From: Escherichia coli | Lineage (GTDB): Bacteria; Pseudomonadota; Gammaproteobacteria; Enterobacterales; Enterobacteriaceae | Strand: one strand, 5' to 3' | Assembly (NCBI RefSeq): GCF_041248615.1 | Contig: NZ_CP158425.1 | DNA: 64,000 nt | Part shown: one piece after another, positions 1-64,000 of the stretch | Numbering within the stretch: the first letter of the stretch is position 1 | How the letters are laid out: each line of letters begins with the position of its first letter | Program-made: the position numbers and the translations under genes | Notes under the pieces: generated by a model | Told to the model about the DNA's origin: nothing | What the model saw: the letters and a program-made list of their open reading frames with translations, nothing else | Database searches by the model: none

Positions 1-551
1 CACACTCAGCCATTAACAACCCTATGATTAACCTTCTGGCGCAGGGTCGTGCAGCGAAAATTGCACTGTTTATTTGCACCCAAACCATCTCCGACTTTAT
101 TGCTGCGGCAAGTGTTGAAACTGCCAATCGAATTACGGGGCTCTGCAACAATTATATAAGCTTGCGAGTCAACGATACTCCTACTCAGACGCTTGTTGTA
201 GAGAACTTTGGTAAGAGTGCGATAAGCACAAATATGGTCACTTATACGACCGGTTCAGAAACATCTTTGCCGCATAATAACTTCTCAGGTTCAATCTCAG
301 AAAGAAAGCAGACAACTTTAGAAGAGAGTATTCCAAAGGATCTCTTGGGTCAGGTCCCTATGTTTCACATAGTTGCCAGGCTTCAAGATGGCAGGAAGGT
401 TGTAGGCCAAATCCCTATTGCTGTTGCTGAGAAACAAATGAAGCCAAACACAACTCTGTCGGAAATGCTTTTCAAGAAGGCCGGAAAAGTTACTTTGCGT
501 CAAAATCTCGATATCAAAAATCTTAATAAATTTCTAAGGAAGTTGCATTGA
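1..551 (+). CDS. Type IV coupling protein (TraD/VirD4-like), C-terminal part; ORF open at the left window edge
   Basis: The frame has no stop from nt 3 to the TGA at 549-551. The sequence LLAQGRAAKIALFICTQTISDF resembles the conserved core end of conjugative coupling ATPases. Overlapping co-directional genes follow. Confidence 0.5.
   Translation, partial: HSAINNPMINLLAQGRAAKIALFICTQTISDFIAAASVETANRITGLCNNYISLRVNDTPTQTLVVENFGKSAISTNMVTYTTGSETSLPHNNFSGSISERKQTTLEESIPKDLLGQVPMFHIVARLQDGRKVVGQIPIAVAEKQMKPNTTLSEMLFKKAGKVTLRQNLDIKNLNKFLRKLH
484..498. promoter_or_regulatory. Palindromic operator-like site GAAAAGTWACTTTTC, copy 0 (inside the coupling-protein ORF)
   Basis: GAAAAGTTACTTTGC. Confidence 0.45.
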
Positions 552-1660
552 TGGATGAAAAAATTGTCCTGACGCGCCAGCAAATTTTAAGCTCTGCACT
601 AAAAGTCAGCAAATGTCGCTCGCTCGTAAAAAGGCGCTTTCAGTCTTTGGGTTTAAAGTACGCAGATTCTCAGGAAGTTCGAGATCGGCTAACTAAGATA
701 GAAAAAAACGCGTTTCATCATTTGGGAAAATTTTGTCAGAGCAACGATATCGATTCCCTATTCTCCATGGCAAATACCCTGTCTGAGCTTTTCCTTTTAA
801 AGGGAGAGTTGATCACGACTGATCCCTTTGGGGACCGTGAAACCAGCTACTGGTCGGTACCACAAGGTTCATGCCATGAATGGATTCAATCGCTGACCAC
901 CAGCGAAGGTCCTGAACGTAAATTCGTTAGTTTCCGTATTTCTTTCGATAACAATGACGAACGGTGTGATCTTGTAAAGAAGAATGCCCGTATGCTTGGT
1001 TGTTATCTTTTGCCTTATTTCGTCGATTTGACACGCACGGTGGGCGCATTCATTAATTTGCCAGGTAGTGTCTCTTTTAAACAAGTACAGCGCATCAAAC
1101 CCCAGATTCATCCAGAAACAACACATAGTCATATAGTTACTATTGAGGACTCTCCCTTTCTTTCTCGGTTAAAATTTAAAATCATTACTGCCATAGATCG
1201 GCTTCCTGACCCTAATGGCCTTTATACAAACACCTTTAACAGCATTATTGACCGTGCACTGCTGACTCATCTCAAAACCGAACAGGAAAAAATAGATAGT
1301 CCAAGAGTCTGCAAAAATGTGATTTCGGCTTTTGCCGACTCAACTCTTTCTCTGCCGGTGTTTAACATCGGCCTAAACGAGCAGTACAGATACTGGACGC
1401 CGTGGGGCATCAACTTTATAGAATTTTCCCGCCAGGCCGCAAAAGCAAGGACCGCTGTATTTGTTCCTGATGTGGGACAGATCGAGTGGAAAAGCGCAGA
1501 GCATAAAGAACTGGCGGAGTTAAGCCTCATCGACCAAATCATACCTAAACAGTACCACTGGCTCCTGGGTATCCCGACGATGTGGCGTAACAACTATTGC
1601 AATCACGATCAGAGGCTAGCTCTTTTTCGTGAATGGAGGGAAAGCAATGGCTGCGGATAA
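551..1660 (+). CDS. Hypothetical protein, transfer-region associated
   Basis: ATG at 551 overlaps the upstream TGA (TGATG). 369-aa ORF with no motif I recognise. Confidence 0.55.
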   Translation: MDEKIVLTRQQILSSALKVSKCRSLVKRRFQSLGLKYADSQEVRDRLTKIEKNAFHHLGKFCQSNDIDSLFSMANTLSELFLLKGELITTDPFGDRETSYWSVPQGSCHEWIQSLTTSEGPERKFVSFRISFDNNDERCDLVKKNARMLGCYLLPYFVDLTRTVGAFINLPGSVSFKQVQRIKPQIHPETTHSHIVTIEDSPFLSRLKFKIITAIDRLPDPNGLYTNTFNSIIDRALLTHLKTEQEKIDSPRVCKNVISAFADSTLSLPVFNIGLNEQYRYWTPWGINFIEFSRQAAKARTAVFVPDVGQIEWKSAEHKELAELSLIDQIIPKQYHWLLGIPTMWRNNYCNHDQRLALFREWRESNGCG

Positions 1661-2309
1661 TACAAGCAGAGCAGCAGTGCTCAGAACAATGCTTTTTTTT
1701 GGCATGGTCATTTATTTTGGTTACAGCCTGGCTTTCCAGAATACTGAGGAGCTCAAATATCAGATTACTCAGGAGGTTAATGCAAGCCGGTCCATCATAT
1801 CAAATGACCGTTGGAAGTCTGTTATTGCAAATAGTGAAGCGACTTTAAATTGGTTGGTACATGACTATAAGTTAATTGACTATCTGAATACTATTCTGAT
1901 CCCTGACACCAAAAAACCAGCCAGAGGTATTAACATTGTTGCTGAAAAATTTACCTCTATTAATTACACTATGGCCAAAAACATACCCCTCTTACTTTAT
2001 CAGTCCATTTTCCGGTGGAACTTAATCCTGGGGTGGCTAATCGTTTTTCTGCCCTATCTATTTGCCATGCTAGCAGATGGAATGTACCAGTGGAAATTGA
2101 AGAGGTACGTATTTGGTAAGGTTACAGTTCAGTTTTATCGTATTTGGTTTCGAGCATTTTGGGTGATCAGTGCTTTAACGATGGTCTACCTGGTCATGCC
2201 GAATATGTCACTATTTAACAATATCGCTCAACTTTTCCCACCAGTCGCTTTATTGATACTGGGAATTGCATTGAATCGCTTGTGGTCTAACTTTCAAAAA
2301 CTCATGTAA
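1647..2309 (+). CDS. Integral membrane protein (ICE/plasmid transfer-region type)
   Basis: GGAGGG lies 6 nt before the ATG at 1647, which overlaps the upstream gene. Several hydrophobic helices are present (MLFFGMVIYFGYSLAF, LILGWLIVFLPYLFAML, FWVISALTMVYLVM, LFPPVALLILGIAL). Confidence 0.55.
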   Translation: MAADNTSRAAVLRTMLFFGMVIYFGYSLAFQNTEELKYQITQEVNASRSIISNDRWKSVIANSEATLNWLVHDYKLIDYLNTILIPDTKKPARGINIVAEKFTSINYTMAKNIPLLLYQSIFRWNLILGWLIVFLPYLFAMLADGMYQWKLKRYVFGKVTVQFYRIWFRAFWVISALTMVYLVMPNMSLFNNIAQLFPPVALLILGIALNRLWSNFQKLM

Positions 2310-2319
2310 AGGTGGTCAG

Positions 2320-3501
2320 ATGTTAAGCAGTAAAAAAAGGAAGTCCCCTACAAATATCAAAGAATCGCTCAATGATAACGCTGACCGTTTTTATAAGATG
2401 TTTCGCATTCATACCACGGCAAAAGTTGCTATGTCGCTAATTGCCATGACCGCTGTAGGGTTTTCTTTCTACAATCTTTACGAACAATGGCAGGACGCTG
2501 AAGGGAAGAAAGACCATATAGCTGTAATACGGATTTCTGGCGAGATGGGTACCGGCTCGGAAACGGGCGATGGAACAGTGATCGCAACAGCTCTTGCCAA
2601 AGCTTACAATAATCCCCATGCCAAAGCAGTTATTATCGAGGCAGAGTCAGGTGGTGGTGGTCCCTCTGACGCCATCATTATTTACCGCCAGATAAACGCG
2701 CTTAAAAACCACCAGCCACAGATTGAACGCGTATCAGATGCCGGTTGCTCTCTTTCATCTGTAGCCGCTGACAAGAGTAACAAAACCGGGAGCACAGAAC
2801 GTGGCGATGAAGCACGGTCGAAGCAAAACTCCCTCGAAGTACTCTCCAGCGGTACCGGTCGTTTTTTCTCTGATATCGCAGACTCATATAAACCAATCAT
2901 CGTTAGTGTGAAAGGCATATGCGCATCCGCATGCTATTACGCGGTATCGCCCGCTGATGCAATTTATGCCGACAGTAATGCCCTGATCGGTTCTATCGGT
3001 GTGCGTATGGACCACTGGAATCTGTCAGAGATCATGAGCACAGTAGGCGTCAAGAATGAGCCCCTTACGGCCGGTGAGTTCAAAGATGCTCTTGACCCCT
3101 TCCACCCATTGTCCGATTCAACGAGGGAGTTCATGCAGAAGGAGATCCTGAACACGATGCATGAAAAATTTATAACTGATGTTGAACTTGGACGGGGTAA
3201 AAAGCTTCTCTCGCGTCATGATGCCGATGCTGTTTCTCTCTATTCAGGCCGTGTATGGCCAACACCTCAGGCAGTTAAGTACGGCCTGGTGGATGGAGAT
3301 CTTACGTCAGTAGAGATCCGTACACGTCTTTCAAAAATGTACTCCACTGACACGTTCAAAAACTACAATGAGCCTCATCGTAATCTCCGTTCTGCACTCG
3401 GCATGCTGATGAGCCTGTCTTCAAATATTGAGAGCCTTACCGGTACCACTACCCGCTTGGTAGAATCTGTTAATGCCACCAGCTACCCCTCTGTGAGGTA
3501 A
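2320..3501 (+). CDS. S49 family (SppA-like) serine peptidase with N-terminal membrane anchor
   Basis: The KGICASACYYAVSPADAIYADSNALIGSIGV block matches the SppA/ClpP-fold serine motif region. An N-terminal TM segment is present. A low-complexity insert lies between the two conserved halves. Confidence 0.6.
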   Translation: MLSSKKRKSPTNIKESLNDNADRFYKMFRIHTTAKVAMSLIAMTAVGFSFYNLYEQWQDAEGKKDHIAVIRISGEMGTGSETGDGTVIATALAKAYNNPHAKAVIIEAESGGGGPSDAIIIYRQINALKNHQPQIERVSDAGCSLSSVAADKSNKTGSTERGDEARSKQNSLEVLSSGTGRFFSDIADSYKPIIVSVKGICASACYYAVSPADAIYADSNALIGSIGVRMDHWNLSEIMSTVGVKNEPLTAGEFKDALDPFHPLSDSTREFMQKEILNTMHEKFITDVELGRGKKLLSRHDADAVSLYSGRVWPTPQAVKYGLVDGDLTSVEIRTRLSKMYSTDTFKNYNEPHRNLRSALGMLMSLSSNIESLTGTTTRLVESVNATSYPSVR

Positions 3502-3502
3502 C

Positions 3503-4234
3503 ATGGATGCTTTCAATCTGCTGTGGAGCATTACGGGGGTAGCTTTCATTATCCTTATTTTCGTCGTGTTGCTGTGTCTGTTGGGTTTTATGACCTCTGC
3601 CATAGCGGAACGGCGGACTGCAAAGGCAATTGAATCTGGGCTTCCTGAAGAAGCTCAGGGGCTACTTAGTGATCTCACCTTTCAGTTGTCGGCTCATAGC
3701 ACTACTCAGGTTGATCACATTCTCGTAGCCCCACATGGTATATACGTCATAGAGCAGAAAAACTACGTAGGCAAGCTCTACGGTACTCTGGAGGAAAGCC
3801 ACTGGCGGAAATGGACTCAGTCCCGAACCCTCAAGTTGCAGAACCCGTTTAAGCAAAACCAGGGGCACATCAGGGCTATTCAGTCTGCTCTTAAGGCTAG
3901 AGAACTGGAATGTATCAATGTCGTCATCATAAACGGACGTTGTAAGTTTGATGGCATCAAGCCGGAATGGTTATGTATGGGGATGGACGATTTTATCCAT
4001 AAAGTCAAACAACGACGAGGGCTACGGTTGTTCACACCGGAGTCTGTTCAGCACATCTGTTCGGTGTTGAAGTCAACAAGGAAGTCGCCAGGGCTCTATA
4101 CGGACCTTACTCATATTCACAACATAACGACAAAGTACAAAGCCCCGATGAAATTCGAGCAACGAGTAACATACATTCTGCTCAACTTTATCCATTATCT
4201 GTGGGCAAGTCTGTTCACTAAGCAGAAGCCTTAG
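3503..4234 (+). CDS. NERD (nuclease-related domain) protein with N-terminal TM helix
   Basis: VDHILVAPHGIYVIEQKNYVGKLYG...WRKW...NPFKQNQGHIRAI fits the NERD domain pattern. The start lies 1 nt after the upstream stop. Confidence 0.6.
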   Translation: MDAFNLLWSITGVAFIILIFVVLLCLLGFMTSAIAERRTAKAIESGLPEEAQGLLSDLTFQLSAHSTTQVDHILVAPHGIYVIEQKNYVGKLYGTLEESHWRKWTQSRTLKLQNPFKQNQGHIRAIQSALKARELECINVVIINGRCKFDGIKPEWLCMGMDDFIHKVKQRRGLRLFTPESVQHICSVLKSTRKSPGLYTDLTHIHNITTKYKAPMKFEQRVTYILLNFIHYLWASLFTKQKP

Positions 4235-4273
4235 CGCTCTATCATTGGTAAGGCTGTAAAATGTCTGCAAAAG

Positions 4274-4307
4274 GCCCCATCGGTAAATTGTTGGGGCTTT
4301 TTCTTTG
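4274..4307 (+). terminator. Rho-independent terminator of the rightward transfer-end operon
   Basis: GCCCCA (4274-4279) pairs with TGGGGC (4292-4297) and is followed by TTTTTCTTT. Confidence 0.55.
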
Positions 4308-4520
4308 CGTAGTTCTGATACGGTTTATCCTGTGGAGCATTATGGCCACCAGCCAGCTGGTGACTGGCCAACGCTTTGTATGACGTAGCCTACTCAGGGC
4401 AGGCTATTTTAGAGGGACCGATTTTTATCCGGGCTAATTTAGAAAGAGATAATTTGAACTTAGGCGGGCTGACCACCAGCAGAGAGGTAAATCACTAGCC
4501 GGTGATATTGACAGAAGTCG

Positions 4521-4883
4521 TCAGGGGTTTAACGCCGGAATATTTTGCCAGGCCTCCTGCAAGGTCTGCAAGACTTCTACAAGTGATAGTGACGGCCACA
4601 GGACTGTTTCCGTCATTATCACTCCAGGTGGCTCGCACTCTACTGGTACCAGAATTAAAACAACACGAGTTCCTTTTACCTGGTAGGCAAGGTTTACTGC
4701 CGGTTGGCGGTAGGAGGCCAGTACACCCTCACCATATTGAGCAGGGTTACTTGCCCAGTTCCGCACCATTGCATACACCTGAGGCATATACCGACTATCC
4801 AGATCCCCTTTGGGCCGTCTGAACGGCACGATTTCTTCTGAGCGGTAGGTGGTCGTTGTTGTATTGGTTGTCATCTTTGTCAC
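4521..4883 (-). CDS. Hypothetical protein
   Basis: GGGGAGGTG lies upstream of the ATG at 4883. Preferred over the antisense ORF 4502-4822, which has no RBS. Confidence 0.5.
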   Translation of the reverse strand: MTKMTTNTTTTTYRSEEIVPFRRPKGDLDSRYMPQVYAMVRNWASNPAQYGEGVLASYRQPAVNLAYQVKGTRVVLILVPVECEPPGVIMTETVLWPSLSLVEVLQTLQEAWQNIPALNP

Positions 4884-4939
4884 CTCCCCTGTTCGTCCAT
4901 TTAGAGTTTTAAGCTGCTTTACACATCACACTCAACTGA

Positions 4940-5224
4940 TTATTTAAGCTGGTCATCGTCTCTGGCCAGCATAGCCCAACCATTCGACTGGTTTTCGCGG
5001 GAGTAAGGATTCATTTCAAAATAACTATCTACCGCGTCGCTGTCCGCAACAGAACTGTTGTTAGCTCTCTTTGAACCCTGAACCACTACAGCATCAACCT
5101 CTGCGGCTTTCCCGTTGCGCTGTACCAGGATTTTAACCGTCTTGGGCTTACGTCTTGCGAGCAGTTTGTTGGCGATAAAAAGCACAACAATCCAGGCCAA
5201 AAGCACGTATAAAAATTTATTCAT
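4940..5224 (-). CDS. Small membrane-anchored protein
   Basis: AAGGAGGG RBS. N-terminal hydrophobic helix FLYVLLAWIVVLFIANKLL. Confidence 0.55.
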   Translation of the reverse strand: MNKFLYVLLAWIVVLFIANKLLARRKPKTVKILVQRNGKAAEVDAVVVQGSKRANNSSVADSDAVDSYFEMNPYSRENQSNGWAMLARDDDQLK

Positions 5225-5385
5225 AATGCCCTCCTTTGTATGTGATTATTATACCTGCTTCCATTGCAGGCCAAACAGGTTCGGTGTATGAAAAATAGAC
5301 TTCTCTCCGGCGTATAGCAATCTACTTACTGATCTGTTTTCGTATCAAACTGTATGGCATAACCGAGGGGCGTACGTGGTGAGTC

Positions 5386-5400
5386 AGAAAGTTACTTTTC
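5386..5400. promoter_or_regulatory. Palindromic operator-like site, copy 1
   Basis: AGAAAGTTACTTTTC, intergenic. Confidence 0.5.
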
Positions 5401-5580
5401 CGTAATAGTTAATTTCAGATCCTTCTTCCAGTTACGCTTCAGTATAAAACCGATACCCTCTAATTCAGCATCCTTCACGTTTAATACGCTTCACTTTAAG
5501 GCAGGGCTTTTCGGTTGATATGAATTCTTTTTCCGGTTGCTGGACATGGGTTTCATCCTGATAGTTAAAATTGCAGGCTA

Positions 5581-5883
5581 TCAGTCACCACCACCACCTC
5601 CTCCTCCTCCTCCTCCACCGCCACCATCACAACCACCAGCTATGCTATTTTCACCATTACAATCACCTCCGAGGGGGTTCAAATGGCTGCTCCCCTGTAG
5701 ATGGTGTCCTTGCCAGATCGAACCCGAACCAGCGCCTCCTGAGCGTCTTTGCTTGCCCTGAGGCAATTGTGCAGGCTCACCAGCACCGGCGGTCCCAAAA
5801 ATGTCCCGGGCAATTTTATAAAGAAGGTAAAAAGGTACGCCCAGCATCATAAAAAAGATTACTGAAAATATTACACGTTCCAT
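5581..5883 (-). CDS. Small membrane protein with Gly-rich C-terminus ending in a 13-Gly run
   Basis: AGGAGA RBS and an N-terminal TM helix. The C-terminal GGCDGGGGGGGGGGGGGD is encoded by an imperfect CCN repeat at 5586-5630. Confidence 0.55.
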   Translation of the reverse strand: MERVIFSVIFFMMLGVPFYLLYKIARDIFGTAGAGEPAQLPQGKQRRSGGAGSGSIWQGHHLQGSSHLNPLGGDCNGENSIAGGCDGGGGGGGGGGGGGD

Positions 5884-6315
5884 TGATGATCTCCTGTCTT
5901 GTGAGAGACCAGTTATATCAGGGTGATTCAGTATTTCCGTTTAGAAAAGAGTACTAATTTGGCCCTGTTCGATCTTAATTTGCCATCCGGGAAAAAGTCA
6001 TAGGGATAGGCCTGCCAGAGTCAATAACTTCCAGTGATCTGGAGGAGACCCCGGCTCTCTGAGCCCTCATGGATGGTACGGCTTTACCCCCTGTAAACAG
6101 ATTCACGTTCCGCAGGACAAACATCGACTACTGACGTCTCATATTTGCTGACGCTAATCCGACGTCTCATTGCCGTCTGCTTGTTTTCTTTAAAGGGTGT
6201 ATTAGACGAATATCAAATCGGAATGGTAGGGGATGTGTGGGCACCATGCCCGGCCCTCTTTGAGCATCTGAGAGATTGGAGACCTAGCCGGGTAAGATAG
6301 CTACTTTCTTACGGG

Positions 6316-6684
6316 TTACCCTTCAAATCCAAAGACGAAACGGACGCTGCCGTTCTCCACGTGGAGACGCTTTACTTCTTCGACAAATTCCTGGATCACC
6401 TCTCCGGCGTTATCGGGTGGTATGGCTGACAAAATTTCTTCCGAAGTCAGCCATGAGTATGAATGTTCACCGAATAAATCATCATCTTCGGACGGTATAT
6501 CATCAGGTAATCCGCGTAATGCGTGGATAAAAACTGCTGATGTGCTCGCCCTTTCACGATCTACATCAAATCCGAGCCAGGCAAAGTGGAGATATGATCG
6601 GTCCCCTTTATAATTGCTTGATAAATTAATCCATTTACCAGGCTTTTCTTCCCTTTGAAATCGCCAGCAGATATCAACGCCCAT
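6316..6684 (-). CDS. Hypothetical protein
   Basis: 122-aa ORF with TGGAG 7 nt before the ATG. Confidence 0.5.
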   Translation of the reverse strand: MGVDICWRFQREEKPGKWINLSSNYKGDRSYLHFAWLGFDVDRERASTSAVFIHALRGLPDDIPSEDDDLFGEHSYSWLTSEEILSAIPPDNAGEVIQEFVEEVKRLHVENGSVRFVFGFEG

Positions 6685-6848
6685 TAAGAAACTCCATTAC
6701 TATCGTTCGTATGAGATAACTATCATTTCAGAATACTATGACTTCTTCCCGTATAGAACTAATCGCTCACGCCAACTGGGCGAAGCCAACCGGTTCCGCC
6801 ACTTCGCTCATTGGTTTTTAGGCGTAAGCACTGAAGCCAGTCTCCATG

Positions 6849-7391
6849 CTAACTGGCGAGCCTGCGAAAGTCAGACTCGTTGTTATAAAGCGGCATATCG
6901 TAAGCGGTGTCTGAAATGAACATGCGGATCTGCTCAAGCGTCATGCCACAATGAAAACGGTTTACGCTCACATTGGCCCGGGGGAAGTCAGCACAAAACG
7001 CATTCAAAACATTTTCATGGACAATGCCAATGTTGATCAACGCAGCTGGCCCGTTGTCACGGAAGGATACGACACGGAATCCCCCATACCAGCCTGAATG
7101 GGAGAAAAATGAAAATGCGCCGGATGCCAGACCATTAGACAGGTCATAGCGCAATTTCCCGCACAGAGACTGGCTGTCTTTGCTGTACACGCGATTAATG
7201 AAAATACCGGGACCAACTTCTACCGGCTGCTTGTTGCTTGCTAAACACGGAAAGCCCACCAGCGAAACCTCCCTTTCTCCTGACCAGTTTACCTGATACC
7301 CGGCAGTGAGAAAGTCCGTCAGTTCTACGCCAGAAAGAGCATTAATGGCCGCGATATCGGTAGTCAAAATATTTACGTTTTTCATATTCAT
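6849..7391 (-). CDS. Hypothetical protein
   Basis: 180-aa ORF, co-directional with its neighbours; no recognisable motif. Confidence 0.5.
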   Translation of the reverse strand: MNMKNVNILTTDIAAINALSGVELTDFLTAGYQVNWSGEREVSLVGFPCLASNKQPVEVGPGIFINRVYSKDSQSLCGKLRYDLSNGLASGAFSFFSHSGWYGGFRVVSFRDNGPAALINIGIVHENVLNAFCADFPRANVSVNRFHCGMTLEQIRMFISDTAYDMPLYNNESDFRRLAS

Positions 7392-7452
7392 CTCATCTTT
7401 ATTCTAAAGTGCGTTTTTTGTCTATCAGCCCGAGGATTGAAAATTTGAATAT

Positions 7453-7890
7453 TTAATGTGACAGATAAATACCTGTCACTTTTTCAAAAACAGCCTGTAA
7501 TTGAATATCGAGAGAGTTCATTTTAAAATCCACCAGCTCACCTTTATTATCGCAAACCAAATAAAAATAGGAGTCAAATGCGTCTGTATCTTCATCTTTA
7601 AAAATACGGAAGGAATTAATTTTATCATGCCCTTCAAATTCGGCATGAATACCATAGCGAACCGAGCCGTCATCGAACTGAACAACCCGTCGTACAGAAT
7701 TAATCCGGACGTACTGTTTTAAGGCCCTCGCGAAATCGGCATTTAACGCCAACGCTCGTAAGATTGAATCAGCGGTTTCATTCTGCTTTTTACGATCGTA
7801 TTCAAATATCCCACAGCCGGTGTTACGAAAGACCGGCTGAAGAGCATTAACCAGGTTGAAGGAATCCACGTTTCTGTCGTTTCTGTACAT
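7453..7890 (-). CDS. Hypothetical protein
   Basis: 145-aa ORF with an AGGAGA RBS. Confidence 0.55.
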   Translation of the reverse strand: MYRNDRNVDSFNLVNALQPVFRNTGCGIFEYDRKKQNETADSILRALALNADFARALKQYVRINSVRRVVQFDDGSVRYGIHAEFEGHDKINSFRIFKDEDTDAFDSYFYLVCDNKGELVDFKMNSLDIQLQAVFEKVTGIYLSH

Positions 7891-7934
7891 GAGATATCTC
7901 CTGCCCCTCCGCTATACGAAGGGGCTTGATAGGG

Positions 7935-8231
7935 TTACTGCCAGGCTGCGATCACTTCTTCGCACTGGAAATGAGATAAGCACTGCTGGAGTAGAAGAGC
8001 CAGCACCGCTGTGTTAGGGACGCGATTGTTACACCACGCGTTGAAAAGCAGCTGCCATGGACCGGCATAATACCCGGCCAGTTTCTTTTTTTGTTTAGCT
8101 GTACGGCAGCGGGAAATGGCCTGCTGATAAAGGCTTTCATTCTCATCACCAGCCCGTTTTTGCAGAGTGCGATAAATATACGAATAAAGACTGTCAGAAC
8201 AGTTTGAAGCGTACGCCAGTTGTTTTTTCAT
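7935..8231 (-). CDS. Hypothetical protein
   Basis: 98-aa ORF with a GGAGG RBS. The conserved promoter motif lies at 8275-8286. Confidence 0.55.
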   Translation of the reverse strand: MKKQLAYASNCSDSLYSYIYRTLQKRAGDENESLYQQAISRCRTAKQKKKLAGYYAGPWQLLFNAWCNNRVPNTAVLALLLQQCLSHFQCEEVIAAWQ

Positions 8232-8274
8232 AATACCTCCTGTTTAGAAGTATTATATGTAAACAGCCTCAGCG

Positions 8275-8286
8275 GCTAATAACCCG
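8275..8286 (-). promoter_or_regulatory. Conserved promoter-like motif (minus strand reads ..GGGTTATTAGC)
   Basis: About 45 nt upstream of the ATG at 8231. Confidence 0.4.
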
Positions 8287-8351
8287 TAGCAATATAATTT
8301 GCATTTTTTCTATTTCTGAAGACGCTTTTTAAATTAATATTTACTGAGTTA

Positions 8352-8630
8352 TCACAACTTATTATTCTTCCCGTCTGCTGTTTTATTAATCCCCCAGTTA
8401 GTAATCACGCCAAGTCGGCGCAATTTTTCACGTTGTTCATAAATAAAAAAATCGCCAAGGCAGTCTTTTAAAACTTCACTATCCTGATATTTTATTTTTT
8501 GAAGCATCCTCGCAACTATGGCGCGTTTCAGGAATATGGCTGCATCAGACTCAAGCATTTGTGAGGACTGTCTGACGGTCTCCTGCATGTCGACGATACT
8601 GCTGAGCTTTCGTCTGACCACGCTTAGCAT
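8352..8630 (-). CDS. Hypothetical protein
   Basis: 92-aa ORF with no clear RBS; start uncertain. Confidence 0.35.
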   Translation of the reverse strand: MLSVVRRKLSSIVDMQETVRQSSQMLESDAAIFLKRAIVARMLQKIKYQDSEVLKDCLGDFFIYEQREKLRRLGVITNWGINKTADGKNNKL

Positions 8631-8814
8631 AGTGTCCGGGAACCGCTTAGCGGCTGAATGTAACCCGCAACAACGTTACGCATTGTTTTACTCACTGCAA
8701 TTTTCCATTTAAGTCTGTTTGTTCCACCAGCTGCTAACATCAGCGTTATTCATCCTGAGGTTTCGCCCGCGATTGACAGATCAGAGGCAGCATGGATGAA
8801 ATTGCCAGAGTAGA

Positions 8815-9096
8815 TCACTGCATACGCGAATAGTGGTTTGTATTCAGTTCTGCGTTTGCCTGCTTTTCCAGTGCTGTCATAACCCGGCGGAGCATCGCCA
8901 GAGCCTGAACAGGCGAGCTCCCAAACTGCACTTTCACTTCAGCCGTATCATGATCCTGAATCAGGTCGAGTATATTCACTTCGATCCCTGCCCCGTTTTC
9001 ATCTTTTGCCGTGCACTGAATACTTACCCGGGTCACCGAATCCGTCAGGACTGGCAGTGGGTTAGTTTTGTCTACGTTGATAACAGCCTTCTTCAT
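8815..9096 (-). CDS. Hypothetical protein
   Basis: 93-aa ORF immediately downstream of the ParB-like gene on the same strand. Confidence 0.5.
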   Translation of the reverse strand: MKKAVINVDKTNPLPVLTDSVTRVSIQCTAKDENGAGIEVNILDLIQDHDTAEVKVQFGSSPVQALAMLRRVMTALEKQANAELNTNHYSRMQ

Positions 9097-9161
9097 TGCC
9101 CTGTTTCCCCTTGTCCTGAAAAAGTTACCGACCCGTCCGGATGGAGGGGTCGGTCAGAAAA

Positions 9162-10346
9162 TCATGACTGTCCCTTGTTCATCTTATCAGCATGCTTACG
9201 CAGGTACTCTTTCAGGTCAGCATGAGCGTTGATGATATCGTTCATTTCATCATTGGTCAGAACAAGCGTGTAAGTATCAGTACTGACAGATTCACCTTCT
9301 TTAAGCTTGGCTTCTTCAGCAATACGTTCAAAAATCGGGATCGCGGTGTCTGCAATGACGGTCACAGTCTTTTTGTTCAGAACGCTGGACATGGAAGGTG
9401 CTTTACCTGCCGGGTTCTGTTTAGGAGCGCTGTCCTTTGGAGCTGGAGCCGGTTCCTGTACCGGTGGCGTATCCAGCGTCTCCGTATTGCTTTCATCGTT
9501 CAGTTGATCCGGTACCGGGGTGTTATCGGTAGTATCATCTGCCGGTTGCTCAGCACCGATGTTTTCCGGAGTCTGCGGATCTGCCATGCGCTCTTCTACC
9601 TTGGCAGCTTTGACGAATTTCAGCGTGTTTTTCGTCGCCTTGCCATAGATGGAGATCGCTTTGTTGATGTTATCTACCGCATCCTCACCGCTGTACATAT
9701 ACTCGTCCAGTGCAACGTACATGCTCACCTGATCGCTCACAAGCATGGTCTGTAGTTCAGAAGGCAGGTCCAGTACGCGAACCATCTGGCGAAGATGCTG
9801 CTCTGATTTACCACGTTTTTTTGCCAGTTCCGCAAAGGTCTTAGGCTCTTCTTTATCTTCAACCAGACGCTTAATTGAAAGCGCTTCAGCTACGACAGAC
9901 AGCGCCAGGTTGGAGTTGCCGGTCAGGGTGAAGAGTTCTGCTTTTGAAGCGCTACCGCGAAACTCTTCGCAGCGAATACGAGTAATGCGTTCACGCCCTT
10001 CTGCTTCCAGCTGGCGGTTTGCAATAGCGATGGAACGGATACGGCAAGCCCCCTGACGCAGTACAGGTACGCCATTAACCATCTGAACAACGATAGGCGT
10101 CACGCTGAACGGGTCTTCCATGTAGGCATCGGCCAGGCTGTTCAGGTGTTCCACAACGTGAGGCATTGAATAGTAGAGCTCGCCCATACCGGCCGTGCGG
10201 GTGTTAAAGCCTTCCTGCTCTACAACAACCGAAGGGTCAATGATAAGGCCGTTGCCTTTACGGGCACCGTTACCAGTGCGTTCCAGGTAACCACGAAGGC
10301 TGATTTCGTTGCTGTTGTTTTTTACTTCAGTTTCGATTGCGGACAT
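9162..10346 (-). CDS. ParB N-terminal domain (ParB/KorB-like) protein, paralog 1
   Basis: EGFNTR and VLRQGACR motifs are spaced as in the ParB/sulfiredoxin-fold N-domain. The C-terminal linker is acidic and Pro-rich. Palindromic operator copies lie at 10435-10449 and 10561-10575 upstream. Confidence 0.6.
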   Translation of the reverse strand: MSAIETEVKNNSNEISLRGYLERTGNGARKGNGLIIDPSVVVEQEGFNTRTAGMGELYYSMPHVVEHLNSLADAYMEDPFSVTPIVVQMVNGVPVLRQGACRIRSIAIANRQLEAEGRERITRIRCEEFRGSASKAELFTLTGNSNLALSVVAEALSIKRLVEDKEEPKTFAELAKKRGKSEQHLRQMVRVLDLPSELQTMLVSDQVSMYVALDEYMYSGEDAVDNINKAISIYGKATKNTLKFVKAAKVEERMADPQTPENIGAEQPADDTTDNTPVPDQLNDESNTETLDTPPVQEPAPAPKDSAPKQNPAGKAPSMSSVLNKKTVTVIADTAIPIFERIAEEAKLKEGESVSTDTYTLVLTNDEMNDIINAHADLKEYLRKHADKMNKGQS

Positions 10347-10414
10347 TTTTGTTCTCTTTTTTGGTTGGTTGTTTAACTGCGCTACAACACAACAATACCA
10401 GGTTCGACATTTTT

Positions 10415-10426
10415 CCTAATAGGTTG
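10415..10426 (-). promoter_or_regulatory. Conserved promoter-like motif, variant (CAACCTATTAGG)
   Basis: About 70 nt upstream of the ParB-like paralog 1 start. Confidence 0.4.
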
Positions 10427-10434
10427 CGGAGAAG

Positions 10435-10449
10435 AAAAAGTAACTTTTT
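10435..10449. promoter_or_regulatory. Palindromic operator-like site, copy 2 (overlaps the -35 position of the ParB-like paralog 1 promoter)
   Basis: AAAAAGTAACTTTTT, adjacent to the promoter motif at 10415-10426. Confidence 0.5.
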
Positions 10450-10560
10450 TTAAAAATTTTCCTGAGGCAATACTACTCGATCCGTCCGTTTTAAATCTTC
10501 ACAACAGTGGGCCGTTTTTACGTTTAAGCAAAATAACTGGTTCAGAAGGTGACTCAGAGA

Positions 10561-10575
10561 GAAAAGTTACTTTTC
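10561..10575. promoter_or_regulatory. Palindromic operator-like site, copy 3
   Basis: GAAAAGTTACTTTTC, a perfect 7+1+7 palindrome. Confidence 0.55.
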
Positions 10576-10761
10576 CGGTTGTCTGGGCCAGTGATGGGAG
10601 AGTGGCAGGACAGGAATGGCTAAACCGGTGCGGGTCTCTTGTAAGTCGCAGGGGATTCAGGAGATATAGAGGTAAACTGGTACGTTCAGTTTTTGGATTG
10701 AGCCGGGCTTTTGGCCCGGGCTTAAGGAAGCAGAAATTTGAACGAACTGGCAGGTAATGCT

Positions 10762-10938
10762 TTATGCCGCCGACAGCTGGCCGTCAGTGCTTTGCTGTTC
10801 TGGTTTGACAGTTGGGGGATAACCGGCAGTTAGCCGCTGGCATTCCGCATCACAGAAAGCCCTGAGGTTGCTGAAGACGGACTCCATGAAATCAGCATGA
10901 GCATACGAGTCTACAGGACGTGTCTTGTTATCTTTCAT
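10762..10938 (-). CDS. Small hypothetical protein (58 aa from MKDNKTRP)
   Basis: A GAGGAG RBS precedes the internal ATG at 10938. The longer track ORF (to 10992) lacks an RBS. Confidence 0.4.
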   Translation of the reverse strand: MKDNKTRPVDSYAHADFMESVFSNLRAFCDAECQRLTAGYPPTVKPEQQSTDGQLSAA

Positions 10939-11447
10939 CTTGTTCTCCTCAATCATTATTAAAACCAGCGGATTTAGTTTCTGGCGCTCCATCTGCTGAC
11001 CGGCTTTCCCAGAGAGCAGCGATGTGTCGGGTTCTTTTTCTCATTTTATCGTTTTCATCGGGCCCATCCGGGCGTATAAGAGACCGATTTGGCATGTTTA
11101 GGAAACGTACTGGCGTAATTAAAAGCTGAGGTTGGATTTGGAATAAAAGGATGCTTTTCCCGTTTGTCGGGTCTTTCGCCACCGCTGCACGATGATTCTG
11201 TCAGGCATTCTGCGCCCTCCCAGGCTGCACATCTGGAAACAAGCGTTGGGATGTTCCCTTCCCCTGCTCACCGTAGAAAGATCGGCAAGTCCCGACGGTC
11301 GTTCCGTACGAGCCGGGTCCAAATAATGAATAAATAAAACGCCGCTTCAATTGTATTGACAATAGAAGTCAGGAGGATCATAGTGTCATTCATGGTGCGG
11401 CTTTCGCACCACCGCCCCGGCGGTACCGGGCAGAACTGGAGTACCTC

Positions 11448-12392
11448 ATGAAACTTTCCCGTCAGACGACTTCTGATACTTCTGTTGATGGCCGTTCACG
11501 CGCATATGCCTGGGGCCGTGTCCATTATTTCATTATCGAACATGCACCAATGGCTGAGCTGGTCGCTATTGACGAGCTGCTGGAAAAAGCTGGCTGGAGC
11601 AATGACGGCTGTCCGAACTATGAGAAAGATGACGAGTTTGGTAATGCTGGTTACAGCTGTGGTTACTGGATCGATATTGACAGCGTGGGAAGCTTCAAGG
11701 CTGACTACAAACGTCTTAAGGGGGAGATTAGTGCGCATATCGCCTCAAAGGCGGCAGAGGTGGAGATCCGCGTACTGGACTCGATGTCCGACAAAGAATG
11801 TAAAGATGTTGCCTCGGTGGCATCTACTGTTCGCCGTGACTTACGTACGCAGTCCGAATCGCTTCATTCACTGCGTACAATCGTAACGGTTGATCATTAC
11901 AATCCCTATGTGACCACCAGCCGCCCGCTGAGCATTTCCGCCTGGACACTTATCCACGACTGTCTGAAAACAGGCACCATCAATGACGTCTGTTCACGGT
12001 TGAGTTCATTAATCCTGCACTCTGAAGCCGCGATTGCCCGTTGTAAGGGAAGCTCCGACTACTCTTCGGAACACGCTCAGCTATCGTTTTTTGCTGGTAA
12101 CGACTATGTCACCAGACGCACCCTTGTTGATGCAGCTCACGAAGAGGCTCTGCGAATGAACCGCCGCTTTGATGAACGCATTGCAATGAACGCGGATTCT
12201 GATGCCAGAAGGCTCCAGTGCGAATTCAACCTTAGCAACCATGTCGTACAGCGTAGGACCGTTGAATCTGCTCATATCCAGGCACTCAATGAAGACGTCA
12301 CCCGTTCACAGGCGGAACCACGCTGCCCTGGAAAGCTTCTTCTGAATATGACCAGTCATGAGGAAGTGCGGGACTCACTGAGCGCCTGTTAG
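11448..12392 (+). CDS. Hypothetical protein
   Basis: 314-aa ORF with TGGAG 6 nt upstream. TTGACA at 11365-11370 is a possible -35. Confidence 0.55.
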   Translation: MKLSRQTTSDTSVDGRSRAYAWGRVHYFIIEHAPMAELVAIDELLEKAGWSNDGCPNYEKDDEFGNAGYSCGYWIDIDSVGSFKADYKRLKGEISAHIASKAAEVEIRVLDSMSDKECKDVASVASTVRRDLRTQSESLHSLRTIVTVDHYNPYVTTSRPLSISAWTLIHDCLKTGTINDVCSRLSSLILHSEAAIARCKGSSDYSSEHAQLSFFAGNDYVTRRTLVDAAHEEALRMNRRFDERIAMNADSDARRLQCEFNLSNHVVQRRTVESAHIQALNEDVTRSQAEPRCPGKLLLNMTSHEEVRDSLSAC

Positions 12393-12488
12393 TCCAGCGA
12401 CACCCCCTGCGGCTCTACTACCGGGCCGCAGTCTGCTCCTGCCCAGATGGTGCCAGTGGTGTAATGAATTTGTTTAATAAGGCTAAGT

Positions 12489-13091
12489 ATGATGAATAAA
12501 GAACAACTAATCGACAAACTGGAACGCGTGGTATGTGGTCAGTACTCCTACGAAATGCAGGAGCTTGCGTATTCGGCCCTCTGCTGCATTAAAGGCACCC
12601 CGGACGACTGCGCTAAGTTCCCTGTTACGCGTCCGCTGCCTGACACCTTAGTGGACGTATGGGACGAAATCGGGCAATACCTTGGCACAGGCAAAGCCAT
12701 TGAAACTCGCAGTTGCGGCGTTTCGCTTCTGCTTCATGGACACTGCTACGATTCAAATCATGTGCTTTACTGGCGCAATGCTGGCGCACTTCCAGCAGCT
12801 TGCGATACGCCACTGGCTGGTGGGTCTCGCAAACTGTTCACCTGCTCAGCCTGTGGAGTGGACGGTCTGGATGAACCACCTGAAACCAGTTGCCACTGCT
12901 GCACAGAGGGGGCCCACTGGGTTGAGAGCAGGCTCTTCACCTCCGGGCAGGCAGACCCTGAAGAATTTAGACCCGTGGCGGTCGTGAAAGAGTGTGCAGG
13001 CTCAACGCCGGATGATCGGCTCATCTGGAGTGTGATTGAACAGCTCAACGGCGAACTGGCGGAAGGCGATAAACTATTTAAGCGACGCTGA
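12489..13091 (+). CDS. Hypothetical Cys-rich protein
   Basis: 200-aa ORF, co-directional; CSACG...CHCC cysteine cluster. Confidence 0.5.
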   Translation: MMNKEQLIDKLERVVCGQYSYEMQELAYSALCCIKGTPDDCAKFPVTRPLPDTLVDVWDEIGQYLGTGKAIETRSCGVSLLLHGHCYDSNHVLYWRNAGALPAACDTPLAGGSRKLFTCSACGVDGLDEPPETSCHCCTEGAHWVESRLFTSGQADPEEFRPVAVVKECAGSTPDDRLIWSVIEQLNGELAEGDKLFKRR

Positions 13092-13144
13092 CAGATCACG
13101 GCAGCATTTATAACAGACGAACTCCAGAATAATTTAAAGCAACC

Positions 13145-13501
13145 ATGAACATGAAAAAGCCCAAAGCTGCATTACAGAATGCCATGAAAGAAGATGTGCC
13201 AGCTGTGACACAGATTCAGATGCGATCTACGGTTTCCAGAAAGGTTCGCTATGTAAAACAGGCAAATCGAGAGGGTCTGAAATTATCTGAGTGGATGTCG
13301 CGGCATCTCGACGCTGTCTGTGATACCGCAGATGAGATTCATAAAGGCAAACGCTCAACTCCGGTTGCGCCTGGGAAGATTCCCCCAGAGGTATACCAGG
13401 TGATATACGATCAGTGCGGCGGGTTCGTGGAGTGTGATGCTAATGCCCAGGTTATCTGGGAAGCCTGCCGTAATGCCATTCTTAACGGAGACAAAGGGTA
13501 A
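13145..13501 (+). CDS. Probable ribbon-helix-helix DNA-binding protein (paralog of 38999-39256)
   Basis: VPAVTQIQMRSTVSRKVRYVKQANREGLKLSEWMSRHLDAVCD aligns with VPATAQLQMRVTPDRKLRYVNQAKAEGLGLTDWVQKHMDNVCD. The beta-strand/helix pattern is typical of RHH proteins. Confidence 0.5.
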   Translation: MNMKKPKAALQNAMKEDVPAVTQIQMRSTVSRKVRYVKQANREGLKLSEWMSRHLDAVCDTADEIHKGKRSTPVAPGKIPPEVYQVIYDQCGGFVECDANAQVIWEACRNAILNGDKG

Positions 13502-13546
13502 ACGGCAGGTATCGCCTGTCATTTTACCCTTGTGAGGACAATACTG

Positions 13547-13750
13547 ATGAACCATGAGAGCCGAACTGTATACCTGAACACGGCCATTGAGGCCCTGCTG
13601 AAAGCTGAGGCGGCTCTGAACGATCTGGCATTAGCCTATGAGCTTAAACCTGATGAAAAGGCAAGCGCATGCCATCCCAGAACCGGCACACTTTCCACTG
13701 CGTCCCAGGTAAAAAAACTCCGCCGTGTCCTTGAGAAGCAGAAGGTATGA
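13547..13750 (+). CDS. Small hypothetical protein
   Basis: GAGGAC lies 7 nt before the ATG at 13547; 67 aa. Confidence 0.4.
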   Translation: MNHESRTVYLNTAIEALLKAEAALNDLALAYELKPDEKASACHPRTGTLSTASQVKKLRRVLEKQKV

Positions 13751-14061
13751 AGGGCTGCATCAGCCAGGCCCGGATATAAATACATGCTCTGCCAGGTGAG
13801 TACCACTGCCCGGTAGCCGAATGATAAGTTTTGATTTCACGGTTGCAATTTCTCCCTCTGGCATCACTGCTCCACGATGCACCCCGATCAGCTTAGCGTC
13901 TGAAAATGAAGATGCACCGGACCTGCATGAAGCGGAACGGTGCCCAGCTGAGTGTTTGTGGGCACAATGAACCGCAATTTCATGATGGGAATGAAAGATG
14001 GCTGGTGGCCCGCTGATATGAACGCTTACCCTGCATAACGTTACTAACCACAATCTTTTCA

Positions 14062-14101
14062 CTAAAAGAAAAAAGGGTTCCTCCGCTTTAGAGGAACCCT
14101 T
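14062..14101 (-). terminator. Rho-independent terminator (leftward)
   Basis: Perfect 11-bp stem: AAGGGTTCCTC (14073-14083) pairs with GAGGAACCCTT (14091-14101). A T-run follows on the minus strand (A-run 14062-14072 on plus). Confidence 0.6.
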
Positions 14102-14138
14102 TCAAAAGGTGCCGATGGCATACTAATCCACACCCTGA

Positions 14139-14163
14139 AAAGAGGGGGGTTGCCCCCCTCTTT
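14139..14163 (-). other. 3'-terminal stem-loop of the hok mRNA
   Basis: AAAGAGGGGGG (14139-14149) pairs with CCCCCCTCTTT (14153-14163), directly after the hok stop codon. Confidence 0.5.
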
Positions 14164-14168
14164 GTCAG

Positions 14169-14327
14169 CTACTTACCGGATTCGTAGGCCAGGATAGCAA
14201 ATACCTCCCTTGTTCCGTCTTTCATCCGCAACTCGCAAAGCGAGTTTCGTGTGAGCCAGGTGAATATCAACAGCGTTAAACAAACTATTAATATGCACAA
14301 AACAATGGGTTGGTTCGGCATTTTCAT
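14169..14327 (-). CDS. hok: Hok/Gef family type I toxin (52 aa)
   Basis: [52 protein letters not shown] is near-collinear with R1 Hok (..[42 protein letters not shown]). Confidence 0.9.
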
Positions 14328-14340
14328 GGCCTTCTTCTCC

Positions 14341-14440
14341 TTGCATTTAAGCAGGCAAGAGGCTACGCTGTGTGTGACTAGCATACAGGGGCCTCGGGTT
14401 AATTGAAAAATTACTCGGGGCTTTCTGCTTTTACCACAGT
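14341..14440 (+). ncRNA. sok: Probable Sok-like antisense RNA region (boundaries approximate)
   Basis: Antisense to the hok leader. TTGCAT (14341-14346), a 17-nt spacer and TACGCT (14364-14369) form a promoter-like pair. Placement is by analogy with hok/sok loci; the 3' end was not resolved. Confidence 0.35.
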
Positions 14441-14488
14441 CAAACAGTGTTACCGCTGGCTGGGGCAAAAGCCTCCAGCACCAGCGTC

Positions 14489-14516
14489 ATTATATCACTC
14501 TGCCCTGATCAGCCAA
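14489..14516 (-). promoter_or_regulatory. hok mRNA promoter
   Basis: On the minus strand: TTGGCT (14511-14516), a 16-nt spacer and TATAAT (14489-14494), about 160 nt upstream of the hok ATG. Confidence 0.55.
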
Positions 14517-14681
14517 ACACCCTGCCTGCATAAATCATTGATTTATAATTTATTTGACATGAGTCACTTCCGGTTGTCGGAGACAGTCTTTTTACACTAA
14601 AGAAAAGGGTAACGGGCAGCTGCTTGGTCGGAACATACAGTGCAGTTCCTGCCCGTTTAATTTCCGGATGCAATGGTAGGA

Positions 14682-15287
14682 TCAGGAGGCACTGGTTCCG
14701 TTGATTAGGGAAAGCTTATGTGCCTGAATACGGCTGTATTCGAGATGGGATGGAATATTACAGATGCGCTCCAGTCGATCATGCAGCCTCGTGTAGGTCA
14801 GTCGATGAATACCGGACATTTCATCAAGTAGCCAGCGCTTGATGTAAGGGTTACAGGAAAGCCGGGCAAGATCGTCGTCATCCACTTCGTCAAAGAACCA
14901 GTACTGCTCCATCGGGACTACCTGAAATATCCACGGCCGGGGATAGTCCCCTGTGACAACCAAAAACCATGCGAGAAAGCATAGACACAGCTCAACGATC
15001 ATCAGCATCGAAAATTGCGAATAACTTAGACCAGGCACATAGGGTGAACTATCCGCAACATACCCCCTGAACAATTCCGCCACAAGGTAGCCCAATAGCG
15101 ACAAGGCCAGCATCAGGGTCAGGATTAATCCCCCATTAAACGCTACCGAAGCCTTTTGAACCCGATCAGGTGCTGTCCGGCTGCGATAGTTGGTCACTAC
15201 TCTTTCTACAAGTGCCCTTATGGCAGCCTGTTCTTTACTGACATCAGCTCCGGAAAAACCGGACGGGCTTTTATTTAATTCAGTCAT
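14682..15287 (-). CDS. Membrane protein, unknown function
   Basis: CAGGAG RBS. Two to three long hydrophobic segments (LILTLMLALSLLGYLVAELF, MLMIVELCLCFLAWFLVV). Confidence 0.55.
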   Translation of the reverse strand: MTELNKSPSGFSGADVSKEQAAIRALVERVVTNYRSRTAPDRVQKASVAFNGGLILTLMLALSLLGYLVAELFRGYVADSSPYVPGLSYSQFSMLMIVELCLCFLAWFLVVTGDYPRPWIFQVVPMEQYWFFDEVDDDDLARLSCNPYIKRWLLDEMSGIHRLTYTRLHDRLERICNIPSHLEYSRIQAHKLSLINGTSAS

Positions 15288-15502
15288 ACCCCACTCCTGT
15301 TATGTGCTCTACTGAACAAACACGTAGATCATACAGAGCTCACGGACGCACTCCTGCCAGATAAAGGAGGGAATTTGGCTGTAAGACGGTTAGCCAACAG
15401 TTCAGGTTATGCGTGGGATCCGGCCAGTCAGAAAGGATTCCGTTATTAACAGGCAAGGTTAAAGGCAGATGGACGTTGAAATTGTGGATGCTAAAAGGGG
15501 TA

Positions 15503-15784
15503 TTACTCTTTTTCCTGCATAGCGGCTTTTTCAGCCCGGGTGGCCAGGCGAGCATTTCCGAAAGGTTCACGGACAAGCAGGGGCTTCTCCTTCTTCCAGC
15601 CCCTGATAGCCGTTTCTCCAAAACGACGTGGTGCATTGCCGTTCCAGCGAGCAATCACATGATTATCATGAATTTCTATAATGACAACGGGGTGGACAAT
15701 GACCGTTGTAATGGTGGTATTTCCCATTTTGGTACGGGTTACAGACCAAACCTGCATCCCGGATTCCAGCTGGCTGATTTTCAT
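15503..15784 (-). CDS. Hypothetical protein
   Basis: AAGGA RBS. Preferred over the overlapping ORFs 15340-15654 and 15413-15826. Confidence 0.45.
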   Translation of the reverse strand: MKISQLESGMQVWSVTRTKMGNTTITTVIVHPVVIIEIHDNHVIARWNGNAPRRFGETAIRGWKKEKPLLVREPFGNARLATRAEKAAMQEKE

Positions 15785-16158
15785 ATTATATCCTTAAGCC
15801 AACACGAACTGCGCCACAAAAATTAATGTGGCGCAATTTACCATAAACAATAAACATCAGATACCCGTGAAGAGATTTCCCTTTATTTTAAAATTCTTCT
15901 GGAGAAAAAATGATATTTCCAGAAGAAGTCAGCGAAATTCAGAAACGGCCATCACAATGGTGCTGCGCTGACGCTGGCGTTCTGCCTTGCGCTGCCTGCG
16001 GCGATAGATCTATTTTGCGCTGACGTAAGGGCAGTCCTCACGGGTATACCAGCAGCAGCCGCAAGGTTCGGGCCGGGGTTTTCCGGCAAGTCCAAATGGT
16101 TTCATCAAGTCACCTTTTTAATATTTTTAATGGCAAGATACTTCCCTAACACATTGTT

Positions 16159-16470
16159 TTATCGCATATAACGCTGTTGCATAAACAGATACAGATAACC
16201 CTCAGGAGAAAACATGCAAAGGTTATCAGTGATAACCGCATCCAGATACCGAGTGTCAGTCTGTAAACGTTTTATCACCAGAAAATGTGCTGCCGCAGCC
16301 TTAATGCCAGAACTACCGTTTACAACATTATGTATACCCGCTTCGAATAACGAACGAGCATGAATTACCTTTTCCCGGGCCGCTTCGATCTCCGCATTAA
16401 TAACGCATTGCCGCGCCTGGATGACTGCCTCTCCGGTTAAATCGCGGAAATTCATTAGAGATGTGATCAT
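16159..16470 (-). CDS. Hypothetical protein
   Basis: TGGAGAG RBS. The conserved promoter motif lies at 16522-16534. Confidence 0.5.
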   Translation of the reverse strand: MITSLMNFRDLTGEAVIQARQCVINAEIEAAREKVIHARSLFEAGIHNVVNGSSGIKAAAAHFLVIKRLQTDTRYLDAVITDNLCMFSPEGYLYLFMQQRYMR

Positions 16471-16521
16471 GATTAACTCTCCAGATTATGTGGAATCATT
16501 ATAACAACTGGCATCCCGCCA

Positions 16522-16534
16522 CAAATAACCTGAG
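16522..16534 (-). promoter_or_regulatory. Conserved promoter-like motif (CTCAGGTTATTTG)
   Basis: About 52 nt upstream of the ATG at 16470. TTCAAA lies 15 nt further upstream. Confidence 0.4.
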
Positions 16535-16692
16535 AAAAATTCTTTGAAATATTCCTATATATAAGGAATTACAGTCGGAAAAGAAACGATGAAATAGCGC
16601 CGACCGCTTAAAATCGATAAATTAAAATGGACGGCACTGGAATGAAAAACTGAAAGTAGTAAGACCGTAATTATCCTTCACGGATGTAAGCT

Positions 16693-16893
16693 TTATAAGA
16701 GGAGTACTGGCAAAGCTTTGCCAAGTACTTCGGCGGTTGTGTCTACGATTTTACGGATGTCATCGATCTGCGAAGGCTTATTCAACACCACCGTAAAAAG
16801 CTCTCCTTCGTTATCAGCCTGCTCGCAGTTTCCGTATCGGCTCCCGTCGTACAGCTGCACAATACGTGACATAGAAGACTTTGTTTGTTTCAT
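16693..16893 (-). CDS. Small hypothetical protein
   Basis: AGGTG RBS; 66 aa. Confidence 0.45.
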   Translation of the reverse strand: MKQTKSSMSRIVQLYDGSRYGNCEQADNEGELFTVVLNKPSQIDDIRKIVDTTAEVLGKALPVLLL

Positions 16894-16932
16894 GGCTTTG
16901 CACCTGCTTTTAGGCAGTTTGGTTACTGGTTA

Positions 16933-17157
16933 TCAGAAGCTGGTTTCATGCGCTTCCGGCTGGGACACGAACTGGTATTTGACGCCGCCAGGCACACCTA
17001 CTGCTTCGGCAATAGAGTCGCAAAGCCGCGATAAATCATTTAGTGTCATCGGATATTCAATATCTACAGAATATAAAGCACCTGCATTTTCAGCATCTTC
17101 GATGTTTTTATACTGGGCACTAAATATAGCAATGGTCTGAATTTCGTGGTTATGCAT
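16933..17157 (-). CDS. Small protein, paralog of 23435-23674
   Basis: LYSVDIEYPMTLNDLSRLCDSIAEAVGVPGGVKYQF aligns with LFTLDIEHPMTLNDLSLLCESVADAVGAPGGIKYEI. AAGGA RBS. Confidence 0.6.
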   Translation of the reverse strand: MHNHEIQTIAIFSAQYKNIEDAENAGALYSVDIEYPMTLNDLSRLCDSIAEAVGVPGGVKYQFVSQPEAHETSF

Positions 17158-17170
17158 GAACCGGTCCTTA

Positions 17171-17199
17171 TTAAATTATAAAAGCCACCCGAGAGTGGC
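17171..17199 (-). terminator. Possible rho-independent terminator (leftward)
   Basis: GCCAC pairs with GTGGC (17184-17188 and 17195-17199), followed by TTTTATAATTT on the minus strand. The stem is short. Confidence 0.4.
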
Positions 17200-17211
17200 C
17201 TGAGTTGAAAC

Positions 17212-17415
17212 TTAAATCTGTGAAGTATTTTTGAGAGATTTTTTGCGATCCAGATGCCGGGCAACAATGGTTCCGATAACAAGTAGCATGATGACCGCAC
17301 TGAAGAAGGTGCTGTCAGGGACGCCCTGGAAAAAATCACTGAAACTGTAAACAATAAAAATCAATGCGCAAAAATAGAAAACGATACGAACATAAGGGGT
17401 AAAAAACATTTTCAT
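17212..17415 (-). CDS. Small membrane protein
   Basis: GGAAGG RBS; two hydrophobic helices in 67 aa. Confidence 0.5.
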   Translation of the reverse strand: MKMFFTPYVRIVFYFCALIFIVYSFSDFFQGVPDSTFFSAVIMLLVIGTIVARHLDRKKSLKNTSQI

Positions 17416-17553
17416 CGGTTGCCTTCCATTCAGGGAGAATTCTCAGTAATTACATCACACCTGAAGAGAAACTATTTTCGTATAAATGAGCATTTTCGAC
17501 ATATCAGAGGGGGGGTTTACTCATAAATGAGGTAGTAAGGGTCACACTTGAGG

Positions 17554-17568
17554 TGAAAGTTACTTTCC
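17554..17568. promoter_or_regulatory. Palindromic operator-like site, copy 4
   Basis: TGAAAGTTACTTTCC. Confidence 0.5.
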
Positions 17569-17594
17569 TGGCTGCGAACGAACTATCTCAAATG

Positions 17595-17888
17595 TTAGAG
17601 GTGTGCGTTCGCCTTGAGAGCCTCATGCCCTGAGGAGCTCAACTTGAGCCGATAGTATAAACCTGGCTCCAGATGGCTTGCTGGCTGGCATAACTCCACG
17701 AGGCCGAGCCGGAACAGGACCGGAGAGCTCCTGCACGTCACATCATCAGGATTCCCCATAAACGTACGCCGTTCTCTGGCCCGTCTGAAATTGCCAGAGA
17801 TATCATAGACCGTGCCGGATGCCATCCGTCGTAACACGTAAATCTGTGCCATTGTAAGCTTCTGGGCGGAACTGCTTAAACCTGACAT
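17595..17888 (-). CDS. Hypothetical protein
   Basis: GGAGG RBS; 97 aa. Confidence 0.5.
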   Translation of the reverse strand: MSGLSSSAQKLTMAQIYVLRRMASGTVYDISGNFRRARERRTFMGNPDDVTCRSSPVLFRLGLVELCQPASHLEPGLYYRLKLSSSGHEALKANAHL

Positions 17889-18178
17889 ACCTTCCCCTCC
17901 TTATATAAAACAATCCGCCAGCAGCTCGACTGGCGGACAATGTTTGACTGGCAACAGCAAGGACATACTATTTAGTGACAAGTTTGATCTTGGTTTCACT
18001 CATTCGAAGTCGAAACTCCTGAAAACCCTGCTCTACCGCTAACTCCAGCCACTCAACGGGAATGGTATAGCTACAATCAGACCCACCCAAAGCGGCATCA
18101 CAAGCGTAATCCCAGTCCTCATCCTGAACCGCCCCGGGAATCCTGGAGACTAAACTTCCTGAGAAAGAGGTAAACAGG

Positions 18179-18505
18179 ATGACTAAAAATACTCGTTTTT
18201 CCCCCGAAGTCCGTCAACGGGCAGTCCGTATGGTTCTGGAAAGTCAGAGCGAATATGACTCACAATGGGCGACAATTTGTTCCATTGCTCCAAAGATTGG
18301 CTGTACGCCGGAGACTCTGCGTGTCTGGGTTCGCCAGCATGAGCGGGATACCGGGGGCGGTGATGGAGGGCTCACCACCGCTGAACGTCAGCGTCTGAAA
18401 GAGCTGGAACGTGAAAATCGTGAACTGCGCCGCAGTAACGATATCCTTCGCCAGGCTTCCGCTTATTTTGCGAAGGCGGAGTTCGACCGCCTCTGGAAAA
18501 AATGA
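18179..18505 (+). CDS. IS3-family transposase OrfA (HTH)
   Basis: The 108-aa [22 protein letters not shown]... matches IS629/IS1203 OrfA as I remember it. An A6 run at 18497-18502 lies at the orfA/orfB junction. Confidence 0.9.
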
Positions 18506-19392
18506 TGCCACTGCTGGATAAGCTGCGTGAGCAGTACGGGGTCGGACCGCTATGCAGCGAACTGCATATTGCCCCGTCAACGTATTACCACTGTCAGCAA
18601 CAGCGACATCATCCGGATAAACGCAGTGCCCGTGCGCAGCGCGATGACTGGCTGAAGAAAGAGATACAGCGCGTATACGATGAAAATCACAAGGTATACG
18701 GTGTGCGTAAAGTCTGGCGTCAGTTGTTACGGGAAGGTATCAGAGTGGCCAGATGCACTGTGGCACGTCTCATGGCGGTTATGGGACTTGCCGGTGTTCT
18801 CCGGGGTAAAAAGGTCCGTACGACCATCAGCCGGAAAGCCGTTGCCGCAGGCGACCGCGTAAACCGTCAGTTCGTGGCAGAACGACCTGACCAGCTGTGG
18901 GTGGCTGATTTTACTTACGTCAGCACATGGCGGGGCTTCGTCTATGTGGCGTTCATCATTGATGTGTTTGCCGGATACATCGTGGGGTGGCGGGTCTCAT
19001 CGTCCATGGAAACGACATTCGTGCTGGATGCACTGGAGCAGGCGTTATGGGCCCGTCGACCGTCCGGCACGGTCCATCACAGTGATAAAGGTTCTCAGTA
19101 TGTATCGCTGGCCTACACACAGCGGCTTAAGGAAGCCGGATTACTGGCATCAACAGGAAGTACAGGCGACTCGTATGACAACGCGATGGCGGAGAGCATC
19201 AATGGTCTTTACAAAGCGGAGGTAATACACCGTAAGAGCTGGAAAAACCGTGCAGAAGTGGAACTGGCCACACTCACGTGGGTGGACTGGTATAACAATC
19301 GACGATTGCTGGAAAGGCTGGGCCATACTCCTCCGGCAGAAGCAGAAAAAGCTTATTATGCTTCCATCGGAAACGATGATCTGGCAGCCTGA
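18502..19392 (+). CDS. IS3-family transposase OrfB (DDE integrase core)
   Basis: 296 aa with the VADFTYV...HSDKGSQY...[18 protein letters not shown] signature. Probably expressed as an OrfAB fusion by -1 frameshifting (inferred from IS3-family biology). Confidence 0.9.
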
Positions 19393-19776
19393 GTTCACAG
19401 ATAAAACACTCTCCAGGAAACCCGGGGCGGTTCATCCAGTTTTGGATTCATCCCCTGGGCGTAAGCCACAGTATCGCGGGATGCGGGAGAGCCCTCAAGC
19501 TCAGCATTAGTGATCAGGTATACACCATGACTGTGCGCGAGAAGCACTTTTGGCACCAGATGTGTGCTGGCAATTTTTGAGGATGAGGGAAAGAAAACCC
19601 TACCAGCTTTACGCGCCTCTTCTTCAGTCTGTCCCTCAGCGTTAAGGAGGGCTCCCCCCGGATAGCATGCCGGGTCATAGATCTGATCTGCGGTGACCGA
19701 AAACGTTTTTGCGGTGCGAATTTCTTCGATCAGTTTATTAATATCCGCCATTTCAAATACGAGAGTGGTCACAGGC

Positions 19777-20088
19777 TTACTCTCCCTCTTCAGTGGACAA
19801 CATCAGATACTTTGTTGCCAGCAGAAGCTCTCCCACATCCTTGAGGGACAATTCAGCTTTGCCTTCTACGGCAAGCTGCAAGCGCTGTCGAATTGCATGA
19901 ACAGAATCTGAAGATAAAGATGCCATTTTGCGCAAAACGGCATTAGCCTTTTCTACAGCAGGATACAGAATTTCTGAGTTGGTATTATCTTCGTCATTAT
20001 CAAAGATAATTTCAGAATCCATATTGATGTTATCTTCAAGCCAGCTTGAAAGCACTTCAAGTAATGACATCACCTTTTCAATTTGCAT
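19777..20088 (-). CDS. Acidic hypothetical protein
   Basis: A GAGGAGG RBS precedes the ATG at 20088 (MQIEKV...). The track ORF start at 20124 lacks an RBS. Confidence 0.5.
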   Translation of the reverse strand: MQIEKVMSLLEVLSSWLEDNINMDSEIIFDNDEDNTNSEILYPAVEKANAVLRKMASLSSDSVHAIRQRLQLAVEGKAELSLKDVGELLLATKYLMLSTEEGE

Positions 20089-20137
20089 ATCGCCTCCTCT
20101 GTTAATGTGAAACAAATATAACAAAGTGGCTTACCCG

Positions 20138-20151
20138 GCTAATAACCTGAG
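20138..20151 (-). promoter_or_regulatory. Conserved promoter-like motif (CTCAGGTTATTAGC)
   Basis: About 50 nt upstream of the ATG at 20088. Confidence 0.45.
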
Positions 20152-20388
20152 CAGAAAGTTTTCGCACTTTGTTTGAAAACAACTTTTCTGCTCAGGTTAA
20201 TGTTAAAGTCGCTGTGTAAAAGATAAAGGGCACTAAAGATGATTTAAGCATCAAACAGACTAAATCGGATTCCGTCTTTTATATCGCTTTTAAAATAGAA
20301 TGAATGAAATATAAATTTAGCGTTTATGATTGAACGCTGTAGAGGTTGATTTATCCAGTGATATTCAGTTTGGGGCCTTAAAAAGGTT

Positions 20389-20619
20389 TTATTTTGGATT
20401 CGAATTACAAAGGGAGCACCGACATTTTTCTGGGGGCTCCCGCAGAGAAAAAGCGGTGAGGCTATGAAGACGAAGAGGAGGTATTCGACGAAATACTGTA
20501 TGGCCACAGGAGAGCTTCAGCACCCATATCCTGCCGTCTCGCTCGCCTGTAATGATTTCAACATGTACAACGTCATACCACGTAGTTGTATTTCTCACTT
20601 TGTTTATGCTTCCTGACAC
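20389..20619 (-). CDS. Small Cys-containing hypothetical protein
   Basis: GTG start inside the end of the upstream gene, with no RBS. CGH...CRCSLC cysteines suggest a zinc ribbon. Confidence 0.35.
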   Translation of the reverse strand: MSGSINKVRNTTTWYDVVHVEIITGERDGRIWVLKLSCGHTVFRRIPPLRLHSLTAFSLREPPEKCRCSLCNSNPK

Positions 20620-20924
20620 CGTGTGAACGCAATCTTCGTCTGGATGCGTTCATAGATGGAAAACTGCCTTTCAATGGAACCGGCATTAGACAGTAATTCA
20701 TGAAGCTCAGCAGAGTCTGTATCGGGAACGATAGCTACAGAAACTCCATATCTCCGTCCAATTTTGATTAGGTGCGCAAGCTGTTCTTTTTCGGATTCTG
20801 TGAGCATTGCCAGATCTCTTCCGGACACCTGCTCTATAAACGAACCAAGGTTTTTGGGAAAAAAGGGTTCGGCATCAGAGTTATGTGCTGGGCGCGTCTG
20901 CGGCTTATCGAAGCTATTGGGCAT
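20604..20924 (-). CDS. Hypothetical protein
   Basis: 106-aa ORF. Operator palindrome at 21074-21088 upstream. Confidence 0.45.
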   Translation of the reverse strand: MPNSFDKPQTRPAHNSDAEPFFPKNLGSFIEQVSGRDLAMLTESEKEQLAHLIKIGRRYGVSVAIVPDTDSAELHELLSNAGSIERQFSIYERIQTKIAFTRCQEA

Positions 20925-21073
20925 GAATAGAACCTATACAGTTAGAGAACTGGAGAATGGATAAAGACTCTATGAAAATCAGTTGTGCTACACTCGAATG
21001 CTAATCAAGCTTTATGATGGCTTTAGTAGGGATGGCCGTCAACTTAAACCGATAAGAAGGGAGCCATTTATCG

Positions 21074-21088
21074 TTAAAGTAACTTTCC
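21074..21088. promoter_or_regulatory. Palindromic operator-like site, copy 5
   Basis: TTAAAGTAACTTTCC. Confidence 0.5.
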
Positions 21089-21103
21089 CGGATGATGCTC
21101 TTT

Positions 21104-21331
21104 TTACGAAATAAGTTTCTCACACTCCTGTATAAGAGTCGCCCTGGAACGAGATCGACTGGCTTTGCTTAATGAAGAGCGTAGTTGATGTTCATCAACC
21201 CCATCAGCGATAAACTGACCGATTTTTGTTTCAAGCCGCTGCATTGCCTCGTAAAGCTTGGCATCCGCATTATTTTTAAGAAACCTCAGTATATAATCAG
21301 CAATAATTTGGACGGGAGTGAACTTATACAT
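21104..21331 (-). CDS. Small hypothetical protein
   Basis: AAGGA RBS; 75 aa. Confidence 0.5.
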   Translation of the reverse strand: MYKFTPVQIIADYILRFLKNNADAKLYEAMQRLETKIGQFIADGVDEHQLRSSLSKASRSRSRATLIQECEKLIS

Positions 21332-21558
21332 TATGTATCCTTAAGACGTTGTGTTAAATGATTCAAAAAAATTTATAACCAGACGTAAATTATTATACAT
21401 AAGTAAGCACTTTAGCTAACAAGCTGGAGGAGTGAATTTCGGTTAGCAACTATATTTTAGAAGCTGATTGCTGAATAGACAAAGCCCGGCTTACCGGGCA
21501 TTCATTTAATTAGATGCTAGAAATCTGACCCGTCGTCTGACTTTTATTCCAGGCAGAG

Positions 21559-22170
21559 TTAGGAACTAATAATGATGGCCTGGTCAGTTTGAGGAAGCCG
21601 GTTTCCTCTGATAAATGCAGGGTGGTTTAAACGAGAAGAAGAAATGGTCATCGCCAGAAATGTCTCTTCACGCGAACGCAGAAATTCCCCCCATGAATAG
21701 GTTTCCCATACGTCGTGAGAAAGGTCGGATTCCTTTATGTACCGGGATTGCATTGTTGGCTCAAAATCGACAGGGGCTAAACTGTCATAGGATGGATGAA
21801 CACGGTACCCCAATCCCTCCTCCGTCTGATGGTATGCATGTGCCAAAAGGACATCGTGGGAGACCAGGTCATAGTCGTTGTCCTGAACGAGCGTTTTTAC
21901 GGTATGACTAATTTCCCCAAAGCCGTCTATTTCCCAGAGCGTTATCATTGTGAACTCAGCTAAAGTTCGTGGGCTCTTTACCAGAAAGCCATTTAATGCT
22001 CGTCGCCCCTTCAGCATGCCAACGTGGTAGGTCTTGTTGGGATAGGGTTTCATTGCCACCAGCGAATCAGCTTTAAGCTCAAGTGACAATTCAGGGACAG
22101 ACACGGACATGAGAGTACACTTGTTTTTCATATGGTGAAGAATACGTGGCACAAGATGCAGATACATCAT
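21559..22170 (-). CDS. Hypothetical protein
   Basis: AAGGAG RBS; 203 aa; no recognisable motif. Confidence 0.5.
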   Translation of the reverse strand: MMYLHLVPRILHHMKNKCTLMSVSVPELSLELKADSLVAMKPYPNKTYHVGMLKGRRALNGFLVKSPRTLAEFTMITLWEIDGFGEISHTVKTLVQDNDYDLVSHDVLLAHAYHQTEEGLGYRVHPSYDSLAPVDFEPTMQSRYIKESDLSHDVWETYSWGEFLRSREETFLAMTISSSRLNHPAFIRGNRLPQTDQAIIISS

Positions 22171-22281
22171 TTTCTCCTTTTATGGATATAACTGGCAGAT
22201 CCTCAGCAGCATCAAAATAGTTAATAGACTTTTTTAATTGGTTAACCACTGTTGATTGACTTGTTTTATGTCTCTGAGAAA

Positions 22282-22848
22282 TTATTCGTTTTGTTTCTGT
22301 TCGTTATACTGCTCAAACCAGAAGACGACCGGTTTTACTACAATATGAAGCAAACCAAAACGTTCTGCGGTACGGAAATTCACGCTATATGCGCGAGCCC
22401 GTTCAACCTGTTTGGTAATTTCATTTCTCATTCCTTCAACACTAAAAGCTCCTTTAAAAAGGTTGCAGGGAGCGCATGATGGAAATAAGTTTTCTATTGC
22501 ATGCAGTTCAGGGTGCATAACCTTACCCGTACTTCGGGCAACATGAGTTACGCCGCTGCCGACCGGGGCTCTCACCAGTTCAAAGTCGCGTCGAACAGGC
22601 TCAACATGATCGGCATGCCACCCTTTTTCAGGAAGCTTGCAACCACAATAGGCACAACGCCCCCCAAATTTCATTCGCAGCTCAGCTCGCTGTATTTTAG
22701 AGATCTTATTTTTAGGTTTTGAGAACCTACCATCAGGTGATTCCGCTTTGGATAACTTTGCTGAGGGCTCAGGTAACTCAACTAAATTCCCGTTGATATT
22801 TATCACCTTGACCATATCATTTTCCGCCTTTACTAATCTCACGGGCAC
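22282..22848 (-). CDS. HNH endonuclease
   Basis: CAYCGCKL...WHADHVEPV...HAIENLFPSCAPCNLFKG is a classic HNH (CxxC...H..H...N...CxxC) signature. The start is either GTG at 22848 or ATG at 22815. Confidence 0.75.
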   Translation of the reverse strand: MPVRLVKAENDMVKVININGNLVELPEPSAKLSKAESPDGRFSKPKNKISKIQRAELRMKFGGRCAYCGCKLPEKGWHADHVEPVRRDFELVRAPVGSGVTHVARSTGKVMHPELHAIENLFPSCAPCNLFKGAFSVEGMRNEITKQVERARAYSVNFRTAERFGLLHIVVKPVVFWFEQYNEQKQNE

Positions 22849-22875
22849 AGGAGCTGGCTTAAGTAACCGCTGAAG

Positions 22876-23064
22876 TTAACAGCCACTGACTGCCTCTACC
22901 CAGACCTTCTGTTTATACTCAATAGGCCACCCCTCTTTATCTGCCCGGATGACGCAATCATTTACCGTGGTGCGTGACCGGATACGAACATCAAGCGGAA
23001 GCGAATCGTTATCCACACGAGCCTGTGCCTCATTTAAAATGCGTAAAAACATCTCTTTGGTCAT
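22876..23064 (-). CDS. Small hypothetical protein
   Basis: ATGA overlap with the upstream gene (23061-23064). Confidence 0.45.
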   Translation of the reverse strand: MTKEMFLRILNEAQARVDNDSLPLDVRIRSRTTVNDCVIRADKEGWPIEYKQKVWVEAVSGC

Positions 23065-23372
23065 TCAGATACCCCCTCAACTTTGCGAATTTTGATCAGA
23101 TGAGGGCGATTCAGTTTACAAAGTTGTTCTGTCGCTTCATCAATCGAATTGAACCGATGAGCCTCTTCGATATTTAAAGTCCAGTATTTCGCTTTCCCTT
23201 CTCCCAGATCGGACTCAAAATAATTTCGCTTTACATCCATTTTTTTAGGCCTGCCATTTATCTTGACGACATTATGTCTGTCATCAAAAAGAAATTCGTC
23301 CCCCTCAAAAGTGATTAATACAAATGGCCCCTCAGGCTTGGAAGTCCGGGGACTTCCCATTTTCAAAGTCAT
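23061..23372 (-). CDS. Hypothetical protein
   Basis: GAGAGG RBS; 103 aa. Confidence 0.5.
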   Translation of the reverse strand: MTLKMGSPRTSKPEGPFVLITFEGDEFLFDDRHNVVKINGRPKKMDVKRNYFESDLGEGKAKYWTLNIEEAHRFNSIDEATEQLCKLNRPHLIKIRKVEGVSE

Positions 23373-23434
23373 ACTTCAGCCTCTCGATAGAACTCATGAA
23401 ACCTCAAATTAAAATGGACTCACACCACACTGAT

Positions 23435-23674
23435 TCAGTATTCCTCCTGAACCCCATTAGGCTCTGTTGTGATTTCATATTTAATACCGCCAGGTGCTCC
23501 CACAGCGTCCGCGACCGACTCACACAGCAGCGAGAGATCGTTGAGGGTCATTGGGTGTTCAATGTCCAGCGTGAAGAGTTTCCCGGCTTGCTTGGCGGCT
23601 GTCTTGTCAGCATGTTCAGCATTAAAAAGGTATACGGTGTGTTTTTCCTGAGCGGGGGTATTTTGATTTTGCAT
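23435..23674 (-). CDS. Small protein, paralog of 16933-17157
   Basis: Shared PMTLNDLS.LC.S.A.AVG.PGG.KY block. AAGGA RBS. Confidence 0.6.
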   Translation of the reverse strand: MQNQNTPAQEKHTVYLFNAEHADKTAAKQAGKLFTLDIEHPMTLNDLSLLCESVADAVGAPGGIKYEITTEPNGVQEEY

Positions 23675-23804
23675 TGATGATCCTTTTGTTTAGTTCCCCG
23701 ATTCCGGGGGTGAGTGAATTAATTTAAATTTATATTTGTCTGGTTTAATTAGAACGTTTCCAGGCTATGCGTAAACAGGTAATGCAAAGGCTGTATCAAC
23801 AGGA

Positions 23805-23819
23805 TTAAAGTTACTTTTC
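23805..23819. promoter_or_regulatory. Palindromic operator-like site, copy 6
   Basis: TTAAAGTTACTTTTC. Confidence 0.5.
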
Positions 23820-23923
23820 TGGATGCAGCAACGCTTGGACATGATGTCCACATTACATCACGATCAAAGCTAAGTTTTTTTTGTATAACCCCTTCATTTT
23901 CGTGTGTTTCGCGTTTCAGACGC

Positions 23924-26308
23924 TTATACGACCTGCCTGACCATCCTCATCAGAAGGCGGTTTAACAGTCCTTTCGCTGTCGGGCGATTGCTATCGACAT
24001 AGTAAAAACCTGTTTTGGTCGTACCGTGAGCACTGCTCAGCACCCTCAGTTCCCAGATAACGTCACGGATAACGCCGCCATTTTCTGGCTTAAGGCATTC
24101 AGATAAATGGCGCATGAAACGAGCTCTTACGGCACGGTAATAGCGGAACTCCTCTGGCTGGTTAGTATTTTCTTTCACCCGGAGTCGCTGGTTACACAGA
24201 GTTAGAACTGCATCCATCATTCCCGCCTTCAGCTTCGCCTGGATCGCACCTTGTTGCTGTTCCCTCTCACCTTCGAGTAACGTTAAGATTCTTTCTCCGA
24301 GTGCCGTCTTGTTGTGTACGTGCAACTGTACACAGGCAGCTACGCATGCCCAGAATCTGAACTTTTTTATCTGTCCACGCAATTTCCGGGCTACAACCTG
24401 ACGGTATGCAGTATCGCTGAGTATTTTAAAACGCCGACTGGCAACCAGCTCTGGAAGCGACACTCTTTCGCCTATCCCCAGGCGGGAAAAGGTTTGTCCC
24501 CGTTGTGCGAGACGATGATAGACAGCGCCCTTCCCTTTTGAAATTCGGACCGCGCCATAACGAAGAAGATACTGAGCAGCAGTCGTTGGAGTAAACTCAC
24601 CGTCAGCGATGCTCTGGCGTAACCCGTCGTATTCATGCCAGATAATCCAGGACGCCGTATCTTCTTCAACAGTCAGCTCATCCTCTTCCTCGAATGCCAC
24701 GACGACAGAACTGCTCTCTCCGGTCTTTAGGCTACGTGAAGCCCTGGGGTCAGCCTGCCCGTCAAAATAGGTCATCAGCGGCAACGTATCAGTCAGTCCA
24801 TCATAAGCTGTACCGAACCGGCCTCCGGGCAGTTTCATCCAGAGTGGAGCTGGCATTGGTGTACGGGCCACAGGCAGCATGTCAGGCTCATCCTCAAGAA
24901 GGTCCAGATCGGCCTCTTCCCAGACTCTGCGATAGATCTCAATTGCCCGAAACGGGCGAGGGTTGAAACAGTGCAACGACCAGAGGAAATCAACGTGGAT
25001 CACGTTTGCTTCATGTACAAGCCGAAATTGTGGCTCAGCCATACGACGGTTATAAGCCGTATCGTCCACCTCGCCGGAAAGTAGCTTTCTGCGATGCTTT
25101 GCCGCACGTCTGGCTTCAACATAATCAAGGCTGCAACAGACATGAAAAAGACGTTCAGTCAGGGACGAAGAAAAGATATTGGGTTGAAGACGCACATACC
25201 CGCCTTCGAACACTTTACGACCGATATAATCCCGCAGGCTCCAGTCGTACTGGATCTTAGAAAGAAATCGCTGAAGACGACTTAGGCCTGCCTGATAACC
25301 ATATTTCTCAGGGTCAGTGCGAAGGAGCGTTTCCATTGAATGGTCAACCCCTACGGCTGTGCAAAGCGAGCACCCATATCTAGCCCCACAAGCTGAGGTT
25401 CGCGTGGGTTTCTCCGGCGACCAGATACACTCTCCGGTGGCGTCTTTATAAAGCGTTGCCAGGCTGAAGTTATCCGGCATAAAGCTTGGTAAAGGGAAGC
25501 GGGATTCGGAACCACAGGCCATTAGAAAAGACCAGATGTCCTGAGTGCGCCACTCCTTTACTGGATAGAGTTCACCACCGTGCTCAGTCAGGGTTACTTT
25601 CCTCGCCTGCCCTCCCATTTTGAGGATATTTCCGGCCCTTCGGGCACTTTCATCATCCCTGGAGCCCAGCATCAGGCATACCCTGCTTCGTACGGATGCC
25701 GGGGCGTTTTTTAGATAACGAGCTTTGGCCTTGCGCAGGGGGGCGATTTTGTAGTCGGTTGAGCACTGACGGGTTGAAGAATTAGTCCAGGTCGGAAGTC
25801 CACGTCCAGTCAGAATGCGGCCTACCCAGCTCTGCGTAAGAGACGGTTGGGCGACAAGGACTGTGACCGGTAGCTGGTGTTCAGCAATGAACATTCTAAG
25901 CTGGTTGAGAACCTGTGAAGCCTGATAGTGCATCTCAGGGTTTTCGATCAGCGTATCGGACATCTGAATGAAATGATGTTCGCTGATATTTGTGCCGTTA
26001 CGTACTGCCCTGATCAATGCCATCAGAAATAGGTGAAGAAGAGAATGGGAGTCTTTACCGCCACTGTATCCCACGCACATCGTCCATCCGTCCGTAATAG
26101 CCTGATAAATAGCAGATGTGGCTGACGTGACCAGAGAAGAAAGACTCACAGTCTCCTTTTCATCGGTATAGTTCAGATCGGCATCGGTTGTCAGGGTCTC
26201 CCAAACATCAGCCCATTTATCATGTTTCAAAATGGCAGCATTAGCCGCCTCAGGAAAAATAACTTCTGAGGGTAATTCAAGGAATGAGTCACTTTTTTCA
26301 ATAAACAT
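23924..26308 (-). CDS. DndC / PAPS-reductase-like PP-loop ATPase with a long C-terminal extension (794 aa)
   Basis: PP-loop motif VGYSGGKDSHSLLHL. Downstream cysteine motif ARYGCSLCTAVGVDHSMETLL resembles the DndC/IbrA family (R[FY]GC.xCT...D.SME). The roughly 330-aa C-terminal region is unassigned. Confidence 0.65.
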   Translation of the reverse strand: MFIEKSDSFLELPSEVIFPEAANAAILKHDKWADVWETLTTDADLNYTDEKETVSLSSLVTSATSAIYQAITDGWTMCVGYSGGKDSHSLLHLFLMALIRAVRNGTNISEHHFIQMSDTLIENPEMHYQASQVLNQLRMFIAEHQLPVTVLVAQPSLTQSWVGRILTGRGLPTWTNSSTRQCSTDYKIAPLRKAKARYLKNAPASVRSRVCLMLGSRDDESARRAGNILKMGGQARKVTLTEHGGELYPVKEWRTQDIWSFLMACGSESRFPLPSFMPDNFSLATLYKDATGECIWSPEKPTRTSACGARYGCSLCTAVGVDHSMETLLRTDPEKYGYQAGLSRLQRFLSKIQYDWSLRDYIGRKVFEGGYVRLQPNIFSSSLTERLFHVCCSLDYVEARRAAKHRRKLLSGEVDDTAYNRRMAEPQFRLVHEANVIHVDFLWSLHCFNPRPFRAIEIYRRVWEEADLDLLEDEPDMLPVARTPMPAPLWMKLPGGRFGTAYDGLTDTLPLMTYFDGQADPRASRSLKTGESSSVVVAFEEEDELTVEEDTASWIIWHEYDGLRQSIADGEFTPTTAAQYLLRYGAVRISKGKGAVYHRLAQRGQTFSRLGIGERVSLPELVASRRFKILSDTAYRQVVARKLRGQIKKFRFWACVAACVQLHVHNKTALGERILTLLEGEREQQQGAIQAKLKAGMMDAVLTLCNQRLRVKENTNQPEEFRYYRAVRARFMRHLSECLKPENGGVIRDVIWELRVLSSAHGTTKTGFYYVDSNRPTAKGLLNRLLMRMVRQVV

Positions 26309-26480
26309 ATATTTTCCTGAACCACGGCATATGCTGCATCACTGATATTTTTATTAGAACTTTAAAATAACTACAGCGCAACCATTTAGCGAAATTATAT
26401 TAAATCAAAATCACGCAAATTTAATTCTTAAATAGATTTAAAATAAAAACCCATTGTAATTTAATCTCCCAGCACAGCTA

Positions 26481-26930
26481 TTAGATATAGGTTGGTGGTG
26501 TAATAAAAGCCGTGACATTTGTTTTCAACTCAGACAGCGGAATTGAAGGAGTGTTAAGAGTCATGTCATCACCACAATGGCGTGGTAGAGCAGAAAGCTG
26601 AAATGAATCTTTCATCACCCTAATAACCGGGCATTCCGTACGTGCTGATGGCATTACTTCCCGCAGCATCGCTTCCTGCCTTGTGCTATCGCTATGCTTA
26701 TATTCATCCTGGTCTGTTATTTCTTGAATTTCATCTTCACCACAAAATGACCAGTTAGCGTCATAGAAGTAAAACTCAGTTAACTGAAGATCGTTTTTTT
26801 TCACGTATGTCGCCAATTTGCGGATACGCTGTTCAAGCATTGTATCTATCCGTAAGGAAACACTTTGCGGAACATCACTTGCAAAGTCATTGATGCAAAC
26901 AACGGTAGATACTATGAATTTATTGGTCAT
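26481..26930 (-). CDS. Hypothetical protein
   Basis: TGGAG RBS; 149 aa. Confidence 0.5.
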   Translation of the reverse strand: MTNKFIVSTVVCINDFASDVPQSVSLRIDTMLEQRIRKLATYVKKNDLQLTEFYFYDANWSFCGEDEIQEITDQDEYKHSDSTRQEAMLREVMPSARTECPVIRVMKDSFQLSALPRHCGDDMTLNTPSIPLSELKTNVTAFITPPTYI

Positions 26931-26981
26931 GGCAGGCTCCAGGCCACCGGGGGAACCGGTGGCTACGGTTATCAGGCAGGC

Positions 26982-27773
26982 TTATGCGCCGCAAAGGGTG
27001 TCAAGGGAAGGAAGAAGCTTGCTCAGCTTGTCGTAATCGAGCGGAGACAGTTCTGTAACGAGTTCGACCGAAAGACTGGTGTTGTCTTCTTCACTCAGAA
27101 TATAGATTCCGTCTTCTGGCTCTTTTCCGGCACATGCCTTCAGTCGTCTGTTAACGACCTCCTGGGCTGAATCCGCTACGTCGCAGCTCAGGACATAGCT
27201 TGCCACATAGCTGCTCTCACCGTGGTAATGCGTCACTTTACACAGAGCATACTGGATACCGGCTTTGTGAGCCTCATTCATGAGACGAGAAAACTGACAG
27301 CCATCCTGGTAATAGTGGGTATCCTTTGTGACCAGAATAGTCATACCCCCAAATTCATCTGTCCGGCTTTTACTGCATGTAAATGCAGCAGTAATTGTTA
27401 CCATTTCCGGGAGGTCGAATACCGACAGCACGGCAGTTGTGAGGCAAATTGCATGGTCAAGATCAATAGTCTCTCCATGAAAAACTGACAGCCCACTGCT
27501 GTTAACTTCTGTTGCGAACGACAGTTCATAATTACAGTCTGGGCAGGATGGTTGCCCAAAGCTCGGCTCTGAAGGGTCATACTCAGGGTGGTTCTCAATA
27601 ATACTGAGAATCAGCTTCTCAGTCAGAGAACAATCTGCCAGTGGCTTATCAAGCAAACGCTCACCTTCTGCAATTTCTGCTTCGGTAACGAATGTGATTG
27701 CTTCTTGTGCCATTTTAGCCTGCTCCTGAGTGCAGGGAATAATAAACGACGCCAGAGTATAATTATCTGCCAC
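26982..27773 (-). CDS. Hypothetical acidic protein
   Basis: GTG start with AAGGAG 6 nt upstream; 263 aa. The conserved promoter motif lies at 27841-27854. Confidence 0.55.
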   Translation of the reverse strand: MADNYTLASFIIPCTQEQAKMAQEAITFVTEAEIAEGERLLDKPLADCSLTEKLILSIIENHPEYDPSEPSFGQPSCPDCNYELSFATEVNSSGLSVFHGETIDLDHAICLTTAVLSVFDLPEMVTITAAFTCSKSRTDEFGGMTILVTKDTHYYQDGCQFSRLMNEAHKAGIQYALCKVTHYHGESSYVASYVLSCDVADSAQEVVNRRLKACAGKEPEDGIYILSEEDNTSLSVELVTELSPLDYDKLSKLLPSLDTLCGA

Positions 27774-27840
27774 AGTTGACTCCTTGATTATTTAATTAAT
27801 GTATTTGATGAGAAGATCATAACAAACACACTACTACCAA

Positions 27841-27854
27841 CTAATAACCTGAAG
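27841..27854 (-). promoter_or_regulatory. Conserved promoter-like motif (CTTCAGGTTATTAG)
   Basis: About 68 nt upstream of the GTG at 27773. TTCTAA sits at the -35 position with a 16-nt spacer. Confidence 0.45.
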
Positions 27855-27940
27855 TCGTTTTTTTAGAAAAAATATTAAGAAGAATATGAACACCACCTCA
27901 TCTTAAATTAATATTGTTCAGGATTAATATTCATTTTTGC

Positions 27941-27968
27941 AAATAAAAACCGCCAGACGGCGGCTTTT
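27941..27968 (-). terminator. Rho-independent terminator (works in both directions by sequence)
   Basis: CCGCC-AGAC-GGCGG stem flanked by an A-run upstream and a T-run downstream. Confidence 0.55.
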
Positions 27969-27999
27969 ATAAAGAGGGAAATATCATTGGAAGCTGAAA

Positions 28000-28257
28000 T
28001 TACTTCACGGCAGGCCGACAAATTACGCGACTGCTGTGAGCTGAAGCGAAACTTGTAGAGGAAACTATAATCACCTTTTCTAAGTCGTCGGCACTGTCGG
28101 CAATATGATGCCGAAAAGCCTCCTCTGCATCACCAGGGGAATCGGCTTCGACCGGGTAGGCCTGATCATCATCATCAAACATAATGCGCCCGGAAATGAG
28201 ATAAAGTCGGCTCAAATCTGGCGTCGCTGCGCTCGTGCTTCGTTCGTTCAGATTCAT
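28000..28257 (-). CDS. Small acidic hypothetical protein
   Basis: ACGGAGA RBS; 85 aa; Asp-rich (FDDDDQ, DSPGDAEE). Confidence 0.5.
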   Translation of the reverse strand: MNLNERSTSAATPDLSRLYLISGRIMFDDDDQAYPVEADSPGDAEEAFRHHIADSADDLEKVIIVSSTSFASAHSSRVICRPAVK

Positions 28258-28322
28258 TTTTTCTCCGTCTGTTGCTCGTAAAAAGAATGACGCCGGTTTA
28301 AAAGGCGTCGCCAGGGTTCAGG

Positions 28323-28649
28323 CTAAAACGCAGGGTTGCCATCGAGGAAGCTCATTGGCTGGCCAATAGCGGATGCCACCCTGAGAATTTCACCTGGTGT
28401 GGCATAGCGCAGCATTTCTGAGCGTCCAAATTTCTGATACTCATCTACTGACATCTTTCTCCACTCGGGGTGAGGATCTTTTCCGCACAGTGACCAGTTG
28501 CTTTCAGAGGAATCACGACGGAGAACGTACACATCAAGCGAGGCTGTAAGCCCGCTTCCATATCCCCGCTGCGCTACAATACGAACCTGAGAACCATCGT
28601 CGCGTTGCAACGTCTGGGTTAATTTCGTGATAGGATCCTGAGAATGCAT
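28323..28649 (-). CDS. Hypothetical protein
   Basis: GAGGT RBS. The promoter motif lies at 28711-28723. Confidence 0.5.
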   Translation of the reverse strand: MHSQDPITKLTQTLQRDDGSQVRIVAQRGYGSGLTASLDVYVLRRDSSESNWSLCGKDPHPEWRKMSVDEYQKFGRSEMLRYATPGEILRVASAIGQPMSFLDGNPAF

Positions 28650-28710
28650 GCCATTTACCTCGTTTTTAAAAGAATTACCGTAAGTAAATGATACCGAATC
28701 GAGAATTCTG

Positions 28711-28723
28711 GCTAATAGGTCAG
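28711..28723 (-). promoter_or_regulatory. Conserved promoter-like motif, variant (CTGACCTATTAGC)
   Basis: About 62 nt upstream of the ATG at 28649. Confidence 0.4.
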
Positions 28724-28853
28724 AAGAAAAAATATTGCATATTTTTGAAGTGTAGGATAATGATTAGAATAAAATGGCCTGAATAAATCGTTAGCTTTAA
28801 CTCTGCTTATTTCAGAAAAACTCTGAATTAGTAGTGATGGAAAACGACGCGGT

Positions 28854-28868
28854 GAAAAGTAACTTTTA
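28854..28868. promoter_or_regulatory. Palindromic operator-like site, copy 7
   Basis: GAAAAGTAACTTTTA. Confidence 0.5.
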
Positions 28869-28890
28869 CACCGCAATTCAGAAAAAAGTT

Positions 28891-29211
28891 TCAGTTAGTC
28901 ACATTACGAATAACCCGGCTTACTTTCGCATGTGCGTTCCCCTGCATGTTAAAGTAAAGCCCTCCGGGCAGACTCGTCGCCCACTTAACGCCTCGCTCAG
29001 CCATACGCTTCGGTGTTTCCAGCCAACCACGAGGAATATTGCCCGGAACGTTACCGATAACCCGTCAAATGCATGCTGCTACCCGGATGCCGCCGGGAAT
29101 ATCGCATTTGGATTCAACAATATGCATGACCTCAGATAAAGCACCATGCCGCTGGACATGATCGCCAATGTGCAACTCGATAGGAGAAGCCATTTCTGAA
29201 TCTGACTTCAT
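28891..29211 (-). pseudogene. 106-codon ORF interrupted by a single in-frame TGA (codon 49)
   Basis: AAAGGTGGA RBS and ATG at 29211. Reads MKSDSEMASPIELHIGDHVQ...GGIRVAACI-TGA(29065-29067)-RVIGNVPGNIPRGWLETPKRMAERGVKW...NVTN*. Both halves are in the same frame. Confidence 0.45.
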
Positions 29212-29491
29212 ATCTGTCCACCTTTAATTTAGAAACCGTCTAAATTACCAAATTAGTTAATCCAACAACATCTGTATCACAACCATCAATTTGTTTTTGT
29301 TGGGTCTATATCGTAGAAACAAGTGAATAATGAATACACTCGTTAATACAGACAACCGGAAATGAATGACTACCTGATTATCTCAGCGGTATATGCTAAG
29401 CCGTTAATATTGCCATTCTCTGGTGGAACCACTGCTAAATGAATAAACCGTTTGTCGCTTCAAACCACTTTATCAAAACCGTTAACTTGCA

Positions 29492-30742
29492 TTAAGTCCG
29501 ATACAGTTCGGCGAGCTCATCCAGCATGGGGTTACTCTTATATCCCGGTGCGGCCGTAAAAAGGTTTCGGGAAATCGCCAGCCACTCCATGATTTTGTCC
29601 GTCGCCAGCCAACGTCTGCCAAGTCGCTCGGCTGCGATGGGGACTTTATGCAAGCCAGCGAAGGGATCTACAACAAGATCTCCCGGCTCTGTCAAAAACT
29701 CAATCAGAAACGCTGCAAGCCTGGTAGGAGACGTTGCACCGTGCAGCGGAAAACCGAGCTCGCGGGCAATGGAATGGCAAAATCTCGTATCAGCGCAGCT
29801 ATTGCCGTAAAACAAAGTATTCTTGGGGATCGTTCCTTCTGTTTTATTTCCAAAGGAACCGCTTTTAAGCTGGTACGCCCCATCACCATAAAAGGTCGTG
29901 CGATTTTCACCGCCTGCTGCCTGCAATTTTAGATGCTGGTCTGAATGCGGTTGTAGTACACGTAAGTTGTTTGAACGAACCTTACTCGCATCATTGGTAA
30001 ACCACAGCACAGGCTCATACGATGAGCAGAGCTGCACCCGTTGCTTACATGCCCAGTGCGTTGGCGATGGGGGCTTACTGCGATTCACCCACTGAAGCCT
30101 GTCCATGAGCTCAAGCCCCAGCTTGTCACATAATGCCAGTGTCAGACGCTCCAGATACAGAGAACGTGAAGGCCTACCCCTATTAAAGCTATCTTGAGTG
30201 ATATTCAATGCCACACTTGCGCCCGGTACAAGCTGTTTCACGATCGGTTCGAGGATACGCAGAAGCCAGTCAATATAAGCCTGCTCGCCACGCCCCCCTC
30301 CGTGCCCGTAGTCTCTTGAATTTCGAAGGAGGTAAGGTGGCGAGGTCAGGCAAAGATGAATTTGCTCGGTGATATTGCTGAAGAAGGCATAGGCGTTTCC
30401 AAAAACCGATGCCCCAAGAGAAGTTGAGAAACCGACAACACAGAGCTTTTCCCATGACTCATGCAGGTTTGTTTTCGTCTTAGAGGCGTATCTCCAGACG
30501 CCCCGTTTTTCTGGAACGCGTTCGATGACCCCGGCCTGACGGAGAGTCTGCTGAAACCAGCGAACCTTATGTTTGACGCCGCTGGTTCTGGTTTTATCTG
30601 ACCCAAATTCTTTCAGTTCGTGCAATTCGGCATCCGACATGCCAGTTTTACGCTGCACTTCGCGATAAAGCTCGTCGTTGGTCAACGGCGATTCGGAGGC
30701 AGCGTAGATATGCGCAATTAAGTCCGTATTAATCGTACTCAT
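29492..30742 (-). CDS. DNA methyltransferase, beta-class N4/N6 family (SPPY motif), orphan
   Basis: Motif IV LTSPPY lies before motif I VVDPFAGLHKVPIAAERLGRRWLATD, which is the beta-class order. The first ~90 aa look like an N-terminal winged-helix domain. No adjacent endonuclease was recognised. Confidence 0.75.
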   Translation of the reverse strand: MSTINTDLIAHIYAASESPLTNDELYREVQRKTGMSDAELHELKEFGSDKTRTSGVKHKVRWFQQTLRQAGVIERVPEKRGVWRYASKTKTNLHESWEKLCVVGFSTSLGASVFGNAYAFFSNITEQIHLCLTSPPYLLRNSRDYGHGGGRGEQAYIDWLLRILEPIVKQLVPGASVALNITQDSFNRGRPSRSLYLERLTLALCDKLGLELMDRLQWVNRSKPPSPTHWACKQRVQLCSSYEPVLWFTNDASKVRSNNLRVLQPHSDQHLKLQAAGGENRTTFYGDGAYQLKSGSFGNKTEGTIPKNTLFYGNSCADTRFCHSIARELGFPLHGATSPTRLAAFLIEFLTEPGDLVVDPFAGLHKVPIAAERLGRRWLATDKIMEWLAISRNLFTAAPGYKSNPMLDELAELYRT

Positions 30743-30910
30743 CAGCCATCCTAATGGGGATACAGTTATTATATCGGCCTGATGGTTGGAAGTGAGATTA
30801 CTAAATCAGACCGATCTGGTTTGTTGAAGACTTTGCCAAATCATGCAGCACAGCTGGGCTTGCACAGAGCGAGCCGGGCTCCTTTAGCGGAGACACCTTC
30901 GCAAGTTGGA

Positions 30911-31519
30911 TTAATCAGCCTCAAGATTCTGGAACTCAATGAGCTTTTGCTCACACTCCTCCCTGCCCCACGATCCCTGCCAGTCACAGATGTCCCGGTA
31001 CTTACTTTCCAGCTTATCCATCTGTGCGAGATTAGCTGTTGCGAAGTCTGTCCATATGTCATGCCAGCAAGCGTTGTACGTAACGCCAGCTGGTGGACAA
31101 TACTCCATTGCATCAGCATTAATAATTTCAACGCGAAGATCGGTTGCAAACGAGGCTGCAACGAGGTTAATAACATCCTGTTCTTTTTCGATTACCGTGA
31201 CATGGGTTACATCGTCTTTCTGAAGAATGGCGTGGAGCACCATACCAAGACCAAGACCATTAATGAGCACCCGCCCGGTGGCTCGCTCTATAAAATCCTG
31301 GCAGGTTCGGATCTCCATCGGGGTATTGGACATCACCACATCCCAGCCGTTGGACAAGCGGCGATATCTACCGGGCGGGATAAACTCATCTGTATTACCA
31401 GTACACTCGGCACGAAGGGCGAGGGTCAGCGCCTTATCTGTGGTAATTTCGAAAGTGTCCAGTTTCCAAGTTCCGGACTTGCCGTCTTTAACGGGTAAAT
31501 CAGAAAAGCAGCTCTTCAT
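30911..31519 (-). CDS. Class I SAM-dependent methyltransferase fold protein
   Basis: RVLINGLGLGMVLHAIL...VTVIEKE...IINADAMEY matches motif I, the acidic residue after beta-2, and motif III. The start is uncertain (ATG 31519 or TTG 31531). Confidence 0.5.
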   Translation of the reverse strand: MKSCFSDLPVKDGKSGTWKLDTFEITTDKALTLALRAECTGNTDEFIPPGRYRRLSNGWDVVMSNTPMEIRTCQDFIERATGRVLINGLGLGMVLHAILQKDDVTHVTVIEKEQDVINLVAASFATDLRVEIINADAMEYCPPAGVTYNACWHDIWTDFATANLAQMDKLESKYRDICDWQGSWGREECEQKLIEFQNLEAD

Positions 31520-31674
31520 CGAGGCAACCAAAATTCCAGTAGTTTTGTTACGCTGAACCTACCACAAACCCGCTCTTAATGAAGGCATCAGGAGCGATAG
31601 CGATCTTTGAGGCATCGTTTAAAACAGCGGCATCCTGTAACAGACACCCGATATTTTTTTTAATGCCGCAGGTG

Positions 31675-31932
31675 TTAAAGGTAGCGTTGCAAAGTTGCAA
31701 CATCTTCAGGGGCAACCTCCACGCAGCTCCTGACACTGTAGTGATTTTCGCCGTTGTAGTCATAAACCCCACCGTCTTCAAAACTCAGCTGTTCAACCTC
31801 GCCAGCACACTCGGAAATCAGTGCCGTCTGGCAAGCATTTTTCTCACAATCGCTGACGAGTATACGAACATAGCTTTTCTCATGGTCGCCGTTACGGTTC
31901 TGGATCTTTACGATAAAGTGTTTTTCAGACAT
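31675..31932 (-). CDS. Small hypothetical protein
   Basis: GGAGG RBS; 85 aa. Confidence 0.55.
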   Translation of the reverse strand: MSEKHFIVKIQNRNGDHEKSYVRILVSDCEKNACQTALISECAGEVEQLSFEDGGVYDYNGENHYSVRSCVEVAPEDVATLQRYL

Positions 31933-31996
31933 TTGTGCCTCCAGCTCAGGTTGAGGTTAATTTAGCGTTGCCCCGGTTCACCGGGGCAAGAATAAA

Positions 31997-32425
31997 TCAA
32001 CCCTTAATGAAATTGTGCCCCCAGGTGTTAGGCTTAAATGCCTGCTCTTTGATATATGTTTTCATTACCTTGCAGGTTTTTTTCAGGGCTTTGGTATTGG
32101 CATCGGTTACTGGGATAAAATGGCGAGAATGACGGTTTTCCCGGTACTGCTTATCAGCGTTTGGGTCAATTGCTTCGCTTTGCAGGAGCCCTTCGTGCCT
32201 GCCAATTACTATTACGTAGTTCATTTCACCTGAAACACGATCCGTGAGTAATTGAAGGGAAATATCAGCTGCTCGCGTGGCCTGGCTTGCAGATATTTTT
32301 GCATGCAAGAAAGCCCCCTTTCTGAATTTGGCCGGAGTTAGCCCTGTAATATCCTCAACACTAAAATTAAGTGAGGAAAGAATTGAAAATAAGTCGCAGC
32401 TAATGACTTCAGTATTATTAGGCAT
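31997..32425 (-). CDS. Hypothetical protein
   Basis: 142-aa ORF, co-directional. Confidence 0.5.
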   Translation of the reverse strand: MPNNTEVISCDLFSILSSLNFSVEDITGLTPAKFRKGAFLHAKISASQATRAADISLQLLTDRVSGEMNYVIVIGRHEGLLQSEAIDPNADKQYRENRHSRHFIPVTDANTKALKKTCKVMKTYIKEQAFKPNTWGHNFIKG

Positions 32426-32519
32426 TTTACCCGTCCCCGTCCATATTCATGATACGGTAATGATACCAGGTCGATATCATTACCTAATAACTTGGTGAAA
32501 GAAAATCTGTAATTTTTAG

Positions 32520-32897
32520 TTAACTAAAATTAATAGTCTCAATACTGCTCAAGAATTCTTTTTTTACGTCCGGTGTAAAAGGTATACGTTCAATGTATTT
32601 ATAAAGTGTCGCAAATGTTTTGGGTTCAATGTTTCGGGAGATAATGTCATCAATCGGATCTTCGAACATATTGATAAAGATATCGACATGCTGCTCTCCG
32701 CTTTCTGATGCCTTTGAAAGAAGACTGACCACTTCAATGTAGCGATTATCCTGCTCTGCAATGAACAACCAGTGCCCTTCGTTAAAGGCGGGTGCAGCGC
32801 TGTAGCGTTTAACAACAATTTCTGAAAGATTATATCCTGCCTGATTCAGCAGATTATTAAAGTTGAGTTGAGTTGAAATCACGTCTAACGTTTTCAT
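32520..32897 (-). CDS. Hypothetical protein
   Basis: GGAGG RBS. The promoter motif lies at 32945-32957. Confidence 0.55.
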   Translation of the reverse strand: MKTLDVISTQLNFNNLLNQAGYNLSEIVVKRYSAAPAFNEGHWLFIAEQDNRYIEVVSLLSKASESGEQHVDIFINMFEDPIDDIISRNIEPKTFATLYKYIERIPFTPDVKKEFLSSIETINFS

Positions 32898-32944
32898 AAA
32901 ACCTCCTTTTCATCTGTACTTATTATACTGTTACCCAACCCCCA

Positions 32945-32957
32945 GCTAATAACCTCC
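32945..32957 (-). promoter_or_regulatory. Conserved promoter-like motif (GGAGGTTATTAGC)
   Basis: About 48 nt upstream of the ATG at 32897. TTCTGA sits at the -35 position. Confidence 0.45.
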
Positions 32958-33065
32958 CAGCAAATTTTCAGAAAAAAAACACCGCCTTTTATTTAAGATT
33001 GAACACATCCTTTTTAAATACCAACAATGATTATGAAACCACAATGTAAGTGAAGCGCCATTATG

Positions 33066-33080
33066 GAAAAGTAACTTTTG
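33066..33080. promoter_or_regulatory. Palindromic operator-like site, copy 8
   Basis: GAAAAGTAACTTTTG. Confidence 0.5.
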
Positions 33081-33304
33081 TGCAGCTCATAAATTTTATT
33101 TATTAGTTACGTTCCTTTGTCTTGTGGTCGAAGTTCATCAGGCGAGGCCTAAGAAGAATATGTGTGGTTTCAGCCAATGCGGTGATCGGGCATTATAATT
33201 TGGTCGGGCTATTATACGTGGGTAAAGGTAGTGGTAGGGAGAGGATCAGGTTAAATTGCATTTTCCCGGTTGCCTTCCCTGGCCTACCGGTTTCAGGTCA
33301 GACG

Positions 33305-34486
33305 CTAAGACCAGCGGTAATACTTAAAGTAGTCCTCATTTACAGCCAAAAACTCCCTTAAACCGTTCATTAATCCCTTTTCAAACGCTGTAACGATAAA
33401 CCGGTATCCGTCCAGTGTTTCAATGTAGTAGATCCCGCCCGGTGTTATTCCAACATGCAACACCTCGGCTGTCATCATAAACTGGCCTTCCGGAAAATCA
33501 TGCGACAGGTATATAAAACCCGTCGTGGCCGGTGCGGGTGTGGCATTCACTAAGACACCGTTAAACTGCTGCCCGTGCCTCGCCGGTACAAGCTCACTTC
33601 CCCTGGTTGACTTATCGAGCAGCCCCTTAACATCTTTTTGCTCTTTAGATGAGGTATAGCCCCGCACATCACTCCCATCACCTGGGCGAGAGCCGGTGCC
33701 GACATGTGCAAGACGACGGTAAGCGCTGCGCATATTGATGTGGCAGGATGCCCCGGCTCTACCCTGAAGCCTTACGCCAAAATCTTCGCAAAGTAATAAA
33801 ATCTGACGTAGCTGGTGTTCATACACGGACGCAGAAAGTGAAAGGTTGAAACTGGAAAAGGTCAGTTCTAAAACCTTTTCCCGTTTGTCATTGAAATGTG
33901 CTTCCAGCCTGATGATTGGCTTTTCCGACATTGCAAAAGCTTTGTCCGTTGCTCTGTACCGGCATTCATCTCCGAAACATTCTTCAACAACGCTGGCTAT
34001 AACCGTGTCGTGATCGCCATCTTCCGGAGCTGGCACAAAGATTTCAAATTGTGCCGGTGTCTCCGGCTCCAGCAGAACGGGATATAAACGCGGAGAATTA
34101 AGCAATGCGCATTCAGAATTAATGAGCTTAACCCAGGCGCTTTTGTCGTCCGGATCCTTAAGCTGCTGTCCAAGGTTATCGCAAAAGTCTACTATCTGAC
34201 GGGTATGCTCATCCGTGACTGCACAGATCAGGTTAAGACCATGCGTGGCCATACTCAATTCCCGGGTTCGGGACTGGGAATTGATCGACCAGGGGTTAAG
34301 TGAAAGCGAAATAGGGCTTATGGAAGGGACGACCGTCTCATTCTGCAAATCTGTAAGCTGGCAGTTCGCAGTAGGCTTCGGGGAAAGGGTACTAAATATG
34401 TAACTTGCCTGTTGTTTAGTACTGGCCTGGATATAAAACATCGCGTCCATGCTTGTATCCCGGGATGAAATTGAAAATAGCTTCAT
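33305..34486 (-). CDS. Hypothetical 393-aa protein directly downstream of the HigB-like toxin
   Basis: The start is 8 nt after the toxin stop, with a TAAGG RBS. No helix-turn-helix or other motif recognised. Confidence 0.55.
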   Translation of the reverse strand: MKLFSISSRDTSMDAMFYIQASTKQQASYIFSTLSPKPTANCQLTDLQNETVVPSISPISLSLNPWSINSQSRTRELSMATHGLNLICAVTDEHTRQIVDFCDNLGQQLKDPDDKSAWVKLINSECALLNSPRLYPVLLEPETPAQFEIFVPAPEDGDHDTVIASVVEECFGDECRYRATDKAFAMSEKPIIRLEAHFNDKREKVLELTFSSFNLSLSASVYEHQLRQILLLCEDFGVRLQGRAGASCHINMRSAYRRLAHVGTGSRPGDGSDVRGYTSSKEQKDVKGLLDKSTRGSELVPARHGQQFNGVLVNATPAPATTGFIYLSHDFPEGQFMMTAEVLHVGITPGGIYYIETLDGYRFIVTAFEKGLMNGLREFLAVNEDYFKYYRWS

Positions 34487-34494
34487 TTTTAACC

Positions 34495-34791
34495 TTAATG
34501 GATGAGCGATTTATAGTCATGTGCTGACAAATGGACATTATGTGCGCCATCATTCCATTCAAAGAATAATCGATACTTAGAGTTTACTCGAATGGAGGAA
34601 TAACGGTTTGACGTCATTCTTAAGCGTTCATAACGCAAGCTGTTGGATAATAACTCCCGCTCACTCTGGACATTATCCAGCGTTTCGAGTCGACACAGAA
34701 TCGCGTTAATAATTTCAGAAGGAATACCTGCCGTTGTTTTTCCATTACGGAAGAACTTTTCAAGCCGTCTGTCTTTAAATGAATGGATCAT
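34495..34791 (-). CDS. HigB-like toxin (RelE/ParE superfamily, plasmid-maintenance killer type)
   Basis: MIHSFKDRRLEKFFRNGKTTAGIP...RLETLD...SIRVNSKYRLFFEWNDGAHNVHLSAHDY follows the MIKSFKHKGLKLLFEKG..GVP...RL..ID...SI.V...WRI.F....GDAY.L...DYH pattern of HigB killer proteins. GGAGG RBS. Confidence 0.65.
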   Translation of the reverse strand: MIHSFKDRRLEKFFRNGKTTAGIPSEIINAILCRLETLDNVQSERELLSNSLRYERLRMTSNRYSSIRVNSKYRLFFEWNDGAHNVHLSAHDYKSLIH

Positions 34792-34840
34792 AGTTCCTCC
34801 GTAATAATTGACCTTAAAATTAAATTAAAAGGGCTTTGAA

Positions 34841-35311
34841 TTAATGAATCCCTAAAATGCGGGCGGCGACTGCCAGCTGCTTATCACTTAACTGACGCTG
34901 GTGGGTTAAAGAAGACTTAAGGCTTTCCAGAAAATTATTACTGCTGGATTGCTGGGTGATTGCATCAACCATTTTTTGATGAGATCTGCACCATGCATTG
35001 AACGCAGAGTTGTGGGCGTTTTCAGTCCTCAAACGCTCGTTTTGCAAGGATGCTGACACTTTGCGGGCAGCTTGAGCATTAATGCGGTACAGCGCATTCA
35101 GCGTGTAAGAAGTGCGGGTCGTTTCGAGGCTGTAACCCGTGGCTTTACAAGCCATACAGCGACTTCTATAAAAATGCTTACGCTCTCCCCGACCATTGCA
35201 TTTATCGCAAAGAATACGAAAAGTATATTCCGCAGTACCTTTTACAGAATCAACACAGCGGATTTTTGCGCTGGAGATTTCAATTCCACTGCGATCATAA
35301 TATTTGGTCAT
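34841..35311 (-). CDS. Zinc-ribbon protein (CxxCxGxG type)
   Basis: CDKCNGRG...CMACKATG motif. GGAGG RBS. The promoter motif lies at 35365-35378. Confidence 0.55.
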   Translation of the reverse strand: MTKYYDRSGIEISSAKIRCVDSVKGTAEYTFRILCDKCNGRGERKHFYRSRCMACKATGYSLETTRTSYTLNALYRINAQAARKVSASLQNERLRTENAHNSAFNAWCRSHQKMVDAITQQSSSNNFLESLKSSLTHQRQLSDKQLAVAARILGIH

Positions 35312-35364
35312 AATGTGATTCCTCCGGTTAGTTCTGGAGTAATCATGACAGAATGAATCTACTG

Positions 35365-35378
35365 GCTAATAACCTGAG
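35365..35378 (-). promoter_or_regulatory. Conserved promoter-like motif (CTCAGGTTATTAGC)
   Basis: About 54 nt upstream of the ATG at 35311. Confidence 0.45.
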
Positions 35379-35745
35379 AGTAAATATTTTAAAAAAACAT
35401 TGAGAGAGGGTCTGCAAATTTATACACGAAGGATTCAAATATAATTTTGTTTAAAAAATTAAGAGCATTCTGAAGTAAAAGTGCATCAAAAAGCATTCAT
35501 GGATAAATCATGTACTGGTGCCAGCCATTTAAACGCGGGCATTGTTCCGGAGTGATTAAACGGTTTAGCATCATAGATTAAAACCAAAAGGAAGGCGTCC
35601 TTCCCGTCTCGGGAATATTACTTTCCCGTTTGCAATTTAAGAGCCACTTAATGAGAAAGTAATAATTAAGTCATGCTCAACTCTACATATTACATTGAGG
35701 ATGGCGTAACAGGGTACGGCATACTACCGCACCCTTCTGAAGAGC

Positions 35746-38136
35746 TTATGTTTGAGGGAATTCTATAGCAAATGTGGCCGTGCCAGATTGACCACTTACA
35801 GCGGGAGTAACGGGATACGTGCGCTCTTCACCATTACCAAGATCCAGTGACAGCGATTTAGTTTCACCAGGCTGGACCGTAACTCCGGCAACCGTAACGC
35901 CGAACTGGGCATTTTTCTGAACAGTCAGGGTTCCGTTTAACTGTCCGGTAATGATAGAACCGTCCTGACGCCGCAACACACTGGTTCGGATGATGGCCAG
36001 CGGCGTGTTGTCCGTTGCTTTCAGTGCTACGGCTGTGGCCAGCGTCTTGAGATTATCCAGCATAATCAGATTCGCAGGCTGGTAGGTAAAATTAAGCGTT
36101 TTAGTGGTCCGGTTACCTGATTCGTCAATAGCCAGTGCCTCCAGATGATACATCTGTCCCGATTCGTCAGTGTTGGGGAAGATTCTGGGGTATTCCGGAA
36201 TAAAGACATCCTTGGATAACGGCGTGAATGCCAGGGTGACCTTTTCAGAGTTAGGTCCACCAGCGAGCTGAAGCGATGTCAGGGAAGCATCCCCAGAGGC
36301 ATCAGTAACGCTTATGCGAAGGTTCTCAAGCCCTTTAACCAGTTTTCCTTCTGCGTCTGCGCCATTAAAACTGAACGCGATAACCGGAAGCGTTGAGTCA
36401 ATTTTCAGCGGTGCATTAAGCGTTTTGGTTCCGGTGTTTCCAACAAGATCCGTGGCAGAGACGCTAACCACCGTATAATCCCCGTCCGGTAGACCAGCGT
36501 ATGAGAAGGTGGCGTTTTTGGTTTTATAATCGCTTTCACTGACGGTCACAGGCTTCAGCGTGAAAGGTTCCCCCCGGGCATTTTTAAGGGTGGCTTCGAA
36601 AACTTTGGTATCCCAGTAGCTGATGTTCCAGGCGTTGACGCGATCATTATCGGTGGCCGTCATAGTGATTGTCTTGGAGGCCTTGTTTACCTGAGCGACA
36701 TTAACCACCGGTGGGTTGTTATCCCAGATAACCGTAAAATTACCAGCAAGCGCATCGAATATGCTGTCACCATCTTTTCCCGAGTAAAGGTGCAGATACT
36801 CAAATCCTTTGTCACTGGTGTAGTTGAAGTTAACCGTCATCTCGCATGAACTTTGTCCGATAGGTATAGTGCAGAACCAGGCTGCATTTTTTACCGTTCT
36901 GAACTTTTGCACGTATGGTCGGGGTTCAGCGGTTACCTTTATGCGGCTAATGGTGGCGGTTTTAACGCTGATTGAGGCCTGAGTTAACCACTCACTGGTA
37001 TCACTCCGGTACATCTCTTTAGCCACTATCTTCGGGGCTATTTCCATCGCCGGGGCTGGAGTGAAGTTGAGGGAGTTATGATGAATTCGTCTTACTCCTC
37101 CTGCCAGAGTCTGGAATTCATGATAAGTATCCCCCACATTGGGATATATGTATTTGAAAGTATAAATATTATAAGTGCTATCGGACGTCTGGAAATTCGA
37201 GTCCGCCCAGCCATATTTGGAACCGTTAACAGCAGTAAAGTCACTTTTTTTCCTTAATACCCGTACGGAAATAGGGTTCTGGAAGACGGTCATGCCAGAC
37301 TGATAAGTGACCCATGATCCGGTAGTGGCGTCCTGCACCTGGATGATATCGTCAGGCTTAACCCGATCAATTACGCTTCGGCGGCTTAGTTCGATCCTGT
37401 TTCCCGCTTTGTCATAAAGGTAGATCCCCACTTTATATTCAGAGCGGTTTTCCGGTGCCAGGGCATTGCTGCTTGCGTCGGCGACTTGAACGGTTACGCT
37501 ACCTTCCACTGTATTAATTTCCGCTGGCTTTTTACGCTCCACTCCAGCGGCATCGGTTATGAAATATTCAGCATTAGCAAGCCCGGAACCTTTATCACTC
37601 AGTCCATTAAAGACCAGTGCCTGGACGCTGGCGTACTGCATACCGGCTGGTACTGAAGTGAAGATCGCTTCGCTGCCAAAGTTCCACCCGTTTCTCGTAT
37701 AACTTATGGTACCCGTTGCCGGAGGCGTTCGGTCAATTGCAAGCGGGTAATCCTGCCGGGAGACCTCCTTCCCTTGCAAGTCGGTAATCACCTCTCTGAG
37801 GGTGAAGCTATCTTCTCCCATCGCTGGTACGGTCAGAGTCTTGCCGTAATAATCAAAGCCTGTCGAAGATGTGGTACGGTCATCTACGGTAACCAGGCTG
37901 CTTTTCGTGCTCCAGATGAGGCTCCCGTCACTTTTCAGCAGACTGAGCGTAATATAACGGTCCAGACCGGAAATAACGGCAACGTCAAAGCTCGTTACCG
38001 GATTAATCCATACGGATGCAGGCGATACGGTCTTTTTAACGTTCAGGGTATCTTTAAAGCTGAATTCTGCGATTTCAGCGGAAGCTCCTGCGCTGAAACC
38101 TGCAAATGCAATAAGCAGGGCTAGTTTGATTTTCAT
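35746..38136 (-). CDS. Secreted large beta-rich (Ig-like repeat?) protein, paralog A
   Basis: AGGAGA RBS before the ATG at 38136. Signal peptide MKIKLALLIAFAGFSAGASA. Shares GLDRY, YYGK.L.PA.GE, GLENLRI, GGP and EYPRIFPN blocks with 43689-46109 and 50384-52840. Confidence 0.7.
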   Translation of the reverse strand: MKIKLALLIAFAGFSAGASAEIAEFSFKDTLNVKKTVSPASVWINPVTSFDVAVISGLDRYITLSLLKSDGSLIWSTKSSLVTVDDRTTSSTGFDYYGKTLTVPAMGEDSFTLREVITDLQGKEVSRQDYPLAIDRTPPATGTISYTRNGWNFGSEAIFTSVPAGMQYASVQALVFNGLSDKGSGLANAEYFITDAAGVERKKPAEINTVEGSVTVQVADASSNALAPENRSEYKVGIYLYDKAGNRIELSRRSVIDRVKPDDIIQVQDATTGSWVTYQSGMTVFQNPISVRVLRKKSDFTAVNGSKYGWADSNFQTSDSTYNIYTFKYIYPNVGDTYHEFQTLAGGVRRIHHNSLNFTPAPAMEIAPKIVAKEMYRSDTSEWLTQASISVKTATISRIKVTAEPRPYVQKFRTVKNAAWFCTIPIGQSSCEMTVNFNYTSDKGFEYLHLYSGKDGDSIFDALAGNFTVIWDNNPPVVNVAQVNKASKTITMTATDNDRVNAWNISYWDTKVFEATLKNARGEPFTLKPVTVSESDYKTKNATFSYAGLPDGDYTVVSVSATDLVGNTGTKTLNAPLKIDSTLPVIAFSFNGADAEGKLVKGLENLRISVTDASGDASLTSLQLAGGPNSEKVTLAFTPLSKDVFIPEYPRIFPNTDESGQMYHLEALAIDESGNRTTKTLNFTYQPANLIMLDNLKTLATAVALKATDNTPLAIIRTSVLRRQDGSIITGQLNGTLTVQKNAQFGVTVAGVTVQPGETKSLSLDLGNGEERTYPVTPAVSGQSGTATFAIEFPQT

Positions 38137-38269
38137 GGGTTGTCTCCTGATCAGGTTCCCCATGATACTTTTTCAGTGTTCGAGATCTTTTCGGGAAAAT
38201 AGCTAATTTTAATGTTTTTCTTTTCTGCCCGGCGGGACTTGTTTTGTTTACGTAAATGCAAAAATACAA

Positions 38270-38284
38270 GAAAAGTTACTTTTT
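38270..38284. promoter_or_regulatory. Palindromic operator-like site, copy 9 (upstream of paralog A)
   Basis: GAAAAGTTACTTTTT followed by GATAG, as in copy 12. Confidence 0.5.
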
Positions 38285-38539
38285 GATAGGGTTAAAATTA
38301 GGTTTTCCCAATTTCCAGAAGCAAGCGAAAGCAGAACTAGCTTAATAGCCATTAAAAACGCCATGCCTATTGATAAATAAAGCTCATTACATTTAATGAT
38401 TAGAGCATTTAAAACTGAATTAGCGAAAGAATTTCGGTTAGCTTTTTATTGCATGAGTGAAACAGTATTAATAATCCGGAGCCATCAGAACGTACTCTAA
38501 AGACTCCGGTATACAGATATCTTGCCAGTAAAAATGGCC

Positions 38540-38791
38540 TTACTCCTCATCATCCCCCAGCGCTTTTTTGATGGCGCGGCGGCGGGCTGCATCACCTACA
38601 CGATATCCGACTGAATATACGTCATTCAACCGGCGCAGAATAAGATTTATTTCCTCATCCTGAATGTAGGCAGGTAAACACAGAACTACGTCGCCATCTT
38701 CATCATAGACTCGAACAACTTCCTTCTGCCCATCTCGCTCGCGAATAATCTGGACATGCTGAACCCTGGTGTAATCTGGGATTACGCTCAT
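38540..38791 (-). CDS. Small hypothetical protein
   Basis: 83-aa ORF, co-directional. Confidence 0.5.
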   Translation of the reverse strand: MSVIPDYTRVQHVQIIRERDGQKEVVRVYDEDGDVVLCLPAYIQDEEINLILRRLNDVYSVGYRVGDAARRRAIKKALGDDEE

Positions 38792-38823
38792 TTTAAATAT
38801 CTCTCTTTAATTGTTGTTACCAG

Positions 38824-39027
38824 TTAGCTATAAGCCGGTTTATTCAGGTACTCAGTGTTCTGCACAGCAATCGCCTGTTCGTGGATCATTAACACTGCTG
38901 GGCGGGCTTTAAGGCGCTTGCTGGTGAGAAAACGCTTCACTTCTTTAAGTTCGCTGCCAGCCGACAGCATATTGAAGACATGCTGTTTGAGACTGTTGTT
39001 ATTTTTGGCCACTTGTTTCTCCATCAT
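38824..39027 (-). CDS. Small hypothetical protein
   Basis: The start ATG at 39027/39024 overlaps the end of the upstream gene. No strong RBS. Confidence 0.35.
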   Translation of the reverse strand: MMEKQVAKNNNSLKQHVFNMLSAGSELKEVKRFLTSKRLKARPAVLMIHEQAIAVQNTEYLNKPAYS

Positions 39028-39256
39028 CTTTGTACATGGTTGTGTCGGGCTGGCCTGCCAGATCACACACGTTATCCATATGCTTTTGGACCCAGTCTGT
39101 TAGACCCAGGCCTTCGGCCTTTGCCTGATTGACGTAACGCAGTTTCCGATCAGGGGTAACCCGCATCTGTAGTTGTGCCGTCGCTGGAACCGCCTCTTTC
39201 AGGGCGTTAAGGCCCCTCTGATCACGGGCCTGATTTGATGGTTTACCGTTTGGCAT
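38999..39256 (-). CDS. Probable ribbon-helix-helix DNA-binding protein (paralog of 13145-13501)
   Basis: See the alignment given under 13145-13501. Confidence 0.5.
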   Translation of the reverse strand: MPNGKPSNQARDQRGLNALKEAVPATAQLQMRVTPDRKLRYVNQAKAEGLGLTDWVQKHMDNVCDLAGQPDTTMYKDDGETSGQK

Positions 39257-39680
39257 CTGAGGTATCGCTCTCCCGGCGAGCGGTGGACGACTCTAATTCT
39301 TTTGCGATTGCTTTATCTACGGCATCCAGCTGCATAGCAAACTTGATTTCAAGCGAACAGCGTAATGCCTTCAGGGCGCGTTCTTTGGTGCTGTATTGTG
39401 GTATGCCGTTCTGGCTACCATTCATGCCTCGCATGCGGCGGGAGGTTGCATCGACAACCTCTCCCTCTTCCCGTGTGCCGTGAACCGTAGTTCCGCTCCA
39501 TGTCGGATAAACAGTGCCAGTGGCGGTGTTGAAGCTCCAGCCGTTTTGGTATTCCCCCGAGACCTCTGGTACGGGCATATCGCGTTCAACGCTATAGTCA
39601 GACCAGCGTAAAGCGCGGTTTATTCTGGCCTGTGCCACCAGCTCATCATAGGCGGCTTGTTCTTTTTTATTCATCGCCAT
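39243..39680 (-). CDS. Hypothetical protein
   Basis: AAGGAG upstream; 145 aa. Confidence 0.5.
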   Translation of the reverse strand: MAMNKKEQAAYDELVAQARINRALRWSDYSVERDMPVPEVSGEYQNGWSFNTATGTVYPTWSGTTVHGTREEGEVVDATSRRMRGMNGSQNGIPQYSTKERALKALRCSLEIKFAMQLDAVDKAIAKELESSTARRESDTSDAKR

Positions 39681-39783
39681 TTAGGGCAATCTCCTTAAAG
39701 GGGAATTAGGTGTTATATCGGTACGTAAGTGCTTTTCAGGCCTAATCTCTGACAAGGCCTGATGTGCCAGACTGCCGTTGCAT

Positions 39784-40308
39784 TCACCGTTTTATGGCGG
39801 TTGACTGAGCCTCATTAAGAGCCGCAATTAGTTCAGGCGAAGTCGGCTCCAGATTTTTGGAAGCGTTCAGCAGCTCCTTAAGTGAAGAGATTTCCTTTGG
39901 CTCTACCTGGTTTGCTTCAGGAGCCGTTTTTTGAACTTCATCCAGAGTACGCTGTGCACCGTTATCCAGCACCAGCACACCCCCAGCACGAATTTCTGAA
40001 ATGGTGCGCACCGTATACATCATTTTATCCCAGACACGGCTACCAACCTCGATCCCGGAATCAGCTACTTTTTTTTCATTATGCTTTTGAAAAATTTCTT
40101 CTAACCATGTGGTGAAGCGCTTTCCAAAAGTATTGGCGGCTAAAGAAGTGCAGGAATAAACCTGTTCGACCTGTTTTGTTCCATTTTTATCAGTGAATGT
40201 AATGAGACCGATTCGTCCACTGTTAACAGTGTAAAAGCGAGGTTGAAAGCCAGCTTTGAGAAGGTTTTCAATAGCTGAAAAAAAATCTTTTTTGAGCATC
40301 GGTTTCAA
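39784..40308 (-). CDS. Hypothetical protein
   Basis: TTG start with AAGGA 8 nt upstream (alternative ATG at 40299); 174 aa. Confidence 0.45.
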   Translation of the reverse strand: MKPMLKKDFFSAIENLLKAGFQPRFYTVNSGRIGLITFTDKNGTKQVEQVYSCTSLAANTFGKRFTTWLEEIFQKHNEKKVADSGIEVGSRVWDKMMYTVRTISEIRAGGVLVLDNGAQRTLDEVQKTAPEANQVEPKEISSLKELLNASKNLEPTSPELIAALNEAQSTAIKR

Positions 40309-40566
40309 GATGGTTTTCCTTTTATGCCCGGTGCCGCCGGGACGGTGGCATTAAATATACGCCATGTAAGTAAATTAATTTTTACCCATTTGATTGTCAA
40401 TACAAACAAAAAATAAACCATGTTTATTATTTTACCAGCGATGCTATTTTAAAGTCCGTCTAAAATAAAAAACCAAAAAGTTAAATTTGAAGCCATCCTT
40501 CCTAAATTCATTTCTTGCGCATATTAGCCCCTGCTTTAAGTATATAATTTTTGAAAAAGTTGTCTG

Positions 40567-40579
40567 GAGGTTATTAGCT
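40567..40579 (+). promoter_or_regulatory. Conserved promoter-like motif (GGAGGTTATTAGC), rightward copy
   Basis: About 50 nt upstream of the ATG at 40629. TTTGAA lies 16 nt upstream of TATTAG. Confidence 0.45.
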
Positions 40580-40628
40580 CGTGCATCTGGATTGTTAATA
40601 TAAAGCCAACACAGAAAAGGAAAACAAA

Positions 40629-41393
40629 ATGTATAAATTAGTATCTCCTCGTGAACTGACTGAGATTATTACCGGTTTACTGCTTAAACCTGAACTCCTT
40701 GGTGAGCTGGACTCACCAGAAAAGCATCGGATGTTTATGGCAGATTTAGGCCGGGTGGTGGCAGAACATTGTGGAGGTCTGGTAAACAGCGTCGTCTTGC
40801 CAGGAGCTGAAGTTACAGTGCCGGATGGGTTACCGCTTAACGGCCAGCCAGTACGTTATCTCGGAATCAAAGAGAGCATCCCTCACCTCCTTGTAGAGCC
40901 TGATGCTTCCTTACCTTCGCTCGCTAAAAACGTCTGGATGTATGCAGATCCTGAAGGCTGGAAAGAACATTTTGGAGCTGAGGAAGACTGCCTTACTCAT
41001 GAAATGATGCAGCTGTTCCGTAAAGGTATCCAGGCTCTTCAGAAGGAGCATGATACCCCTGAAATTAGCCTCACACTTCAGGACTGGCGCCTGGAGGAGG
41101 AAACACTGAGAGAAGAGGACAGTCAGGCCTATCAGGTCAGCGTTACCGGCCAACATAACATCCACTGTGAAGTTGTTAACAAGGAAGGTAACCCCTGTTT
41201 TGGTGTCATGTTCGAAATCGATCAGGGTGTGCCTGCCTTACACATCAACACCGGCGGGGATATGTTGCTCCACATTCATTGCGCCCATAACGGACTCGTT
41301 CTGACCCCTGATGCAAGCGGTCAGCGATTTGAGAAGGCTCCCGTTGACCGCTTCGCTTATAACAGCCCATCCCTGCTGTTGTCTGCCGACTAA
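40629..41393 (+). CDS. Hypothetical protein
   Basis: AAGGAAA RBS. The promoter motif (plus orientation) lies at 40567-40579. Confidence 0.55.
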   Translation: MYKLVSPRELTEIITGLLLKPELLGELDSPEKHRMFMADLGRVVAEHCGGLVNSVVLPGAEVTVPDGLPLNGQPVRYLGIKESIPHLLVEPDASLPSLAKNVWMYADPEGWKEHFGAEEDCLTHEMMQLFRKGIQALQKEHDTPEISLTLQDWRLEEETLREEDSQAYQVSVTGQHNIHCEVVNKEGNPCFGVMFEIDQGVPALHINTGGDMLLHIHCAHNGLVLTPDASGQRFEKAPVDRFAYNSPSLLLSAD

Positions 41394-41473
41394 CCAAGGC
41401 CAAATCTGAATTGTCCTGTTTAAGTAACCAACCCGCTGCCGCCAGGCGGGTAAATCCTCTTAATGGAGTTTTA

Positions 41474-42235
41474 ATGCAAATCTCAACTGAAGTTCTGAAC
41501 GTCTTATCTCGCTGCCGTGCTGAAGGGAACTTTCTTTTCCTGGCCGACCAGCTCGACCGCAGCATTTATGTTAAGACAAACAAAGTGCTGGAAGCTGCCG
41601 GTGGCAAATGGAACCGAAAAGAGCAGGCACATATTTTTACGGCGGATGCAGCTGAGCGTATCGAGCAAATCATTCTGACAGGTTCGGTCGACATCCCACG
41701 TGATTTGTTCAATTTCTTCCCTACCCCTGAGAATTTAGTCACAGATATGGTTCTACGCGCTGAACCAGCTGCCGGGGAACGTGTTCTGGAGCCTGAGTTT
41801 GGTGATGGCCGCATTCTGAAAGCCTTAAAACTGGCGGCTCCGGATGCATTGATTACCGGGATCGAATTGAACGATGAGCGATTCCTTGCAGTGAAGAACG
41901 ATAGTGTCCTTAGCACAGGGGCCGAGCTGGTGCATACCGACTTTCTTGGGTACCAGCCCGATGAAACTTTTGATGTTATCGTTATGAATCCACCATTCCT
42001 TAAACGCTCTGACGTTAAACATGTCATGCATGCCATCGCAATGCTCGCTAAGCGAGGTCGCTTACAGGCCATTCTGTCAGCTGGGGTATTGTTCCGGGAA
42101 GACACACTGACAAAAGCGCTCAGGGAGCGAGTCAAACAACTTGGCGGACAAATTTCGCCTCTTCCGGATGATACATTTAGGGAGTCCGGAACAAAGGTCA
42201 AAACAGCCCGCCTTGAAATTGATCTTCGCCGCTAA
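41474..42235 (+). CDS. N6-adenine-type DNA methyltransferase (NPPF motif), orphan
   Basis: Motif I VLEPEFGDGRIL and motif IV FDVIVMNPPF. ATG at 41474 is preceded by TGGAG. Paralogous to the C-terminal half of the IS-disrupted gene at 54842-55913. Confidence 0.7.
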   Translation: MQISTEVLNVLSRCRAEGNFLFLADQLDRSIYVKTNKVLEAAGGKWNRKEQAHIFTADAAERIEQIILTGSVDIPRDLFNFFPTPENLVTDMVLRAEPAAGERVLEPEFGDGRILKALKLAAPDALITGIELNDERFLAVKNDSVLSTGAELVHTDFLGYQPDETFDVIVMNPPFLKRSDVKHVMHAIAMLAKRGRLQAILSAGVLFREDTLTKALRERVKQLGGQISPLPDDTFRESGTKVKTARLEIDLRR

Positions 42236-42328
42236 CTGACAAGCAACCGGAAAGAAATCTTAATACGAGTAGCCGGTTAAAGTTACCTGACCGGCTTAAC
42301 TGACTAAATCAATAAAGAGTGAACAGAA

Positions 42329-42592
42329 ATGACGCATACTGCCGTTTCTCAGGCTAATAGTGCTTTGCAGCTACCCACGCTGGAGCATGTCTACGCACTT
42401 CTGAAAGCAAATTGTAAACCTGACCGCTTTGACGGGCGTGACGGACCCGTGTGGGGCCAGGAATACTCGTGGAATCTGGCAAAAGATCGCTTACAGGATC
42501 TGGAGAAATACGGTAAGGCATATGTCTCCCGTCATGAAGACCGTATGGGGGAAGGATTTAGTTTTGGTCCTGACCTGTTAATTATTCGCTAA
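42329..42592 (+). CDS. Small hypothetical protein
   Basis: 87-aa ORF, co-directional. Confidence 0.45.
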   Translation: MTHTAVSQANSALQLPTLEHVYALLKANCKPDRFDGRDGPVWGQEYSWNLAKDRLQDLEKYGKAYVSRHEDRMGEGFSFGPDLLIIR

Positions 42593-42612
42593 CGCTCTTA
42601 AGGCCTGATGAT

Positions 42613-43224
42613 ATGGTAAGCACAACTGGAAAAAATATGTTTTCAAAGCCTATGACCACTTTCACACCAGAACGTATTGAACAAATTTTGGAATTTTCCG
42701 AGGGTAGTAACCCAAGCGAAGCAATGAGTCTTAGAGCTGACGAAGTTGCTGTACTGGCACGTATTGGAAAGGCAGTTATGTCGATTGCGCCTGTTTATCA
42801 GTGCGAGTTTTGCCACCATGACGCAACCGGGCAACTTCAGTGGCACTGGGAAGATGTGAACAAAGCTTTTTATGATAAATACGATCCAGACAGACGCGGA
42901 AGACGTCGAATCCTCTATACCGCCCCGCCGATGCCTTTAGTTTCGGCTGACCTGCTTAACATGGCTTCATCTGCTATTGAAGACTTGCTCACTAACAAAG
43001 ACAGAAGTGGTGCGGGAATGTGGAATGACATTCCAGAACAGCTACGACGCGCAGCAGAACTGGTAATGGATAATAGCCGGGCCGCTGAAATAGAAGCGAT
43101 GCTGATGCGTCTTTATGTAGAATGTGACACCGGTGAGCGCAGAGGCAACGGCAGTCAATCTGGCGTAGCAATGCCTTCGTGGCAAACCGTTGAAGAGGCA
43201 CGTGTGTTGCTGGGGGTGAAATGA
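42613..43224 (+). CDS. Hypothetical protein
   Basis: 203-aa ORF, co-directional. Confidence 0.45.
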   Translation: MVSTTGKNMFSKPMTTFTPERIEQILEFSEGSNPSEAMSLRADEVAVLARIGKAVMSIAPVYQCEFCHHDATGQLQWHWEDVNKAFYDKYDPDRRGRRRILYTAPPMPLVSADLLNMASSAIEDLLTNKDRSGAGMWNDIPEQLRRAAELVMDNSRAAEIEAMLMRLYVECDTGERRGNGSQSGVAMPSWQTVEEARVLLGVK

Positions 43225-43688
43225 TGCAGTTCTCGCCAGGGCAGTTTGTAATTCACAACAAGAAGCGCCTTGCGGAACGAAGGTAGACGTACTGACTGAG
43301 GTTCACTCCCCTCTCGACTGGTGGCGTAATACCGCCAGGTTTTGATTCATATATGCCGTCCGTTAACGCATTTATATCTGTCATACCTAATTTATCCTGA
43401 TTCTTTTTTACACAAAGTAAAAGCATCACTTAATGCGATATGTGGATGCCGATAGTTTCAGGCTAATGTTATAAGTTTTGCAATCGTTGCCAGTTTGGAT
43501 ACCACAGCAATGTCAGATGTAATTCCAAAAAGAAAGATTTACGTCCTGAACGCACAATAAGGTTTGTCGAAAGGCAAATTATAGATTTGTAATTTCGAGC
43601 ACCATATGGAGAAGTTTTTTATACTTTTACGAACATAGTGACCTTTAGGAAAAGCTTAAAATAACACCAAACCTAAAGGGGAATAAGA

Positions 43689-46109
43689 ATGAAACATCTC
43701 GCTTTTATTACTGCTGTAGCCGGACTCGGTATGTCTGTTCAGGCCCCAGCTCAGATATATGAATCGGCCTTTAAGGACACGAACGGTATTGAGATCCACG
43801 CCCCGTCTTCTCGTCTTATGCTTAATCCGGCATCACCGGTAACTTTGACACTTATTTCAGGTCTTGATCGTTTCGTTAATGTCAAAGTCACGAAAGACAC
43901 TGGAACTGTCATTCTTAATACTACGACTACACGGACGGGTGTATCAGACCGACTAACAGCTGCTGACGGTAGTGAGTTCTACGGCAAAAAAGTAACTTTG
44001 CCTGCTTTGGGTGAAGGCAAATTTGTCGTTCAGATAAACGTGTTAGATCTCAATCAGAAGCCTGTAGCGACCTATAACTATAACTGGCTAATTGATGTCA
44101 CCCCTCCAGCGGCAAATGCTCTTACCGCTAATACTGGTTCTGGCTCTACCGCTGGTGACGTGTGGAAGCTTGGATTAGAGGCAACGGGGCAGTATGACTT
44201 CACCTCTTCGGGCGTAAGTGATGCAAATGGTATTGATAAGGGCCTAATATATATTTACAGGCAGGACGGTAGCCTCTACAGCACTACACAGATGCAGTAT
44301 GACGTATCCGGCCAAAAGATGTACCACACTTACTCTAAGAATTCAGTTAAGGGAACCGGAATACCAGACAGCAACCTGGATGAAGACTTTACTGCAAAAG
44401 TTGTTATCTTCGATAACGCAGGTAATAGCCGAACGCTGCCAACTCAAAAATTTCGCTACGACAACACGCTGGGTGAGATGACACTGTGGGCCGTTCATGA
44501 TCCAAATACGTCTTCCAGCGTCGTACCCGGGGTTTCTAATTATCCGGCTTACAAAGCCGGTATGGTCGTTAACGAAAACCCTATTCGATTAGTCTACCGG
44601 ATCCCAAAATCTAACTACCGTGCTTATTCAGAAGGTGGGCTTCAGTTCATCAATCAATATTCCGCCCCCAAAGAGATAGCTGTAGACAGCACTTATGCTT
44701 ATGTTGAAATGACTCTTCCCTATGGCTCAATTAATGGGGATATGGCTCGTATGGCGAACTTTGGCCAGTGGGGAGGGTATTATCCGTCATACAGCCTCGT
44801 TCTAAACCCATCTGCAAACCAAACGCCTGCATTTGCGGGTACCTGGGTAGATTTCCTCGATGATAAGGGGAACTGGGTTAAGTGGAAGGATTTTGAGAGT
44901 GTGGCTTCATCACGACTGCCAATTAAAATTTCCCGACTTCGTTTTAACGTTGAAGCCCGGCCCTTTGCACAGGAGATCGGCGGTAAGGCGACCTGCACCA
45001 TTCCGGCAGGAAAAACCTCGTGTGAAGCGCCTGAGACGTTTGATATGGCCTTGGGTACCCAGGGCTACAATAGAATCCTTTACTTCGTTCGCAGCATCAG
45101 CAATCCCATTTTGCGGTCTGAGCAATGGATTATGACACGCTGGAACAATAAACAACTGCCGGTAATAAACTCGATATCATATGACGAGACTAACAAGCAG
45201 CTGGATGTACTGGCGTCACTTGAAGGCGATGGTAACTGGTTCGACTCGGTCTCATTGAGGGAATTTTATCTTTCCGATAAGAACACCGGTACCCGGATGT
45301 CACCAACAGGCGTAATCAAATCTCGTATCTCAGGTAACTACACGATTGCTTATGATTTATCCCGTCAGTCTGAAGGAAAATACAACGTTGAGGTCAACAT
45401 CAGGGACTTCTTCCAGAACCAGACCAATAAAACTTTCGGAGAAATTGCTCTGGATAACACTCCTCCGACAGTGGCCATAACATTCGACGGAAAGCCGGTA
45501 AAAGACGATACGGTAGTGTACGGCCTGGAGAACCTCAGGATCGCTCTGGCAGATAATCTGACAACCCCGAGGATAACCCGTCTTCAGCTCGTAGGTGGCC
45601 CCACAGCTGATAACGTTGAGCTTACGTGGTCACCGGCAGGCAAAGATACATACATGCCTGAGTATCCGAGGCTGTTCCCAAATTTCGAACCATCTGAAAA
45701 TTATTCAATTAGCGTAACAGTTGCCGATAGTCAGTCGAATACCAAAACCTATACTCAGAAGTTCAGTTATCTACCGAATAACCTTGTGCAGTTACATAAT
45801 CTACGCACATTGTCGGTCAGTTCACCTCTCAAAACGACAGATGGCGTACCACTTGCGTACCTGTCCACTAACGTTCTGCGTAAGACAAATGGAGAAATTG
45901 CTAAAGGGGTCCAGAACGCAACGCTGACTGTGCGGAAGGATGCAGCCTTCGGTATTAAATTTAATGGGGCACAGGCGGCTCCAGGCGAGTCAGTTGAGGT
46001 GCAAATAGATATGGGCCAGGGGGATAATCTTCTGTTACCCGTTTATCCTTCCGAAAATGGGAAAGTTGGCACCTCAGAATTCATGATTCAGATCGACGAG
46101 TTGAAGTAA
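43689..46109 (+). CDS. Secreted large beta-rich (Ig-like repeat?) protein, paralog B
   Basis: AGGGGA RBS. Signal peptide MKHLAFITAVAGLGMSVQAPA. Long collinear similarity to 50384-52840, for example RFNVEARPFAQEIGGKATCTIPAGKTSC against RFNVQARPYDQKITGGATCSIPAGSTTC. Confidence 0.7.
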   Translation: MKHLAFITAVAGLGMSVQAPAQIYESAFKDTNGIEIHAPSSRLMLNPASPVTLTLISGLDRFVNVKVTKDTGTVILNTTTTRTGVSDRLTAADGSEFYGKKVTLPALGEGKFVVQINVLDLNQKPVATYNYNWLIDVTPPAANALTANTGSGSTAGDVWKLGLEATGQYDFTSSGVSDANGIDKGLIYIYRQDGSLYSTTQMQYDVSGQKMYHTYSKNSVKGTGIPDSNLDEDFTAKVVIFDNAGNSRTLPTQKFRYDNTLGEMTLWAVHDPNTSSSVVPGVSNYPAYKAGMVVNENPIRLVYRIPKSNYRAYSEGGLQFINQYSAPKEIAVDSTYAYVEMTLPYGSINGDMARMANFGQWGGYYPSYSLVLNPSANQTPAFAGTWVDFLDDKGNWVKWKDFESVASSRLPIKISRLRFNVEARPFAQEIGGKATCTIPAGKTSCEAPETFDMALGTQGYNRILYFVRSISNPILRSEQWIMTRWNNKQLPVINSISYDETNKQLDVLASLEGDGNWFDSVSLREFYLSDKNTGTRMSPTGVIKSRISGNYTIAYDLSRQSEGKYNVEVNIRDFFQNQTNKTFGEIALDNTPPTVAITFDGKPVKDDTVVYGLENLRIALADNLTTPRITRLQLVGGPTADNVELTWSPAGKDTYMPEYPRLFPNFEPSENYSISVTVADSQSNTKTYTQKFSYLPNNLVQLHNLRTLSVSSPLKTTDGVPLAYLSTNVLRKTNGEIAKGVQNATLTVRKDAAFGIKFNGAQAAPGESVEVQIDMGQGDNLLLPVYPSENGKVGTSEFMIQIDELK

Positions 46110-46117
46110 CTACCCGG

Positions 46118-46149
46118 AGCCGACAGTAAAACTGACGGCTTCAATTTTA
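46118..46149 (+). terminator. Probable terminator after paralog B
   Basis: AGCCGACAG (46118-46126) pairs with CTGACGGCT (46132-46140) with one A-A mismatch, followed by TCAATTTTA. Confidence 0.4.
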
Positions 46150-46210
46150 CTGCCCTCCTCGACTCCGATCAGCCAGTACGTCTTCAGAGATTCGCAAGGA
46201 AGAACCGAAA

Positions 46211-46225
46211 GAAAAGTTACTTTAA
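46211..46225. promoter_or_regulatory. Palindromic operator-like site, copy 10 (at the edge of the iteron array)
   Basis: GAAAAGTTACTTTAA. Confidence 0.45.
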
Positions 46226-46276
46226 TCGTACGTTTCCAGCGATGCTTTCAAAAGACAATGCATACTCGTTGATTAC

Positions 46277-48112
46277 GACAATGGGAGTGAGTGTCGAACC
46301 CCTTGAGTAAGGATACTTGGTAAATATACAGCCCCGGGGATTCTCTTCCTTCAACCGGGGATGACAACGGGAGTGAGTCCGGCAACTCACACCTGTTGTC
46401 ACTTCTCTGACATATCGTCATACGAGCTTACTCAAGCGCATCCACAAAGATGGGATCGTTTTGAATCTAAACTGGTACTGGTTAGCCAGTCACTTGCATC
46501 TACTCCCCCGTCGATATTTAAGTGACAATTGTAGTGATCTGCAATACTGGTGTCTCAGAAACACTGACGACGGTAGAGACTCAATACCCTAACCCCTGAC
46601 AACAGAAGTGAGCTTAGAGGTGTTACGCTGCTGTCACCTAATGCTTGGGAATTGCCTGACTCACAACCATTGTCATCCGGAGCTACTGATTAACGTTGAA
46701 CCGCTGGACTTTAATGACAGTGGTAGTGATGGATAGGCTCATTTCCATTGTCGTCATTTTATCGGACAAGCCTCTTCGTCCTACAGGTTTAAGCTGACAA
46801 TGGTAGTGATTGGATGATCTCACTACTGTTGTCACTCAGTTCTTTGAGCGGACCCTTCCCTCGGTTGGTCGGCATTAACAACGGTAGTGACTCGATTGGC
46901 TCACTGCCATTGTCATCGTGTAAATGACGTACCTTATCAGCTCAGCTGAAAGCAATGACAACGGTAGTGACTCTAATTGCTCACTGCCATTGTCGTCGTG
47001 TCTATTGAGAGCCTTATCAGTGCACCTGAAAAGCAATGACAACGGTAGTGATTCTAATGGCTCACTACCGTTGTCACCGTGTGTATTGAGAGGATGGTCC
47101 ACCTAACTGGACGTATATGACAATGGTAGTGACTTTAATAGCTCACTACCATTGTCGGTGTGTGAATTGAGAGGATGAGCAGCTCAGCTGTACGTCCATG
47201 ACAATGGTAATGACTTAATGAGCTCACTACCGTTGTCACCCTGTTAATTAAGAGGCTCATCTGCTCTTCTGGAAGGCTATGACAACGGAAGTGACTTGCT
47301 GGGCTCACTGCCATTGTCGCCGTATGAATTGAGAGGATCATCCGCTCTTCTGGATGGCAATGACAACGGTAATGACTTAATAGGCTCACTACCATTGTCA
47401 CCCTGTGAATTGAGAGGATGATCTGCTTAACCAGACGGCCATGACAACGGTAGTGACTTTCTGGGCTCAATACCGTTGTCACCCTGTGAGTTAAGAGGTT
47501 GACCCGCTCTACTGGACGGCCATGACAACGGTAGTCACTTTCTGGGCTCACTACCGTTGTCACCCTGTGAGTTAAGAGGTTGACCCGCTCTACTGGACGG
47601 CCATGACAACGGTAGTCACTTTCTGGGCTCACTACCGTTGTCGCCATATAGAATGAGAGGAGCATCAGCTCAACTGAACGGCAATGACTACAGTAATGAG
47701 CTGGATGAAGCATAACCATTGACATCTGGCCCAACCGGAAGCCGTATTCGCCAATCCAATCGAGATTCACAATGGCCGTGACTCGCCGCATTAAGTTCCG
47801 GTGTCCTCCCAAAGCTGAACGCACACTCGGAGGACAATGACAATGCCAGTAAGGTACACATCATTACCATTGTCACTATAGCTACCAGAGAAGCCGGGAT
47901 TTGAATGTCGATGGTAGTGAGTGGGTCAACTCACTGCCATTGTCACCCCGTTACGATATTTTCCGTTGGATGTACTGGCCAATGAAGTAAAGCGTAGAAA
48001 CCGGGTGTTAACAGGTGACTCAGGAGAAAGCGTTGAATTTCGCAATCTCGATCTACATAGGGTGGTAGAGAACAATGACAACGGTAATGACTTTTGACTC
48101 ATTACCGTTGAC
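46277..48112. repeat. Array of about 20 inverted iteron pairs (RepA-site palindromes) downstream of repA
   Basis: Each unit is GACAAYGGTAGTGA, 8-10 nt, then TCACTRCCRTTGTC. The arm sequence equals the direct iterons at 49496-49593 and 49919-50017. Confidence 0.85.
46796..47685. repeat. Core of the array: 11 tandem units of 80-81 bp
   Basis: Left arms start at 46796, 46877, 46957, 47038, 47119, 47200, 47281, 47362, 47443, 47524 and 47605. The spacers between pairs are also conserved. Confidence 0.9.
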
Positions 48113-48187
48113 GTGAAAGAGCGGGCTGGGACTAACGAAAATCGAAGAAGTAATTTAGCACCCGGAGCCTAAACCGCCGGGTTAACT

Positions 48188-49276
48188 TTAGCTGGCGTTG
48201 CTGTTCTTTTTCTGGCTTCGAAGACTACGAATATAGCGCAGTTCTTCAGCGGTTAAATCATGGACGGTAAGAACATCATCGCCGTCAATCGGGTCAGCTG
48301 GTGGGCATAACTCACCTTCTAAAACAGAAGACCCTGAGTTCTCTTCTTCATCTTCAACCACTTCTAAAGGAGGCTGAGTATTGTTCAAATTCAGATCGGG
48401 ATCCCGCTTATGAATCTGGAAGTATACTTTTCCGTCTTTCTTAATTTCGGTGTACTTGAGGTATCCTATCGATGCCAACTCTTCAAGAGCCTTTCTCACG
48501 GTAGCATTCTGACTATTTGCTCGTGTTTTGAGGTTCAGACGATTTTTCAGCCGAGTAAGGGATATCGGTATAGGATTTGGCGGTAATGACTCTATGAACG
48601 TATAGAGAGCCTGGGCGCTTTCCTTCTTGGCCAACTCCTTAATTGCCTTCAGCTGCATCAAAACCTTATGATCGTATTGATAGAGCTCGAAAATCTTAGG
48701 ATCAACCTGAAGGACAACCTGATCTGATTCCGGGTCTAACAGGGCAGACTGTACCAGATGCGTTGTATAGACTTTGGACGAGTTATTACTGGTGAACGAC
48801 AAGGTAACGGATGCTAACCTGCGTAAGGAGGCGTCTATACGTTTTCTGGACGCTGTAGATGAGCGATAATTTTCAGGCGTACATAGCTTGAGGAATTCAG
48901 TGAATTTTAAGCTTATCGTGTCATTGTTAATCGGATGATTGGCATAGGTTCGAATGATGCCCATCCACGTCTTAAAATCTACTGACATATTAAGACGCTC
49001 ACCGACAATTGAAATATTGGTGAACCCCTCGCTCTCCATTAAAGAGAGCGTCTGTAACTCTTTCGTTGCGTCAAAGCCAACCGTTTTATATTCCCGATTT
49101 TGACGCCCCACACTCTTTGGTGATGGGACGAACAGCCCGAGCCGCATCAAAGCAATAGACTGCACCGTACGGTTGCTGTTAGGACGCAAAATGATGTCTT
49201 TACCTGATTCTTTCTCTCTAACAGAGAAAGCCCTGGTGACCAGGTCCTGCTGCTCAGTATCTTTCTCTTTAGTCAT
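48188..49276 (-). CDS. repA: Replication initiator RepA, P1/RepFIB type, with an acidic C-terminal extension
   Basis: [28 protein letters not shown] and [31 protein letters not shown] align with the P1 RepA blocks [28 protein letters not shown] and [31 protein letters not shown] (from memory). Iterons flank the gene on both sides. Confidence 0.85.
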   Translation of the reverse strand: [362 protein letters not shown]

Positions 49277-49339
49277 AATTAGTTATCACTGAATGTGTAA
49301 ACAGATTGGTGAATAGTAAGCCCCAGCGAACTCTATGTC

Positions 49340-49490
49340 ACTGGATGGATCATTGTGATGATCCATATCTGTGCATAAGTTCTACCTAAAAAAACGACTC
49401 CACTCATTAAAACTTGGCAAAAACTCTTTGCATACAATGACCTGCAACTCTTATCAACAACGGATCAGATCAAGTTAAAAAGATCTAATG
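49340..49490. promoter_or_regulatory. GATC-rich repA promoter/origin-proximal region
   Basis: GATC at 49348, 49360, 49463, 49468 and 49482. Palindrome GGATCAT-TGTG-ATGATCC at 49347-49364. AT-rich. Confidence 0.5.
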
Positions 49491-49495
49491 AAAAG

Positions 49496-49593
49496 TCACT
49501 ACTATTGTCGCTCTGATCACTACTGATGTCAAAAAACTCATTACCAACGTTATAATAATCACTACTAATGTCAAAATAATCACTACTGTTGTC
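49496..49593. repeat. Origin iteron set 1: five direct repeats at exact 21-bp spacing
   Basis: TCACTACTATTGTC (49496), TCACTACTGATGTC (49517), TCATTACCAACGTT (49538), TCACTACTAATGTC (49559), TCACTACTGTTGTC (49580). Confidence 0.85.
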
Positions 49594-49796
49594 ACTGATC
49601 ACGTCTCAGGCCTTGTGCCGTCTGGCCTGGAGGCAGCGGGGATCTCTTTTGATCTATCAGGAACACTAAGGTACTAATTATTGGAACTACCTTGTGGAAA
49701 ATGGGGATAAATAAATGCTTAGTTCTTATACAGGTCTCAACTTGCCTCCCTGATAAAAACTGTCGTCAAAGCTAAATCACAGCCACAGGCATTTTC

Positions 49797-49805
49797 GGTG
49801 GATAA
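49797..49805. promoter_or_regulatory. DnaA-box-like sequence
   Basis: GGTGGATAA is the reverse complement of TTATCCACC, an 8/9 match to TTATCCACA. It lies between the two iteron sets. Confidence 0.3.
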
Positions 49806-49918
49806 ATTTTTGAGAAATAGAAGCATACATGCAGACTCGTGTCGCAAGTAATTGAAAGTAATGATTTATTTAAATAATGCGAGTCACCTTACCTCACAGT
49901 GGAAGTTTAAGTCTAACC

Positions 49919-50017
49919 TCACTACCATTGTCACTTAAAATCATTACCAACGTCGAAATAGTCTCTACCATTGTCTTTTAAGTCACTCCCGTTGTCACTT
50001 ATGTCGCTACTGTTGTC
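49919..50017. repeat. Origin iteron set 2: five direct repeats at 21-22-bp spacing
   Basis: TCACTACCATTGTC (49919), TCATTACCAACGTC (49941), TCTCTACCATTGTC (49962), TCACTCCCGTTGTC (49983), TCGCTACTGTTGTC (50004). Confidence 0.85.
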
Positions 50018-50245
50018 AGTGACAATGCTCCAGCCCAGTAACCATGCGGCCTACAGCGTACCGGGATCTTCTTTGTACTCTCTGGCACCTTTGGGATCAT
50101 TTATTGGATCTACATGAGGGATAAAATCTTTTGACGATTTCGTAGTGCAGTTATACCAGCGACTTAGCAAGACAAAAGCTGCAATTTAGTGACGAGTTAC
50201 TAGTCTGCCCAACAAGAGCAATGCAGAGAAGATATGTGGTGAAAT

Positions 50246-50279
50246 GACCATGGTAGTGAGTCTAATCACTACCATGGTC
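50246..50279. repeat. Isolated inverted iteron pair
   Basis: GACCATGGTAGTGA (50246-50259), 6 nt, then TCACTACCATGGTC (50266-50279). Confidence 0.8.
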
Positions 50280-50383
50280 CGCAGTAAGCGTTACTTACGC
50301 AATGAACGTCGGACTGATTTGCAACAACATGGGCTACGGCGCATCAGAAGGCGGCCGTTGTGCTTCAGCAAAACAGCCCTGCT

Positions 50384-52840
50384 TTATTTTAATTCTTCAA
50401 TGTTAATCATGAACTCAGATCTGCCAGTAAGGCCGGATACAGCAGGGAAAATAGGAAAGCTACGGCTGTCCCCGAGCCCCAAATCCAGTTGAAGCTCTTT
50501 GCTTTCACCTGGCATCGCAGAAACGCCATTTACAGTCACGCCGAATGCAGCGTCCTTACGGACAGTAAGCACTGCGTCCTGAAGCCCTGTAGCGATTGAA
50601 CCATCCTTTTTACGCAGCTGGCTGGCATACAGAACAGCCAGAGCAGTATTGTCAGATGTTTTGAGAGAAGCATTGACAGCTAAGGTTTTCAGATTCTCTA
50701 GCCTGACGAGATTGTTTGGAAGGTAGTTAAATTCGACTGAGCTTTCTTTAACGTTGTTCATCTCATCTTTGGCCTGAACTGTGAGAGTGTATGTTTCGCC
50801 TTCATTAAGAGACGGAAAGATCTTGGGATAATTAGGTGCATACAGGTTGTTTCCCAGATTCACCCAAGACAATTCCACCGCATCAGAAACAGGGCCACCG
50901 CGAAGAGTCATACGGCTTAAGGATGGTTTAGTTAGAGCATCGGTGAGCTGTATACGGACGTTCTCCAGCCCATATACTGTTACGTTTTTGCTGATCGGTT
51001 TTCCTTCGTAGCTAATACTTACAGATGGTGCTGTATTATCAACGACAACTGTTTGATAAGGGAGGTTACCGGTATTGTTGAATGTATCTTGGGCATTAAT
51101 CACCACGTTATAACTGCCTTCTGGTACCTCTTTCATGTTGAACTCATACGTGTAGTTCCCAGACGCCATATTTCTACCTGTTTGTTTGCCGGTTACGCTT
51201 ATTTCTGCGTTGTTACGGTTTTTATCTGACAACCAAACTCGATTTACATAAACATGGTCGAAATATGAACCATCTCCAGGTTGATTCACGTAAACCTGGA
51301 GAATGTTGGTGGTTTCATTGTAATCAAATCCAGTGACGGAGGGACCCAGTGTATGCCAGGCTATATTCTCCCATATAGGGGCAAAGAAGGTTGCTTCGGT
51401 GGTTGACCTTACTTCATAGCCACTATGAAGATAACCGGTAGTGCCATTTATAATATCCTGGGGCAAAGAGACGGTACAGGTTGTTGAGCCAGCTGGAATA
51501 CTGCATGTTGCTCCGCCAGTGATTTTTTGATCATATGGCCTGGCCTGTACATTGAATCGGATATTAGTAAGTTTTATAGGCATATCAGATGCCTTGAACA
51601 GGTTCCAGTTTACGCTGTTGAACCATGTTCCATCAGCCTTTTGTCGTTCTATGGGTGAACTTCCCCAAGCCGGACTCTTTACAGAGGCAGGATCCCAGTT
51701 GAGCCAGCTGGCATACTGACCAAGATCTCCTCCAGACCATTGATATGTATTCACAGGTCTATAGTAGTTTCCATCTAAGGCACCCTGTGGCAGCTTAACT
51801 TCCACGTAGACATAGGTGGCATCTTCGGAAAGGACCTGTACTCCGCCATAGTTATTGGTAATGCTCATGCCACCATTTCGATATGGCTTCCAGTTAGTTC
51901 TTGGGATACGTATAACCAACTTGTAGGGGTTTTCCAGCACTGTAAGGCCTCGTTTAAACGGGACGTATCCCGAAGAAATGCCGGGTACAACACTGGTGCT
52001 TACACGTGAGTCATGAACTGCAAATGGCGTAAATTCTCCCATTTGATCGTCATATAAAAACCGCTGGGGAGGAATGTTAAGCGTATTTCCTGCCAGGTCC
52101 GTAACGATGAAATTGAAGGTGAATTCTTCATCAAGATCACTTGAGGGCATGCCAGCCTGGGTGTTCATATCTTTAATCCACGGATAGAACGCACGTTTAT
52201 TGGCTGTGTCATAACTCAGGTTATTGTCGGAGACCACAGAACCATTACTTCGTTTAATGACAAGACGGATCTTGTCAATTCCACTAGCATCCTCAATACC
52301 GTCTGCAAATATAGAAAACTGGCCACTACCGCCTCGGCCCAACTCCCAAAGTGGCCCAGAAAGTACCATGTCGTAACCTGCGTTTTGACTCGGATAAATA
52401 CTCTTATAGCGTGGAGGAGTTGTATCAACGATGAAATGATAAGTAGATGTGCTCACTACAGTCTGGCGAATATCCAGAGTTTCATTGACTACAGTAAAGG
52501 TCCCTTCTCCGAGCGCCGGTAGAACCATATCCTTTCCATAGTATTCTGTTCCATCGGCAGCAACGATACGATCTGCAACGCTCGTTTTGGTCGAGACGGA
52601 GGAATACATAACCTTTTTATCGCTGTCTCGTGTGACCGTCACTCGCTCGTACCGATCAAGACCCGATATCAAGTTCAGAGTCAAAACACCAGCGGGATTA
52701 AGATATGTTTGTGTTGCAGGTTTGATATTCCGAACAGCCTTATTGGTATCTGTAAATGAGTAGCTAAATACCTGAGCATGTGCCGAAGATACAGTAGCAA
52801 GGGCAGTTGCAACCATGCAGCCAATTAGAGTTTTACGCAT
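50384..52840 (-). CDS. Secreted large beta-rich (Ig-like repeat?) protein, paralog C
   Basis: GGAG RBS. Signal peptide MRKTLIGCMVATALATVSSAHA. C-terminus SEFMINIEELK against SEFMIQIDELK in paralog B. Confidence 0.7.
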   Translation of the reverse strand: MRKTLIGCMVATALATVSSAHAQVFSYSFTDTNKAVRNIKPATQTYLNPAGVLTLNLISGLDRYERVTVTRDSDKKVMYSSVSTKTSVADRIVAADGTEYYGKDMVLPALGEGTFTVVNETLDIRQTVVSTSTYHFIVDTTPPRYKSIYPSQNAGYDMVLSGPLWELGRGGSGQFSIFADGIEDASGIDKIRLVIKRSNGSVVSDNNLSYDTANKRAFYPWIKDMNTQAGMPSSDLDEEFTFNFIVTDLAGNTLNIPPQRFLYDDQMGEFTPFAVHDSRVSTSVVPGISSGYVPFKRGLTVLENPYKLVIRIPRTNWKPYRNGGMSITNNYGGVQVLSEDATYVYVEVKLPQGALDGNYYRPVNTYQWSGGDLGQYASWLNWDPASVKSPAWGSSPIERQKADGTWFNSVNWNLFKASDMPIKLTNIRFNVQARPYDQKITGGATCSIPAGSTTCTVSLPQDIINGTTGYLHSGYEVRSTTEATFFAPIWENIAWHTLGPSVTGFDYNETTNILQVYVNQPGDGSYFDHVYVNRVWLSDKNRNNAEISVTGKQTGRNMASGNYTYEFNMKEVPEGSYNVVINAQDTFNNTGNLPYQTVVVDNTAPSVSISYEGKPISKNVTVYGLENVRIQLTDALTKPSLSRMTLRGGPVSDAVELSWVNLGNNLYAPNYPKIFPSLNEGETYTLTVQAKDEMNNVKESSVEFNYLPNNLVRLENLKTLAVNASLKTSDNTALAVLYASQLRKKDGSIATGLQDAVLTVRKDAAFGVTVNGVSAMPGESKELQLDLGLGDSRSFPIFPAVSGLTGRSEFMINIEELK

Positions 52841-52994
52841 ATGATGCTCCGGGAATAGGTTATAGCCTTATTCTACGGATTCAGCCTACAAGGTCCGGTC
52901 GGATAAAGTGATAATTTGCCTGTTAAAAGAGACATCAAGTGAGAAAGCAACCAACGTACAGAATGCAAAATGGCGGCAGTGCATCTGGATGACG

Positions 52995-53009
52995 CAAAAG
53001 TAACTTTTT
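52995..53009. promoter_or_regulatory. Palindromic operator-like site, copy 11 (upstream of paralog C)
   Basis: CAAAAGTAACTTTTT. Confidence 0.5.
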
Positions 53010-53059
53010 GTATCCACTTTTTTGGATTTTAGCCTTCAAAATGAGTATTCAACCAATCA

Positions 53060-53074
53060 TAAAAGTAACTTTTG
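53060..53074. promoter_or_regulatory. Palindromic operator-like site, copy 12 (upstream of paralog C)
   Basis: TAAAAGTAACTTTTG followed by ATAG. Confidence 0.5.
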
Positions 53075-53212
53075 ATAGACGCTGCTCCTTTATGTTTGCC
53101 AATTGTGCTGATATGTTTGTAAATTCAAGGAAGCGAGATTTTAAAAGCATCTGTTGAGTCAAATTTATGTAAAATAACAGGGAAACCATCACTTCTAGGT
53201 TGAGGAAACCCA

Positions 53213-53839
53213 ATGTTATACATGCTCTTATGCTGTTTTCTGATGCTCAACAGTACATTCGTTATGTTCAGAGCAATGTCTGCAATAAGTAAAGGATCCG
53301 CTAAAGAAAACCGGTCTGAAATATCGCTGATAGTCCTAGCAACACTTGGAATCGCATCACCATTCATTGTCGCAATGATTACTATTAATGAAAGTATGAC
53401 ATCTAAAACAGTAACAGATTTTTCTTTGGGTGCTCAGTGGTACGGAATGGTTTCAGCGGTAGCGCTAATGGGGTTATATGCTCGACGCGTTTGGAAAGAG
53501 AAGAAGTCCTTATTTACTGGCGCTTTCCTGGCCTCTTCCTTAATGGCCTTTATTTTTACTGACAGCCTTGTTTTCGTATCCCAGAAGGACACCGGCGTTC
53601 TGGCTACTTTCGTACTCGATAAAAACGCTGGAGATATTGATTGTAGTCGCCCGGCTATGATTGTCCATTACAGTAAAGGTGTTCCAACGGACTGGCGTTG
53701 CCCAACCAGTATCATGTTGATGGCGTATTCTTCATATCCTTTTTTACCCTGGCCTGAGTATAGCCATGGTACCAGCCAGTCTCTTACGGTTGTTATTGAT
53801 ACATTTATGGAAAACGCTGTTAATCTCAGCCAAAAATAA
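53213..53839 (+). CDS. Polytopic membrane protein
   Basis: GAGGAA RBS. At least five hydrophobic segments. Confidence 0.55.
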   Translation: MLYMLLCCFLMLNSTFVMFRAMSAISKGSAKENRSEISLIVLATLGIASPFIVAMITINESMTSKTVTDFSLGAQWYGMVSAVALMGLYARRVWKEKKSLFTGAFLASSLMAFIFTDSLVFVSQKDTGVLATFVLDKNAGDIDCSRPAMIVHYSKGVPTDWRCPTSIMLMAYSSYPFLPWPEYSHGTSQSLTVVIDTFMENAVNLSQK

Positions 53840-53844
53840 AAAAT

Positions 53845-53866
53845 AAACCTCTCTAGTGAGAGGTTT
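53845..53866. terminator. Bidirectional rho-independent terminator
   Basis: AAACCTCTC-TAGT-GAGAGGTTT, a 9-bp stem between convergent genes. A-run before it and T-run after it. Confidence 0.65.
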
Positions 53867-53896
53867 TATAAACCTGAGCCACCAATCTAATTAACT

Positions 53897-54178
53897 CTAT
53901 ATTTTTGTTTTAGCTTTTTTAAAGATAGACTTACCGAATAAAACAGCAATTATAGAGCAAAGGCCTGGCGTTAGGACAAAAGCTAATAATGCACTGCCAA
54001 AACTTGTCATTTCAGGCACCAGGAACCAGCTGATAGGCCACGTCAGGGCTGGTAAATTTAGCGGATCATAAAGCGCATGTAGAGCGCTTAACACACAGTA
54101 AAGTGCTAAAAAGCAAACTAGATAAACAACGATCCACATTTTAATTTGCTCAGCAATTTCAAATTTTGGACTGCCCAT
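53897..54178 (-). CDS. Small membrane protein
   Basis: 93 aa with three hydrophobic helices. Overlaps the upstream gene by 20 nt. Confidence 0.5.
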   Translation of the reverse strand: MGSPKFEIAEQIKMWIVVYLVCFLALYCVLSALHALYDPLNLPALTWPISWFLVPEMTSFGSALLAFVLTPGLCSIIAVLFGKSIFKKAKTKI

Positions 54179-54620
54179 GCTTTACCTCAGTGGCTGAATA
54201 TTGATGGTTAATATCTTTAATCACCCGTAAGCACTTAGTGCATACCTTAGTTCGATTTGTCTGCTTGTCCAGAGTGTATTTAACTTCAAGTTGACCTCCA
54301 GCATTAAGCAAAGTGAGCATCTCATCTTCTAACACGCTTCGGTAAATGGTCTTGGCCGAGAGTGTGCCCGGTAAAGAGTACTCAACATAATTGTTTGAAA
54401 CTCTTACCGATTTAGGGATTTTACCACTGAGCTGGGTTTCATTCGTTGAAGGCATTACAGTTACTTTAATCACAGTTGCCGGTGACCAGAAATCCTGATA
54501 ACGCACTTTATGAATTTTATCAGCTCTAAGGCCTAACCACACATTTCCGGCGATAAGAACAATAAGCAATCCATAAACTGATCGTCGAATGTTACGCCTT
54601 TTAATCACAATGTCCCCCAT
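54159..54620 (-). CDS. Membrane-anchored hypothetical protein
   Basis: 153 aa with an N-terminal TM segment YGLLIVLIAGNVWLGL. Exact start uncertain. Confidence 0.5.
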   Translation of the reverse strand: MGDIVIKRRNIRRSVYGLLIVLIAGNVWLGLRADKIHKVRYQDFWSPATVIKVTVMPSTNETQLSGKIPKSVRVSNNYVEYSLPGTLSAKTIYRSVLEDEMLTLLNAGGQLEVKYTLDKQTNRTKVCTKCLRVIKDINHQYSATEVKHGQSKI

Positions 54621-54668
54621 CCCTCAAATATCATTCTAAATAACTGCACCAGGATATCATGAGCGTAA

Positions 54669-54845
54669 TTAATAGAATTCTTCATAACCGGGGTTTTCAG
54701 TTGAGTTTGCGGACTCTTTACTTTGCGGTTTCTCACCCTCTAGTTGAGTATCCCTGACAGGCTTGGATTTACCCATGCTCCTCTGAAAGGTATCCATAAC
54801 AAACTCAATATCTTCTTCTGGCAGGCTGGTGGGTTGGTTGCTCAT
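54669..54845 (-). CDS. Small hypothetical protein (58 aa, below the track cutoff)
   Basis: ATGA overlap with the stop of the methyltransferase gene (54842-54845). Reads MSNQPTSLPEEDIEFVMDTF...NPGYEEFY*. Confidence 0.35.
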   Translation of the reverse strand: MSNQPTSLPEEDIEFVMDTFQRSMGKSKPVRDTQLEGEKPQSKESANSTENPGYEEFY

Positions 54846-55967
54846 AGGACTTCCTCTTGTTGAATACGTTCGGCGTACAGGATGCGAACCGAAACGGTCG
54901 TGTTTTCAAACTCGTTCTCAAAAACGTCCATCCATTCCGTCCGGAATTCTTCCCCCAAAAGGTTATCGAGCCCCTGAAGAGATAATGGAAGAACGGCTGC
55001 TAGAGATCCCCCGGCTGCGAGATGAGATGCAGCTGCCTGGAGATGCCGCCTGGCCCGGTTATCGGCAAAAGGTGGGTTCATCACGACATAATCAAACTTC
55101 TTCTGTTGATTAGACTTAGACCATGTGAGGAAGTCAGCTTCTGTCGTATCGTATCCCTTAGCCCGGGAGATAAGGCAATTCAAAGTATCAAGCTCGATGC
55201 CAGTAACGATCACACCGGCAGGGAATGATTTAAGCAAATCCGCATGGCCAATATTAGGCTCCAGGAGGGTATCCCCTTCCCCTGCACCAAGCAGGGAAGA
55301 TACATATTCGCTGATTCGGCAAGATGAAGGGTAAAACTGATGCGATACAATATCAGGCATCTCCCCTATCTGGCCGATGTAACGAATAACCTCACACGGA
55401 TCATAGGAAAATGTCACATCGTATTTTGTTACTGTTGCCCCTAAGAACCGAAGGGTGTCAGCGGCAACACTCGAAGATTTGCGTTCGGCGAGAGACCCTA
55501 AAGATGTCCAGCAACTCCATTTATTGTCCCCGTCATTTTTAAACATCAGTTCAGAAAGCTGCATCCGGGTATCAAAGTCGATGCACTGCTTAAGTACAGG
55601 GAATGCCTCCAAAGATTTCTTGCTATGAGCCATACGGTCGGCAGGTAATGCCAGCGGTACGATAGCTGATAAAATATTGTTAAGCCGCTCGGCGATATCA
55701 GGGTGGACGTCAATATGCATTGATCCATTTTTGTAAACCCTGAAACGAATACTGTTGCCATCGATGCAGATCCATTTTCTGAACCCCTCATGTTCGACCA
55801 ACGCCTCAACCAATGATTTGGTGTTATGGATCGCCTTCACCTGTTCGCCACGGAAGAATGCGCATATAACGCGGAGCTCGCTCAGCGGTGAAATGCCAGA
55901 CTCTTTAAAATCCTGAACCGCCCCGGGAATCCTGGAGACTAAACTTCCTGAGAAAGAGGTAAACAGG

Positions 55968-56294
55968 ATGACTAAAAATACTCGTTTTTCCCCCGAAGTC
56001 CGTCAACGGGCAGTCCGTATGGTTCTGGAAAGTCAGGATGAATATGACTCACAGTGGGCGGCAATTTGTTCCATTGCCCCAAAGATTGGCTGTACGCCGG
56101 AGACTCTGCGTGTCTGGGTTCGCCAGCATGAGCGGGATACCGGGGGCGGTGATGGTGGGCTCACCAGCGCTGAACGTCAGCGTCTGAAAGAGCTGGAACG
56201 TGAAAATCGTGAACTGCGCCGCAGTAACGATATCCTTCGCCAGGCTTCCGCTTATTTTGCGAAGGCGGAGTTCGACCGCCTCTGGAAAAAATGA
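55968..56294 (+). CDS. IS3-family transposase OrfA
   Basis: 108 aa; differs from copy 1 at a few residues ([18 protein letters not shown]). Confidence 0.9.
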
Positions 56295-57181
56295 TGCCAC
56301 TGCTGGATAAGCTGCGTGAGCAGTACGGGGTCGGACCGGTATGCAGCGAACTGCATATTGCCCCGTCAACGTATTACCATTGTCAGCAACAGCGACATCA
56401 TCCGGATAAACGCAGTGCCCGTGCGCAGCACGATGACTGGCTGAAGAGAGAGATACAGCGCGTATACGATGAAAATCATCAGGTGTACGGTGTGCGTAAA
56501 GTCTGGCGTCAGTTGTTACGGGAAGGAATCAGGGTGGCCAGATGTACAGTGGCGCGCCTCATGGCGGTTATGGGACTTGCCGGTGTTCTCCGGGGTAAAA
56601 AGGTCCGTACGACCATCAGCCGGAAAGCCGTTGCCGCAGGCGACCGCGTAAACCGTCAGTTCGTGGCAGAACGACCTGACCAGCTGTGGGTGGCTGATTT
56701 TACTTACGTCAGCACATGGCGGGGCTTCGTCTATGTGGCGTTCATCATTGATGTGTTTGCCGGATACATCGTGGGGTGGCGGGTCTCATCGTCCATGGAA
56801 ACGACATTCGTGCTGGATGCACTGGAGCAGGCGTTATGGGCCCGTCGACCGTCCGGCACGGTCCATCACAGTGATAAAGGTTCTCAGTATGTATCGCTGG
56901 CCTACACACAGCGGCTTAAGGAAGCCGGATTACTGGCATCAACAGGAAGTACAGGCGACTCGTATGACAACGCGATGGCGGAGAGCATCAATGGTCTTTA
57001 CAAAGCGGAGGTAATACACCGTAAGAGCTGGAAAAACCGTGCAGAAGTGGAACTGGCCACACTCACGTGGGTGGACTGGTATAACAATCGACGATTGCTG
57101 GAAAGGCTGGGCCATACTCCTCCGGCAGAAGCAGAAAAAGCTTATTATGCTTCCATCGGAAACGATGATCTGGCAGCCTGA
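56291..57181 (+). CDS. IS3-family transposase OrfB
   Basis: 296 aa, near-identical to copy 1 OrfB. Confidence 0.9.
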
Positions 57182-57900
57182 GTTCACAGATAAAACACTC
57201 TCCAGGAAACCCGGGGCGGTTCAATCCACCCTTAATTTCTGCCAGGGGTATTTAGACGGCTCGCAAACTCCGGTAGTGATCATGCGGGTGGAGAACCCAA
57301 AAGCTTTGTTTGTCTTGTGACTGCGGCTCAGAGACTGGAAGACGTCGTAAACCCTTTCTTTAATAAATTGATTGCGGTCATTAAGCAAAGCAACGACTGT
57401 GCCCACTACAGCGTCAGCTGTGAAATCAGGGATCACCTGAGGCGGCATAATATAACGGTCGGCCGTAAACTGCTTATCCCATTCGTTACGTTTGGCATCC
57501 GACATGATAGGCAAAACATCAGTGAGTGCCATAACGCGTTTCCAGTATTCTGATCTCAGAGCGTTTTCTGCGAACAAGGCATCCGCTTCTGAGATGCTGT
57601 GGTTGTAGCCTGAGAGATAAGAATAAAGTTTCTGGTGATTGTGGGTTTTGAACTGGACAGCCATGAGTTTCAACAAGCAGAGTTCATCATTATAGGACTC
57701 AACAAGATCCGCGATAATGCCGAGCTCTTTGCGCATATCTGGAAGAAATGTTTCAGGAGAGCTAACCACCAGGCTATGAGAGGTTGTTAAAGCCAGTACG
57801 CTGTGACCTGCATTATCGGGTTTAGCTTCAGAATCAAGAGATGACATTTTACCGGTCCTTTAGAAAAAACTTTTACCAGGATAGCAACGTCGCTCAGTAA

Positions 57901-57914
57901 CCTAATAGGTTCAG
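57901..57914 (-). promoter_or_regulatory. Conserved promoter-like motif, variant (CTGAACCTATTAGG)
   Basis: About 54 nt upstream of the ATG at 57847. Confidence 0.4.
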
Positions 57915-57978
57915 TGACACGAAAAAGTTTTTTATGTCTCTGAATAAAACTTAAAGATGTCAACTCATAGAAAGAAGC

Positions 57979-58005
57979 AAAAAAAAAGCCCCGCATAAAC
58001 GGGGC
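57979..58005 (-). terminator. Rho-independent terminator of the ParB-like paralog 2 gene
   Basis: GCCCC (57988-57992) pairs with GGGGC (58001-58005). Nine U follow on the minus strand (A-run 57979-57987). Confidence 0.65.
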
Positions 58006-58094
58006 AAGAACGATACATGGAGGTTTAAAAAAGGCGGGCAAAAAGCCTGAATCCTTAATGACTCTGACAAAACCAGCACTTTGCCAAAAGTAAA

Positions 58095-59258
58095 TTATTC
58101 TGCGTCCGGCTGTGGGTCAGTATCCTGATCGGTCTCTTCCCCTGCCTTCTTAGCATTTTTTTTACGTGGGTATTTTGGCTTCTCACCATTAAGTTTTGCC
58201 TGACGATTCTCCGCACGGCGAAGCTGCTTGTTCTCTGATTCTGTGATCTCTTTTGAAAGATTTCTCAACATCTCCAGAGTACTGCGGTTCAACGTAATGT
58301 TGATTTCTTCGTCAGCACTTGAATCTGTCAGCTCCGGCAATTCAATATCCCCCAGTTTCTGTAATAAGCTGGTGGTGATGAGTTTGACGCCTTCTACGGC
58401 TTTTGTGGCAATAACCGGCGGAATCCGTGCTGGCTTGAAGTCTGAAGGTCTGACTCGTACCTGACCATGTTGGGTTTTTTTCACCGTGATGCCATTCGCA
58501 TCGGCCTGCTCAAGTTCTGCGATCATCTTCTTGATACGTGAAATTGCTTCTGTTTCGCCGAGCTCATCGATCAGTGAAAGCACGTTAACATACGAAATAG
58601 CGTCAGCATGAATCCATTTCTTGATAACAACAGAACAGGTTGTCAGGCGGATAAGAGAACTGATGGTCGTCGGGCTTTTATTTTCACGTTGAGCAATTCG
58701 TTCGAGTGACCAGCCAGCAAGAGAATGTAGGCGACGATAGGACTCGCCAAGCGCAACAGGAGAAAGCGCAAGACCACGGTTACCATCAATGGTCGCGAGC
58801 TCACAGCCAATTTCATCTTCTTTAATCTCAACGCAAAGGATTGTGATGTCATGATCTTCATCACATGCCATCATTGCGGCTTTTAAACGGCAGTGCCCCT
58901 GGCGAACAAAAGGTACCCCATCAATGACACGTACTCGGATAGGGTCTACATAGTCACCTCGAATGTAGGCATTCTTGATGTTGTAGATGTGTTCTTCAAC
59001 CTCAGGGAGCTTATAGTAATCGTCACCCATTCCCATTTCGCGGGAGTTGAAGCCTGGCGTGACCTGAATTACTGAAGGGTGGATAGCCCATGCTTTCTGG
59101 TCACTTACTTCAGTACAAAGTTCAGGGTTTGCATCACGGAACTGTTTAAGCCCAGTGACGTAACGGCCTGTGCCAGTAACTACTGAAAAGGCAACATGGG
59201 CCGTTTTAAAGACCTTGTCATTAGCTTGCTGTGTAGGTTCTGTCAGTAAAACACTCAT
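58095..59258 (-). CDS. ParB N-terminal domain (ParB/KorB-like) protein, paralog 2
   Basis: PGFNSREMGMGDDYY and FVRQGHCRLKAAMMA are collinear with paralog 1 (EGFNTRTAGMGELYY, VLRQGACRIRSIAIA). ACGGAG RBS. Confidence 0.6.
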   Translation of the reverse strand: MSVLLTEPTQQANDKVFKTAHVAFSVVTGTGRYVTGLKQFRDANPELCTEVSDQKAWAIHPSVIQVTPGFNSREMGMGDDYYKLPEVEEHIYNIKNAYIRGDYVDPIRVRVIDGVPFVRQGHCRLKAAMMACDEDHDITILCVEIKEDEIGCELATIDGNRGLALSPVALGESYRRLHSLAGWSLERIAQRENKSPTTISSLIRLTTCSVVIKKWIHADAISYVNVLSLIDELGETEAISRIKKMIAELEQADANGITVKKTQHGQVRVRPSDFKPARIPPVIATKAVEGVKLITTSLLQKLGDIELPELTDSSADEEINITLNRSTLEMLRNLSKEITESENKQLRRAENRQAKLNGEKPKYPRKKNAKKAGEETDQDTDPQPDAE

Positions 59259-59534
59259 AGGGGCTCCGTTACATTTTTCTGCTTACTTTCTGCGTAGCGG
59301 GGATACTACCGAAAAAAAAATTCATAATTTTTCGCAAAAAAGGTACTTTTTGAGCCTATTCTGATTTTTTACAAAAAAAGGTGGCTCCCCATTACTTGTG
59401 ATGGCATAAAAATCGCTTCATAAACAAATACATAAATCCAAAACATAAAGTTCAGGTATAAGTGAGGAAAAATCTTATAAATCCGAAATGCTGAAAGTCA
59501 AAACTGTGCGTCTTAAACAACTTTTTTTTGCTCC

Positions 59535-59547
59535 CTAAGTTATTAGT
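59535..59547 (+). promoter_or_regulatory. Conserved promoter-like motif, variant (CTAAGTTATTAGT), rightward copy
   Basis: About 80 nt upstream of the dam-like ATG. Confidence 0.35.
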
Positions 59548-59627
59548 TAAAGCCCGTGGTTAGGTACGATACCAGCACCTAAATTTCTCTCTCAGGTATA
59601 GACACTTTGACTCGACATCTCAGACAC

Positions 59628-60440
59628 ATGCCGATAATCAAATGGGCTGGTGGAAAAACGAAACTGATGCCTTTCATCAGCCATCACTACCCACACGATC
59701 ATAGTTGCCGGTGGGTAGAACCCTTTATAGGCGGTGGTGCCGTTTTTCTGAACATGTTTGCACAAAATGCATTGCTTGCAGATAGCAATCCAGACTTGAT
59801 CAACCTATACAGGACTATTCAAAGACAGAAAACTAACTTTATAAATCAGGTCCAAAACTTGGCGGATAAAACCTTTGTCGAAAAGGACTACTATGAGATG
59901 AGGGACCGTTTCAACAAAACCTGTATTTCTGGTCAATCGCTTCAAAGAGCGGCTTTGTTTTACTCCCTGAATCGCCTGGGCTATAACGGTATGTGCCGCT
60001 ATAACTCAGAAAGAATCTATTCAGTGCCGTGGGGGAAACATACAGAACTGAAGCTTGACCTCAATAAAATAGACTACCTTTCATTTCGTCTTTCAGGTAT
60101 TGAACTGATCACCGCTGGTTTTGAGGAGACTCTGGCCGCAACCGGTGAAGGAGATCAGATTTACTGTGATCCGCCATATGACAAAACAAGCAAAACTAGT
60201 TTTGTCAGTTACGATGGTAAACCGTTCAGCCAAAGCGACCACGTGCTGTTAGCAAATATGCTCGTTGACGCTCACAGAAAAGGCGCTGCTGTTGCGATAT
60301 CAAATAGCCTGACATCATTCACTTTGGGCCTCTATGAAGAGCGTGGATTCGTCATACACAGACTCAGCGCTTACCGATCCGTAGGAAGTAAGCCGAATAC
60401 ACGGAAAACGGAAACAGAAATACTGGCCGTGCTGAAATAG
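59628..60440 (+). CDS. dam: Dam-family (D12 class) DNA adenine methyltransferase
   Basis: IKWAGGKTKL...VEPFIGGGAVFLN...YNGMCRYN...IYCDPPY is collinear with E. coli Dam (LKWAGGK...VEPFVGAGSVFLN...YNGLCRYN...VYCDPPY). The track ORF starts at TTG 59607; the ATG is at 59628. Confidence 0.85.
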   Translation: MPIIKWAGGKTKLMPFISHHYPHDHSCRWVEPFIGGGAVFLNMFAQNALLADSNPDLINLYRTIQRQKTNFINQVQNLADKTFVEKDYYEMRDRFNKTCISGQSLQRAALFYSLNRLGYNGMCRYNSERIYSVPWGKHTELKLDLNKIDYLSFRLSGIELITAGFEETLAATGEGDQIYCDPPYDKTSKTSFVSYDGKPFSQSDHVLLANMLVDAHRKGAAVAISNSLTSFTLGLYEERGFVIHRLSAYRSVGSKPNTRKTETEILAVLK

Positions 60441-60448
60441 AGTAAATT

Positions 60449-61306
60449 CTAATCAACTAGGCTAATCCATTCCTCAAAAGTTAATACCTCAGGGTAAGTT
60501 CGTTGAACATAAGGTATAAACTGAAGCTCTTCTATTCTCCGGTCGCCCCTCTTTCCTTCGCAAATAAATGAAATGAGTCCTTGCTGAGAAAGGCCAGTAA
60601 GGACGCTCATAAGTCTTATATTTAGACTTTTAAGCTGTAAGTCGTTATTAATGTCCTCCACTTTATGAGAGCTCTGGCCTGAACGTTTAAGATACTCGTA
60701 AACCATGAAATTCGAATTTCGTCGTTTTAACAATTTTTCGGTTATGCATTCCTGAATGAAGTCGCCAAGAGCATCTAAAAGCGGACTGAGAACTACCGGG
60801 AAAGTTAATGTGTAACTTTGAGAAGTTTTAGACAAAGTGAATGAGTTTAGAAAGCTAAAGTTTAGTCTCTTTTTTGAATATGGAACATAAGCGACAAGAG
60901 TAGTCGACATAACAGTAAGTAAAGCTTCAAGATGGTTCACTGTTATTAAAGTGGTTTTATCTGTATTTCTAAGATTATGGAAATCAATAAACGCTACTCT
61001 TGAACGGCTAAGCCAATCTTGTACTTTAATGTCGATAGAAAATTGCGAGATATGATTTGAACATTCATTTTGGGTGATAGGGCATGCAGACGAAAGATGG
61101 TTATGGATTATCATGCATAGCACAAAAAAAGGAAAACGGCAGGCTGTGGGGCATTGAAAACCGGTTAAAGAAAGCTTAGACGTTTCATATGCGCTTACCG
61201 GAAAAGTAACTTTTCTTAACGTTGGCTTTGACGATGTTCTTGCATTTTTACAAATGAAACCGAGACCCAGATCATTGTGCATTTTAAAGTCCATCTCCAT
61301 CATCAC
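60449..61306 (-). CDS. Hypothetical protein
   Basis: AAGGTG lies upstream of a cluster of ATGs at 61297-61306; 285 aa; AT-rich. Contains operator palindrome copy 61201-61215. Confidence 0.45.
   Translation of the reverse strand: MMMEMDFKMHNDLGLGFICKNARTSSKPTLRKVTFPVSAYETSKLSLTGFQCPTACRFPFFVLCMIIHNHLSSACPITQNECSNHISQFSIDIKVQDWLSRSRVAFIDFHNLRNTDKTTLITVNHLEALLTVMSTTLVAYVPYSKKRLNFSFLNSFTLSKTSQSYTLTFPVVLSPLLDALGDFIQECITEKLLKRRNSNFMVYEYLKRSGQSSHKVEDINNDLQLKSLNIRLMSVLTGLSQQGLISFICEGKRGDRRIEELQFIPYVQRTYPEVLTFEEWISLVD
61201..61215. promoter_or_regulatory. Palindromic operator-like site, copy 13 (inside ORF 60449-61306)
   Basis: GAAAAGTAACTTTTC, a perfect palindrome. Confidence 0.45.
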
Positions 61307-61537
61307 CTTTTAGCCTTAACTGTATGGTATTGGTATACAAAAAATTAAAATTATAATTAATAAGATTATCATTTTTTTACAATAGAAAAGGTTCTGATAG
61401 AGGGGAATTTAAATGTAAAAGATTTATACTCGCAGATCTTTATGAGGGATAAAACCCATTGCGTAAGCAACAATATTACGTGAGTGAGTCCTAACGACAG
61501 TTAAAGTCTTGGCTCTATATTTAAGCAGCAAAAACAT

Positions 61538-62254
61538 TTAACTGTCTTGGAGTTTATTTAACTTAAAAACTGTTATTGCAGCATAATTTTTCGAATCAAA
61601 TTCATAGAATTTTCTGACTTTTCCAGTCAAATGATAACGTTCACCCAATAAAATGTGATCCTGTTTATCGGCCGTTAAAGCGATCCCGTCATTTCTAACT
61701 TTACCAGTAAATGTAAAAAAATAACTCCCTTTACTTTTTGCGTACGCGGCCCTGACTTCAGTAAATGTTAGTTCAATGCTTATGACCTGGCCGATATTGT
61801 AGCTATGTTTTAAAATTTCTTGTTCATTTTCCGGAGTTTCAGACAACATCACATCAAAAGTTGTAAAGAAACAATCCAGCTGGCGTTCTGTCAAGAAACG
61901 GTTATTGTCTAATTGCGCCAATATACTATTAGAAAACTTAGTGTTAGCCTTTTTTGCTTTCTCAATAAGGACGTGGTTTCTGGATTTCCATGCTTCGAGT
62001 GTTGGGTTAACACGCAGTTCCGGAATGTTATCGAGAAAGGTAATTGGCTCTAGTGCCACTAATTTTTCAATAATGGGTCCAACTGTTTGTACCCCATGAC
62101 ACTTTTCACATAAATCAGCCCCTTTGTGGCCTGTGCCCGCACATTCGTTACATTCTCTTTCGATAGGTGCATAATAATTTCCATCTCCGTTAAGTGATAC
62201 ATTCACTGAGGCTGGTACCATATGACCATCAAGAGTAAAGAAAAGAGATTTCAT
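61538..62254 (-). CDS. Zinc-ribbon (CxxCxGxG) protein
   Basis: CNECAGTGHKGADLCEKCHG motif. Overlaps the upstream gene by 4 nt. Confidence 0.5.
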   Translation of the reverse strand: MKSLFFTLDGHMVPASVNVSLNGDGNYYAPIERECNECAGTGHKGADLCEKCHGVQTVGPIIEKLVALEPITFLDNIPELRVNPTLEAWKSRNHVLIEKAKKANTKFSNSILAQLDNNRFLTERQLDCFFTTFDVMLSETPENEQEILKHSYNIGQVISIELTFTEVRAAYAKSKGSYFFTFTGKVRNDGIALTADKQDHILLGERYHLTGKVRKFYEFDSKNYAAITVFKLNKLQDS

Positions 62255-62451
62255 TTTCGAAACACCTCCAAACGTGCCTCTACGATTGCTACAGCTTCTT
62301 TCACAGTTTTTTCATAGTGGTCATGCCCTTCAGGAAATTGATCAAAACGTTTACCGTGTTCTAACTCTTCCATGTTGCGTTTAAGGACTTCATGAGTTAG
62401 AAGCAAATCACTATAATTATCGATAAGAGTCAGCTTTATAGGTTTAATCAC
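62251..62451 (-). CDS. Small hypothetical protein
   Basis: GTG start with GAGGA 8 nt upstream; 66 aa. Confidence 0.45.
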   Translation of the reverse strand: MIKPIKLTLIDNYSDLLLTHEVLKRNMEELEHGKRFDQFPEGHDHYEKTVKEAVAIVEARLEVFRK

Positions 62452-62468
62452 TCAACTAATCCTCGTTT

Positions 62469-63524
62469 TTAATATTCCTTAAGGAGATCTCGAATTTCCA
62501 GAAGCTCTTCTAATTTTGGTTTAGAAACAATGATTGCTGTATTTTCGTCGTTAAGTAAAGACAATAAAATATTTAGCTTTTCATCATTCAAGATTATTTG
62601 AACACCATCATTGGAAAATATTACATTATTACTATTAACATTTTTGAACAAGTGTGCACTATCTCTACCAAATTTTAGTTCTGTTTGAGTATTCGTTATA
62701 GATTCCGTATGTGTACTTTCCACAAGCTCAAGAAATTCAGATTTTAGCCGTTCTGTTTTCTTATGCGAGAGGCGCTTAATACCCAAAGTCTTACGAGTGA
62801 CTGCCGAATTTTTCTTTTCTGGTCCGCCTTTATTTAAGGTGTCTGGTCCTGCTCCAGCTGCATTGTGTTCAGGTATGCCTACAATTTTGCTCGTTGTAGT
62901 CTCAATATTCTTAACGCCAGGTAAGAAACCTTCTATATGTTTTAAAACCATTTTGTGATCGTTGGAATATTTTAACATTATTTCAATGGCGAGCGTTTTT
63001 TTGATTAGATTTAGGCTAATCAAACGTTGAAGCTCTAATGGCATATCAAGGATTTTTAGCATATTACGAATTGCGGTAGTTGATCGTTGATATCGCATTG
63101 CTAGTTCTTCAACCGAATACCCGAGACTAACAGCATGAGCTAATGCATGAGCTTGCCCAACCGGATTTAGCCCATTGCTTCTGTTACCATCGAGGTTCTC
63201 AAGGTATTCTTCAATTTCGTTTTTATAATCGATTAGGATAACAGATAATTTTGGAATATTAGCACCTTCAGAAATTGCTAATTTTAAGCCATGAAAACGA
63301 GTATGACCTTGACGAACTAAATATTTACCTTTTCTTTTTACGACCTTGATCATATCAACCTGCCTTCCTTCCTTAAAGGCTTGTTTGATTGACACAATCA
63401 TCGACTTGACAGGTTCTTGTTCGTAACACAAATCTCCGATTACCGCCTCTCGGGGATTAAATCCCTTTTCAATTTCAACTAGATTAGTATCCACTTCAAT
63501 GACTGTATGTTTGCTGTTGTTCAT
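62469..63524 (-). CDS. ParB N-terminal domain (ParB/KorB-like) protein, paralog 3
   Basis: KGFNPREAVIGDLCY and LVRQGHTRFHGLKLA motifs. GGAGG RBS. AT-rich codon usage compared with paralogs 1 and 2. Confidence 0.6.
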   Translation of the reverse strand: MNNSKHTVIEVDTNLVEIEKGFNPREAVIGDLCYEQEPVKSMIVSIKQAFKEGRQVDMIKVVKRKGKYLVRQGHTRFHGLKLAISEGANIPKLSVILIDYKNEIEEYLENLDGNRSNGLNPVGQAHALAHAVSLGYSVEELAMRYQRSTTAIRNMLKILDMPLELQRLISLNLIKKTLAIEIMLKYSNDHKMVLKHIEGFLPGVKNIETTTSKIVGIPEHNAAGAGPDTLNKGGPEKKNSAVTRKTLGIKRLSHKKTERLKSEFLELVESTHTESITNTQTELKFGRDSAHLFKNVNSNNVIFSNDGVQIILNDEKLNILLSLLNDENTAIIVSKPKLEELLEIRDLLKEY

Positions 63525-63752
63525 ATCTTCCTCCTGTTTACTACATGATACATGAACCTCAAATTTGCCAAATAGGGCTGATACATCTAAAAGGTAAACT
63601 CAAAAAATTTGCTTAATAAAATTAAAATAAAAACTGTCTTGAATAAAACAATGATAGTAGACCCTCGTTCATTTCCGTTTGCGATCTGTAGATATTGTTA
63701 AAGGAGCGCTATTCCTTGTTTTATATGGACTTATCATTGTTTTCAACAGGAT

Positions 63753-63802
63753 AGATCAATTCTTTAGATCACTAAAGATCAATAGAGTTCAAGTAAAGAT
63801 CA
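63753..63802. repeat. Four AGATCA motifs phased at 11-12 and 21 bp
   Basis: AGATCA at 63753, 63765, 63776 and 63797. Confidence 0.5.
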
Positions 63803-63848
63803 CGGCATCTTTAACTCATTGATTATAGTGACTTTATGAAAGGATCCG

Positions 63849-63945
63849 GCATTCGGATGCATGCGAAAAGCATTTGAATGAATAAGGAAGGCATTTACTG
63901 GAATGCTTATGGCATTTAGGTTAATGCGTAAAAAGCATTTGCAAG
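63849..63945. repeat. Five direct GCATT(T/C) repeats at 21-23-bp spacing (cut by the window edge?)
   Basis: GCATTC at 63849; GCATTT at 63870, 63891, 63912 and 63935. Each is followed by a (G)AATG-like submotif. Confidence 0.55.
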
Positions 63946-64000
63946 AATATGTTATAAACAGTTTGCCAAATGAAAATCTTATCACCGACGAGTTAAGTTA

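Follow-up and report, generated by a model that had tools for sequence, protein, structure and literature searches.

The 64,000-nt window analysed here belongs to the backbone of an IncHI2 plasmid and encodes three ParB-like proteins, as a first-pass annotation of the same DNA had stated: L1, a 394-amino-acid orphan (9162–10346, minus strand), its orphan paralogue L2 of 387 amino acids (58095–59258, minus strand), and L3, a 351-amino-acid ParB/Noc-like paralogue (62469–63524, minus strand). Dispersed between and within the genes is a palindrome of 13–15 bp, AAAAGTWACTTTT, which IncHI multidrug-resistance plasmids carry about once per 4 kb of conserved backbone. As a duplex it reads GAAAAGTWACTTTTC. 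Its 11-bp core, AAAGTWACTTT, has 15 exact matches in the window against about 0.05 expected, and 20 matches with at most one mismatch against 2.1 ± 1.5 in shuffled sequence, which upholds the earlier statement that the copies exceed chance. All 14 copies listed in that annotation are present. Its "at least 14" overlooked one at 43987–44001, and the "degenerate copy" that it placed at 35611 amounts to one half-site (GGGAATATTACTTTC) and does not convince as a copy.

By transferred RefSeq annotation, 12 of the 15 sites are intergenic, the number originally given. Those at 5386–5400 (AGAAAGTTACTTTTC), 17554–17568 (TGAAAGTTACTTTCC), 23805–23819 (TTAAAGTTACTTTTC), 28854–28868 (GAAAAGTAACTTTTA) and 33066–33080 (GAAAAGTAACTTTTG) lie 169, 146, 138, 212 and 176 nt upstream of the minus-strand ORFs 4940–5224, 17212–17415, 23435–23674, 28323–28649 and 32520–32897, respectively, and the site at 38270–38284 (GAAAAGTTACTTTTT) is about 114–141 nt upstream of an Ig-like protein gene (35746–38163, minus strand). 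Two copies 65 bp apart, at 52995–53009 (CAAAAGTAACTTTTT) and 53060–53074 (TAAAAGTAACTTTTG), share the divergent region between another Ig-like gene (50384–52840, minus strand) and a membrane protein gene (53213–53839, plus strand). L1 is preceded by two sites, a proximal one (10435–10449, AAAAAGTAACTTTTT) and a distal one (10561–10575, GAAAAGTTACTTTTC), which lie 96 and 222 nt upstream of the start codon, respectively. The distal copy and that at 61201–61215 (GAAAAGTAACTTTTC), described before as perfect palindromes, are confirmed as perfect 15-mers, of which 0.00 are expected in shuffles. The site at 21074–21088 (TTAAAGTAACTTTCC) is intergenic, 23 nt past the stop codon of ORF 21104–21331 (minus strand), and that at 46211–46225 (GAAAAGTTACTTTAA) lies in a convergent setting, between the end of an Ig-like gene and the repHI2 iteron region, with no promoter to regulate.

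The three exceptions are found at 484–498 (GAAAAGTTACTTTGC), at the 3′ end of traD (T4CP) with the next gene 60 nt away; at 43987–44001 (AAAAAGTAACTTTGC), 305 nt inside an Ig-like coding sequence (43689–46109, plus strand), where it is translated as K-V-T-L; and at 61201, 95 nt inside an annotated coding sequence (60449–61306, minus strand), where it is translated as K-V-T-F. Each of these has an exact orthologue in R27. A C-centre variant inside an Ig-like coding sequence (37235–37249, AAAGTCACTTT) is possibly a weaker site, and S-centred variants add seven copies plasmid-wide. Another variant, AAAAAGGTACTTTTT (59337–59351), precedes L2 by about 85 nt and recurs about 90 nt ahead of the L2 orthologue in R27; it may be a weak or paralogue-specific site.

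Abundance and conservation of the palindrome

Counts in complete plasmids bore the observation out and widened it: the earlier figure of about 14 copies is too few for a family that carries 44–84 sites per plasmid across the IncHI superfamily. The exact core occurs 44 times in the whole IncHI2 plasmid, 42 times in R27 (IncHI1) and 73 times in a distant Klebsiella MOBH plasmid, with an expectation of 0.3–0.45 for each. The motif is also sharp: exact, one-mismatch and two-mismatch copies number 44, 24 and 114 in IncHI2, against 0.35, 6.5 and 87 expected, and the excess is similar in R27 (42, 17 and 62) and the Klebsiella plasmid (73, 31 and 109). On these plasmids it is the only over-represented palindrome, and their accessory and resistance segments contain zero copies, as does the 50 kb of IncC backbone examined. 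No publication describing the motif was found.

The palindrome is identical in every lineage sampled, including those from Yersinia, Leclercia and Klebsiella in which L1 is only 35–50% identical. Nineteen IncHI2 sites have a perfectly matching counterpart at the orthologous place in R27, while the surrounding DNA is just 67–80% identical, and intragenic sites are kept at the same codon offsets in both plasmids (trhU +19, trhI +1199 and rsp +3209). To judge from these alignments, the palindrome is evidently under strong purifying selection across the IncHI lineages. Conservation ends at ±7 bp, and the unconserved flanks rule out a REP or MITE, the identity that the first-pass annotation had named as fatal to its reading. 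The other ways in which the palindrome could act without a bound regulator, as a hairpin in RNA or single-stranded DNA (a terminator or a signal in transferred DNA) or as a restriction-modification or recombination target, are suggested by its symmetry and by several copies lying 4–42 nt from stop codons. The predicted single-stranded hairpin, however, is weak, at roughly −3 kcal/mol; shuffled sequences fold equally well (z-scores between −1.6 and +0.1), and its stem is not G+C-rich. The copies also show no fixed orientation relative to genes, and some fall within coding sequences at conserved codon positions. Restriction targets are normally avoided, whereas this palindrome is enriched more than 100-fold. 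The anatomy of the sites has thus largely refuted these explanations already, and the chance that any of them holds is negligible.

All hosts of motif-bearing plasmids are Enterobacterales, and this range would suit a chromosomal protein of the nucleoid-associated or nucleoid-occlusion type that the plasmid exploits. SlmA (GTGAGTACTCAC) and MatP (13-bp matS) mark chromosomal domains through dispersed short palindromes, and the AGTWACT core is similar to AGTACT, the central part of the SlmA site. Compared with the SlmA site, though, the half-sites are spaced one base differently and the outer bases are not the same, and no E. coli factor is known to have the consensus of the IncHI palindrome. 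Confinement of the motif to a co-evolving IncHI backbone and its clustering ahead of plasmid ParB-like genes point to a plasmid-encoded partner, so that a host protein seems very improbable.

Placement of the sites along the backbone

The IncHI2 sites are enriched between genes (26 of 44, P = 1e-8), and they form a mixture of promoter-proximal, distal and intragenic positions in which about half are away from promoters, either well inside genes, at the ends of genes or in convergent intergenic regions. Spacing is more even than random, with a CV of 0.65 versus 0.97 in IncHI2 (P = 0.0012) and P = 0.0016 in R27, two results that are not independent because many of the sites are orthologous; operon structure could lie partly behind this evenness. 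The proposal of an operator network is supported in part: a KorB-like pattern fits everything computed, but the word "operator" is too narrow for sites so often distant from promoters and so evenly spaced. The KorA side of the proposed KorA/KorB analogy did not survive, as no KorA-like companion motif occurs on the IncHI plasmids.

This placement also bears on whether a different plasmid-encoded regulator reads the palindrome, be it TrhR/TrhY, their antagonist HtdA, or an unannotated small HTH or RHH dimeric transcription factor. In published work on R27, the TrhR/TrhY–HtdA circuit affects most backbone genes (139 of 181) but not accessory genes, and the exceptions named there are transposon, tet and cit genes, parAB and mucAB. 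That range resembles the map of the motif, which has no copies in accessory DNA or at the parAB promoter. A site precedes trhR by 82 nt in IncHI2 and 81 nt in R27, others lie on both sides of mobI/oriT and ahead of the pilus operon and trhF, and DNA binding by TrhR, TrhY and HtdA is conceivable, as none of them has a recognisable domain. Yet a classical factor would have nothing to regulate at about half of the sites, and a transcription-factor regulon would usually contain degenerate copies, which are almost lacking here. The 350 bp upstream of the trhR homologue in the Klebsiella plasmid are site-free, and the R operon itself is HtdA-independent. As for a small dimeric factor, the first genes downstream of sites yielded neither an RHH nor an HTH domain, and the two RHH paralogues put forward earlier as binders were not found among the small first genes scanned. 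Such a regulator is unlikely, although it deserves to be kept in mind.

L1 and L2 as candidate binders

The palindrome is probably a site at which a plasmid-encoded orphan protein of the ParB/KorB type specifically binds or loads, with L1 the likeliest candidate and L2 an alternative or partner. When gene families were compared across the three complete plasmids, L1/L2 was the sole DNA-binding one to have a palindrome no more than 350 bp upstream in each. Five of six IncHI-like lineages have the L1 site between −96 and −116 relative to the start codon, and in six-lineage footprinting the proximal site is the best-conserved block of the L1 upstream region. The copy at 10435 had been said to overlap the −35 element of this gene, but a sigma-70 scan found no promoter there; the footprint instead contains a conserved promoter-like pair (TTAGGA–16 nt–TATTGT) about 23 bp downstream, which would put the centre of the site near −58.

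L1, which presumably corresponds to R27 R0104, has a ParB-type N-domain, an HTH, an acidic/Pro linker and a conserved C-terminal domain, with invariant GxxR (G99-A-C-R102) and S-x-x-H-x-R motifs in the N-domain and HTH, respectively. Its AlphaFold model has a pLDDT above 85 for residues 15–255 and finds its best PDB fold match in RK2 KorB (8qa9; E = 1e-8, TM 0.67), followed by ParB and Noc. The C-terminal domain is modelled at low confidence as helical, unlike the SH3-like domain of KorB. None of L1, L2 and L3 reaches the curated cut-offs for ParB/Noc, and Pfam ParBc, KorB and KorB_C domains are absent from all three. L1 and L2 are both expressed in R27, the L2 counterpart R0042 ("partition protein") very highly. 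Some natural IncHI plasmids without L1 still keep L2 and the sites, and L2 is a possible binder in its own right. In the Klebsiella lineage, the recognition helix of L1 is not fully conserved (KSEQHLRQ versus VSVTHVRK) and that of L2 diverges more.

While the earlier nomination of ParB-like proteins as binders holds for the L1/L2 family, L3 is dispensable and an unlikely one, as its promoter has no palindrome site and its orthologue is absent from the Klebsiella plasmid, which carries 84 sites.

The L1 or L2 dimer would read two AAAAGT half-sites of (g)(A)AAAGTWACTTT(T)(c) through its HTH and, by analogy with KorB, VirB and BisD, might then close as an NTP-dependent clamp, presumably using CTP, and slide for a few kilobases. 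With about one site per 4 kb, sliding would allow one protein to reach every operon of a 180–270 kb backbone, its own gene included. The putative binder would control or organise the whole plasmid, the expected outcome being plasmid-wide transcription control, either as KorB-like repression or as anti-silencing or activation of the VirB/BisD kind on an H-NS-silenced plasmid.

Likeness to known systems

The set is best read as a KorB/OB-like network, new for IncHI. The OB site of IncP RK2/RP4 (PMC11790492; PDB 8qa9, 1r71) is likewise a 13-bp palindrome of 6-1-6 half-site geometry (TTTAGCSGCTAAA versus AAAAGTWACTTTT), with near-invariant copies about once per 4–5 kb of backbone at promoters, distant from promoters and inside genes. 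KorB shares with L1 the succession of ParB N-domain, HTH, acidic linker and C-terminal domain and has sites ahead of its own gene. The differences are that there are 12 OB sites as opposed to 44–84 in IncHI, that L1 and L2 have neither an adjacent ParA (IncC) nor a KorA/TrbA partner motif, that they lack Pfam KorB and KorB_C and read QGACR in place of GERR at Box II, and that the proximal autoregulatory site is near −58 for L1 as against −39/−40 for KorB. IncHI also encodes two or three paralogues, for which binding, CTP use and repression are putative.

The related MOBH conjugative plasmids IncA/IncC similarly carry one over-represented palindrome across the conserved backbone, often near promoters, namely parS, bound by the ParB of parAB053 (PMC10954446). 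It differs in its sequence, a 22-bp inverted repeat around a TTTCACATGTGAAA core, and in its number of copies, 12–14, fewer than in IncHI; eight were found in the 50 kb of IncC backbone examined. Its binder is a ParA-linked canonical ParB (GERRWRA, KorB domain), distinct from the L-family orphan of IncC, which has the same S-x-x-H-x-R signature, yet IncC is without the IncHI motif. That these parS copies are ParB-bound, and that RK2 KorB doubles as a partition ParB, lends some appeal to dispersed centromeres in IncHI, bound by Par1 ParB or by L1/L2 together with ParA. One parS site overlaps the IncC parA promoter, whereas the IncHI sites avoid parAB: the parA promoter and the traC–parA interval are site-free in IncHI2, R27 and the Klebsiella plasmid. 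Par1 ParB is of the P1 type (PF08775), with no detectable similarity to L1–L3 or to KorB-type ParBs, none of L1, L2 and L3 has a neighbouring ParA, and IncHI already has two characterised partition modules. A centromere role is accordingly improbable.

For an orphan ParB-like protein, VirB with virS (Shigella virulence plasmid, PMC10770331) and BisD with bisS (ICEclc, PMC12409273) offer precedents of CTP-dependent clamps on mobile elements that load at a palindrome and act on promoters at a distance, VirB counteracting H-NS and BisD activating transfer genes. IncHI plasmids are themselves H-NS/Hha-silenced and thermoregulated (PMC7366339). VirB and BisD have few sites, however (two bisS on ICEclc), AT content around the IncHI sites is no higher than background, and L1 has neither a BisD-type activator domain nor an identified BisC-like partner.

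In numbers, the IncHI palindrome resembles Noc/NBS, SlmA/SBS and MatP/matS, whose tens of short, sharp palindromes tag an entire replicon or domain and owe their function to distribution rather than to promoter position. Those sets are chromosomal and tied to cell division or domain organisation, whereas nothing ties the IncHI sites to division, and L1 has no evident membrane-targeting helix. Noc is itself a ParB paralogue, and both L1 and L3 match Noc structures.

A palindrome shared by IncHI backbones

The 64 kb of the window are backbone of an IncHI2 conjugative plasmid, and hundreds of Salmonella, E. coli and Enterobacter plasmids of 210–275 kb are 100% identical to it. Gene order is collinear with that of the complete reference IncHI2 plasmid pM160133_p1 (NZ_CP022165.1), from the end of traD, in the Tra1 region, to repHI2 and on towards the second replicon. 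The differences between the two are insertions: an IS66 and the mcr-1/ISApl1 unit are missing from the window, which in turn carries two additional IS copies.

All 14 palindrome copies listed in the first-pass annotation are present, with perfect 15-mers at 10561 and 61201; a copy at 43987 had been missed, and the supposed degenerate copy at 35611 turned out to be a half-site only. The invariant part is the core AAAGTWACTTT, with 15 exact copies in the window against about 0.05 predicted from base composition, and 12 of the 15 are intergenic, as had been counted. Positions ±6 (A/T, 64%) and ±7 (G/C, 41%) add information and the composition beyond ±7 is background, so the element is a 13–15 bp palindrome of 6-1-6 geometry and not a piece of a longer repeat. 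A REP, a MITE or another mobile repeat, a reading named as a possible refutation in the first-pass annotation, was rejected because there is no unit beyond the palindrome, the flanks are unconserved beyond ±7 bp and copies stand at orthologous positions in diverged plasmids.

The whole-replicon scan suggested earlier was run on the complete reference plasmid and found 44 exact cores against 0.2–0.35 expected, with the inner 9-mer always extending to the full 11-mer. Exact, one-mismatch and two-mismatch copies numbered 44, 24 and 114, against 0.35, 6.5 and 87 expected, and no other palindrome is over-represented on this plasmid. Tra1, Tra2, the ter operons and the oriT/mobI region all contain sites, others stand beside both replication genes and throughout the genes of unknown function, and the 108–143 kb resistance region has zero copies. 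Looking for the perfect 15-mer in 185,579 species genomes was uninformative, with only scattered single chance matches among the matches listed.

The same 6-1-6 symmetry is found in the 42 exact cores of R27 (IncHI1) and in the 73 of a distant Klebsiella MOBH plasmid, where 84 copies of the motif (73 with a W centre) accompany proteins only about 35% identical, and where the 88–129 kb accessory/IncR segment holds none. Nineteen IncHI2 sites are exact at the orthologous R27 position, in alignable DNA of 67–80% identity, a divergence that by chance alone would leave about 3% of 11-mers intact. Intragenic sites lie at identical offsets in the two plasmids in trhU (+19), trhI (+1199) and rsp (+3209), and further conserved ones were seen in traD (two) and in tus-like and VWA genes; the intragenic copies encode K-V-T-F/L (11), x-S-N-F (3) or K-K-L-L-L (3). 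Yersinia, Leclercia and other IncHI-like contigs carry the same motif at 5–7 copies per 21 kb, and it is absent from 50 kb of IncC backbone. The motif is a real, strongly selected, superfamily-wide cis-element. In the Klebsiella plasmid NZ_CP034040.1 it is clustered, with five copies beside RepB and six upstream of one ParB-like gene (the homologue of L1, below), and this plasmid also has a second, unrelated repeat, CCCCCGnnnnCGGGGG, with 15 copies within positions 1–40102.

Placement of the sites

Intergenic DNA holds 26 of the 44 reference sites although only 19.8% of the backbone is intergenic (P=1e-8). Around 22 sites lie 58–311 bp upstream of a start codon (median about 160), some 7 are no more than about 100 nt away from a CDS boundary, some 11 are deep in CDSs and 3 are between convergent genes. 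Spacing along the backbone is more even than random, with a CV of 0.65 against 0.97 (P=0.0012) in IncHI2 and P=0.0016 in R27, two results that are not independent as many of the sites are orthologous. The pattern suggests that coverage of the replicon is selected, with sites placed where they are cheapest, and not that they are promoter operators only. Use of the sites by another plasmid regulator, such as TrhR/TrhY/HtdA or a small factor, is plausible for the promoter-proximal copies but hard to square with the intragenic and convergent ones. A host factor might also bind them, but none is known with this consensus.

Among 23 gene-oriented promoter-proximal sites there was no informative column outside ±7 bp, and the sites have neither a companion (KorA-like) motif nor a promoter element at a fixed distance. 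A non-protein role was rejected on the anatomy of the motif: for an intrinsic terminator or structured single-stranded DNA signal its hairpin is weak (−2.5 to −3.1 kcal/mol, z-scores −1.6 to +0.1) and no better than those of shuffled sequences. Tus/Ter, recombinase, restriction-target and Chi-like readings were rejected by reasoning from symmetry, copy number and enrichment.

Three paralogous Ig-like proteins of about 800 aa are encoded at 35746–38163, 43689–46109 and 50384–52840. Two of these genes have a palindrome 114–230 nt upstream, the third has one inside and one just past the gene, and the orthologues in R27 and the Klebsiella plasmids also have upstream sites.

Orphan ParB-like proteins as candidate binders

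The window encodes three ParB-HTH proteins, L1 (9162–10346), L2 (58095–59258) and L3 (62469–63524), which with an orphan gene of IncC plasmids make up one family of 25–34% mutual identity, distantly related to the KorB-domain ParB of IncC. HTH_ParB is the sole Pfam domain found in the three, their NCBIfam ParB/Noc scores are below the cut-off, none has an adjacent ParA gene, and none matches a PADLOC defence system. Two apparent relatives were set aside: the IncC ParB is not a direct homologue of L1, whose match in IncC is a separate orphan gene and not the EMSA-tested ParB, and the plasmids with a single hit to the family are IncHI derivatives without L1, not independent lineages. Of the RHH paralogs put forward earlier as further candidate binders, none turned up among ten small first genes scanned.

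In a screen of three complete plasmids, five conserved gene families had a site at most 350 bp upstream in all: L1/L2, mobI, the first pilus-operon gene, the Ig-like proteins and the gene after trhI. L1/L2 is the only DNA-binding family among them. Upstream sites of L1 are at −96/−222 in the window, −100/−218 in R27, −104/−205 in Yersinia and −97/−295 in another lineage, and the six copies ahead of the Klebsiella gene lie within 870 bp, one at −116. The Klebsiella L2 has consensus sites at −112 and −291. In IncHI1 and IncHI2 a one-base variant, AAAGGTACTTT, is conserved some 85–90 nt upstream of L2 (window 59337–59351; R27, L007 45096–45106) and could be a deliberately weak or paralogue-specific site. 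The Klebsiella plasmid encodes no L3 orthologue. Natural IncHI plasmids that are without L1 retain L2, the recognition helix of which is less conserved. Covariation of protein and site was unusable, as the same motif occurs in every lineage with an L1 homologue (35–65% identity).

The proximal palindrome is the best-conserved block in a six-lineage alignment upstream of L1. Next to it come a conserved TT(A/G) and then an invariant G-TAnnnT, a pair that in the window reads TTAGGA-16 nt-TATTGT. These elements place the centre of the site near −58 of the promoter inferred from footprinting, which was used in place of a sigma-70 scan that gave no match here, and so the overlap of copy 10435 with the −35 position, as first annotated, does not hold. 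No terminator was found in a scan at the L1 sites. A classical operator set for a dimeric repressor does not match the sites: about half of them have no promoter context, the proximal L1 site lies near −58 and the degenerate tail is slight, with one-mismatch copies only about 4-fold enriched on the IncHI2 plasmid against more than 100-fold for exact ones.

The AlphaFold model of L1 is confident for residues 15–255, and its best PDB match is RK2 KorB (8qa9, E=1e-8, TM 0.67), followed by ParB and Noc. With this KorB-like predicted fold and an invariant GxxR box (G99-A-C-R102), a putative NTP box, as well as the S-x-x-H-x-R pattern of the recognition helix, L1 is a candidate binder. Its predicted layout is KorB-like, completed by a long acidic/Pro linker and, at the C-terminus, a conserved domain modelled at low confidence as two helices. 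On published R27 arrays, L2 (R0042) is very highly expressed, L1 (assigned to R0104 by gene order) shows good expression independent of temperature, and both are up 2.5–3.4-fold in an htdA mutant (PMC7366339).

Known site networks and a proposed control of the IncHI backbone

Among known systems the nearest is the IncP KorB/OB network, where a near-invariant 13-bp palindrome is likewise dispersed over the backbone in promoter-proximal, distal and intragenic positions. Of the analogy to KorA/KorB operator networks drawn in the first-pass annotation, the KorB/OB-like arrangement of the sites was borne out; a KorA-like companion motif did not appear. Unlike KorB, L1–L3 have neither the KorB domain (PF08535) nor the SH3-like KorB_C dimerisation domain, there is no partner ParA (IncC) gene and no co-repressor (KorA/TrbA) operator beside the sites, and L1 carries a box II variant; for these reasons the system is classed as one that would work in the manner of KorB/OB, and L1 is not called an orthologue of KorB. 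The second precedent is the dispersed IncC parS of MOBH plasmids. Its extended consensus, ACTTTCAC-ATGTGAAAGT (from pB557-NDM, L146, 8651–36883), holds the same GAAAGT/ACTTTC hexamers in everted order, which may be coincidence or a distant relationship of recognition modes.

The idea that the sites are partition sites has the IncC precedent in its favour, but ParA linkage is lacking and parAB is free of sites. A ParABS parS is bound by the ParB of the parAB operon, typically with a copy at that operon's promoter or flank, and is a canonical 16-bp parS or a set of P1-type A/B boxes, whereas no IncHI site lies near parA in three plasmids, the Par1 ParB of the IncHI parAB operon is P1-type and unrelated to the L1–L3 family, and the motif differs from TGTTNCACGTGAAACA. 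Most probably, the motif is a new member of the ParB/KorB-type plasmid-wide site networks, with L1 as the leading candidate binder. A 2025 survey of ParB-CTPases describes many uncharacterised orphan ParBs on mobile elements and does not mention IncHI. No description of the motif was found in the searchable literature, a scope outside which the original R27 and R478 genome papers fall, and an early mention there is possible.

As to mechanism, a dimer of L1 (and/or L2) would read two AAAAGT half-sites and would then act as an NTP-gated clamp sliding from its loading sites, by analogy with KorB (PMC11790492) and the orphan ParB-like clamps VirB (PMC10770331) and BisD (PMC12409273). From a 4-kb grid such a clamp could reach each operon of the backbone as well as its own promoter. 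KorB-like repression would fit the architecture. Anti-silencing of the VirB/BisD kind would fit an H-NS/Hha-silenced IncHI plasmid, the upstream (−58) site of L1 and the induction of L2 alongside conditions that permit conjugation. In a VirB-type system the sites of an orphan ParB-like CTPase are found within or ahead of AT-rich promoter regions silenced by H-NS; here there are orphan ParB-like proteins, H-NS/Hha regulates the plasmid (PMC7366339), and the AT content flanking the sites is background. In R27 htdA mutants derepression is generalised and restricted to the backbone (139/181 genes), sparing transposons, parAB and mucAB, which shows that regulation has a plasmid-wide layer. The targets of this layer are similar to the motif map, as a correlation only. 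It is conceivable, if rather unlikely, that the orphan paralogues L1/L2 turn the sites into a clamp-loading grid that spans the replicon. In the manner of VirB/BisD, this grid would license or anti-silence all of the H-NS-silenced IncHI backbone, and it would be the missing cis-element of the backbone-only derepression in htdA mutants. Such a grid would consist of an invariant site about every 4 kb, written into essential CDSs as K-V-T-F/L where intergenic space is lacking, and would switch a whole plasmid on or off in a way that differs from KorB-type repression. Within the R27 set, R0153 is induced 15.6-fold in the htdA mutant (PMC7366339). A palindrome lies 19 nt into its gene in IncHI2 and is exactly conserved at the orthologous position of R27, and the protein, labelled ‘partition protein’, is a thermonuclease homologue beside a cytosine methylase and not a ParB-CTPase.

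If the clamp model is confirmed, the picture of ParB-CTPase clamps that regulate genes at long range (KorB, VirB, BisD) would come to include a plasmid group that is dominant in the clinic and has a much higher density of sites. The conserved sites could then also be targeted by decoys or titration to interfere with the maintenance or transfer of the plasmids. IncHI plasmids are major vehicles of multidrug resistance, among them the IncHI1 plasmids of typhoid Salmonella, IncHI2 plasmids with mcr-1 and others, and IncHI-like pNDM-MAR-type plasmids in Klebsiella, and their 200 kb backbones consist mostly of genes of unknown function. To our knowledge, their regulation is known only through H-NS/Hha and TrhR/TrhY-HtdA, and no DNA target for the TrhR/TrhY-HtdA circuit is described in the searchable literature. 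An invariant, evenly spaced cis-element across the superfamily is a concrete, testable handle on plasmid-wide control, with R0104 and R0042 as candidates.

Several other features of the window were recorded. The two extra IS copies, each of about 1.3 kb (18125–19431 and 55914–57222), have ORFs of 108 and 296 aa in an IS3-family layout and split a DUF3085 gene in one case and a DUF4942 gene in the other, the latter with an apparent 5-bp junction overlap that looks like a target duplication. Downstream of repHI2 is an 81-bp tandem repeat (46871–47699; 10.3 copies, 78% matches), with palindrome copy 46211 just outside the array, and upstream are two short arrays of 21-bp repeats (49516–49594 and 49960–50018), and all of these presumably serve the RepHI2 replicon as iterons or incompatibility repeats. 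The genes for a Hok-family type I toxin (14169–14288) and a RelE/ParE-family toxin (34495–34791) are ordinary plasmid addiction modules, neither adjoining a palindrome. DNA-modification genes lie amid the ParB-like genes, encoding a 794-aa PAPS-reductase-domain protein (23924–26308), a site-specific DNA methyltransferase (29492–30742), another methyltransferase (41411–42235) and a Dam-like methylase (59607–60440), and the same ParB-like-plus-methylase neighbourhood is found beside the IncC orphan ParB-like gene (L012).

Follow-up and report, generated by a model that had tools for sequence, protein, structure and literature searches.

The relaxases of the plasmids R27 and R478 belong to clade MOBH11, those of IncA/C and R391 to H121 and those of the pKLC102-like integrative and conjugative elements (ICEs) to H2 (PMC3394729). 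In IncH plasmids the MPF and MOB modules are of different lineages and are common to SXT, R391, Rts1, pCAR1 and IncA/C (bioRxiv 10.1101/334409); that the MOBH processing module and the F-like pilus genes form separate lineages has thus already been published (bioRxiv 10.1101/334409; PMC3394729). The C-terminal domains of the relaxases are dissimilar between the IncHI2 side and the SXT/R391-IncA/C side (PMC13635750). Both PMC13635750 and PMC3394729 also bear on the features which SXT/R391, IncA/C and the plasmid studied here have in common.

The DNA analysed (the window) is a stretch of 64,000 bp. With a probability of about 97%, it is a single contiguous section of the backbone that is conserved in the IncHI2 conjugative multidrug-resistance plasmids, matching p14408_M1.

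Identity and layout of the plasmid segment

Two 25-kb segments of the window were searched (1-25000 and 39001-64000), and both matched p14408_M1 (NZ_LT599829.1) with 100% identity, at positions 174074-199073 and 213074-238073 of the record, respectively. The ORFs between the two segments agree with the gene table of NZ_LT599829.1. The window is the final 64,000 bp of p14408_M1, a plasmid of E. coli NRZ14408 that bears the colistin-resistance gene mcr-1 and was used (as LT599829) for comparison in an mcr-1 plasmid sequencing study (PMC6978640). The preliminary description had pointed to an Escherichia/Shigella-like host and to a plasmid that is not integrated; the matching record does come from E. 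coli, and the element is indeed a plasmid. In PLSDB, NZ_LT599829.1 is typed as conjugative, IncHI2A with rep_cluster_1088, MOBH and MPF_F, and the circular pSA26-MCR-1 has the identical typing. The topology given there for NZ_LT599829.1 is 'linear', and circular relatives keep an identical gene order. There are 760 plasmid records that span 80% or more of the first 25 kb and 425 that span the last 25 kb, from Escherichia, Salmonella, Enterobacter, Klebsiella and other genera. In one genome record an Enterobacter 'chromosome' carries the identical segment, an indication that IncHI2 DNA can occur integrated or mis-joined.

At its left end the window has the last genes of the DNA-processing operon Tra1 (SXT-type TraD, a 369-aa protein, DUF4400, S49, NERD), followed by about 36 kb of small co-oriented backbone genes (orphan DNA methyltransferases, ParB-like, DndC-like, HNH, DUF3085, hok/sok, HigB). 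Next comes the RepHI2 replicon, flanked by three RSP2-like Ig-domain proteins, and then more genes for methyltransferases and ParB-like proteins, which extend to the RepHIA replicon immediately beyond the window.

Elsewhere on NZ_LT599829.1 there are the Tra2 genes traL, traE, traK, htdO, trhB, htdT, trhV and traC, as well as RepHIA, parAB, parM, htdA, rsp, trhF, trhU, trhN, trhI, the ter operon, mcr-1.1 between two ISApl1 and a class 1 integron. The absence of an integrase and of an att-like tRNA end, as described earlier, holds for the window: no tRNA was found in the 64 kb and no site-specific integrase domain among the window proteins scanned. In the rest of the replicon the backbone encodes one tyrosine recombinase (record positions 58585-59766), located beside Tus-like and Hha genes, for which no chromosomal flanks and no att or tRNA context were found.

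Compared with IncHI2 plasmids (reference R478; pSA26-MCR-1, p14408_M1), the window is identical or near-identical in sequence, and gene order, RepHI2 and RepHIA, the MOBH relaxase, MPF_F and the split Tra1/Tra2 all agree. The differences are at strain level only, that is, two IS629-type insertions in the window (in the DUF3085 and DUF4942-methyltransferase genes) and the lack of an IS421 copy that is present in many relatives.

Backbone genes and their insertions

The genes between the transfer operon and the right end of the window, apart from the replicon, are the following.

9162-10346, minus strand: ParB-like paralogue 1 (Pfam HTH_ParB; 32% identical to paralogue 2)
14169-14483, minus strand: hok/sok type I toxin-antitoxin (Hok CDS 14169-14288 by record annotation; sok RNA 14325-14483)
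17968-19772, minus strand: DUF3085 gene, split by IS copy 1 (3' part 17968-18124, 5' part 19438-19772; restored ORF)
18125-19434, plus strand: IS3-family element of the IS629/IS1203 type, copy 1 (Pfam HTH_Tnp_1, rve; ALIL pseudoknot; 3-bp TCC duplication)
23924-26308, minus strand: 794-aa PAPS-reductase/DndC-like protein (Pfam PAPS_reduct; PADLOC DndC, E 4e-38)
29492-30742, minus strand: orphan N6/N4 DNA methyltransferase with Mrr_N domain (Pfam N6_N4_Mtase, 78.5 bits, and Mrr_N; PADLOC MTase_II, E 1.2e-46)
34495-34791, minus strand: HigB/RelE-like toxin (Pfam HigB-like_toxin, 65.7 bits)
35746-38136, minus strand: RSP2-like Ig-domain protein, paralogue A (Pfam DUF4165, Big_3_2, Big_3_3)
41474-42235, plus strand: orphan N6-adenine methyltransferase (Pfam N6_Mtase, MTS)
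43689-46109, plus strand: RSP2-like Ig-domain protein, paralogue B (Pfam matches)
50384-52840, minus strand: RSP2-like Ig-domain protein, paralogue C (Pfam DUF4165, Big_3_2, Big_3_3)
54842-57847, minus strand: 563-aa DUF4942 and N6-methyltransferase gene, split by IS copy 2 (3' part 54842-55913, 5' part 57228-57847; restored ORF)
55914-57223, plus strand: IS629/IS1203-type element, copy 2 (ALIL pseudoknot; 4-bp ATCC duplication)
58095-59258, minus strand: ParB-like paralogue 2 (Pfam HTH_ParB; TIGR00180, 32.5 bits, below cut-off)
59628-60440, plus strand: Dam-type (D12 class) adenine methyltransferase (Pfam MethyltransfD12, 166.8 bits)
62469-63524, minus strand: ParB-like paralogue 3 (Pfam HTH_ParB; TIGR00180, 33.9 bits, below threshold, profile positions 3-166)

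Both IS copies, named IS1203 in sibling records, are 1310 bp long with ALIL frameshift pseudoknots, copy 2 being 98.3% identical to copy 1; their ends and target duplications were read directly from the sequence. Since they lie inside single genes and have target-site duplications, they are simple insertions and not junctions. These two insertions are recent strain-level events. Of 5426 complete E. coli genomes, 4263 have a match to copy 1, which is missing from pSA26-MCR-1, where the DUF3085 gene is annotated intact at the corresponding site. In the window the fragment at 19395-19772 scores 21.8 bits against DUF3085 and the 163-aa protein obtained by in silico removal of the IS scores 39.4 bits (cut-off 25), so the DUF3085-like gene noticed before is real, but interrupted. 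The restored 563-aa ORF matches DUF4942 with 79.9 bits, plus MTS and N6_Mtase.

The sok RNA (Rfam RF01794) scores 81.1 bits (gathering score 59) and, with the annotated Hok CDS, bears out the hok/sok locus. Systems of this family kill plasmid-free segregants, and HigB may act likewise.

Three ParB-like paralogues, with pairwise identities of 26-32%, match only the generic ParB and Noc models of NCBIfam and no PFGI-1-class model. They had been described as ParB-like nuclease-domain proteins; the HTH_ParB part stands, but the N-terminal 'nuclease' domain of Pfam does not reach E 0.01 in them. RepHIA, the second replicon with a RepB-family initiator, begins 476 bp past paralogue 3, as seen from the circular pSA26-MCR-1 and from position 1 of NZ_LT599829.1. 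The DndC-like protein scores 117.6 bits with TIGR03183 DndC (cut-off 290.4) and 129.9 with PRK06850 (cut-off 536), and no other dnd genes were found in its neighborhood.

Among the Ig-domain proteins, paralogue B is 41% identical to C and 29% to A. Paralogue A is 39% identical to a 794-aa Ig-like protein of the IncHI1 plasmid pHCM1 (MOBH, MPF_F), whose gene adjoins a RepB-family replication initiator; in the IncHI1 plasmids R27 and pHCM1 protein identity is lower than within IncHI2, with just this 39% for the Ig-domain protein.

The RepHI2 replicon

The replicon consists of the initiator gene and two repeat regions.

46276-48113, no strand: iteron field downstream of repHI2 (repeat families D1-D5; TRF; motif matches)
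48188-49276, minus strand: repHI2, iteron-binding replication initiator (record annotation RepHI2; tblastn)
49370-50280, no strand: origin/promoter region upstream of repHI2 (repeats; TRF; iteron motif matches)

RepHI2 matches no Pfam or NCBIfam model, and in tblastn its identity is 41% with P1 RepA (E 3e-61) and 55% with SSU5 RepA. Judged by these alignments, RepHI2 and P1 RepA are true homologues and the replicon is P1/RepFIB-like, with iterons on both sides of the gene, in agreement with the complete iteron replicon described before. The 15-nt iteron core has 54 matches in the window, 50 of them within 46276-50280; by chance 2.7 would be expected window-wide (about 20-fold enrichment). In the core of the downstream field (46786-47951) about 11-13 tandem units of 81 bp are found, each with an inverted pair of the 15-nt iteron; TRF gives a period of 81 and 10.3 copies. 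The upstream region contains two clusters of iterons spaced 21 bp (49496-49594 and 49919-50018), five DnaA-box sites with one mismatch and 12 GATC in 1.1 kb (the mean for the window is 3.5 per kb). The upstream module of iterons, DnaA-box-like sites and GATC appears duplicated.

By comparison with P1 (oriR-repA-incA), the downstream field is analogous to incA and the upstream region to oriR/incC. RepHI2 would bind both iteron sets and, as for P1 incA, the downstream array would limit copy number through titration and handcuffing. P1 and RepFIB/SSU5 share the homologous initiator (41-55%), the iterons on both sides of rep, the upstream DnaA-box-like sites and the GATC clustering, whereas the control array of IncHI2 is far larger and more regular, and the apparent duplication of the upstream module is a further difference.

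Transfer genes and kinship with integrative elements

Five genes of the Tra1 operon open the window.

1-551, plus strand: 3' end of traD, type IV coupling protein (Pfam TraG-D_C, 3-551, and TrwB_AAD_bind; TIGR03743 SXT_TraD; record annotation traD)
551-1660, plus strand: 369-aa conserved hypothetical protein, overlapping both neighboring genes
1647-2309, plus strand: DUF4400 membrane protein (Pfam DUF4400, 48.3 bits; about 3 hydrophobic segments)
2320-3501, plus strand: S49 (SppA-like) peptidase (Pfam Peptidase_S49, 99.2 bits)
3503-4234, plus strand: NERD-domain protein with N-terminal membrane anchor (Pfam NERD, 77.8 bits; hydrophobic residues 12-30)

In the nomenclature of R27 this gene is traG. 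With these matches and that of the DndC-like gene, the coupling-protein end, membrane, S49, NERD and DndC-like genes named in the preliminary description are all present (Pfam/NCBIfam profiles). The 369-aa protein has no Pfam or NCBIfam match and no predicted hydrophobic or membrane segment. Relatives of the DUF4400 protein with full-length coverage (at least 49% identity) also belong to the DUF4400 family, and the loci located in genomes are IncHI-like; we infer that it is the equivalent of the IncHI TraJ.

The preliminary description had read these genes as an ICE-type transfer system. The DNA-processing genes do fall in a family shared with ICEs, but the system is not of the PFGI-1/pKLC102/ICEclc kind. 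Capture of such an MPF_G system by a plasmid with a P1/RepFIB-type replicon, for which we see scarcely one chance in a hundred, would account for the DUF4400, DUF3085, ParB-like and DndC-like domains, all of which were found, and the clc, PAPI-1 and pKLC102 ICEs also have MOBH relaxases (PMC3394729). The p14408_M1 relaxase is weakly similar to TIGR03760 ICE_TraI_Pfluor (60.7 bits, cut-off 161.4) and TraD to TIGR03754, the TOL-type TraD model (166 bits, cut-off 647.55). However, both scores are far under the cut-offs, whereas NF041494 MobH (255.6 bits, cut-off 200) and TIGR03743 SXT_TraD (676.8 bits for the full TraD, cut-off 366; 157.9 for the window fragment) pass theirs. Neither the DUF4400 protein, without any NCBIfam match at E 0.01, nor the ParB-like proteins match a PFGI-1-class model, and every relative retrieved for the DUF4400 protein is IncHI-like. 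In typing, the plasmid falls into MPF_F, a classical plasmid class, the outcome that the preliminary description had itself named as a refutation. The genes in its Tra1 and Tra2 regions include those of the F type (TraL, TraE, TraK secretin, TraC, TrbC family, TrhU, TrhN, TrhH and a TraG N-terminal-domain protein). With the PFGI-1/pKLC102/PAPI-1/ICEclc elements (MOBH2, MPF_G) there remain a distant relaxase kinship and the DUF4400 Pfam domain; unlike them, the window has no integrase or tRNA att site.

A recent, isolate-specific cointegrate of an ICE-derived segment and an unrelated replicon is just as improbable. The two IS629-type copies and the many other IS of the record could mediate fusions, and GC content varies from 36% to 52% across the window; yet hundreds of plasmids of several genera have the order TraD, RepHI2, RepHIA with about 100% identity, and it is unchanged in relatives without the IS copies, which are themselves simple insertions. 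S49 and DUF4400 homologues, moreover, recur in further large plasmids with identities of 72-82% and about 48% (S49 at 72% and 48%, in enterobacterial plasmids). Those with DUF4400 at 82% and S49 at 72% are probably of the IncHI1 group, and plasmids of 87-219 kb from several genera, with S49 and Ig-domain homologues at about 26%, are probably IncC-like. The gene arrangement is the already known, conserved IncHI2 backbone, and the mosaic proposed before is not a new one. A phage-plasmid of the P1 or SSU5 kind is still less probable: the initiator is closest to phage RepA, and the plasmid-borne Dam methyltransferase and GATC-rich origin recall P1, but about 68 window proteins scanned include no capsid, tail, terminase or lysis family, the phage search matched the rep gene alone and the record encodes a full conjugation system.

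The IncHI2 backbone is closer to the SXT/R391 ICEs and IncA/C plasmids (MOBH12, MPF_F), with which it shares the TraD subfamily (TIGR03743 passed), a MobH relaxase, a MobI-type oriT factor and the F-type MPF. It differs in the relaxase clade (H11 against H12), and SXT/R391 elements integrate via an integrase while this plasmid replicates from RepHI2 and RepHIA. In conjugation, the MOBH11 relaxase and a MobI-like factor would act at an oriT that lies immediately to the left of the window, upstream of mobI, and the SXT-type TraD and the DUF4400 protein would pass the DNA to a pilus and secretion apparatus of the F type (MPF_F), whose genes are in Tra1 and Tra2; family membership and typing place these genes, and the mechanism is taken from work on R27, IncC and SXT. 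The module of MOBH relaxase, TraD and DUF4400 has long been known as an old lineage common to IncHI, IncA/C and IncT plasmids and the SXT/R391 ICEs, and its kinship with the pKLC102/clc/PAPI-1 ICEs is more distant. The ICE-like impression of the window arises because this module is common to plasmids and ICEs.

Plasmid identity and layout

Megablast searches of a plasmid collection with window positions 1-25000 and 39001-64000 gave, for both 25-kb queries, single-piece and 100% identical matches to NZ_LT599829.1, the Escherichia coli NRZ14408 plasmid p14408_M1. The matched record positions are 174074-199073 and 213074-238073 of 238,073 bp, and the window is therefore the final 64,000 bp of this record. 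In PLSDB, the record is typed by MOB-suite as conjugative, IncHI2A and rep_cluster_1088, MOBH and MPF_F. In megablast, 760 plasmid records cover 80% or more of the window's first 25 kb and 425 cover its last 25 kb; their genera include Escherichia, Salmonella, Enterobacter, Klebsiella and Citrobacter. Sequenced mcr-1 plasmids have already been compared with LT599829 (PMC6978640).

The remainder of the record follows the standard IncHI2 layout.

Features outside the window (record annotation; positions of NZ_LT599829.1 where given)
1-876: RepHIA, a RepB-family initiator and the IncHI2A typing target, which in a circular relative lies 476 bp past the end of the window
68-85 kb: ter cluster with terZ, terC, terD, terW, TerB-/TerD-family and TerY-type genes
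Tra2 genes: traL, traE, traK, htdO, trhB, htdT, trhV, traC
Tra1 (DNA-processing operon) genes: a TraG N-terminal-domain protein gene, trhH, mobI, the MobH relaxase gene, traD
Partition and other genes: parAB, parM, htdA, rsp
Further trh genes: trhF, trhU, trhN, trhI
Other backbone genes: a Tus-like gene, a tyrosine recombinase, Hha, H-NS
Resistance genes: mcr-1.1 flanked by two ISApl1 copies; a class 1 integron region

The ter tellurite-resistance cluster is typical of IncHI2 plasmids (bioRxiv 10.1101/334409), and the sequence hallmarks of the family were found, namely RepHI2 with its iterons, RepHIA, MOBH together with an SXT-type TraD, an MPF_F apparatus split between Tra1 and Tra2, and ter. 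At the level of phenotype, the family is characterized by thermosensitive conjugation and by incompatibility among IncHI2 plasmids. Circular relatives share the gene order TraD, small-gene block, RepHI2, ParB-like genes, RepHIA, Tra2. The preliminary description had regarded the region as a mosaic; a new mosaic it is not, the order being conserved and the two IS copies being simple single-gene insertions and not junctions. The window is canonical IncHI2 backbone, which is already known. A 100% identical DUF4400 gene also lies in segment 3461-24120 of CP169086.1 (Enterobacter hormaechei B17-3), titled 'chromosome', which is either an IncHI2 plasmid integrated into the chromosome or an assembly join.

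Transfer genes and the relation to integrative conjugative elements

The window opens with the C-terminus of the coupling protein. The genes behind it, at the end of the Tra1 operon, encode a 369-aa protein, a DUF4400 protein (about three hydrophobic segments), an S49 peptidase and a NERD protein anchored at its N-terminus. The 369-aa protein gave zero family matches.

Coupling protein in the window
3-551: C-terminus of TraD (Pfam TraG-D_C and TrwB_AAD_bind; TIGR03743 SXT_TraD)

Profile scores of the relaxase and TraD
Relaxase, NF041494 MobH: 255.6 bits (cut-off 200)
Relaxase, TIGR03760 PFGI-1-class ICE relaxase: 60.7 bits (cut-off 161.4)
TraD, TIGR03743 SXT_TraD: 676.8 bits (cut-off 366)
TraD, TIGR03754 conj_TOL_TraD: 166 bits (cut-off 647.55)
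TraD, TIGR02759 F-type TraD: 16.7 bits (cut-off 521.35)

Judged from these profile scores, the candidate relaxase and TraD families separate clearly. No NCBIfam model matched the DUF4400 protein at E 0.01, and the NCBIfam matches of the three ParB-like proteins are limited to generic ParB and Noc models, none of them PFGI-1-class; the library presumably contains PFGI-1-class models (PFL_4697 membrane protein, ICE ParB-related protein). The mating-pair apparatus is annotated as F-type, with the secretin TraK, TraL, TraE, TraC, a TrbC-family protein, TrhU, TrhN, TrhH and a TraG N-terminal-domain protein. From what is known of these families, the MOBH relaxase and MobI would nick oriT upstream of mobI, and the coupling protein would deliver the DNA to the F-type secretion system.

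A transfer system of the PFGI-1/pKLC102/ICEclc type had been proposed for these genes. This proposal fails, since the secretion system belongs to a classical class, MPF_F and not MPF_G, an outcome that the preliminary description had itself listed as a refutation, and TIGR03760 and TIGR03754 score far under their cut-offs. What survives of the view that the genes are not of the F/I/P kind is a real, long-known homology to ICE genes, and the specific assignment to PFGI-1, pKLC102 or ICEclc is lost. In detail, MOBH relaxases occur both in plasmids (IncHI1, IncHI2, IncA/C, IncT and IncP-7) and in ICEs such as R391/SXT, clc and PAPI-1, and their clades place R27 and R478 in H11, IncA/C and R391 in H121 and the pKLC102-like ICEs in H2 (PMC3394729). 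TraG, TraI and TraJ of the H plasmids belong to the MOBH group. A MobI-like factor is also required by MOBH11 relaxases, that of R27 being TraH (PMC13635750). It is a known fact that the MOBH DNA-processing genes of IncHI2 plasmids share ancestry with their ICE counterparts and that the pilus genes are F-like.

SXT/R391 elements resemble the record in that an SXT_TraD coupling protein, a MobH relaxase, MobI and MPF_F are all present, but they possess an Int/Xis integration module and no replicon, whereas two replicons are found here and no integrase in the window. PFGI-1/pKLC102/ICEclc elements differ by a tyrosine integrase at a tRNA att site and by chromosomal flanks. The window has no tRNA (ARAGORN) and no site-specific integrase domain among the approximately 68 window proteins scanned, as the preliminary description had noted. 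The record has a single backbone tyrosine recombinase (58585-59766), and it sits among plasmid genes.

Relatives of the DUF4400 protein were sought in a large protein database and then in genome contigs scanned with an 11-sequence alignment. Neither search found ICE-borne relatives; both gave IncHI-like ones only, with at least 49% identity. Since no chromosomal ICE context emerged, the link to ICEs rests on the profile scores and the literature. By tblastn, the S49 and DUF4400 proteins have homologues at 72% and 82% identity, respectively, in other large plasmids, which are probably IncHI1-like, and further homologues of about 48% identity in large Klebsiella plasmids. The S49 and Ig-domain proteins recur at about 26% identity in plasmids of 87-219 kb from several genera, probably IncC-like, and the Ig-domain protein shows 24% identity to a pCAR1 protein.

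All elements listed in the preliminary description are present in the window. Its observation is confirmed and its interpretation partly supported.

The RepHI2 replicon

Features of the replicon
46276-48113: more than 35 iterons downstream of rep
48188-49276 (minus strand): initiator gene RepHI2, annotated in the 100%-identical record
49496-50018: eight in-register iterons upstream of rep

RepHI2 matches no Pfam or NCBIfam model, and its homology to P1 RepA was therefore demonstrated by tblastn against phages, with 41% identity over 74% of the query (E 3e-61); the RepA of the phage-plasmid SSU5 is 55% identical. The earlier label of a P1/RepFIB-type replicon is correct, because RepHI2 is homologous to these two initiators. 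The replicon was also rightly considered a complete iteron replicon, and iteron clusters flank rep on both sides. The 15-nt iteron core TCACTACCRTTGTCA has 54 matches in the window, compared with 2.7 expected (three mismatches or fewer), and 50 of them fall in 46276-50280. The upstream iterons form two clusters of four with 21-bp spacing, and five DnaA-box-like sites, all with one mismatch, are located near them. The core of the downstream array consists of about 11-13 tandem units of 81 bp, each with one inverted iteron pair. In the family, replication would be initiated in an iteron-dependent way and controlled by handcuffing. By analogy with P1 incA, the 81-bp array would control copy number through titration of the initiator and handcuffing.

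A 229-aa ORF at 47135-47824 (minus strand) is probably not a gene: it lies wholly within the 81-bp array, has no family match and is unannotated in the record. Its frame stays open because the period of the array equals 27 codons, a multiple of three.

The origin region 49277-50383 contains 12 GATC sites in 1.1 kb, about threefold the window mean of 3.5 per kb. The upstream origin (49330-50124) appears to be duplicated: a module made up of four iterons spaced 21 bp apart, a GATC cluster and one DnaA-box-like site is seen twice, at a distance of about 420-750 bp (repeat families D7, D16 and D17). A Dam-type methyltransferase gene (59628-60440) is found 10 kb from the GATC-rich origin. P1 has a methylation-dependent origin and encodes its own Dam, and the GATC-rich RepHI2 origin together with a Dam-type methyltransferase of the plasmid itself recalls P1.

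The small-gene block, IS elements and Ig-domain proteins

Features between Tra1 and RepHIA
4521-40299: small-gene block
18125-19434: IS3-family element, copy 1, 1310 bp
55914-57223: IS3-family element, copy 2, 1310 bp
35746-38136 (minus strand): Ig-domain paralogue A, 796 aa
43689-46109 (plus strand): Ig-domain paralogue B, 806 aa
50384-52840 (minus strand): Ig-domain paralogue C, 818 aa

The two IS copies are 98.3% identical to one another, both contain an ALIL frameshift pseudoknot, their terminal inverted repeats start with TGAACCGCCCCGGG and the target duplication is 3-4 bp. The family is named IS1203 in sibling plasmid records, which we take to be an isoform of IS629, and 4263 of the 5426 complete E. 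coli genomes contain matches to the element. Copy 1 is inserted in the DUF3085 gene and copy 2 in a 563-aa DUF4942-methyltransferase gene, with the same ATCC target sequence beside both insertions. Relatives such as pSA26-MCR-1 are devoid of copy 1 and have IS421 near hok. The DUF3085-like gene of the preliminary description is real and broken by the adjacent IS: the fragment 19395-19772 matches the first 39 profile positions only, and removal in silico of the IS and of one copy of the target duplication restores a 163-aa protein (DUF3085, 39.4 bits; cut-off 25). Circular pSA26-MCR-1 has an intact, annotated DUF3085 gene at this site.

Similarly, the proteins described as having a ParB-like nuclease domain are three ParB HTH proteins, in which the Pfam ParB N-terminal 'nuclease' domain was not detected at E 0.01. 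They are paralogues with 26-32% identity, and for two of the three, sub-threshold alignments to the N-terminal portion of the ParB partition profile were obtained. The DndC-like gene was recognized correctly, as a 794-aa protein (23924-26308) with a PAPS-reductase domain and DndC-like matches at E 6e-34 (NCBIfam) and E 4e-38 (PADLOC). Its score against the DndC equivalog TIGR03183 is 117.6 bits, compared with a cut-off of 290.4, and no neighboring gene matched a Dnd family. Dnd phosphorothioation needs the DndC equivalog together with dndA, dndB, dndD and dndE. No other dnd genes were found close by, and this DndC-like PAPS-reductase protein stands alone. PADLOC found no complete defence system among ten candidates, its resemblances being at domain level only (DndC, MTase_II, the NERD domain of PglW and the HNH of PtuB). 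The reported hok/sok is present, with Rfam sok at 81.1 bits and an annotated Hok CDS, and by the habit of its family it would act in post-segregational killing.

Some further genes carry uncertain labels. At 33305-34791 (minus strand), the position behind a HigB-like toxin gene, where an antitoxin would be expected, is occupied by a 381-aa gene annotated as 'flavin reductase family protein', which has no Pfam, NCBIfam or PADLOC match at the thresholds used. Weak DnaJ-type CXXCXGXG zinc-finger matches, under the Pfam cut-off, occur in 34841-35311 (minus strand), which adjoins the HigB-like gene, and in 61538-62254 (minus strand), between ParB-like paralogues. The PLSDB RGI label 'Brucella suis mprF, defensin resistance' on a 93-aa hypothetical gene (15503-15784, minus strand) looks like an annotation artefact, because 93 aa is far too short for MprF and no Pfam match exists.

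Of the 51 annotated genes in the small-gene block, 47 are encoded on the minus strand, pointing toward the Tra1 operon and oriT. Besides several orphan DNA methyltransferases and ParB-like proteins, the block carries the DndC-like protein, HNH, hok/sok and HigB, which together resemble a leading or anti-defence region. Methyltransferases, toxin-antitoxin genes and ParB-like proteins are of a kind reported for plasmid leading regions (PMC11541004), and such regions are known from other MOB families. The literature consulted describes no leading region of IncHI plasmids and does not give the polarity of IncHI transfer, and MOBH is not represented in PMC3737333 for lack of an annotated oriT. This 36-kb block may represent the part of MOBH11 plasmids that enters early, the leading or establishment region, and if so, its methyltransferases, ParB-like, DndC-like and toxin-antitoxin genes may serve anti-defence and establishment functions. 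A bias due to the direction of replication would be another cause of the co-orientation; it was rejected, because the minus strand dominates on both sides of the RepHI2 origin and the cumulative GC skew has no turn there.

The three Ig-domain paralogues bracket the RepHI2 replicon and share DUF4165, Big_3_2 and Big_3_3 domains, with a mutual identity of 28-41%. RSP2 of R27, a 794-aa protein needed for efficient conjugation (PMC8730810), has the same domain architecture, and a 794-aa Ig-like protein of the IncHI1 plasmid pHCM1 matches paralogue A with 39% identity across 96% of the paralogue. IncHI2 plasmids have been stated to be without rsp2 (PMC8730810). The shared architecture and the pHCM1 match lead us to conclude that they carry diverged RSP2-like genes, in three copies. 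These proteins may be conjugation factors of IncHI2 plasmids. The readings of the block as a MOBH11 leading region and of the RSP2-like proteins as conjugation factors are tentative, with roughly one chance in four of being right.

The analysis assigned the relaxase, the coupling protein and the initiator to their families, and likewise the sok RNA, the methyltransferases and the Ig-domain proteins; it also established the iteron architecture and the IS insertions. The window is to be filed under the IncHI2 backbone and not as a new hybrid of plasmid and ICE. Its value as a discovery is small, a known plasmid family having been found again, one that is clinically important, well catalogued and a major vehicle of mcr-1. 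The possible establishment or anti-defence region and the RSP2-like paralogues may be of modest interest for the field of IncHI conjugation.

Follow-up and report, generated by a model that had tools for sequence, protein, structure and literature searches.

What is the short motif that recurs ahead of small operons on this plasmid, and what might read it? The window, a 64-kb stretch of backbone from an IncHI2 resistance plasmid that p14408_M1 matches at 100% identity, extends from the Tra1 operon for relaxase and coupling protein to beyond repHI2. An earlier note described the motif as a −10-like element heading most mini-operons of the region.

Occurrence and conservation of the motif

The motif family is real, with counts far above chance in the window and in R27. 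In the window, the 14-mer with at most two mismatches occurs in six copies (0.43 expected), GGTTATTAG-N18-TAnnnT with at most one mismatch in nine (0.37 expected), and a PWM score combined with a −10 hexamer at 18 or 19 nt finds 12 sites (0.08 expected), this last test being circular because the PWM was trained on the same sites. On R27, where it is independent, the PWM test found 10 sites versus 0.71 expected. All eleven positions at which the earlier note had placed a copy carry a family member, at an offset of 0–2 nt. To call the copies near-identical is too strong: only two copies are exact 14-mers, and the constant part is YTATTAG with flanking bases that are merely preferred. The ‘weaker variants’ proposed at about 21372 and 21000 do not belong to the family; the true member of that gap lies at 21421 (CAGCTTGTTAGCTAA, then TATAAT 18 nt on), and was missing from the earlier list, as were another at 32489 and, at 40522, an accessory copy. 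The motif also heads fewer operons than the ‘most’ that had been claimed, namely 13 of the approximately 30 intergenic gaps longer than 100 bp counted between 4.5 and 60 kb. All sites are oriented toward their downstream gene, with the start codon 50–90 nt downstream of TATTAG.

The tra promoters that we searched do not have the motif, nor does the other 174 kb of the plasmid, where record position 111377 is the single exception. The motif is likewise missing ahead of homologous genes from Cellvibrionaceae and Pseudomonadales contigs and from an IncHI1B plasmid of K. pneumoniae. The module recurs, however, at orthologous promoters of the IncHI1 plasmid R27 and the Citrobacter plasmid pPSV, and on these comparisons the predicted promoter family is specific to the IncHI1/IncHI2 plasmid lineage. 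We found no description of the motif in the searchable literature. In a phylogenetic footprint of 21 orthologous promoter pairs (IncHI1, IncHI2 and pPSV), identity is 0.77 for the motif (0.8–1.0 for its core) and 0.86 for the extended −10, compared with 0.54 for the spacer and 0.32–0.46 for the upstream flanks. As the spacer and flanks have diverged while the motif core is kept, selection acts on the motif itself.

Anatomy of the promoter module

Across 32 sites from the three plasmids (the IncHI2 window, R27 and pPSV), each position of the TATTAG core is kept in 29–32 sites, and its last base is G in all 32. Downstream lies a TAnnnT hexamer, in which A2 and T6 are invariant (32/32); the gap before it measures 18 nt in 29 sites and, in the other three, 19 nt. 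TGn directly precedes this hexamer in 26 of the 32 sites, forming an extended −10. The motif is thus best read as the mark of compact putative sigma-70 promoter modules, whose transcription should start about 36 nt past the initial T of TATTAG.

The motif consensus is a 15-bp near-palindrome, CAGGTTA-T-TAGCCAG. With the TAnnnT hexamer as the −10, its centre falls near −34 and it covers the −35 position. Of its seven half-site pairs, five are complementary in the consensus, and at 57907 one copy forms a perfect 6-1-6 palindrome; two half-site positions of the consensus are asymmetric in all copies. The spacer between the motif and the −10 is not conserved. Further upstream, at about −66 to −47, lies a block of phased A and T tracts with 83% A+T, compared with 54% for the window. 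The strings TTCTAA, TTTGAA and TTCAAA, previously taken for a conserved hexamer, are part of this block. In most modules the start codon follows 20–43 nt past the −10, with a Shine–Dalgarno sequence before it. A generic sigma-70 scan recovered none of the motif promoters, and they have no canonical −35. Finally, it should be noted that accessory copies without their own −10 lie 50 bp (window position 40522) and 113 bp (pPSV L012 position 18433) ahead of true promoters.

The modules of the window

On the minus strand, the module at 8252..8311 (15-mer CGGGTTATTAGCCGC at 8286-8272, −10 TATAAT at 8257-8252, predicted transcription start about 8245; R27 ortholog at 94689) precedes the gene at 7935-8231 and probably also serves 7453-7890 and 6849-7385. 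The module at 10392..10451 (15-mer CAACCTATTAGGAAA at 10426-10412, TGG TATTGT with the −10 at 10397-10392, predicted start about 10385; R27 ortholog at 92257) heads the ParB-HTH gene 9162-10346, followed by 8815-9096 and 8352-8630, and the palindrome AAAAAGTAACTTTTT (10435-10449) adjoins the site. Single genes, 16159-16470 and 21104-21331, are the targets of 16498..16557 (15-mer CAGGTTATTTGTGGC at 16532-16518, TGT TATAAT with the −10 at 16503-16498, predicted start about 16491) and of 21392..21451 (15-mer CAGCTTGTTAGCTAA at 21426-21412, −10 TATAAT at 21397-21392, predicted start about 21385). Between them, 20115..20174 (15-mer CAGGTTATTAGCCGG at 20149-20135, TGT TATATT with the −10 at 20120-20115, predicted start about 20108; orthologs at R27 84157 and pPSV L012 37744) precedes the DUF957 gene 19777-20088 and an IS3-interrupted DUF3085 gene.

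The remaining minus-strand modules begin with 27816..27876, which has a 19-nt gap (15-mer CAGGTTATTAGTTGG at 27851-27837, TGT TATGAT with the −10 at 27821-27816, predicted start about 27809; orthologs at R27 68130 and pPSV 29227); its targets are 26982-27773 and 26481-26930, with the PAPS-reductase-family gene 23924-26308 as a possible third. Its neighbour at 28688..28747 (15-mer TGACCTATTAGCCAG at 28722-28708, −10 TATCAT at 28693-28688, predicted start about 28681; orthologs at R27 67258 and pPSV 28353) targets 28323-28649 and 28000-28257. Two further modules have pPSV orthologs: 32460..32519 (15-mer CAAGTTATTAGGTAA at 32494-32480, TGG TATCAT with the −10 at 32465-32460, predicted start about 32453; pPSV 22847), ahead of 31997-32425 and the genes downstream of it, and 32922..32981 (15-mer GAGGTTATTAGCTGG at 32956-32942, −10 TATAAT at 32927-32922, predicted start about 32915; pPSV 22355), ahead of 32520-32897. 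The consensus copy is found at 35342..35401 (15-mer CAGGTTATTAGCCAG at 35376-35362, TGT CATGAT with the −10 at 35347-35342, predicted start about 35335; orthologs at R27 64751 and pPSV 19942); its first target encodes a 156-aa zinc-finger (YuiA-like) protein (34841-35311), and a RelE/ParE toxin gene (34495-34791) and a flavin reductase gene (33305-34450) follow. The perfect palindrome, AACCTA-T-TAGGTT, belongs to 57878..57937 (15-mer GAACCTATTAGGTTA at 57912-57898, TGC TATCCT with the −10 at 57883-57878, predicted start about 57871; R27 ortholog at 46547), ahead of an IS3-interrupted DUF4942 gene (57221-57847).

On the plus strand, 40542..40601 (15-mer GAGGTTATTAGCTCG at 40567-40581, TGT TAATAT with the −10 at 40596-40601, predicted start about 40608; orthologs at R27 63081 and pPSV 18320) targets 40629-41393, the methyltransferase gene 41474-42235, 42329-42592 and 42637-43224. 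The plus-strand accessory copy GCATATTAGCCCCTG (40517..40531), 50 bp upstream of the site at 40572, has no −10 hexamer at 18 nt and a TATAAT at 15 nt; it is a possible auxiliary operator. The module at 59511..59570 (15-mer TAAGTTATTAGTTAA at 59536-59550, −10 TACGAT at 59565-59570, predicted start about 59577), also on the plus strand, precedes a Dam-family methyltransferase gene (59628-60440) and has no conserved counterpart ahead of dam in R27.

Candidate regulators and known systems

The motif is promoter-linked, oriented and conserved beyond what sigma-70 needs, and a dedicated recognition element, one of two origins offered by the earlier note, is therefore its best reading. A shared signature at the −35 position points to one undescribed plasmid regulator that would govern 13 small operons over about 50 kb, mostly genes of unknown function that would be switched together; such coordinated control is plausible. 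The operons encode orphan DNA methyltransferases, a ParB-like protein, a toxin–antitoxin-like pair and many small unknown proteins. Our preferred reading, to which we give an even chance, is that of sigma-70 promoters with an extended −10 and an operator that a predicted IncHI repressor would bind. Given this −10 and the A/T block, RNA polymerase would need no canonical −35 here, and the near-palindrome would be the site of a dimeric plasmid-encoded regulator; we favour a repressor, acting by occlusion of sigma region 4. Such a protein would hold the approximately 13 operons off where the plasmid is established, and DNA entry into a repressor-free cell would release a burst of expression (zygotic induction). 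Three ParB-HTH paralogues in the window are candidate regulators, although their target may rather be the separate AAAAGTWACTTTT palindrome; ParB-HTH was the sole regulator-type domain found when 40 window proteins were scanned (ten first-gene products in Pfam, PHROGs and NCBIfam, the other 30 in Pfam only).

Expression data come from published R27 microarrays, in which the authors set a ‘not expressed’ cut-off of 100 (PMC7366339, Table S4); we mapped R numbers to coordinates via anchor genes, possibly off by one ORF in places. Among the first genes of motif-headed operons by this mapping, R0062, R0063, R0064 and R0107 give 11–30 units in all conditions, R0067 and R0069 give 47–218 in the wild type, and R0043 (217/394), R0088 (339/212) and R0110 (160/283) are low yet above the cut-off (PMC7366339). 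The ParB-HTH gene R0104, whose motif site is degenerate in its right half, shows good expression, at about 2200 (PMC7366339). As mapped, most motif-headed genes are silent in established R27 cells; H-NS/Hha silencing or a missing activator could also cause this silence. The early or establishment programme that the earlier note considered possible would fit both this silence and the gene content of the operons.

Alternatively, a plasmid-encoded activator might bind the 15-mer and stand in for −35 recognition, as class II activators do or phage T4 MotA at middle promoters; the promoters would then stay silent until that activator is produced or switched on, for instance in the course of conjugation or afterwards. 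Constant 18-nt spacing and a single orientation (32/32 sites) are demands of an activator or polymerase-recognition element, and a pure repressor needs such spacing only if its operator doubles as a weak −35 (TTAGCC, 16-bp spacer). The lack of a usable −35 and the silence in steady-state R27 cultures agree with activation, as does the A/T block, which lies about one helical turn upstream of the canonical UP element position, a shift expected if a protein covers −44 to −27 with the alpha-CTD beyond. Yet extended −10 promoters are normally independent of −35 contacts, so that activation should be unneeded in the 26 of 32 that have one. Moreover, a site centred at −34 covers the entire −35 hexamer, whereas typical class II sites are centred at −41.5; the motif is missing from the tra promoters; and the window protein scans found no candidate activator. 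In addition, in the derepressed htdA mutant, where TrhR/TrhY activity is high, R0062–R0064 and R0107 stay off and R0067, R0088 and R0110 rise by just 4–6-fold (PMC7366339). We consider an activator a minority possibility.

Less probable still is the capture of one ancestral promoter before many genes, without a dedicated factor, the common sequence being inherited and acting as a weak −35. All copies do share one architecture, and TTAGCC at 16-bp spacing, read from the sequence, matches TTGACA at three of six positions. As the sole cause, however, capture is unlikely because the spacers and flanks have diverged and just the motif and −10 are kept; it also leaves the conserved GGTTA outside any −35 hexamer, the dyad symmetry and the −10-less accessory copies unexplained. 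The original proposal of TATTAG as the −10, with a TTCTAA-like −35 15–16 nt upstream and a start about 7 nt downstream, we regard as very improbable. It agrees with TATAAT at four of six positions and implies an unremarkable 5′ UTR of 45–65 nt, but the invariant G falls where a sigma-70 −10 hexamer needs its nearly invariant T, and a much better extended −10 lies 18 nt downstream; at orthologous promoters this hexamer is 86% conserved versus 46% for the supposed −35 region, whose strings hold no fixed position. Equally hard to credit are single-strand promoters of the Frpo/ssi type, known from IncF and IncI leading regions; on this reading the modules would fold within the transferred single strand and be active before its complement is made. 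Genes of the region do point toward oriT, and its hok, methyltransferase and ParB-like genes resemble leading regions, a comparison drawn from F and ColIb-P9. However, eight 150-nt folds, which covered six promoters and took two of the regions on both strands, gave z-scores of −1.7 to +1.7 except for one site at −3.8, and no 300-nt window folds below −59 kcal/mol, against a threshold of −75 kcal/mol in the pESBL single-strand promoter search (PMC12672017). Folding is strongest where such windows fall on IS3 copies, iterons or the hok region.

Among known systems, the Frpo/ssi promoters likewise head small anti-defence or establishment operons pointing toward oriT, but they are hairpins of about 300 nt active only as single strands, and we found none at the IncHI modules, which by their sequence are ordinary duplex promoters. 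In T4 middle promoters, a conserved non-sigma box stands at a set distance from a sigma-70 −10, often an extended one, and substitutes for the −35. That MotA box, (a/t)(a/t)(a/t)TGCTT(t/c)A, differs in being centred at −30, in lacking dyad symmetry and in belonging to a phage. In the ArdK/StbA/KorA-type repressor network of IncW R388 and the CUP repeats of IncN pKM101, establishment and anti-restriction genes stand under similar promoters that a plasmid repressor shuts off, with an overshoot after transfer. Gene groups headed by similar promoters are common to these systems and ours, but CUP are long conserved upstream repeats, whereas IncHI conservation covers only about 16 nt plus 9 nt, and their regulator and sequence are unrelated to the IncHI motif. 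In the kil-kor regulon of IncP-1 RK2/RP4, the operators of KorA, KorB and KorC are embedded in many promoters. Here too, a short dyad-symmetric site has a fixed place in the promoters of many unrelated plasmid operons, suggesting plasmid-wide coordinate control, and ParB-family proteins are encoded alongside. The IncHI sequence (CAGGTTATTAGCCAG) is unrelated to those of KorA (GTTTAGCTAAAC) and KorB (TTTAGCSGCTAAA), the plasmid family differs (MOBH, MPF_F for IncHI), and the putative IncHI site, unlike theirs, always overlaps the −35 and always has one orientation.

The TATTAG promoter family and its anatomy

Each of the eleven sites at which the earlier note had placed a shared promoter-like motif holds YTATTAG with variable flanks, and their coordinates are right to 0–2 nt. 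The exact 14-mer CTCAGGTTATTAGC has only two copies in the window; at ≤2 mismatches there are six, compared with 0.43 expected. A pattern independent of any training, GGTTATTAG-N18-TANNNT with ≤1 mismatch, gives nine matches in the window (0.37 expected). The composite of a position weight matrix (PWM) and a −10 hexamer gives 12 matches in the window against 0.08 expected, a circular test, and 10 against 0.71 expected in the IncHI1 plasmid R27, which lies outside the training set. The PWM scan, which covered the whole 238-kb plasmid p14408_M1 (NZ_LT599829.1), added two further members (21421 and 32489) and one accessory copy (40522), while the weak variants proposed at 21372 and 21000 turned out to be non-members. 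In this plasmid, strong sites with the full architecture are confined to window positions 8281–59541, apart from record position 111377, and the scan found none in the Tra2, Tra1, tellurite and resistance regions. The promoters carrying the motif number 13 in the window, 11 in R27 and eight in a 40-kb stretch of the Citrobacter plasmid pPSV. The motif heads 13 of the approximately 30 intergenic gaps of >100 bp that precede genes at 4.5–60 kb, so that the statement that it heads most mini-operons was an overstatement. A direct-repeat search finds ≤33 nt in common between copies (family D12), and a repeated mobile DNA element was rejected on these grounds. We consider it highly probable that a promoter family with this motif at the −35 position exists.

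The anatomy of these promoters was obtained by aligning 32 sites from the three plasmids on TATTAG. A TAnnnT hexamer starts 18 nt past TATTAG in 29 of the 32 sites and 19 nt past it in the other three. Its A2 and T6 are invariant (32/32 each), T1 is present in 28/32 sites, and a TG lies one base 5′ of it in 26/32. Judged by its sequence, this downstream hexamer is a predicted sigma-70 extended −10 element. TATTAG, on the other hand, has G as its last base in all 32 sites, so that it cannot serve as a −10 hexamer. The earlier note had thus located the motif correctly but misassigned it: with G6 invariant and, 18 nt further on, an extended −10 hexamer that is far better conserved, TATTAG occupies the −35 position rather than the −10. 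When the hexamer is set at −12 to −7, TATTAG falls at −36 to −31, and the consensus 15-mer CAGGTTA-T-TAGCCAG spans −41 to −27 with its centre near −34. This consensus has partial dyad symmetry, five of its seven half-site pairs being self-complementary and two positions being asymmetric in every copy; at 57907 the copy (AACCTA-T-TAGGTT) forms a perfect palindrome. As a −35 box, the closest alignment is TTAGCC at a 16-bp spacing, with 3/6 matches to TTGACA, and a generic sigma-70 consensus scan picks up 0/8 modules in 19.5–36 kb.

Further upstream, positions −66 to −47 are 83% A+T, compared with 54% for the window, and the A tracts and T tracts of this block are phased approximately 10–11 bp apart; the block resembles an UP element shifted by about one helical turn upstream. 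The start codon lies 20–43 nt past the −10 in most modules and is preceded by a GGAG-type Shine–Dalgarno sequence, and terminator-like hairpins lie ahead of several of them. The modules (motif, extended −10 and A/T block) are compact, self-contained expression units. In addition, two true promoters are preceded, at 50 and 113 bp, by an accessory copy of the motif that has no −10 of its own.

R27 was scanned whole and pPSV over 40 kb. Ten of the R27 modules lie in the syntenic region at 46.5–95.6 kb, plus one at 125289. In a footprint of 21 orthologous promoter pairs, the identity is 0.77 for the motif (0.8–1.0 for its core GGTTATTAGCC) and 0.86 for the extended −10, compared with 0.54 for the spacer and 0.32–0.46 for the upstream flanks. 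Since the motif and the −10 are conserved whereas the spacer and flanks have diverged, selection acts on the two elements and on the distance between them, and not on the DNA as a repeat. This cis-regulatory family is real, strongly supported by the statistics and conserved in evolution. It should be noted that two full modules are outlying: NZ_LT599829.1 111377(−) in the IncHI2 plasmid, 5′ of a gene for a 175-aa hypothetical protein, and R27 125289(+), 5′ of one for a 1111-aa hypothetical protein.

The motif goes with the plasmid lineage and not with the genes that it precedes. For the 156-aa first gene, it is missing at the homologue (30% identical) in a Klebsiella pneumoniae IncHI1B (pNDM-MAR-type) plasmid, and for the 254-aa first gene, at the homologues (40–70% identical) in Cellvibrionaceae and Pseudomonadales contigs; with these distant homologues of two first genes lacking it, the motif as a property of the genes was rejected. 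A TrhR/TrhY or HtdA site was also rejected, because no copy of the motif lies in the H, F, Z, AC, AN, mobI, trhR and htdA promoter regions of either the IncHI2 plasmid or R27. In the H, F, Z and AC tra intergenic regions the best PWM scores are <10, and none of these matches has a −10 at 18 nt.

Plasmid setting and other shared elements

The window corresponds at 100% to positions 174074–238073 of p14408_M1, an Escherichia coli IncHI2A plasmid with a MOBH relaxase and an MPF_F system. It starts within the coupling-protein gene that closes the Tra1 relaxase operon (mobI-mobH-traD, plus strand); oriT presumably lies upstream of mobI, at approximately 167.5–168.1 kb in the record. After Tra1 come approximately 45 kb of mostly small hypothetical genes, and those at 4.5–40 kb are nearly all on the minus strand, i.e. 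directed back to Tra1/oriT. The repHI2 gene occupies 48188–49276, and the window ends beyond it, near 64 kb. The repHI2 gene is flanked, at 46362–47963 and 49471–50023, by 81-bp tandem repeats (approximately ten units) and 21-bp iteron-like repeats, which are the expected replicon iterons. Two IS3-family copies that are 97% identical (18121–19392 and 55910–57181) are each inserted just 3′ of a motif-headed operon, and the DUF3085 and DUF4942 genes, respectively, are truncated there. A phage origin of the region was rejected, as matches to phage records are found at IS elements only.

A second, separate motif recurs in the window, the 13-bp palindrome AAAAGTWACTTTT with the core AAGTWACTT, which is probably the ‘palindromic operator’ of the earlier note. 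Its 15 copies (0.47 expected) lie at 487, 5389, 10438, 10564, 17557, 21077, 23808, 28857, 33069, 38273, 43990, 46214, 52998, 53063 and 61204; 12 of the 15 are intergenic, and they often stand 134–165 bp 5′ of the start codons of operons without the TATTAG motif. There are 45 copies in the IncHI2 plasmid (238 kb) and as many in R27 (180 kb), two of which flank the oriT/H–R promoter region in both plasmids, and the palindrome also lies 5′ of genes in the K. pneumoniae IncHI1B plasmid that lacks the TATTAG motif. Its density and distribution are similar to those of KorB operator sites, and the ParB-HTH paralogues described below are candidates for binding it. We did not find it in the searchable literature. 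Another common promoter/leader is present at 11300–11447(+) and 40300–40450(−), where GTATTGACAAT is followed approximately 60 nt on by the GC-rich, hairpin-like CCGCCCCGGCGGTACCGGGCA, just 5′ of the start codons of the genes at 11448(+) and 40299(−). Related copies of this leader belong to repeat family D10.

Expression in R27 and candidate regulators

Microarrays of R27 cover all ORFs at 25 and 37°C in the wild type and in an htdA mutant, and by the authors' rule a signal of <100 means not expressed (Gibert et al., 2020; PMC7366339). The mapping of R-numbers to RefSeq genes is our own inference and may be one ORF off in places; it was anchored on repHIA, the ParB-like ‘partition protein’ R0042, IS30, repHI1B, the two IS10 copies, corA, hok, the H operon and trhR/trhY. 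With this inferred mapping, the signals of first genes behind motif promoters (wild type at 25°C/wild type at 37°C/htdA mutant at 25°C) are 22/28/30 for R0062, 13/14/16 for R0063, 11/11/19 for R0064, 13/19/29 for R0107, 47/118/61 for R0069, 98/218/603 for R0067, 217/394/326 for R0043, 160/283/1033 for R0110, 339/212/1286 for R0088 and 2196/2155/5624 for R0104, a ParB-HTH gene (PMC7366339). On the same mapping, most motif-headed R27 genes have signals below the ‘not expressed’ cut-off or close to it despite a near-consensus extended −10, which suggests that most motif promoters are silent in established cells. The most silent are those with the best-matching sites, and the sole well-expressed gene is the ParB-HTH gene, the site of which has a degenerate right half (TTAGGAAA). 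R0062–R0065 are not derepressed in the htdA mutant. This pattern fits negative control, although a missing activator or H-NS/Hha silencing could also produce it.

R0062–R0065 (R27 62248–65637) are four adjacent genes behind three motif sites, all divergent, two of which are consensus copies (63081 and 64751). Their array signal stays at background throughout the published conditions, also in the htdA mutant, in which conjugation is derepressed, whereas R0057–R0061, which lie downstream, are expressed (PMC7366339); this implies internal promoters or tight local silencing.

The reading that we tentatively favour, its chances being at best about even, is that the motif is the operator of a dimeric plasmid repressor placed across the −35 position. 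The promoters would be intrinsically −35-independent, relying on the extended −10 and the A/T block, and a repressor bound at a site centred at −34 would occlude sigma region 4. The dyad symmetry, the −34 centre, the accessory copies without a −10 and the steady-state silence all argue for such a repressor. The main rival is an activator that would substitute for −35 recognition, which would account well for the invariant geometry of the sites and for the displaced A/T block. However, an activator of this kind is harder to reconcile with the presence of an extended −10 and with silent motif genes that do not respond to derepression of the tra activators. As for the fixed spacing and orientation, a repressor could accommodate them if the right half-site doubled as a weak −35.

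Concerning the regulator itself, domain scans of 40 window proteins yielded as regulator domains only three ParB-HTH (PF17762) paralogues of 351–394 aa, encoded at 9162–10346(−), 58095–59258(−) and 62469–63524(−) and separate from the partition ParB of the plasmid. The R27 orthologue of the 58095–59258 paralogue, R0042, is among the highest-expressed non-tra genes in the arrays (PMC7366339). The gene at 9162–10346 is itself behind a motif promoter. Identity is approximately 31–32%, both between the two paralogues compared and to a protein of the motif-less K. pneumoniae plasmid; because of this similar protein the paralogues are non-discriminating, and they are candidate regulators, no more. 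To our knowledge, none of the host-factor sites for SlyA, ArcA or DeoR, nor the KorB half-site, fits the whole motif.

Possible role and relation to known systems

IncHI1 and IncHI2 plasmids are vehicles of multidrug resistance in typhoid Salmonella and of mcr-1 and mcr-9 in E. coli and Enterobacter, and about a quarter of their backbone consists of small genes of unknown function and control. One 15-bp element at 13 operons offers a concrete handle on this poorly understood region: it predicts exact transcription starts, can be used as bait to pull down the regulator and delimits a gene set in which to look for establishment and anti-defence roles. Its importance would be greater if the family proved to be the IncHI establishment programme.

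The genes of the region encode a Dam-family methyltransferase and several further DNA methyltransferases, DUF4942, a PAPS-reductase-family protein, ParB-like proteins, a RelE/ParE module, hok, DUF957 and DUF3085. This content, the orientation toward oriT and the silence in established cells lead us to propose a role, which we nevertheless regard as unlikely: the motif might define an IncHI (MOBH11) establishment regulon, in which approximately 50 kb of anti-defence and host-adaptation genes directed toward oriT would be silenced by one plasmid repressor and fired from ordinary duplex promoters once the plasmid enters a new cell.

Single-strand promoters of the Frpo/ssi type were rejected by folding. 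Eight 150-nt folds at six promoter regions (two of them on both strands) gave z values from −1.7 to +1.7, with the exception of the site at 20144 (z = −3.8). Frpo/ssi promoters form a long imperfect hairpin of less than about −75 kcal/mol per 300 nt, the threshold with which those of pESBL were found (PMC12672017), whereas no 300-nt stretch of the window folds below −59 kcal/mol, the lowest values being at the IS3 copies and the iterons. Directly 5′ of the 20144 promoter, at 20150–20200(−), there is a long hairpin in which an inverted copy, TAACCTGAGCAGAAAG, pairs with the left half of the motif (CTTTCTGCTCAGGTTA); its DNA fold (−23 kcal/mol, z = −3.8) is unique among the promoters tested.

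A 2026 survey found in MOB-H plasmids neither the anti-defence nor the codon-usage signature of a leading region, and described how R27 establishes so efficiently as unclear; it assumed that the relaxase enters last and left out IncHI2, the oriT of which was not known (PMC13478746). Under this relaxase-last assumption of current pipelines, the motif region would enter late. If the establishment role were true, the regulon would be functionally equivalent to the IncF/IncI leading region, without single-strand promoters, and would lie on the relaxase side of oriT, outside where current pipelines look. This would explain the missing leading-region signal of MOB-H plasmids in recent surveys (PMC13478746). 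The motif regulon is an obvious candidate for the source of the efficient establishment of R27.

Full-text searches on the motif sequence, on promoter motifs of IncHI plasmids and on IncHI transcription-start studies, with most subscription journals outside their coverage, returned nothing relevant; the papers on IncHI regulation that we came across deal with the tra operons (TrhR/TrhY, HtdA, H-NS/Hha). The family is a plasmid regulon of a known kind, without an earlier description in the searchable literature, and by its sequence it is not a member of any of the systems compared. The TrhR/TrhY–HtdA tra regulon differs in that its H, F, Z and AC promoters lack the motif. IncN CUP has a conserved upstream repeat of hundreds of base pairs, whereas here ≤33 nt are common and flanks are 32–46% identical between orthologs. 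The geometry is closest to that of promoters with a factor box in place of the −35, such as those of T4 MotA, although the MotA box of T4 middle promoters, TGCTT(t/c)A centred at −30, differs from the IncHI motif in sequence and in centre (−34). The logic is closest to that of plasmid global regulons with one operator common to many promoters: IncP-1 KorA/KorB/KorC, IncW ArdK and its partners, and IncN CUP. The recurrent operator in many operon promoters that marks the IncP kor and IncW ArdK type is found here as well.
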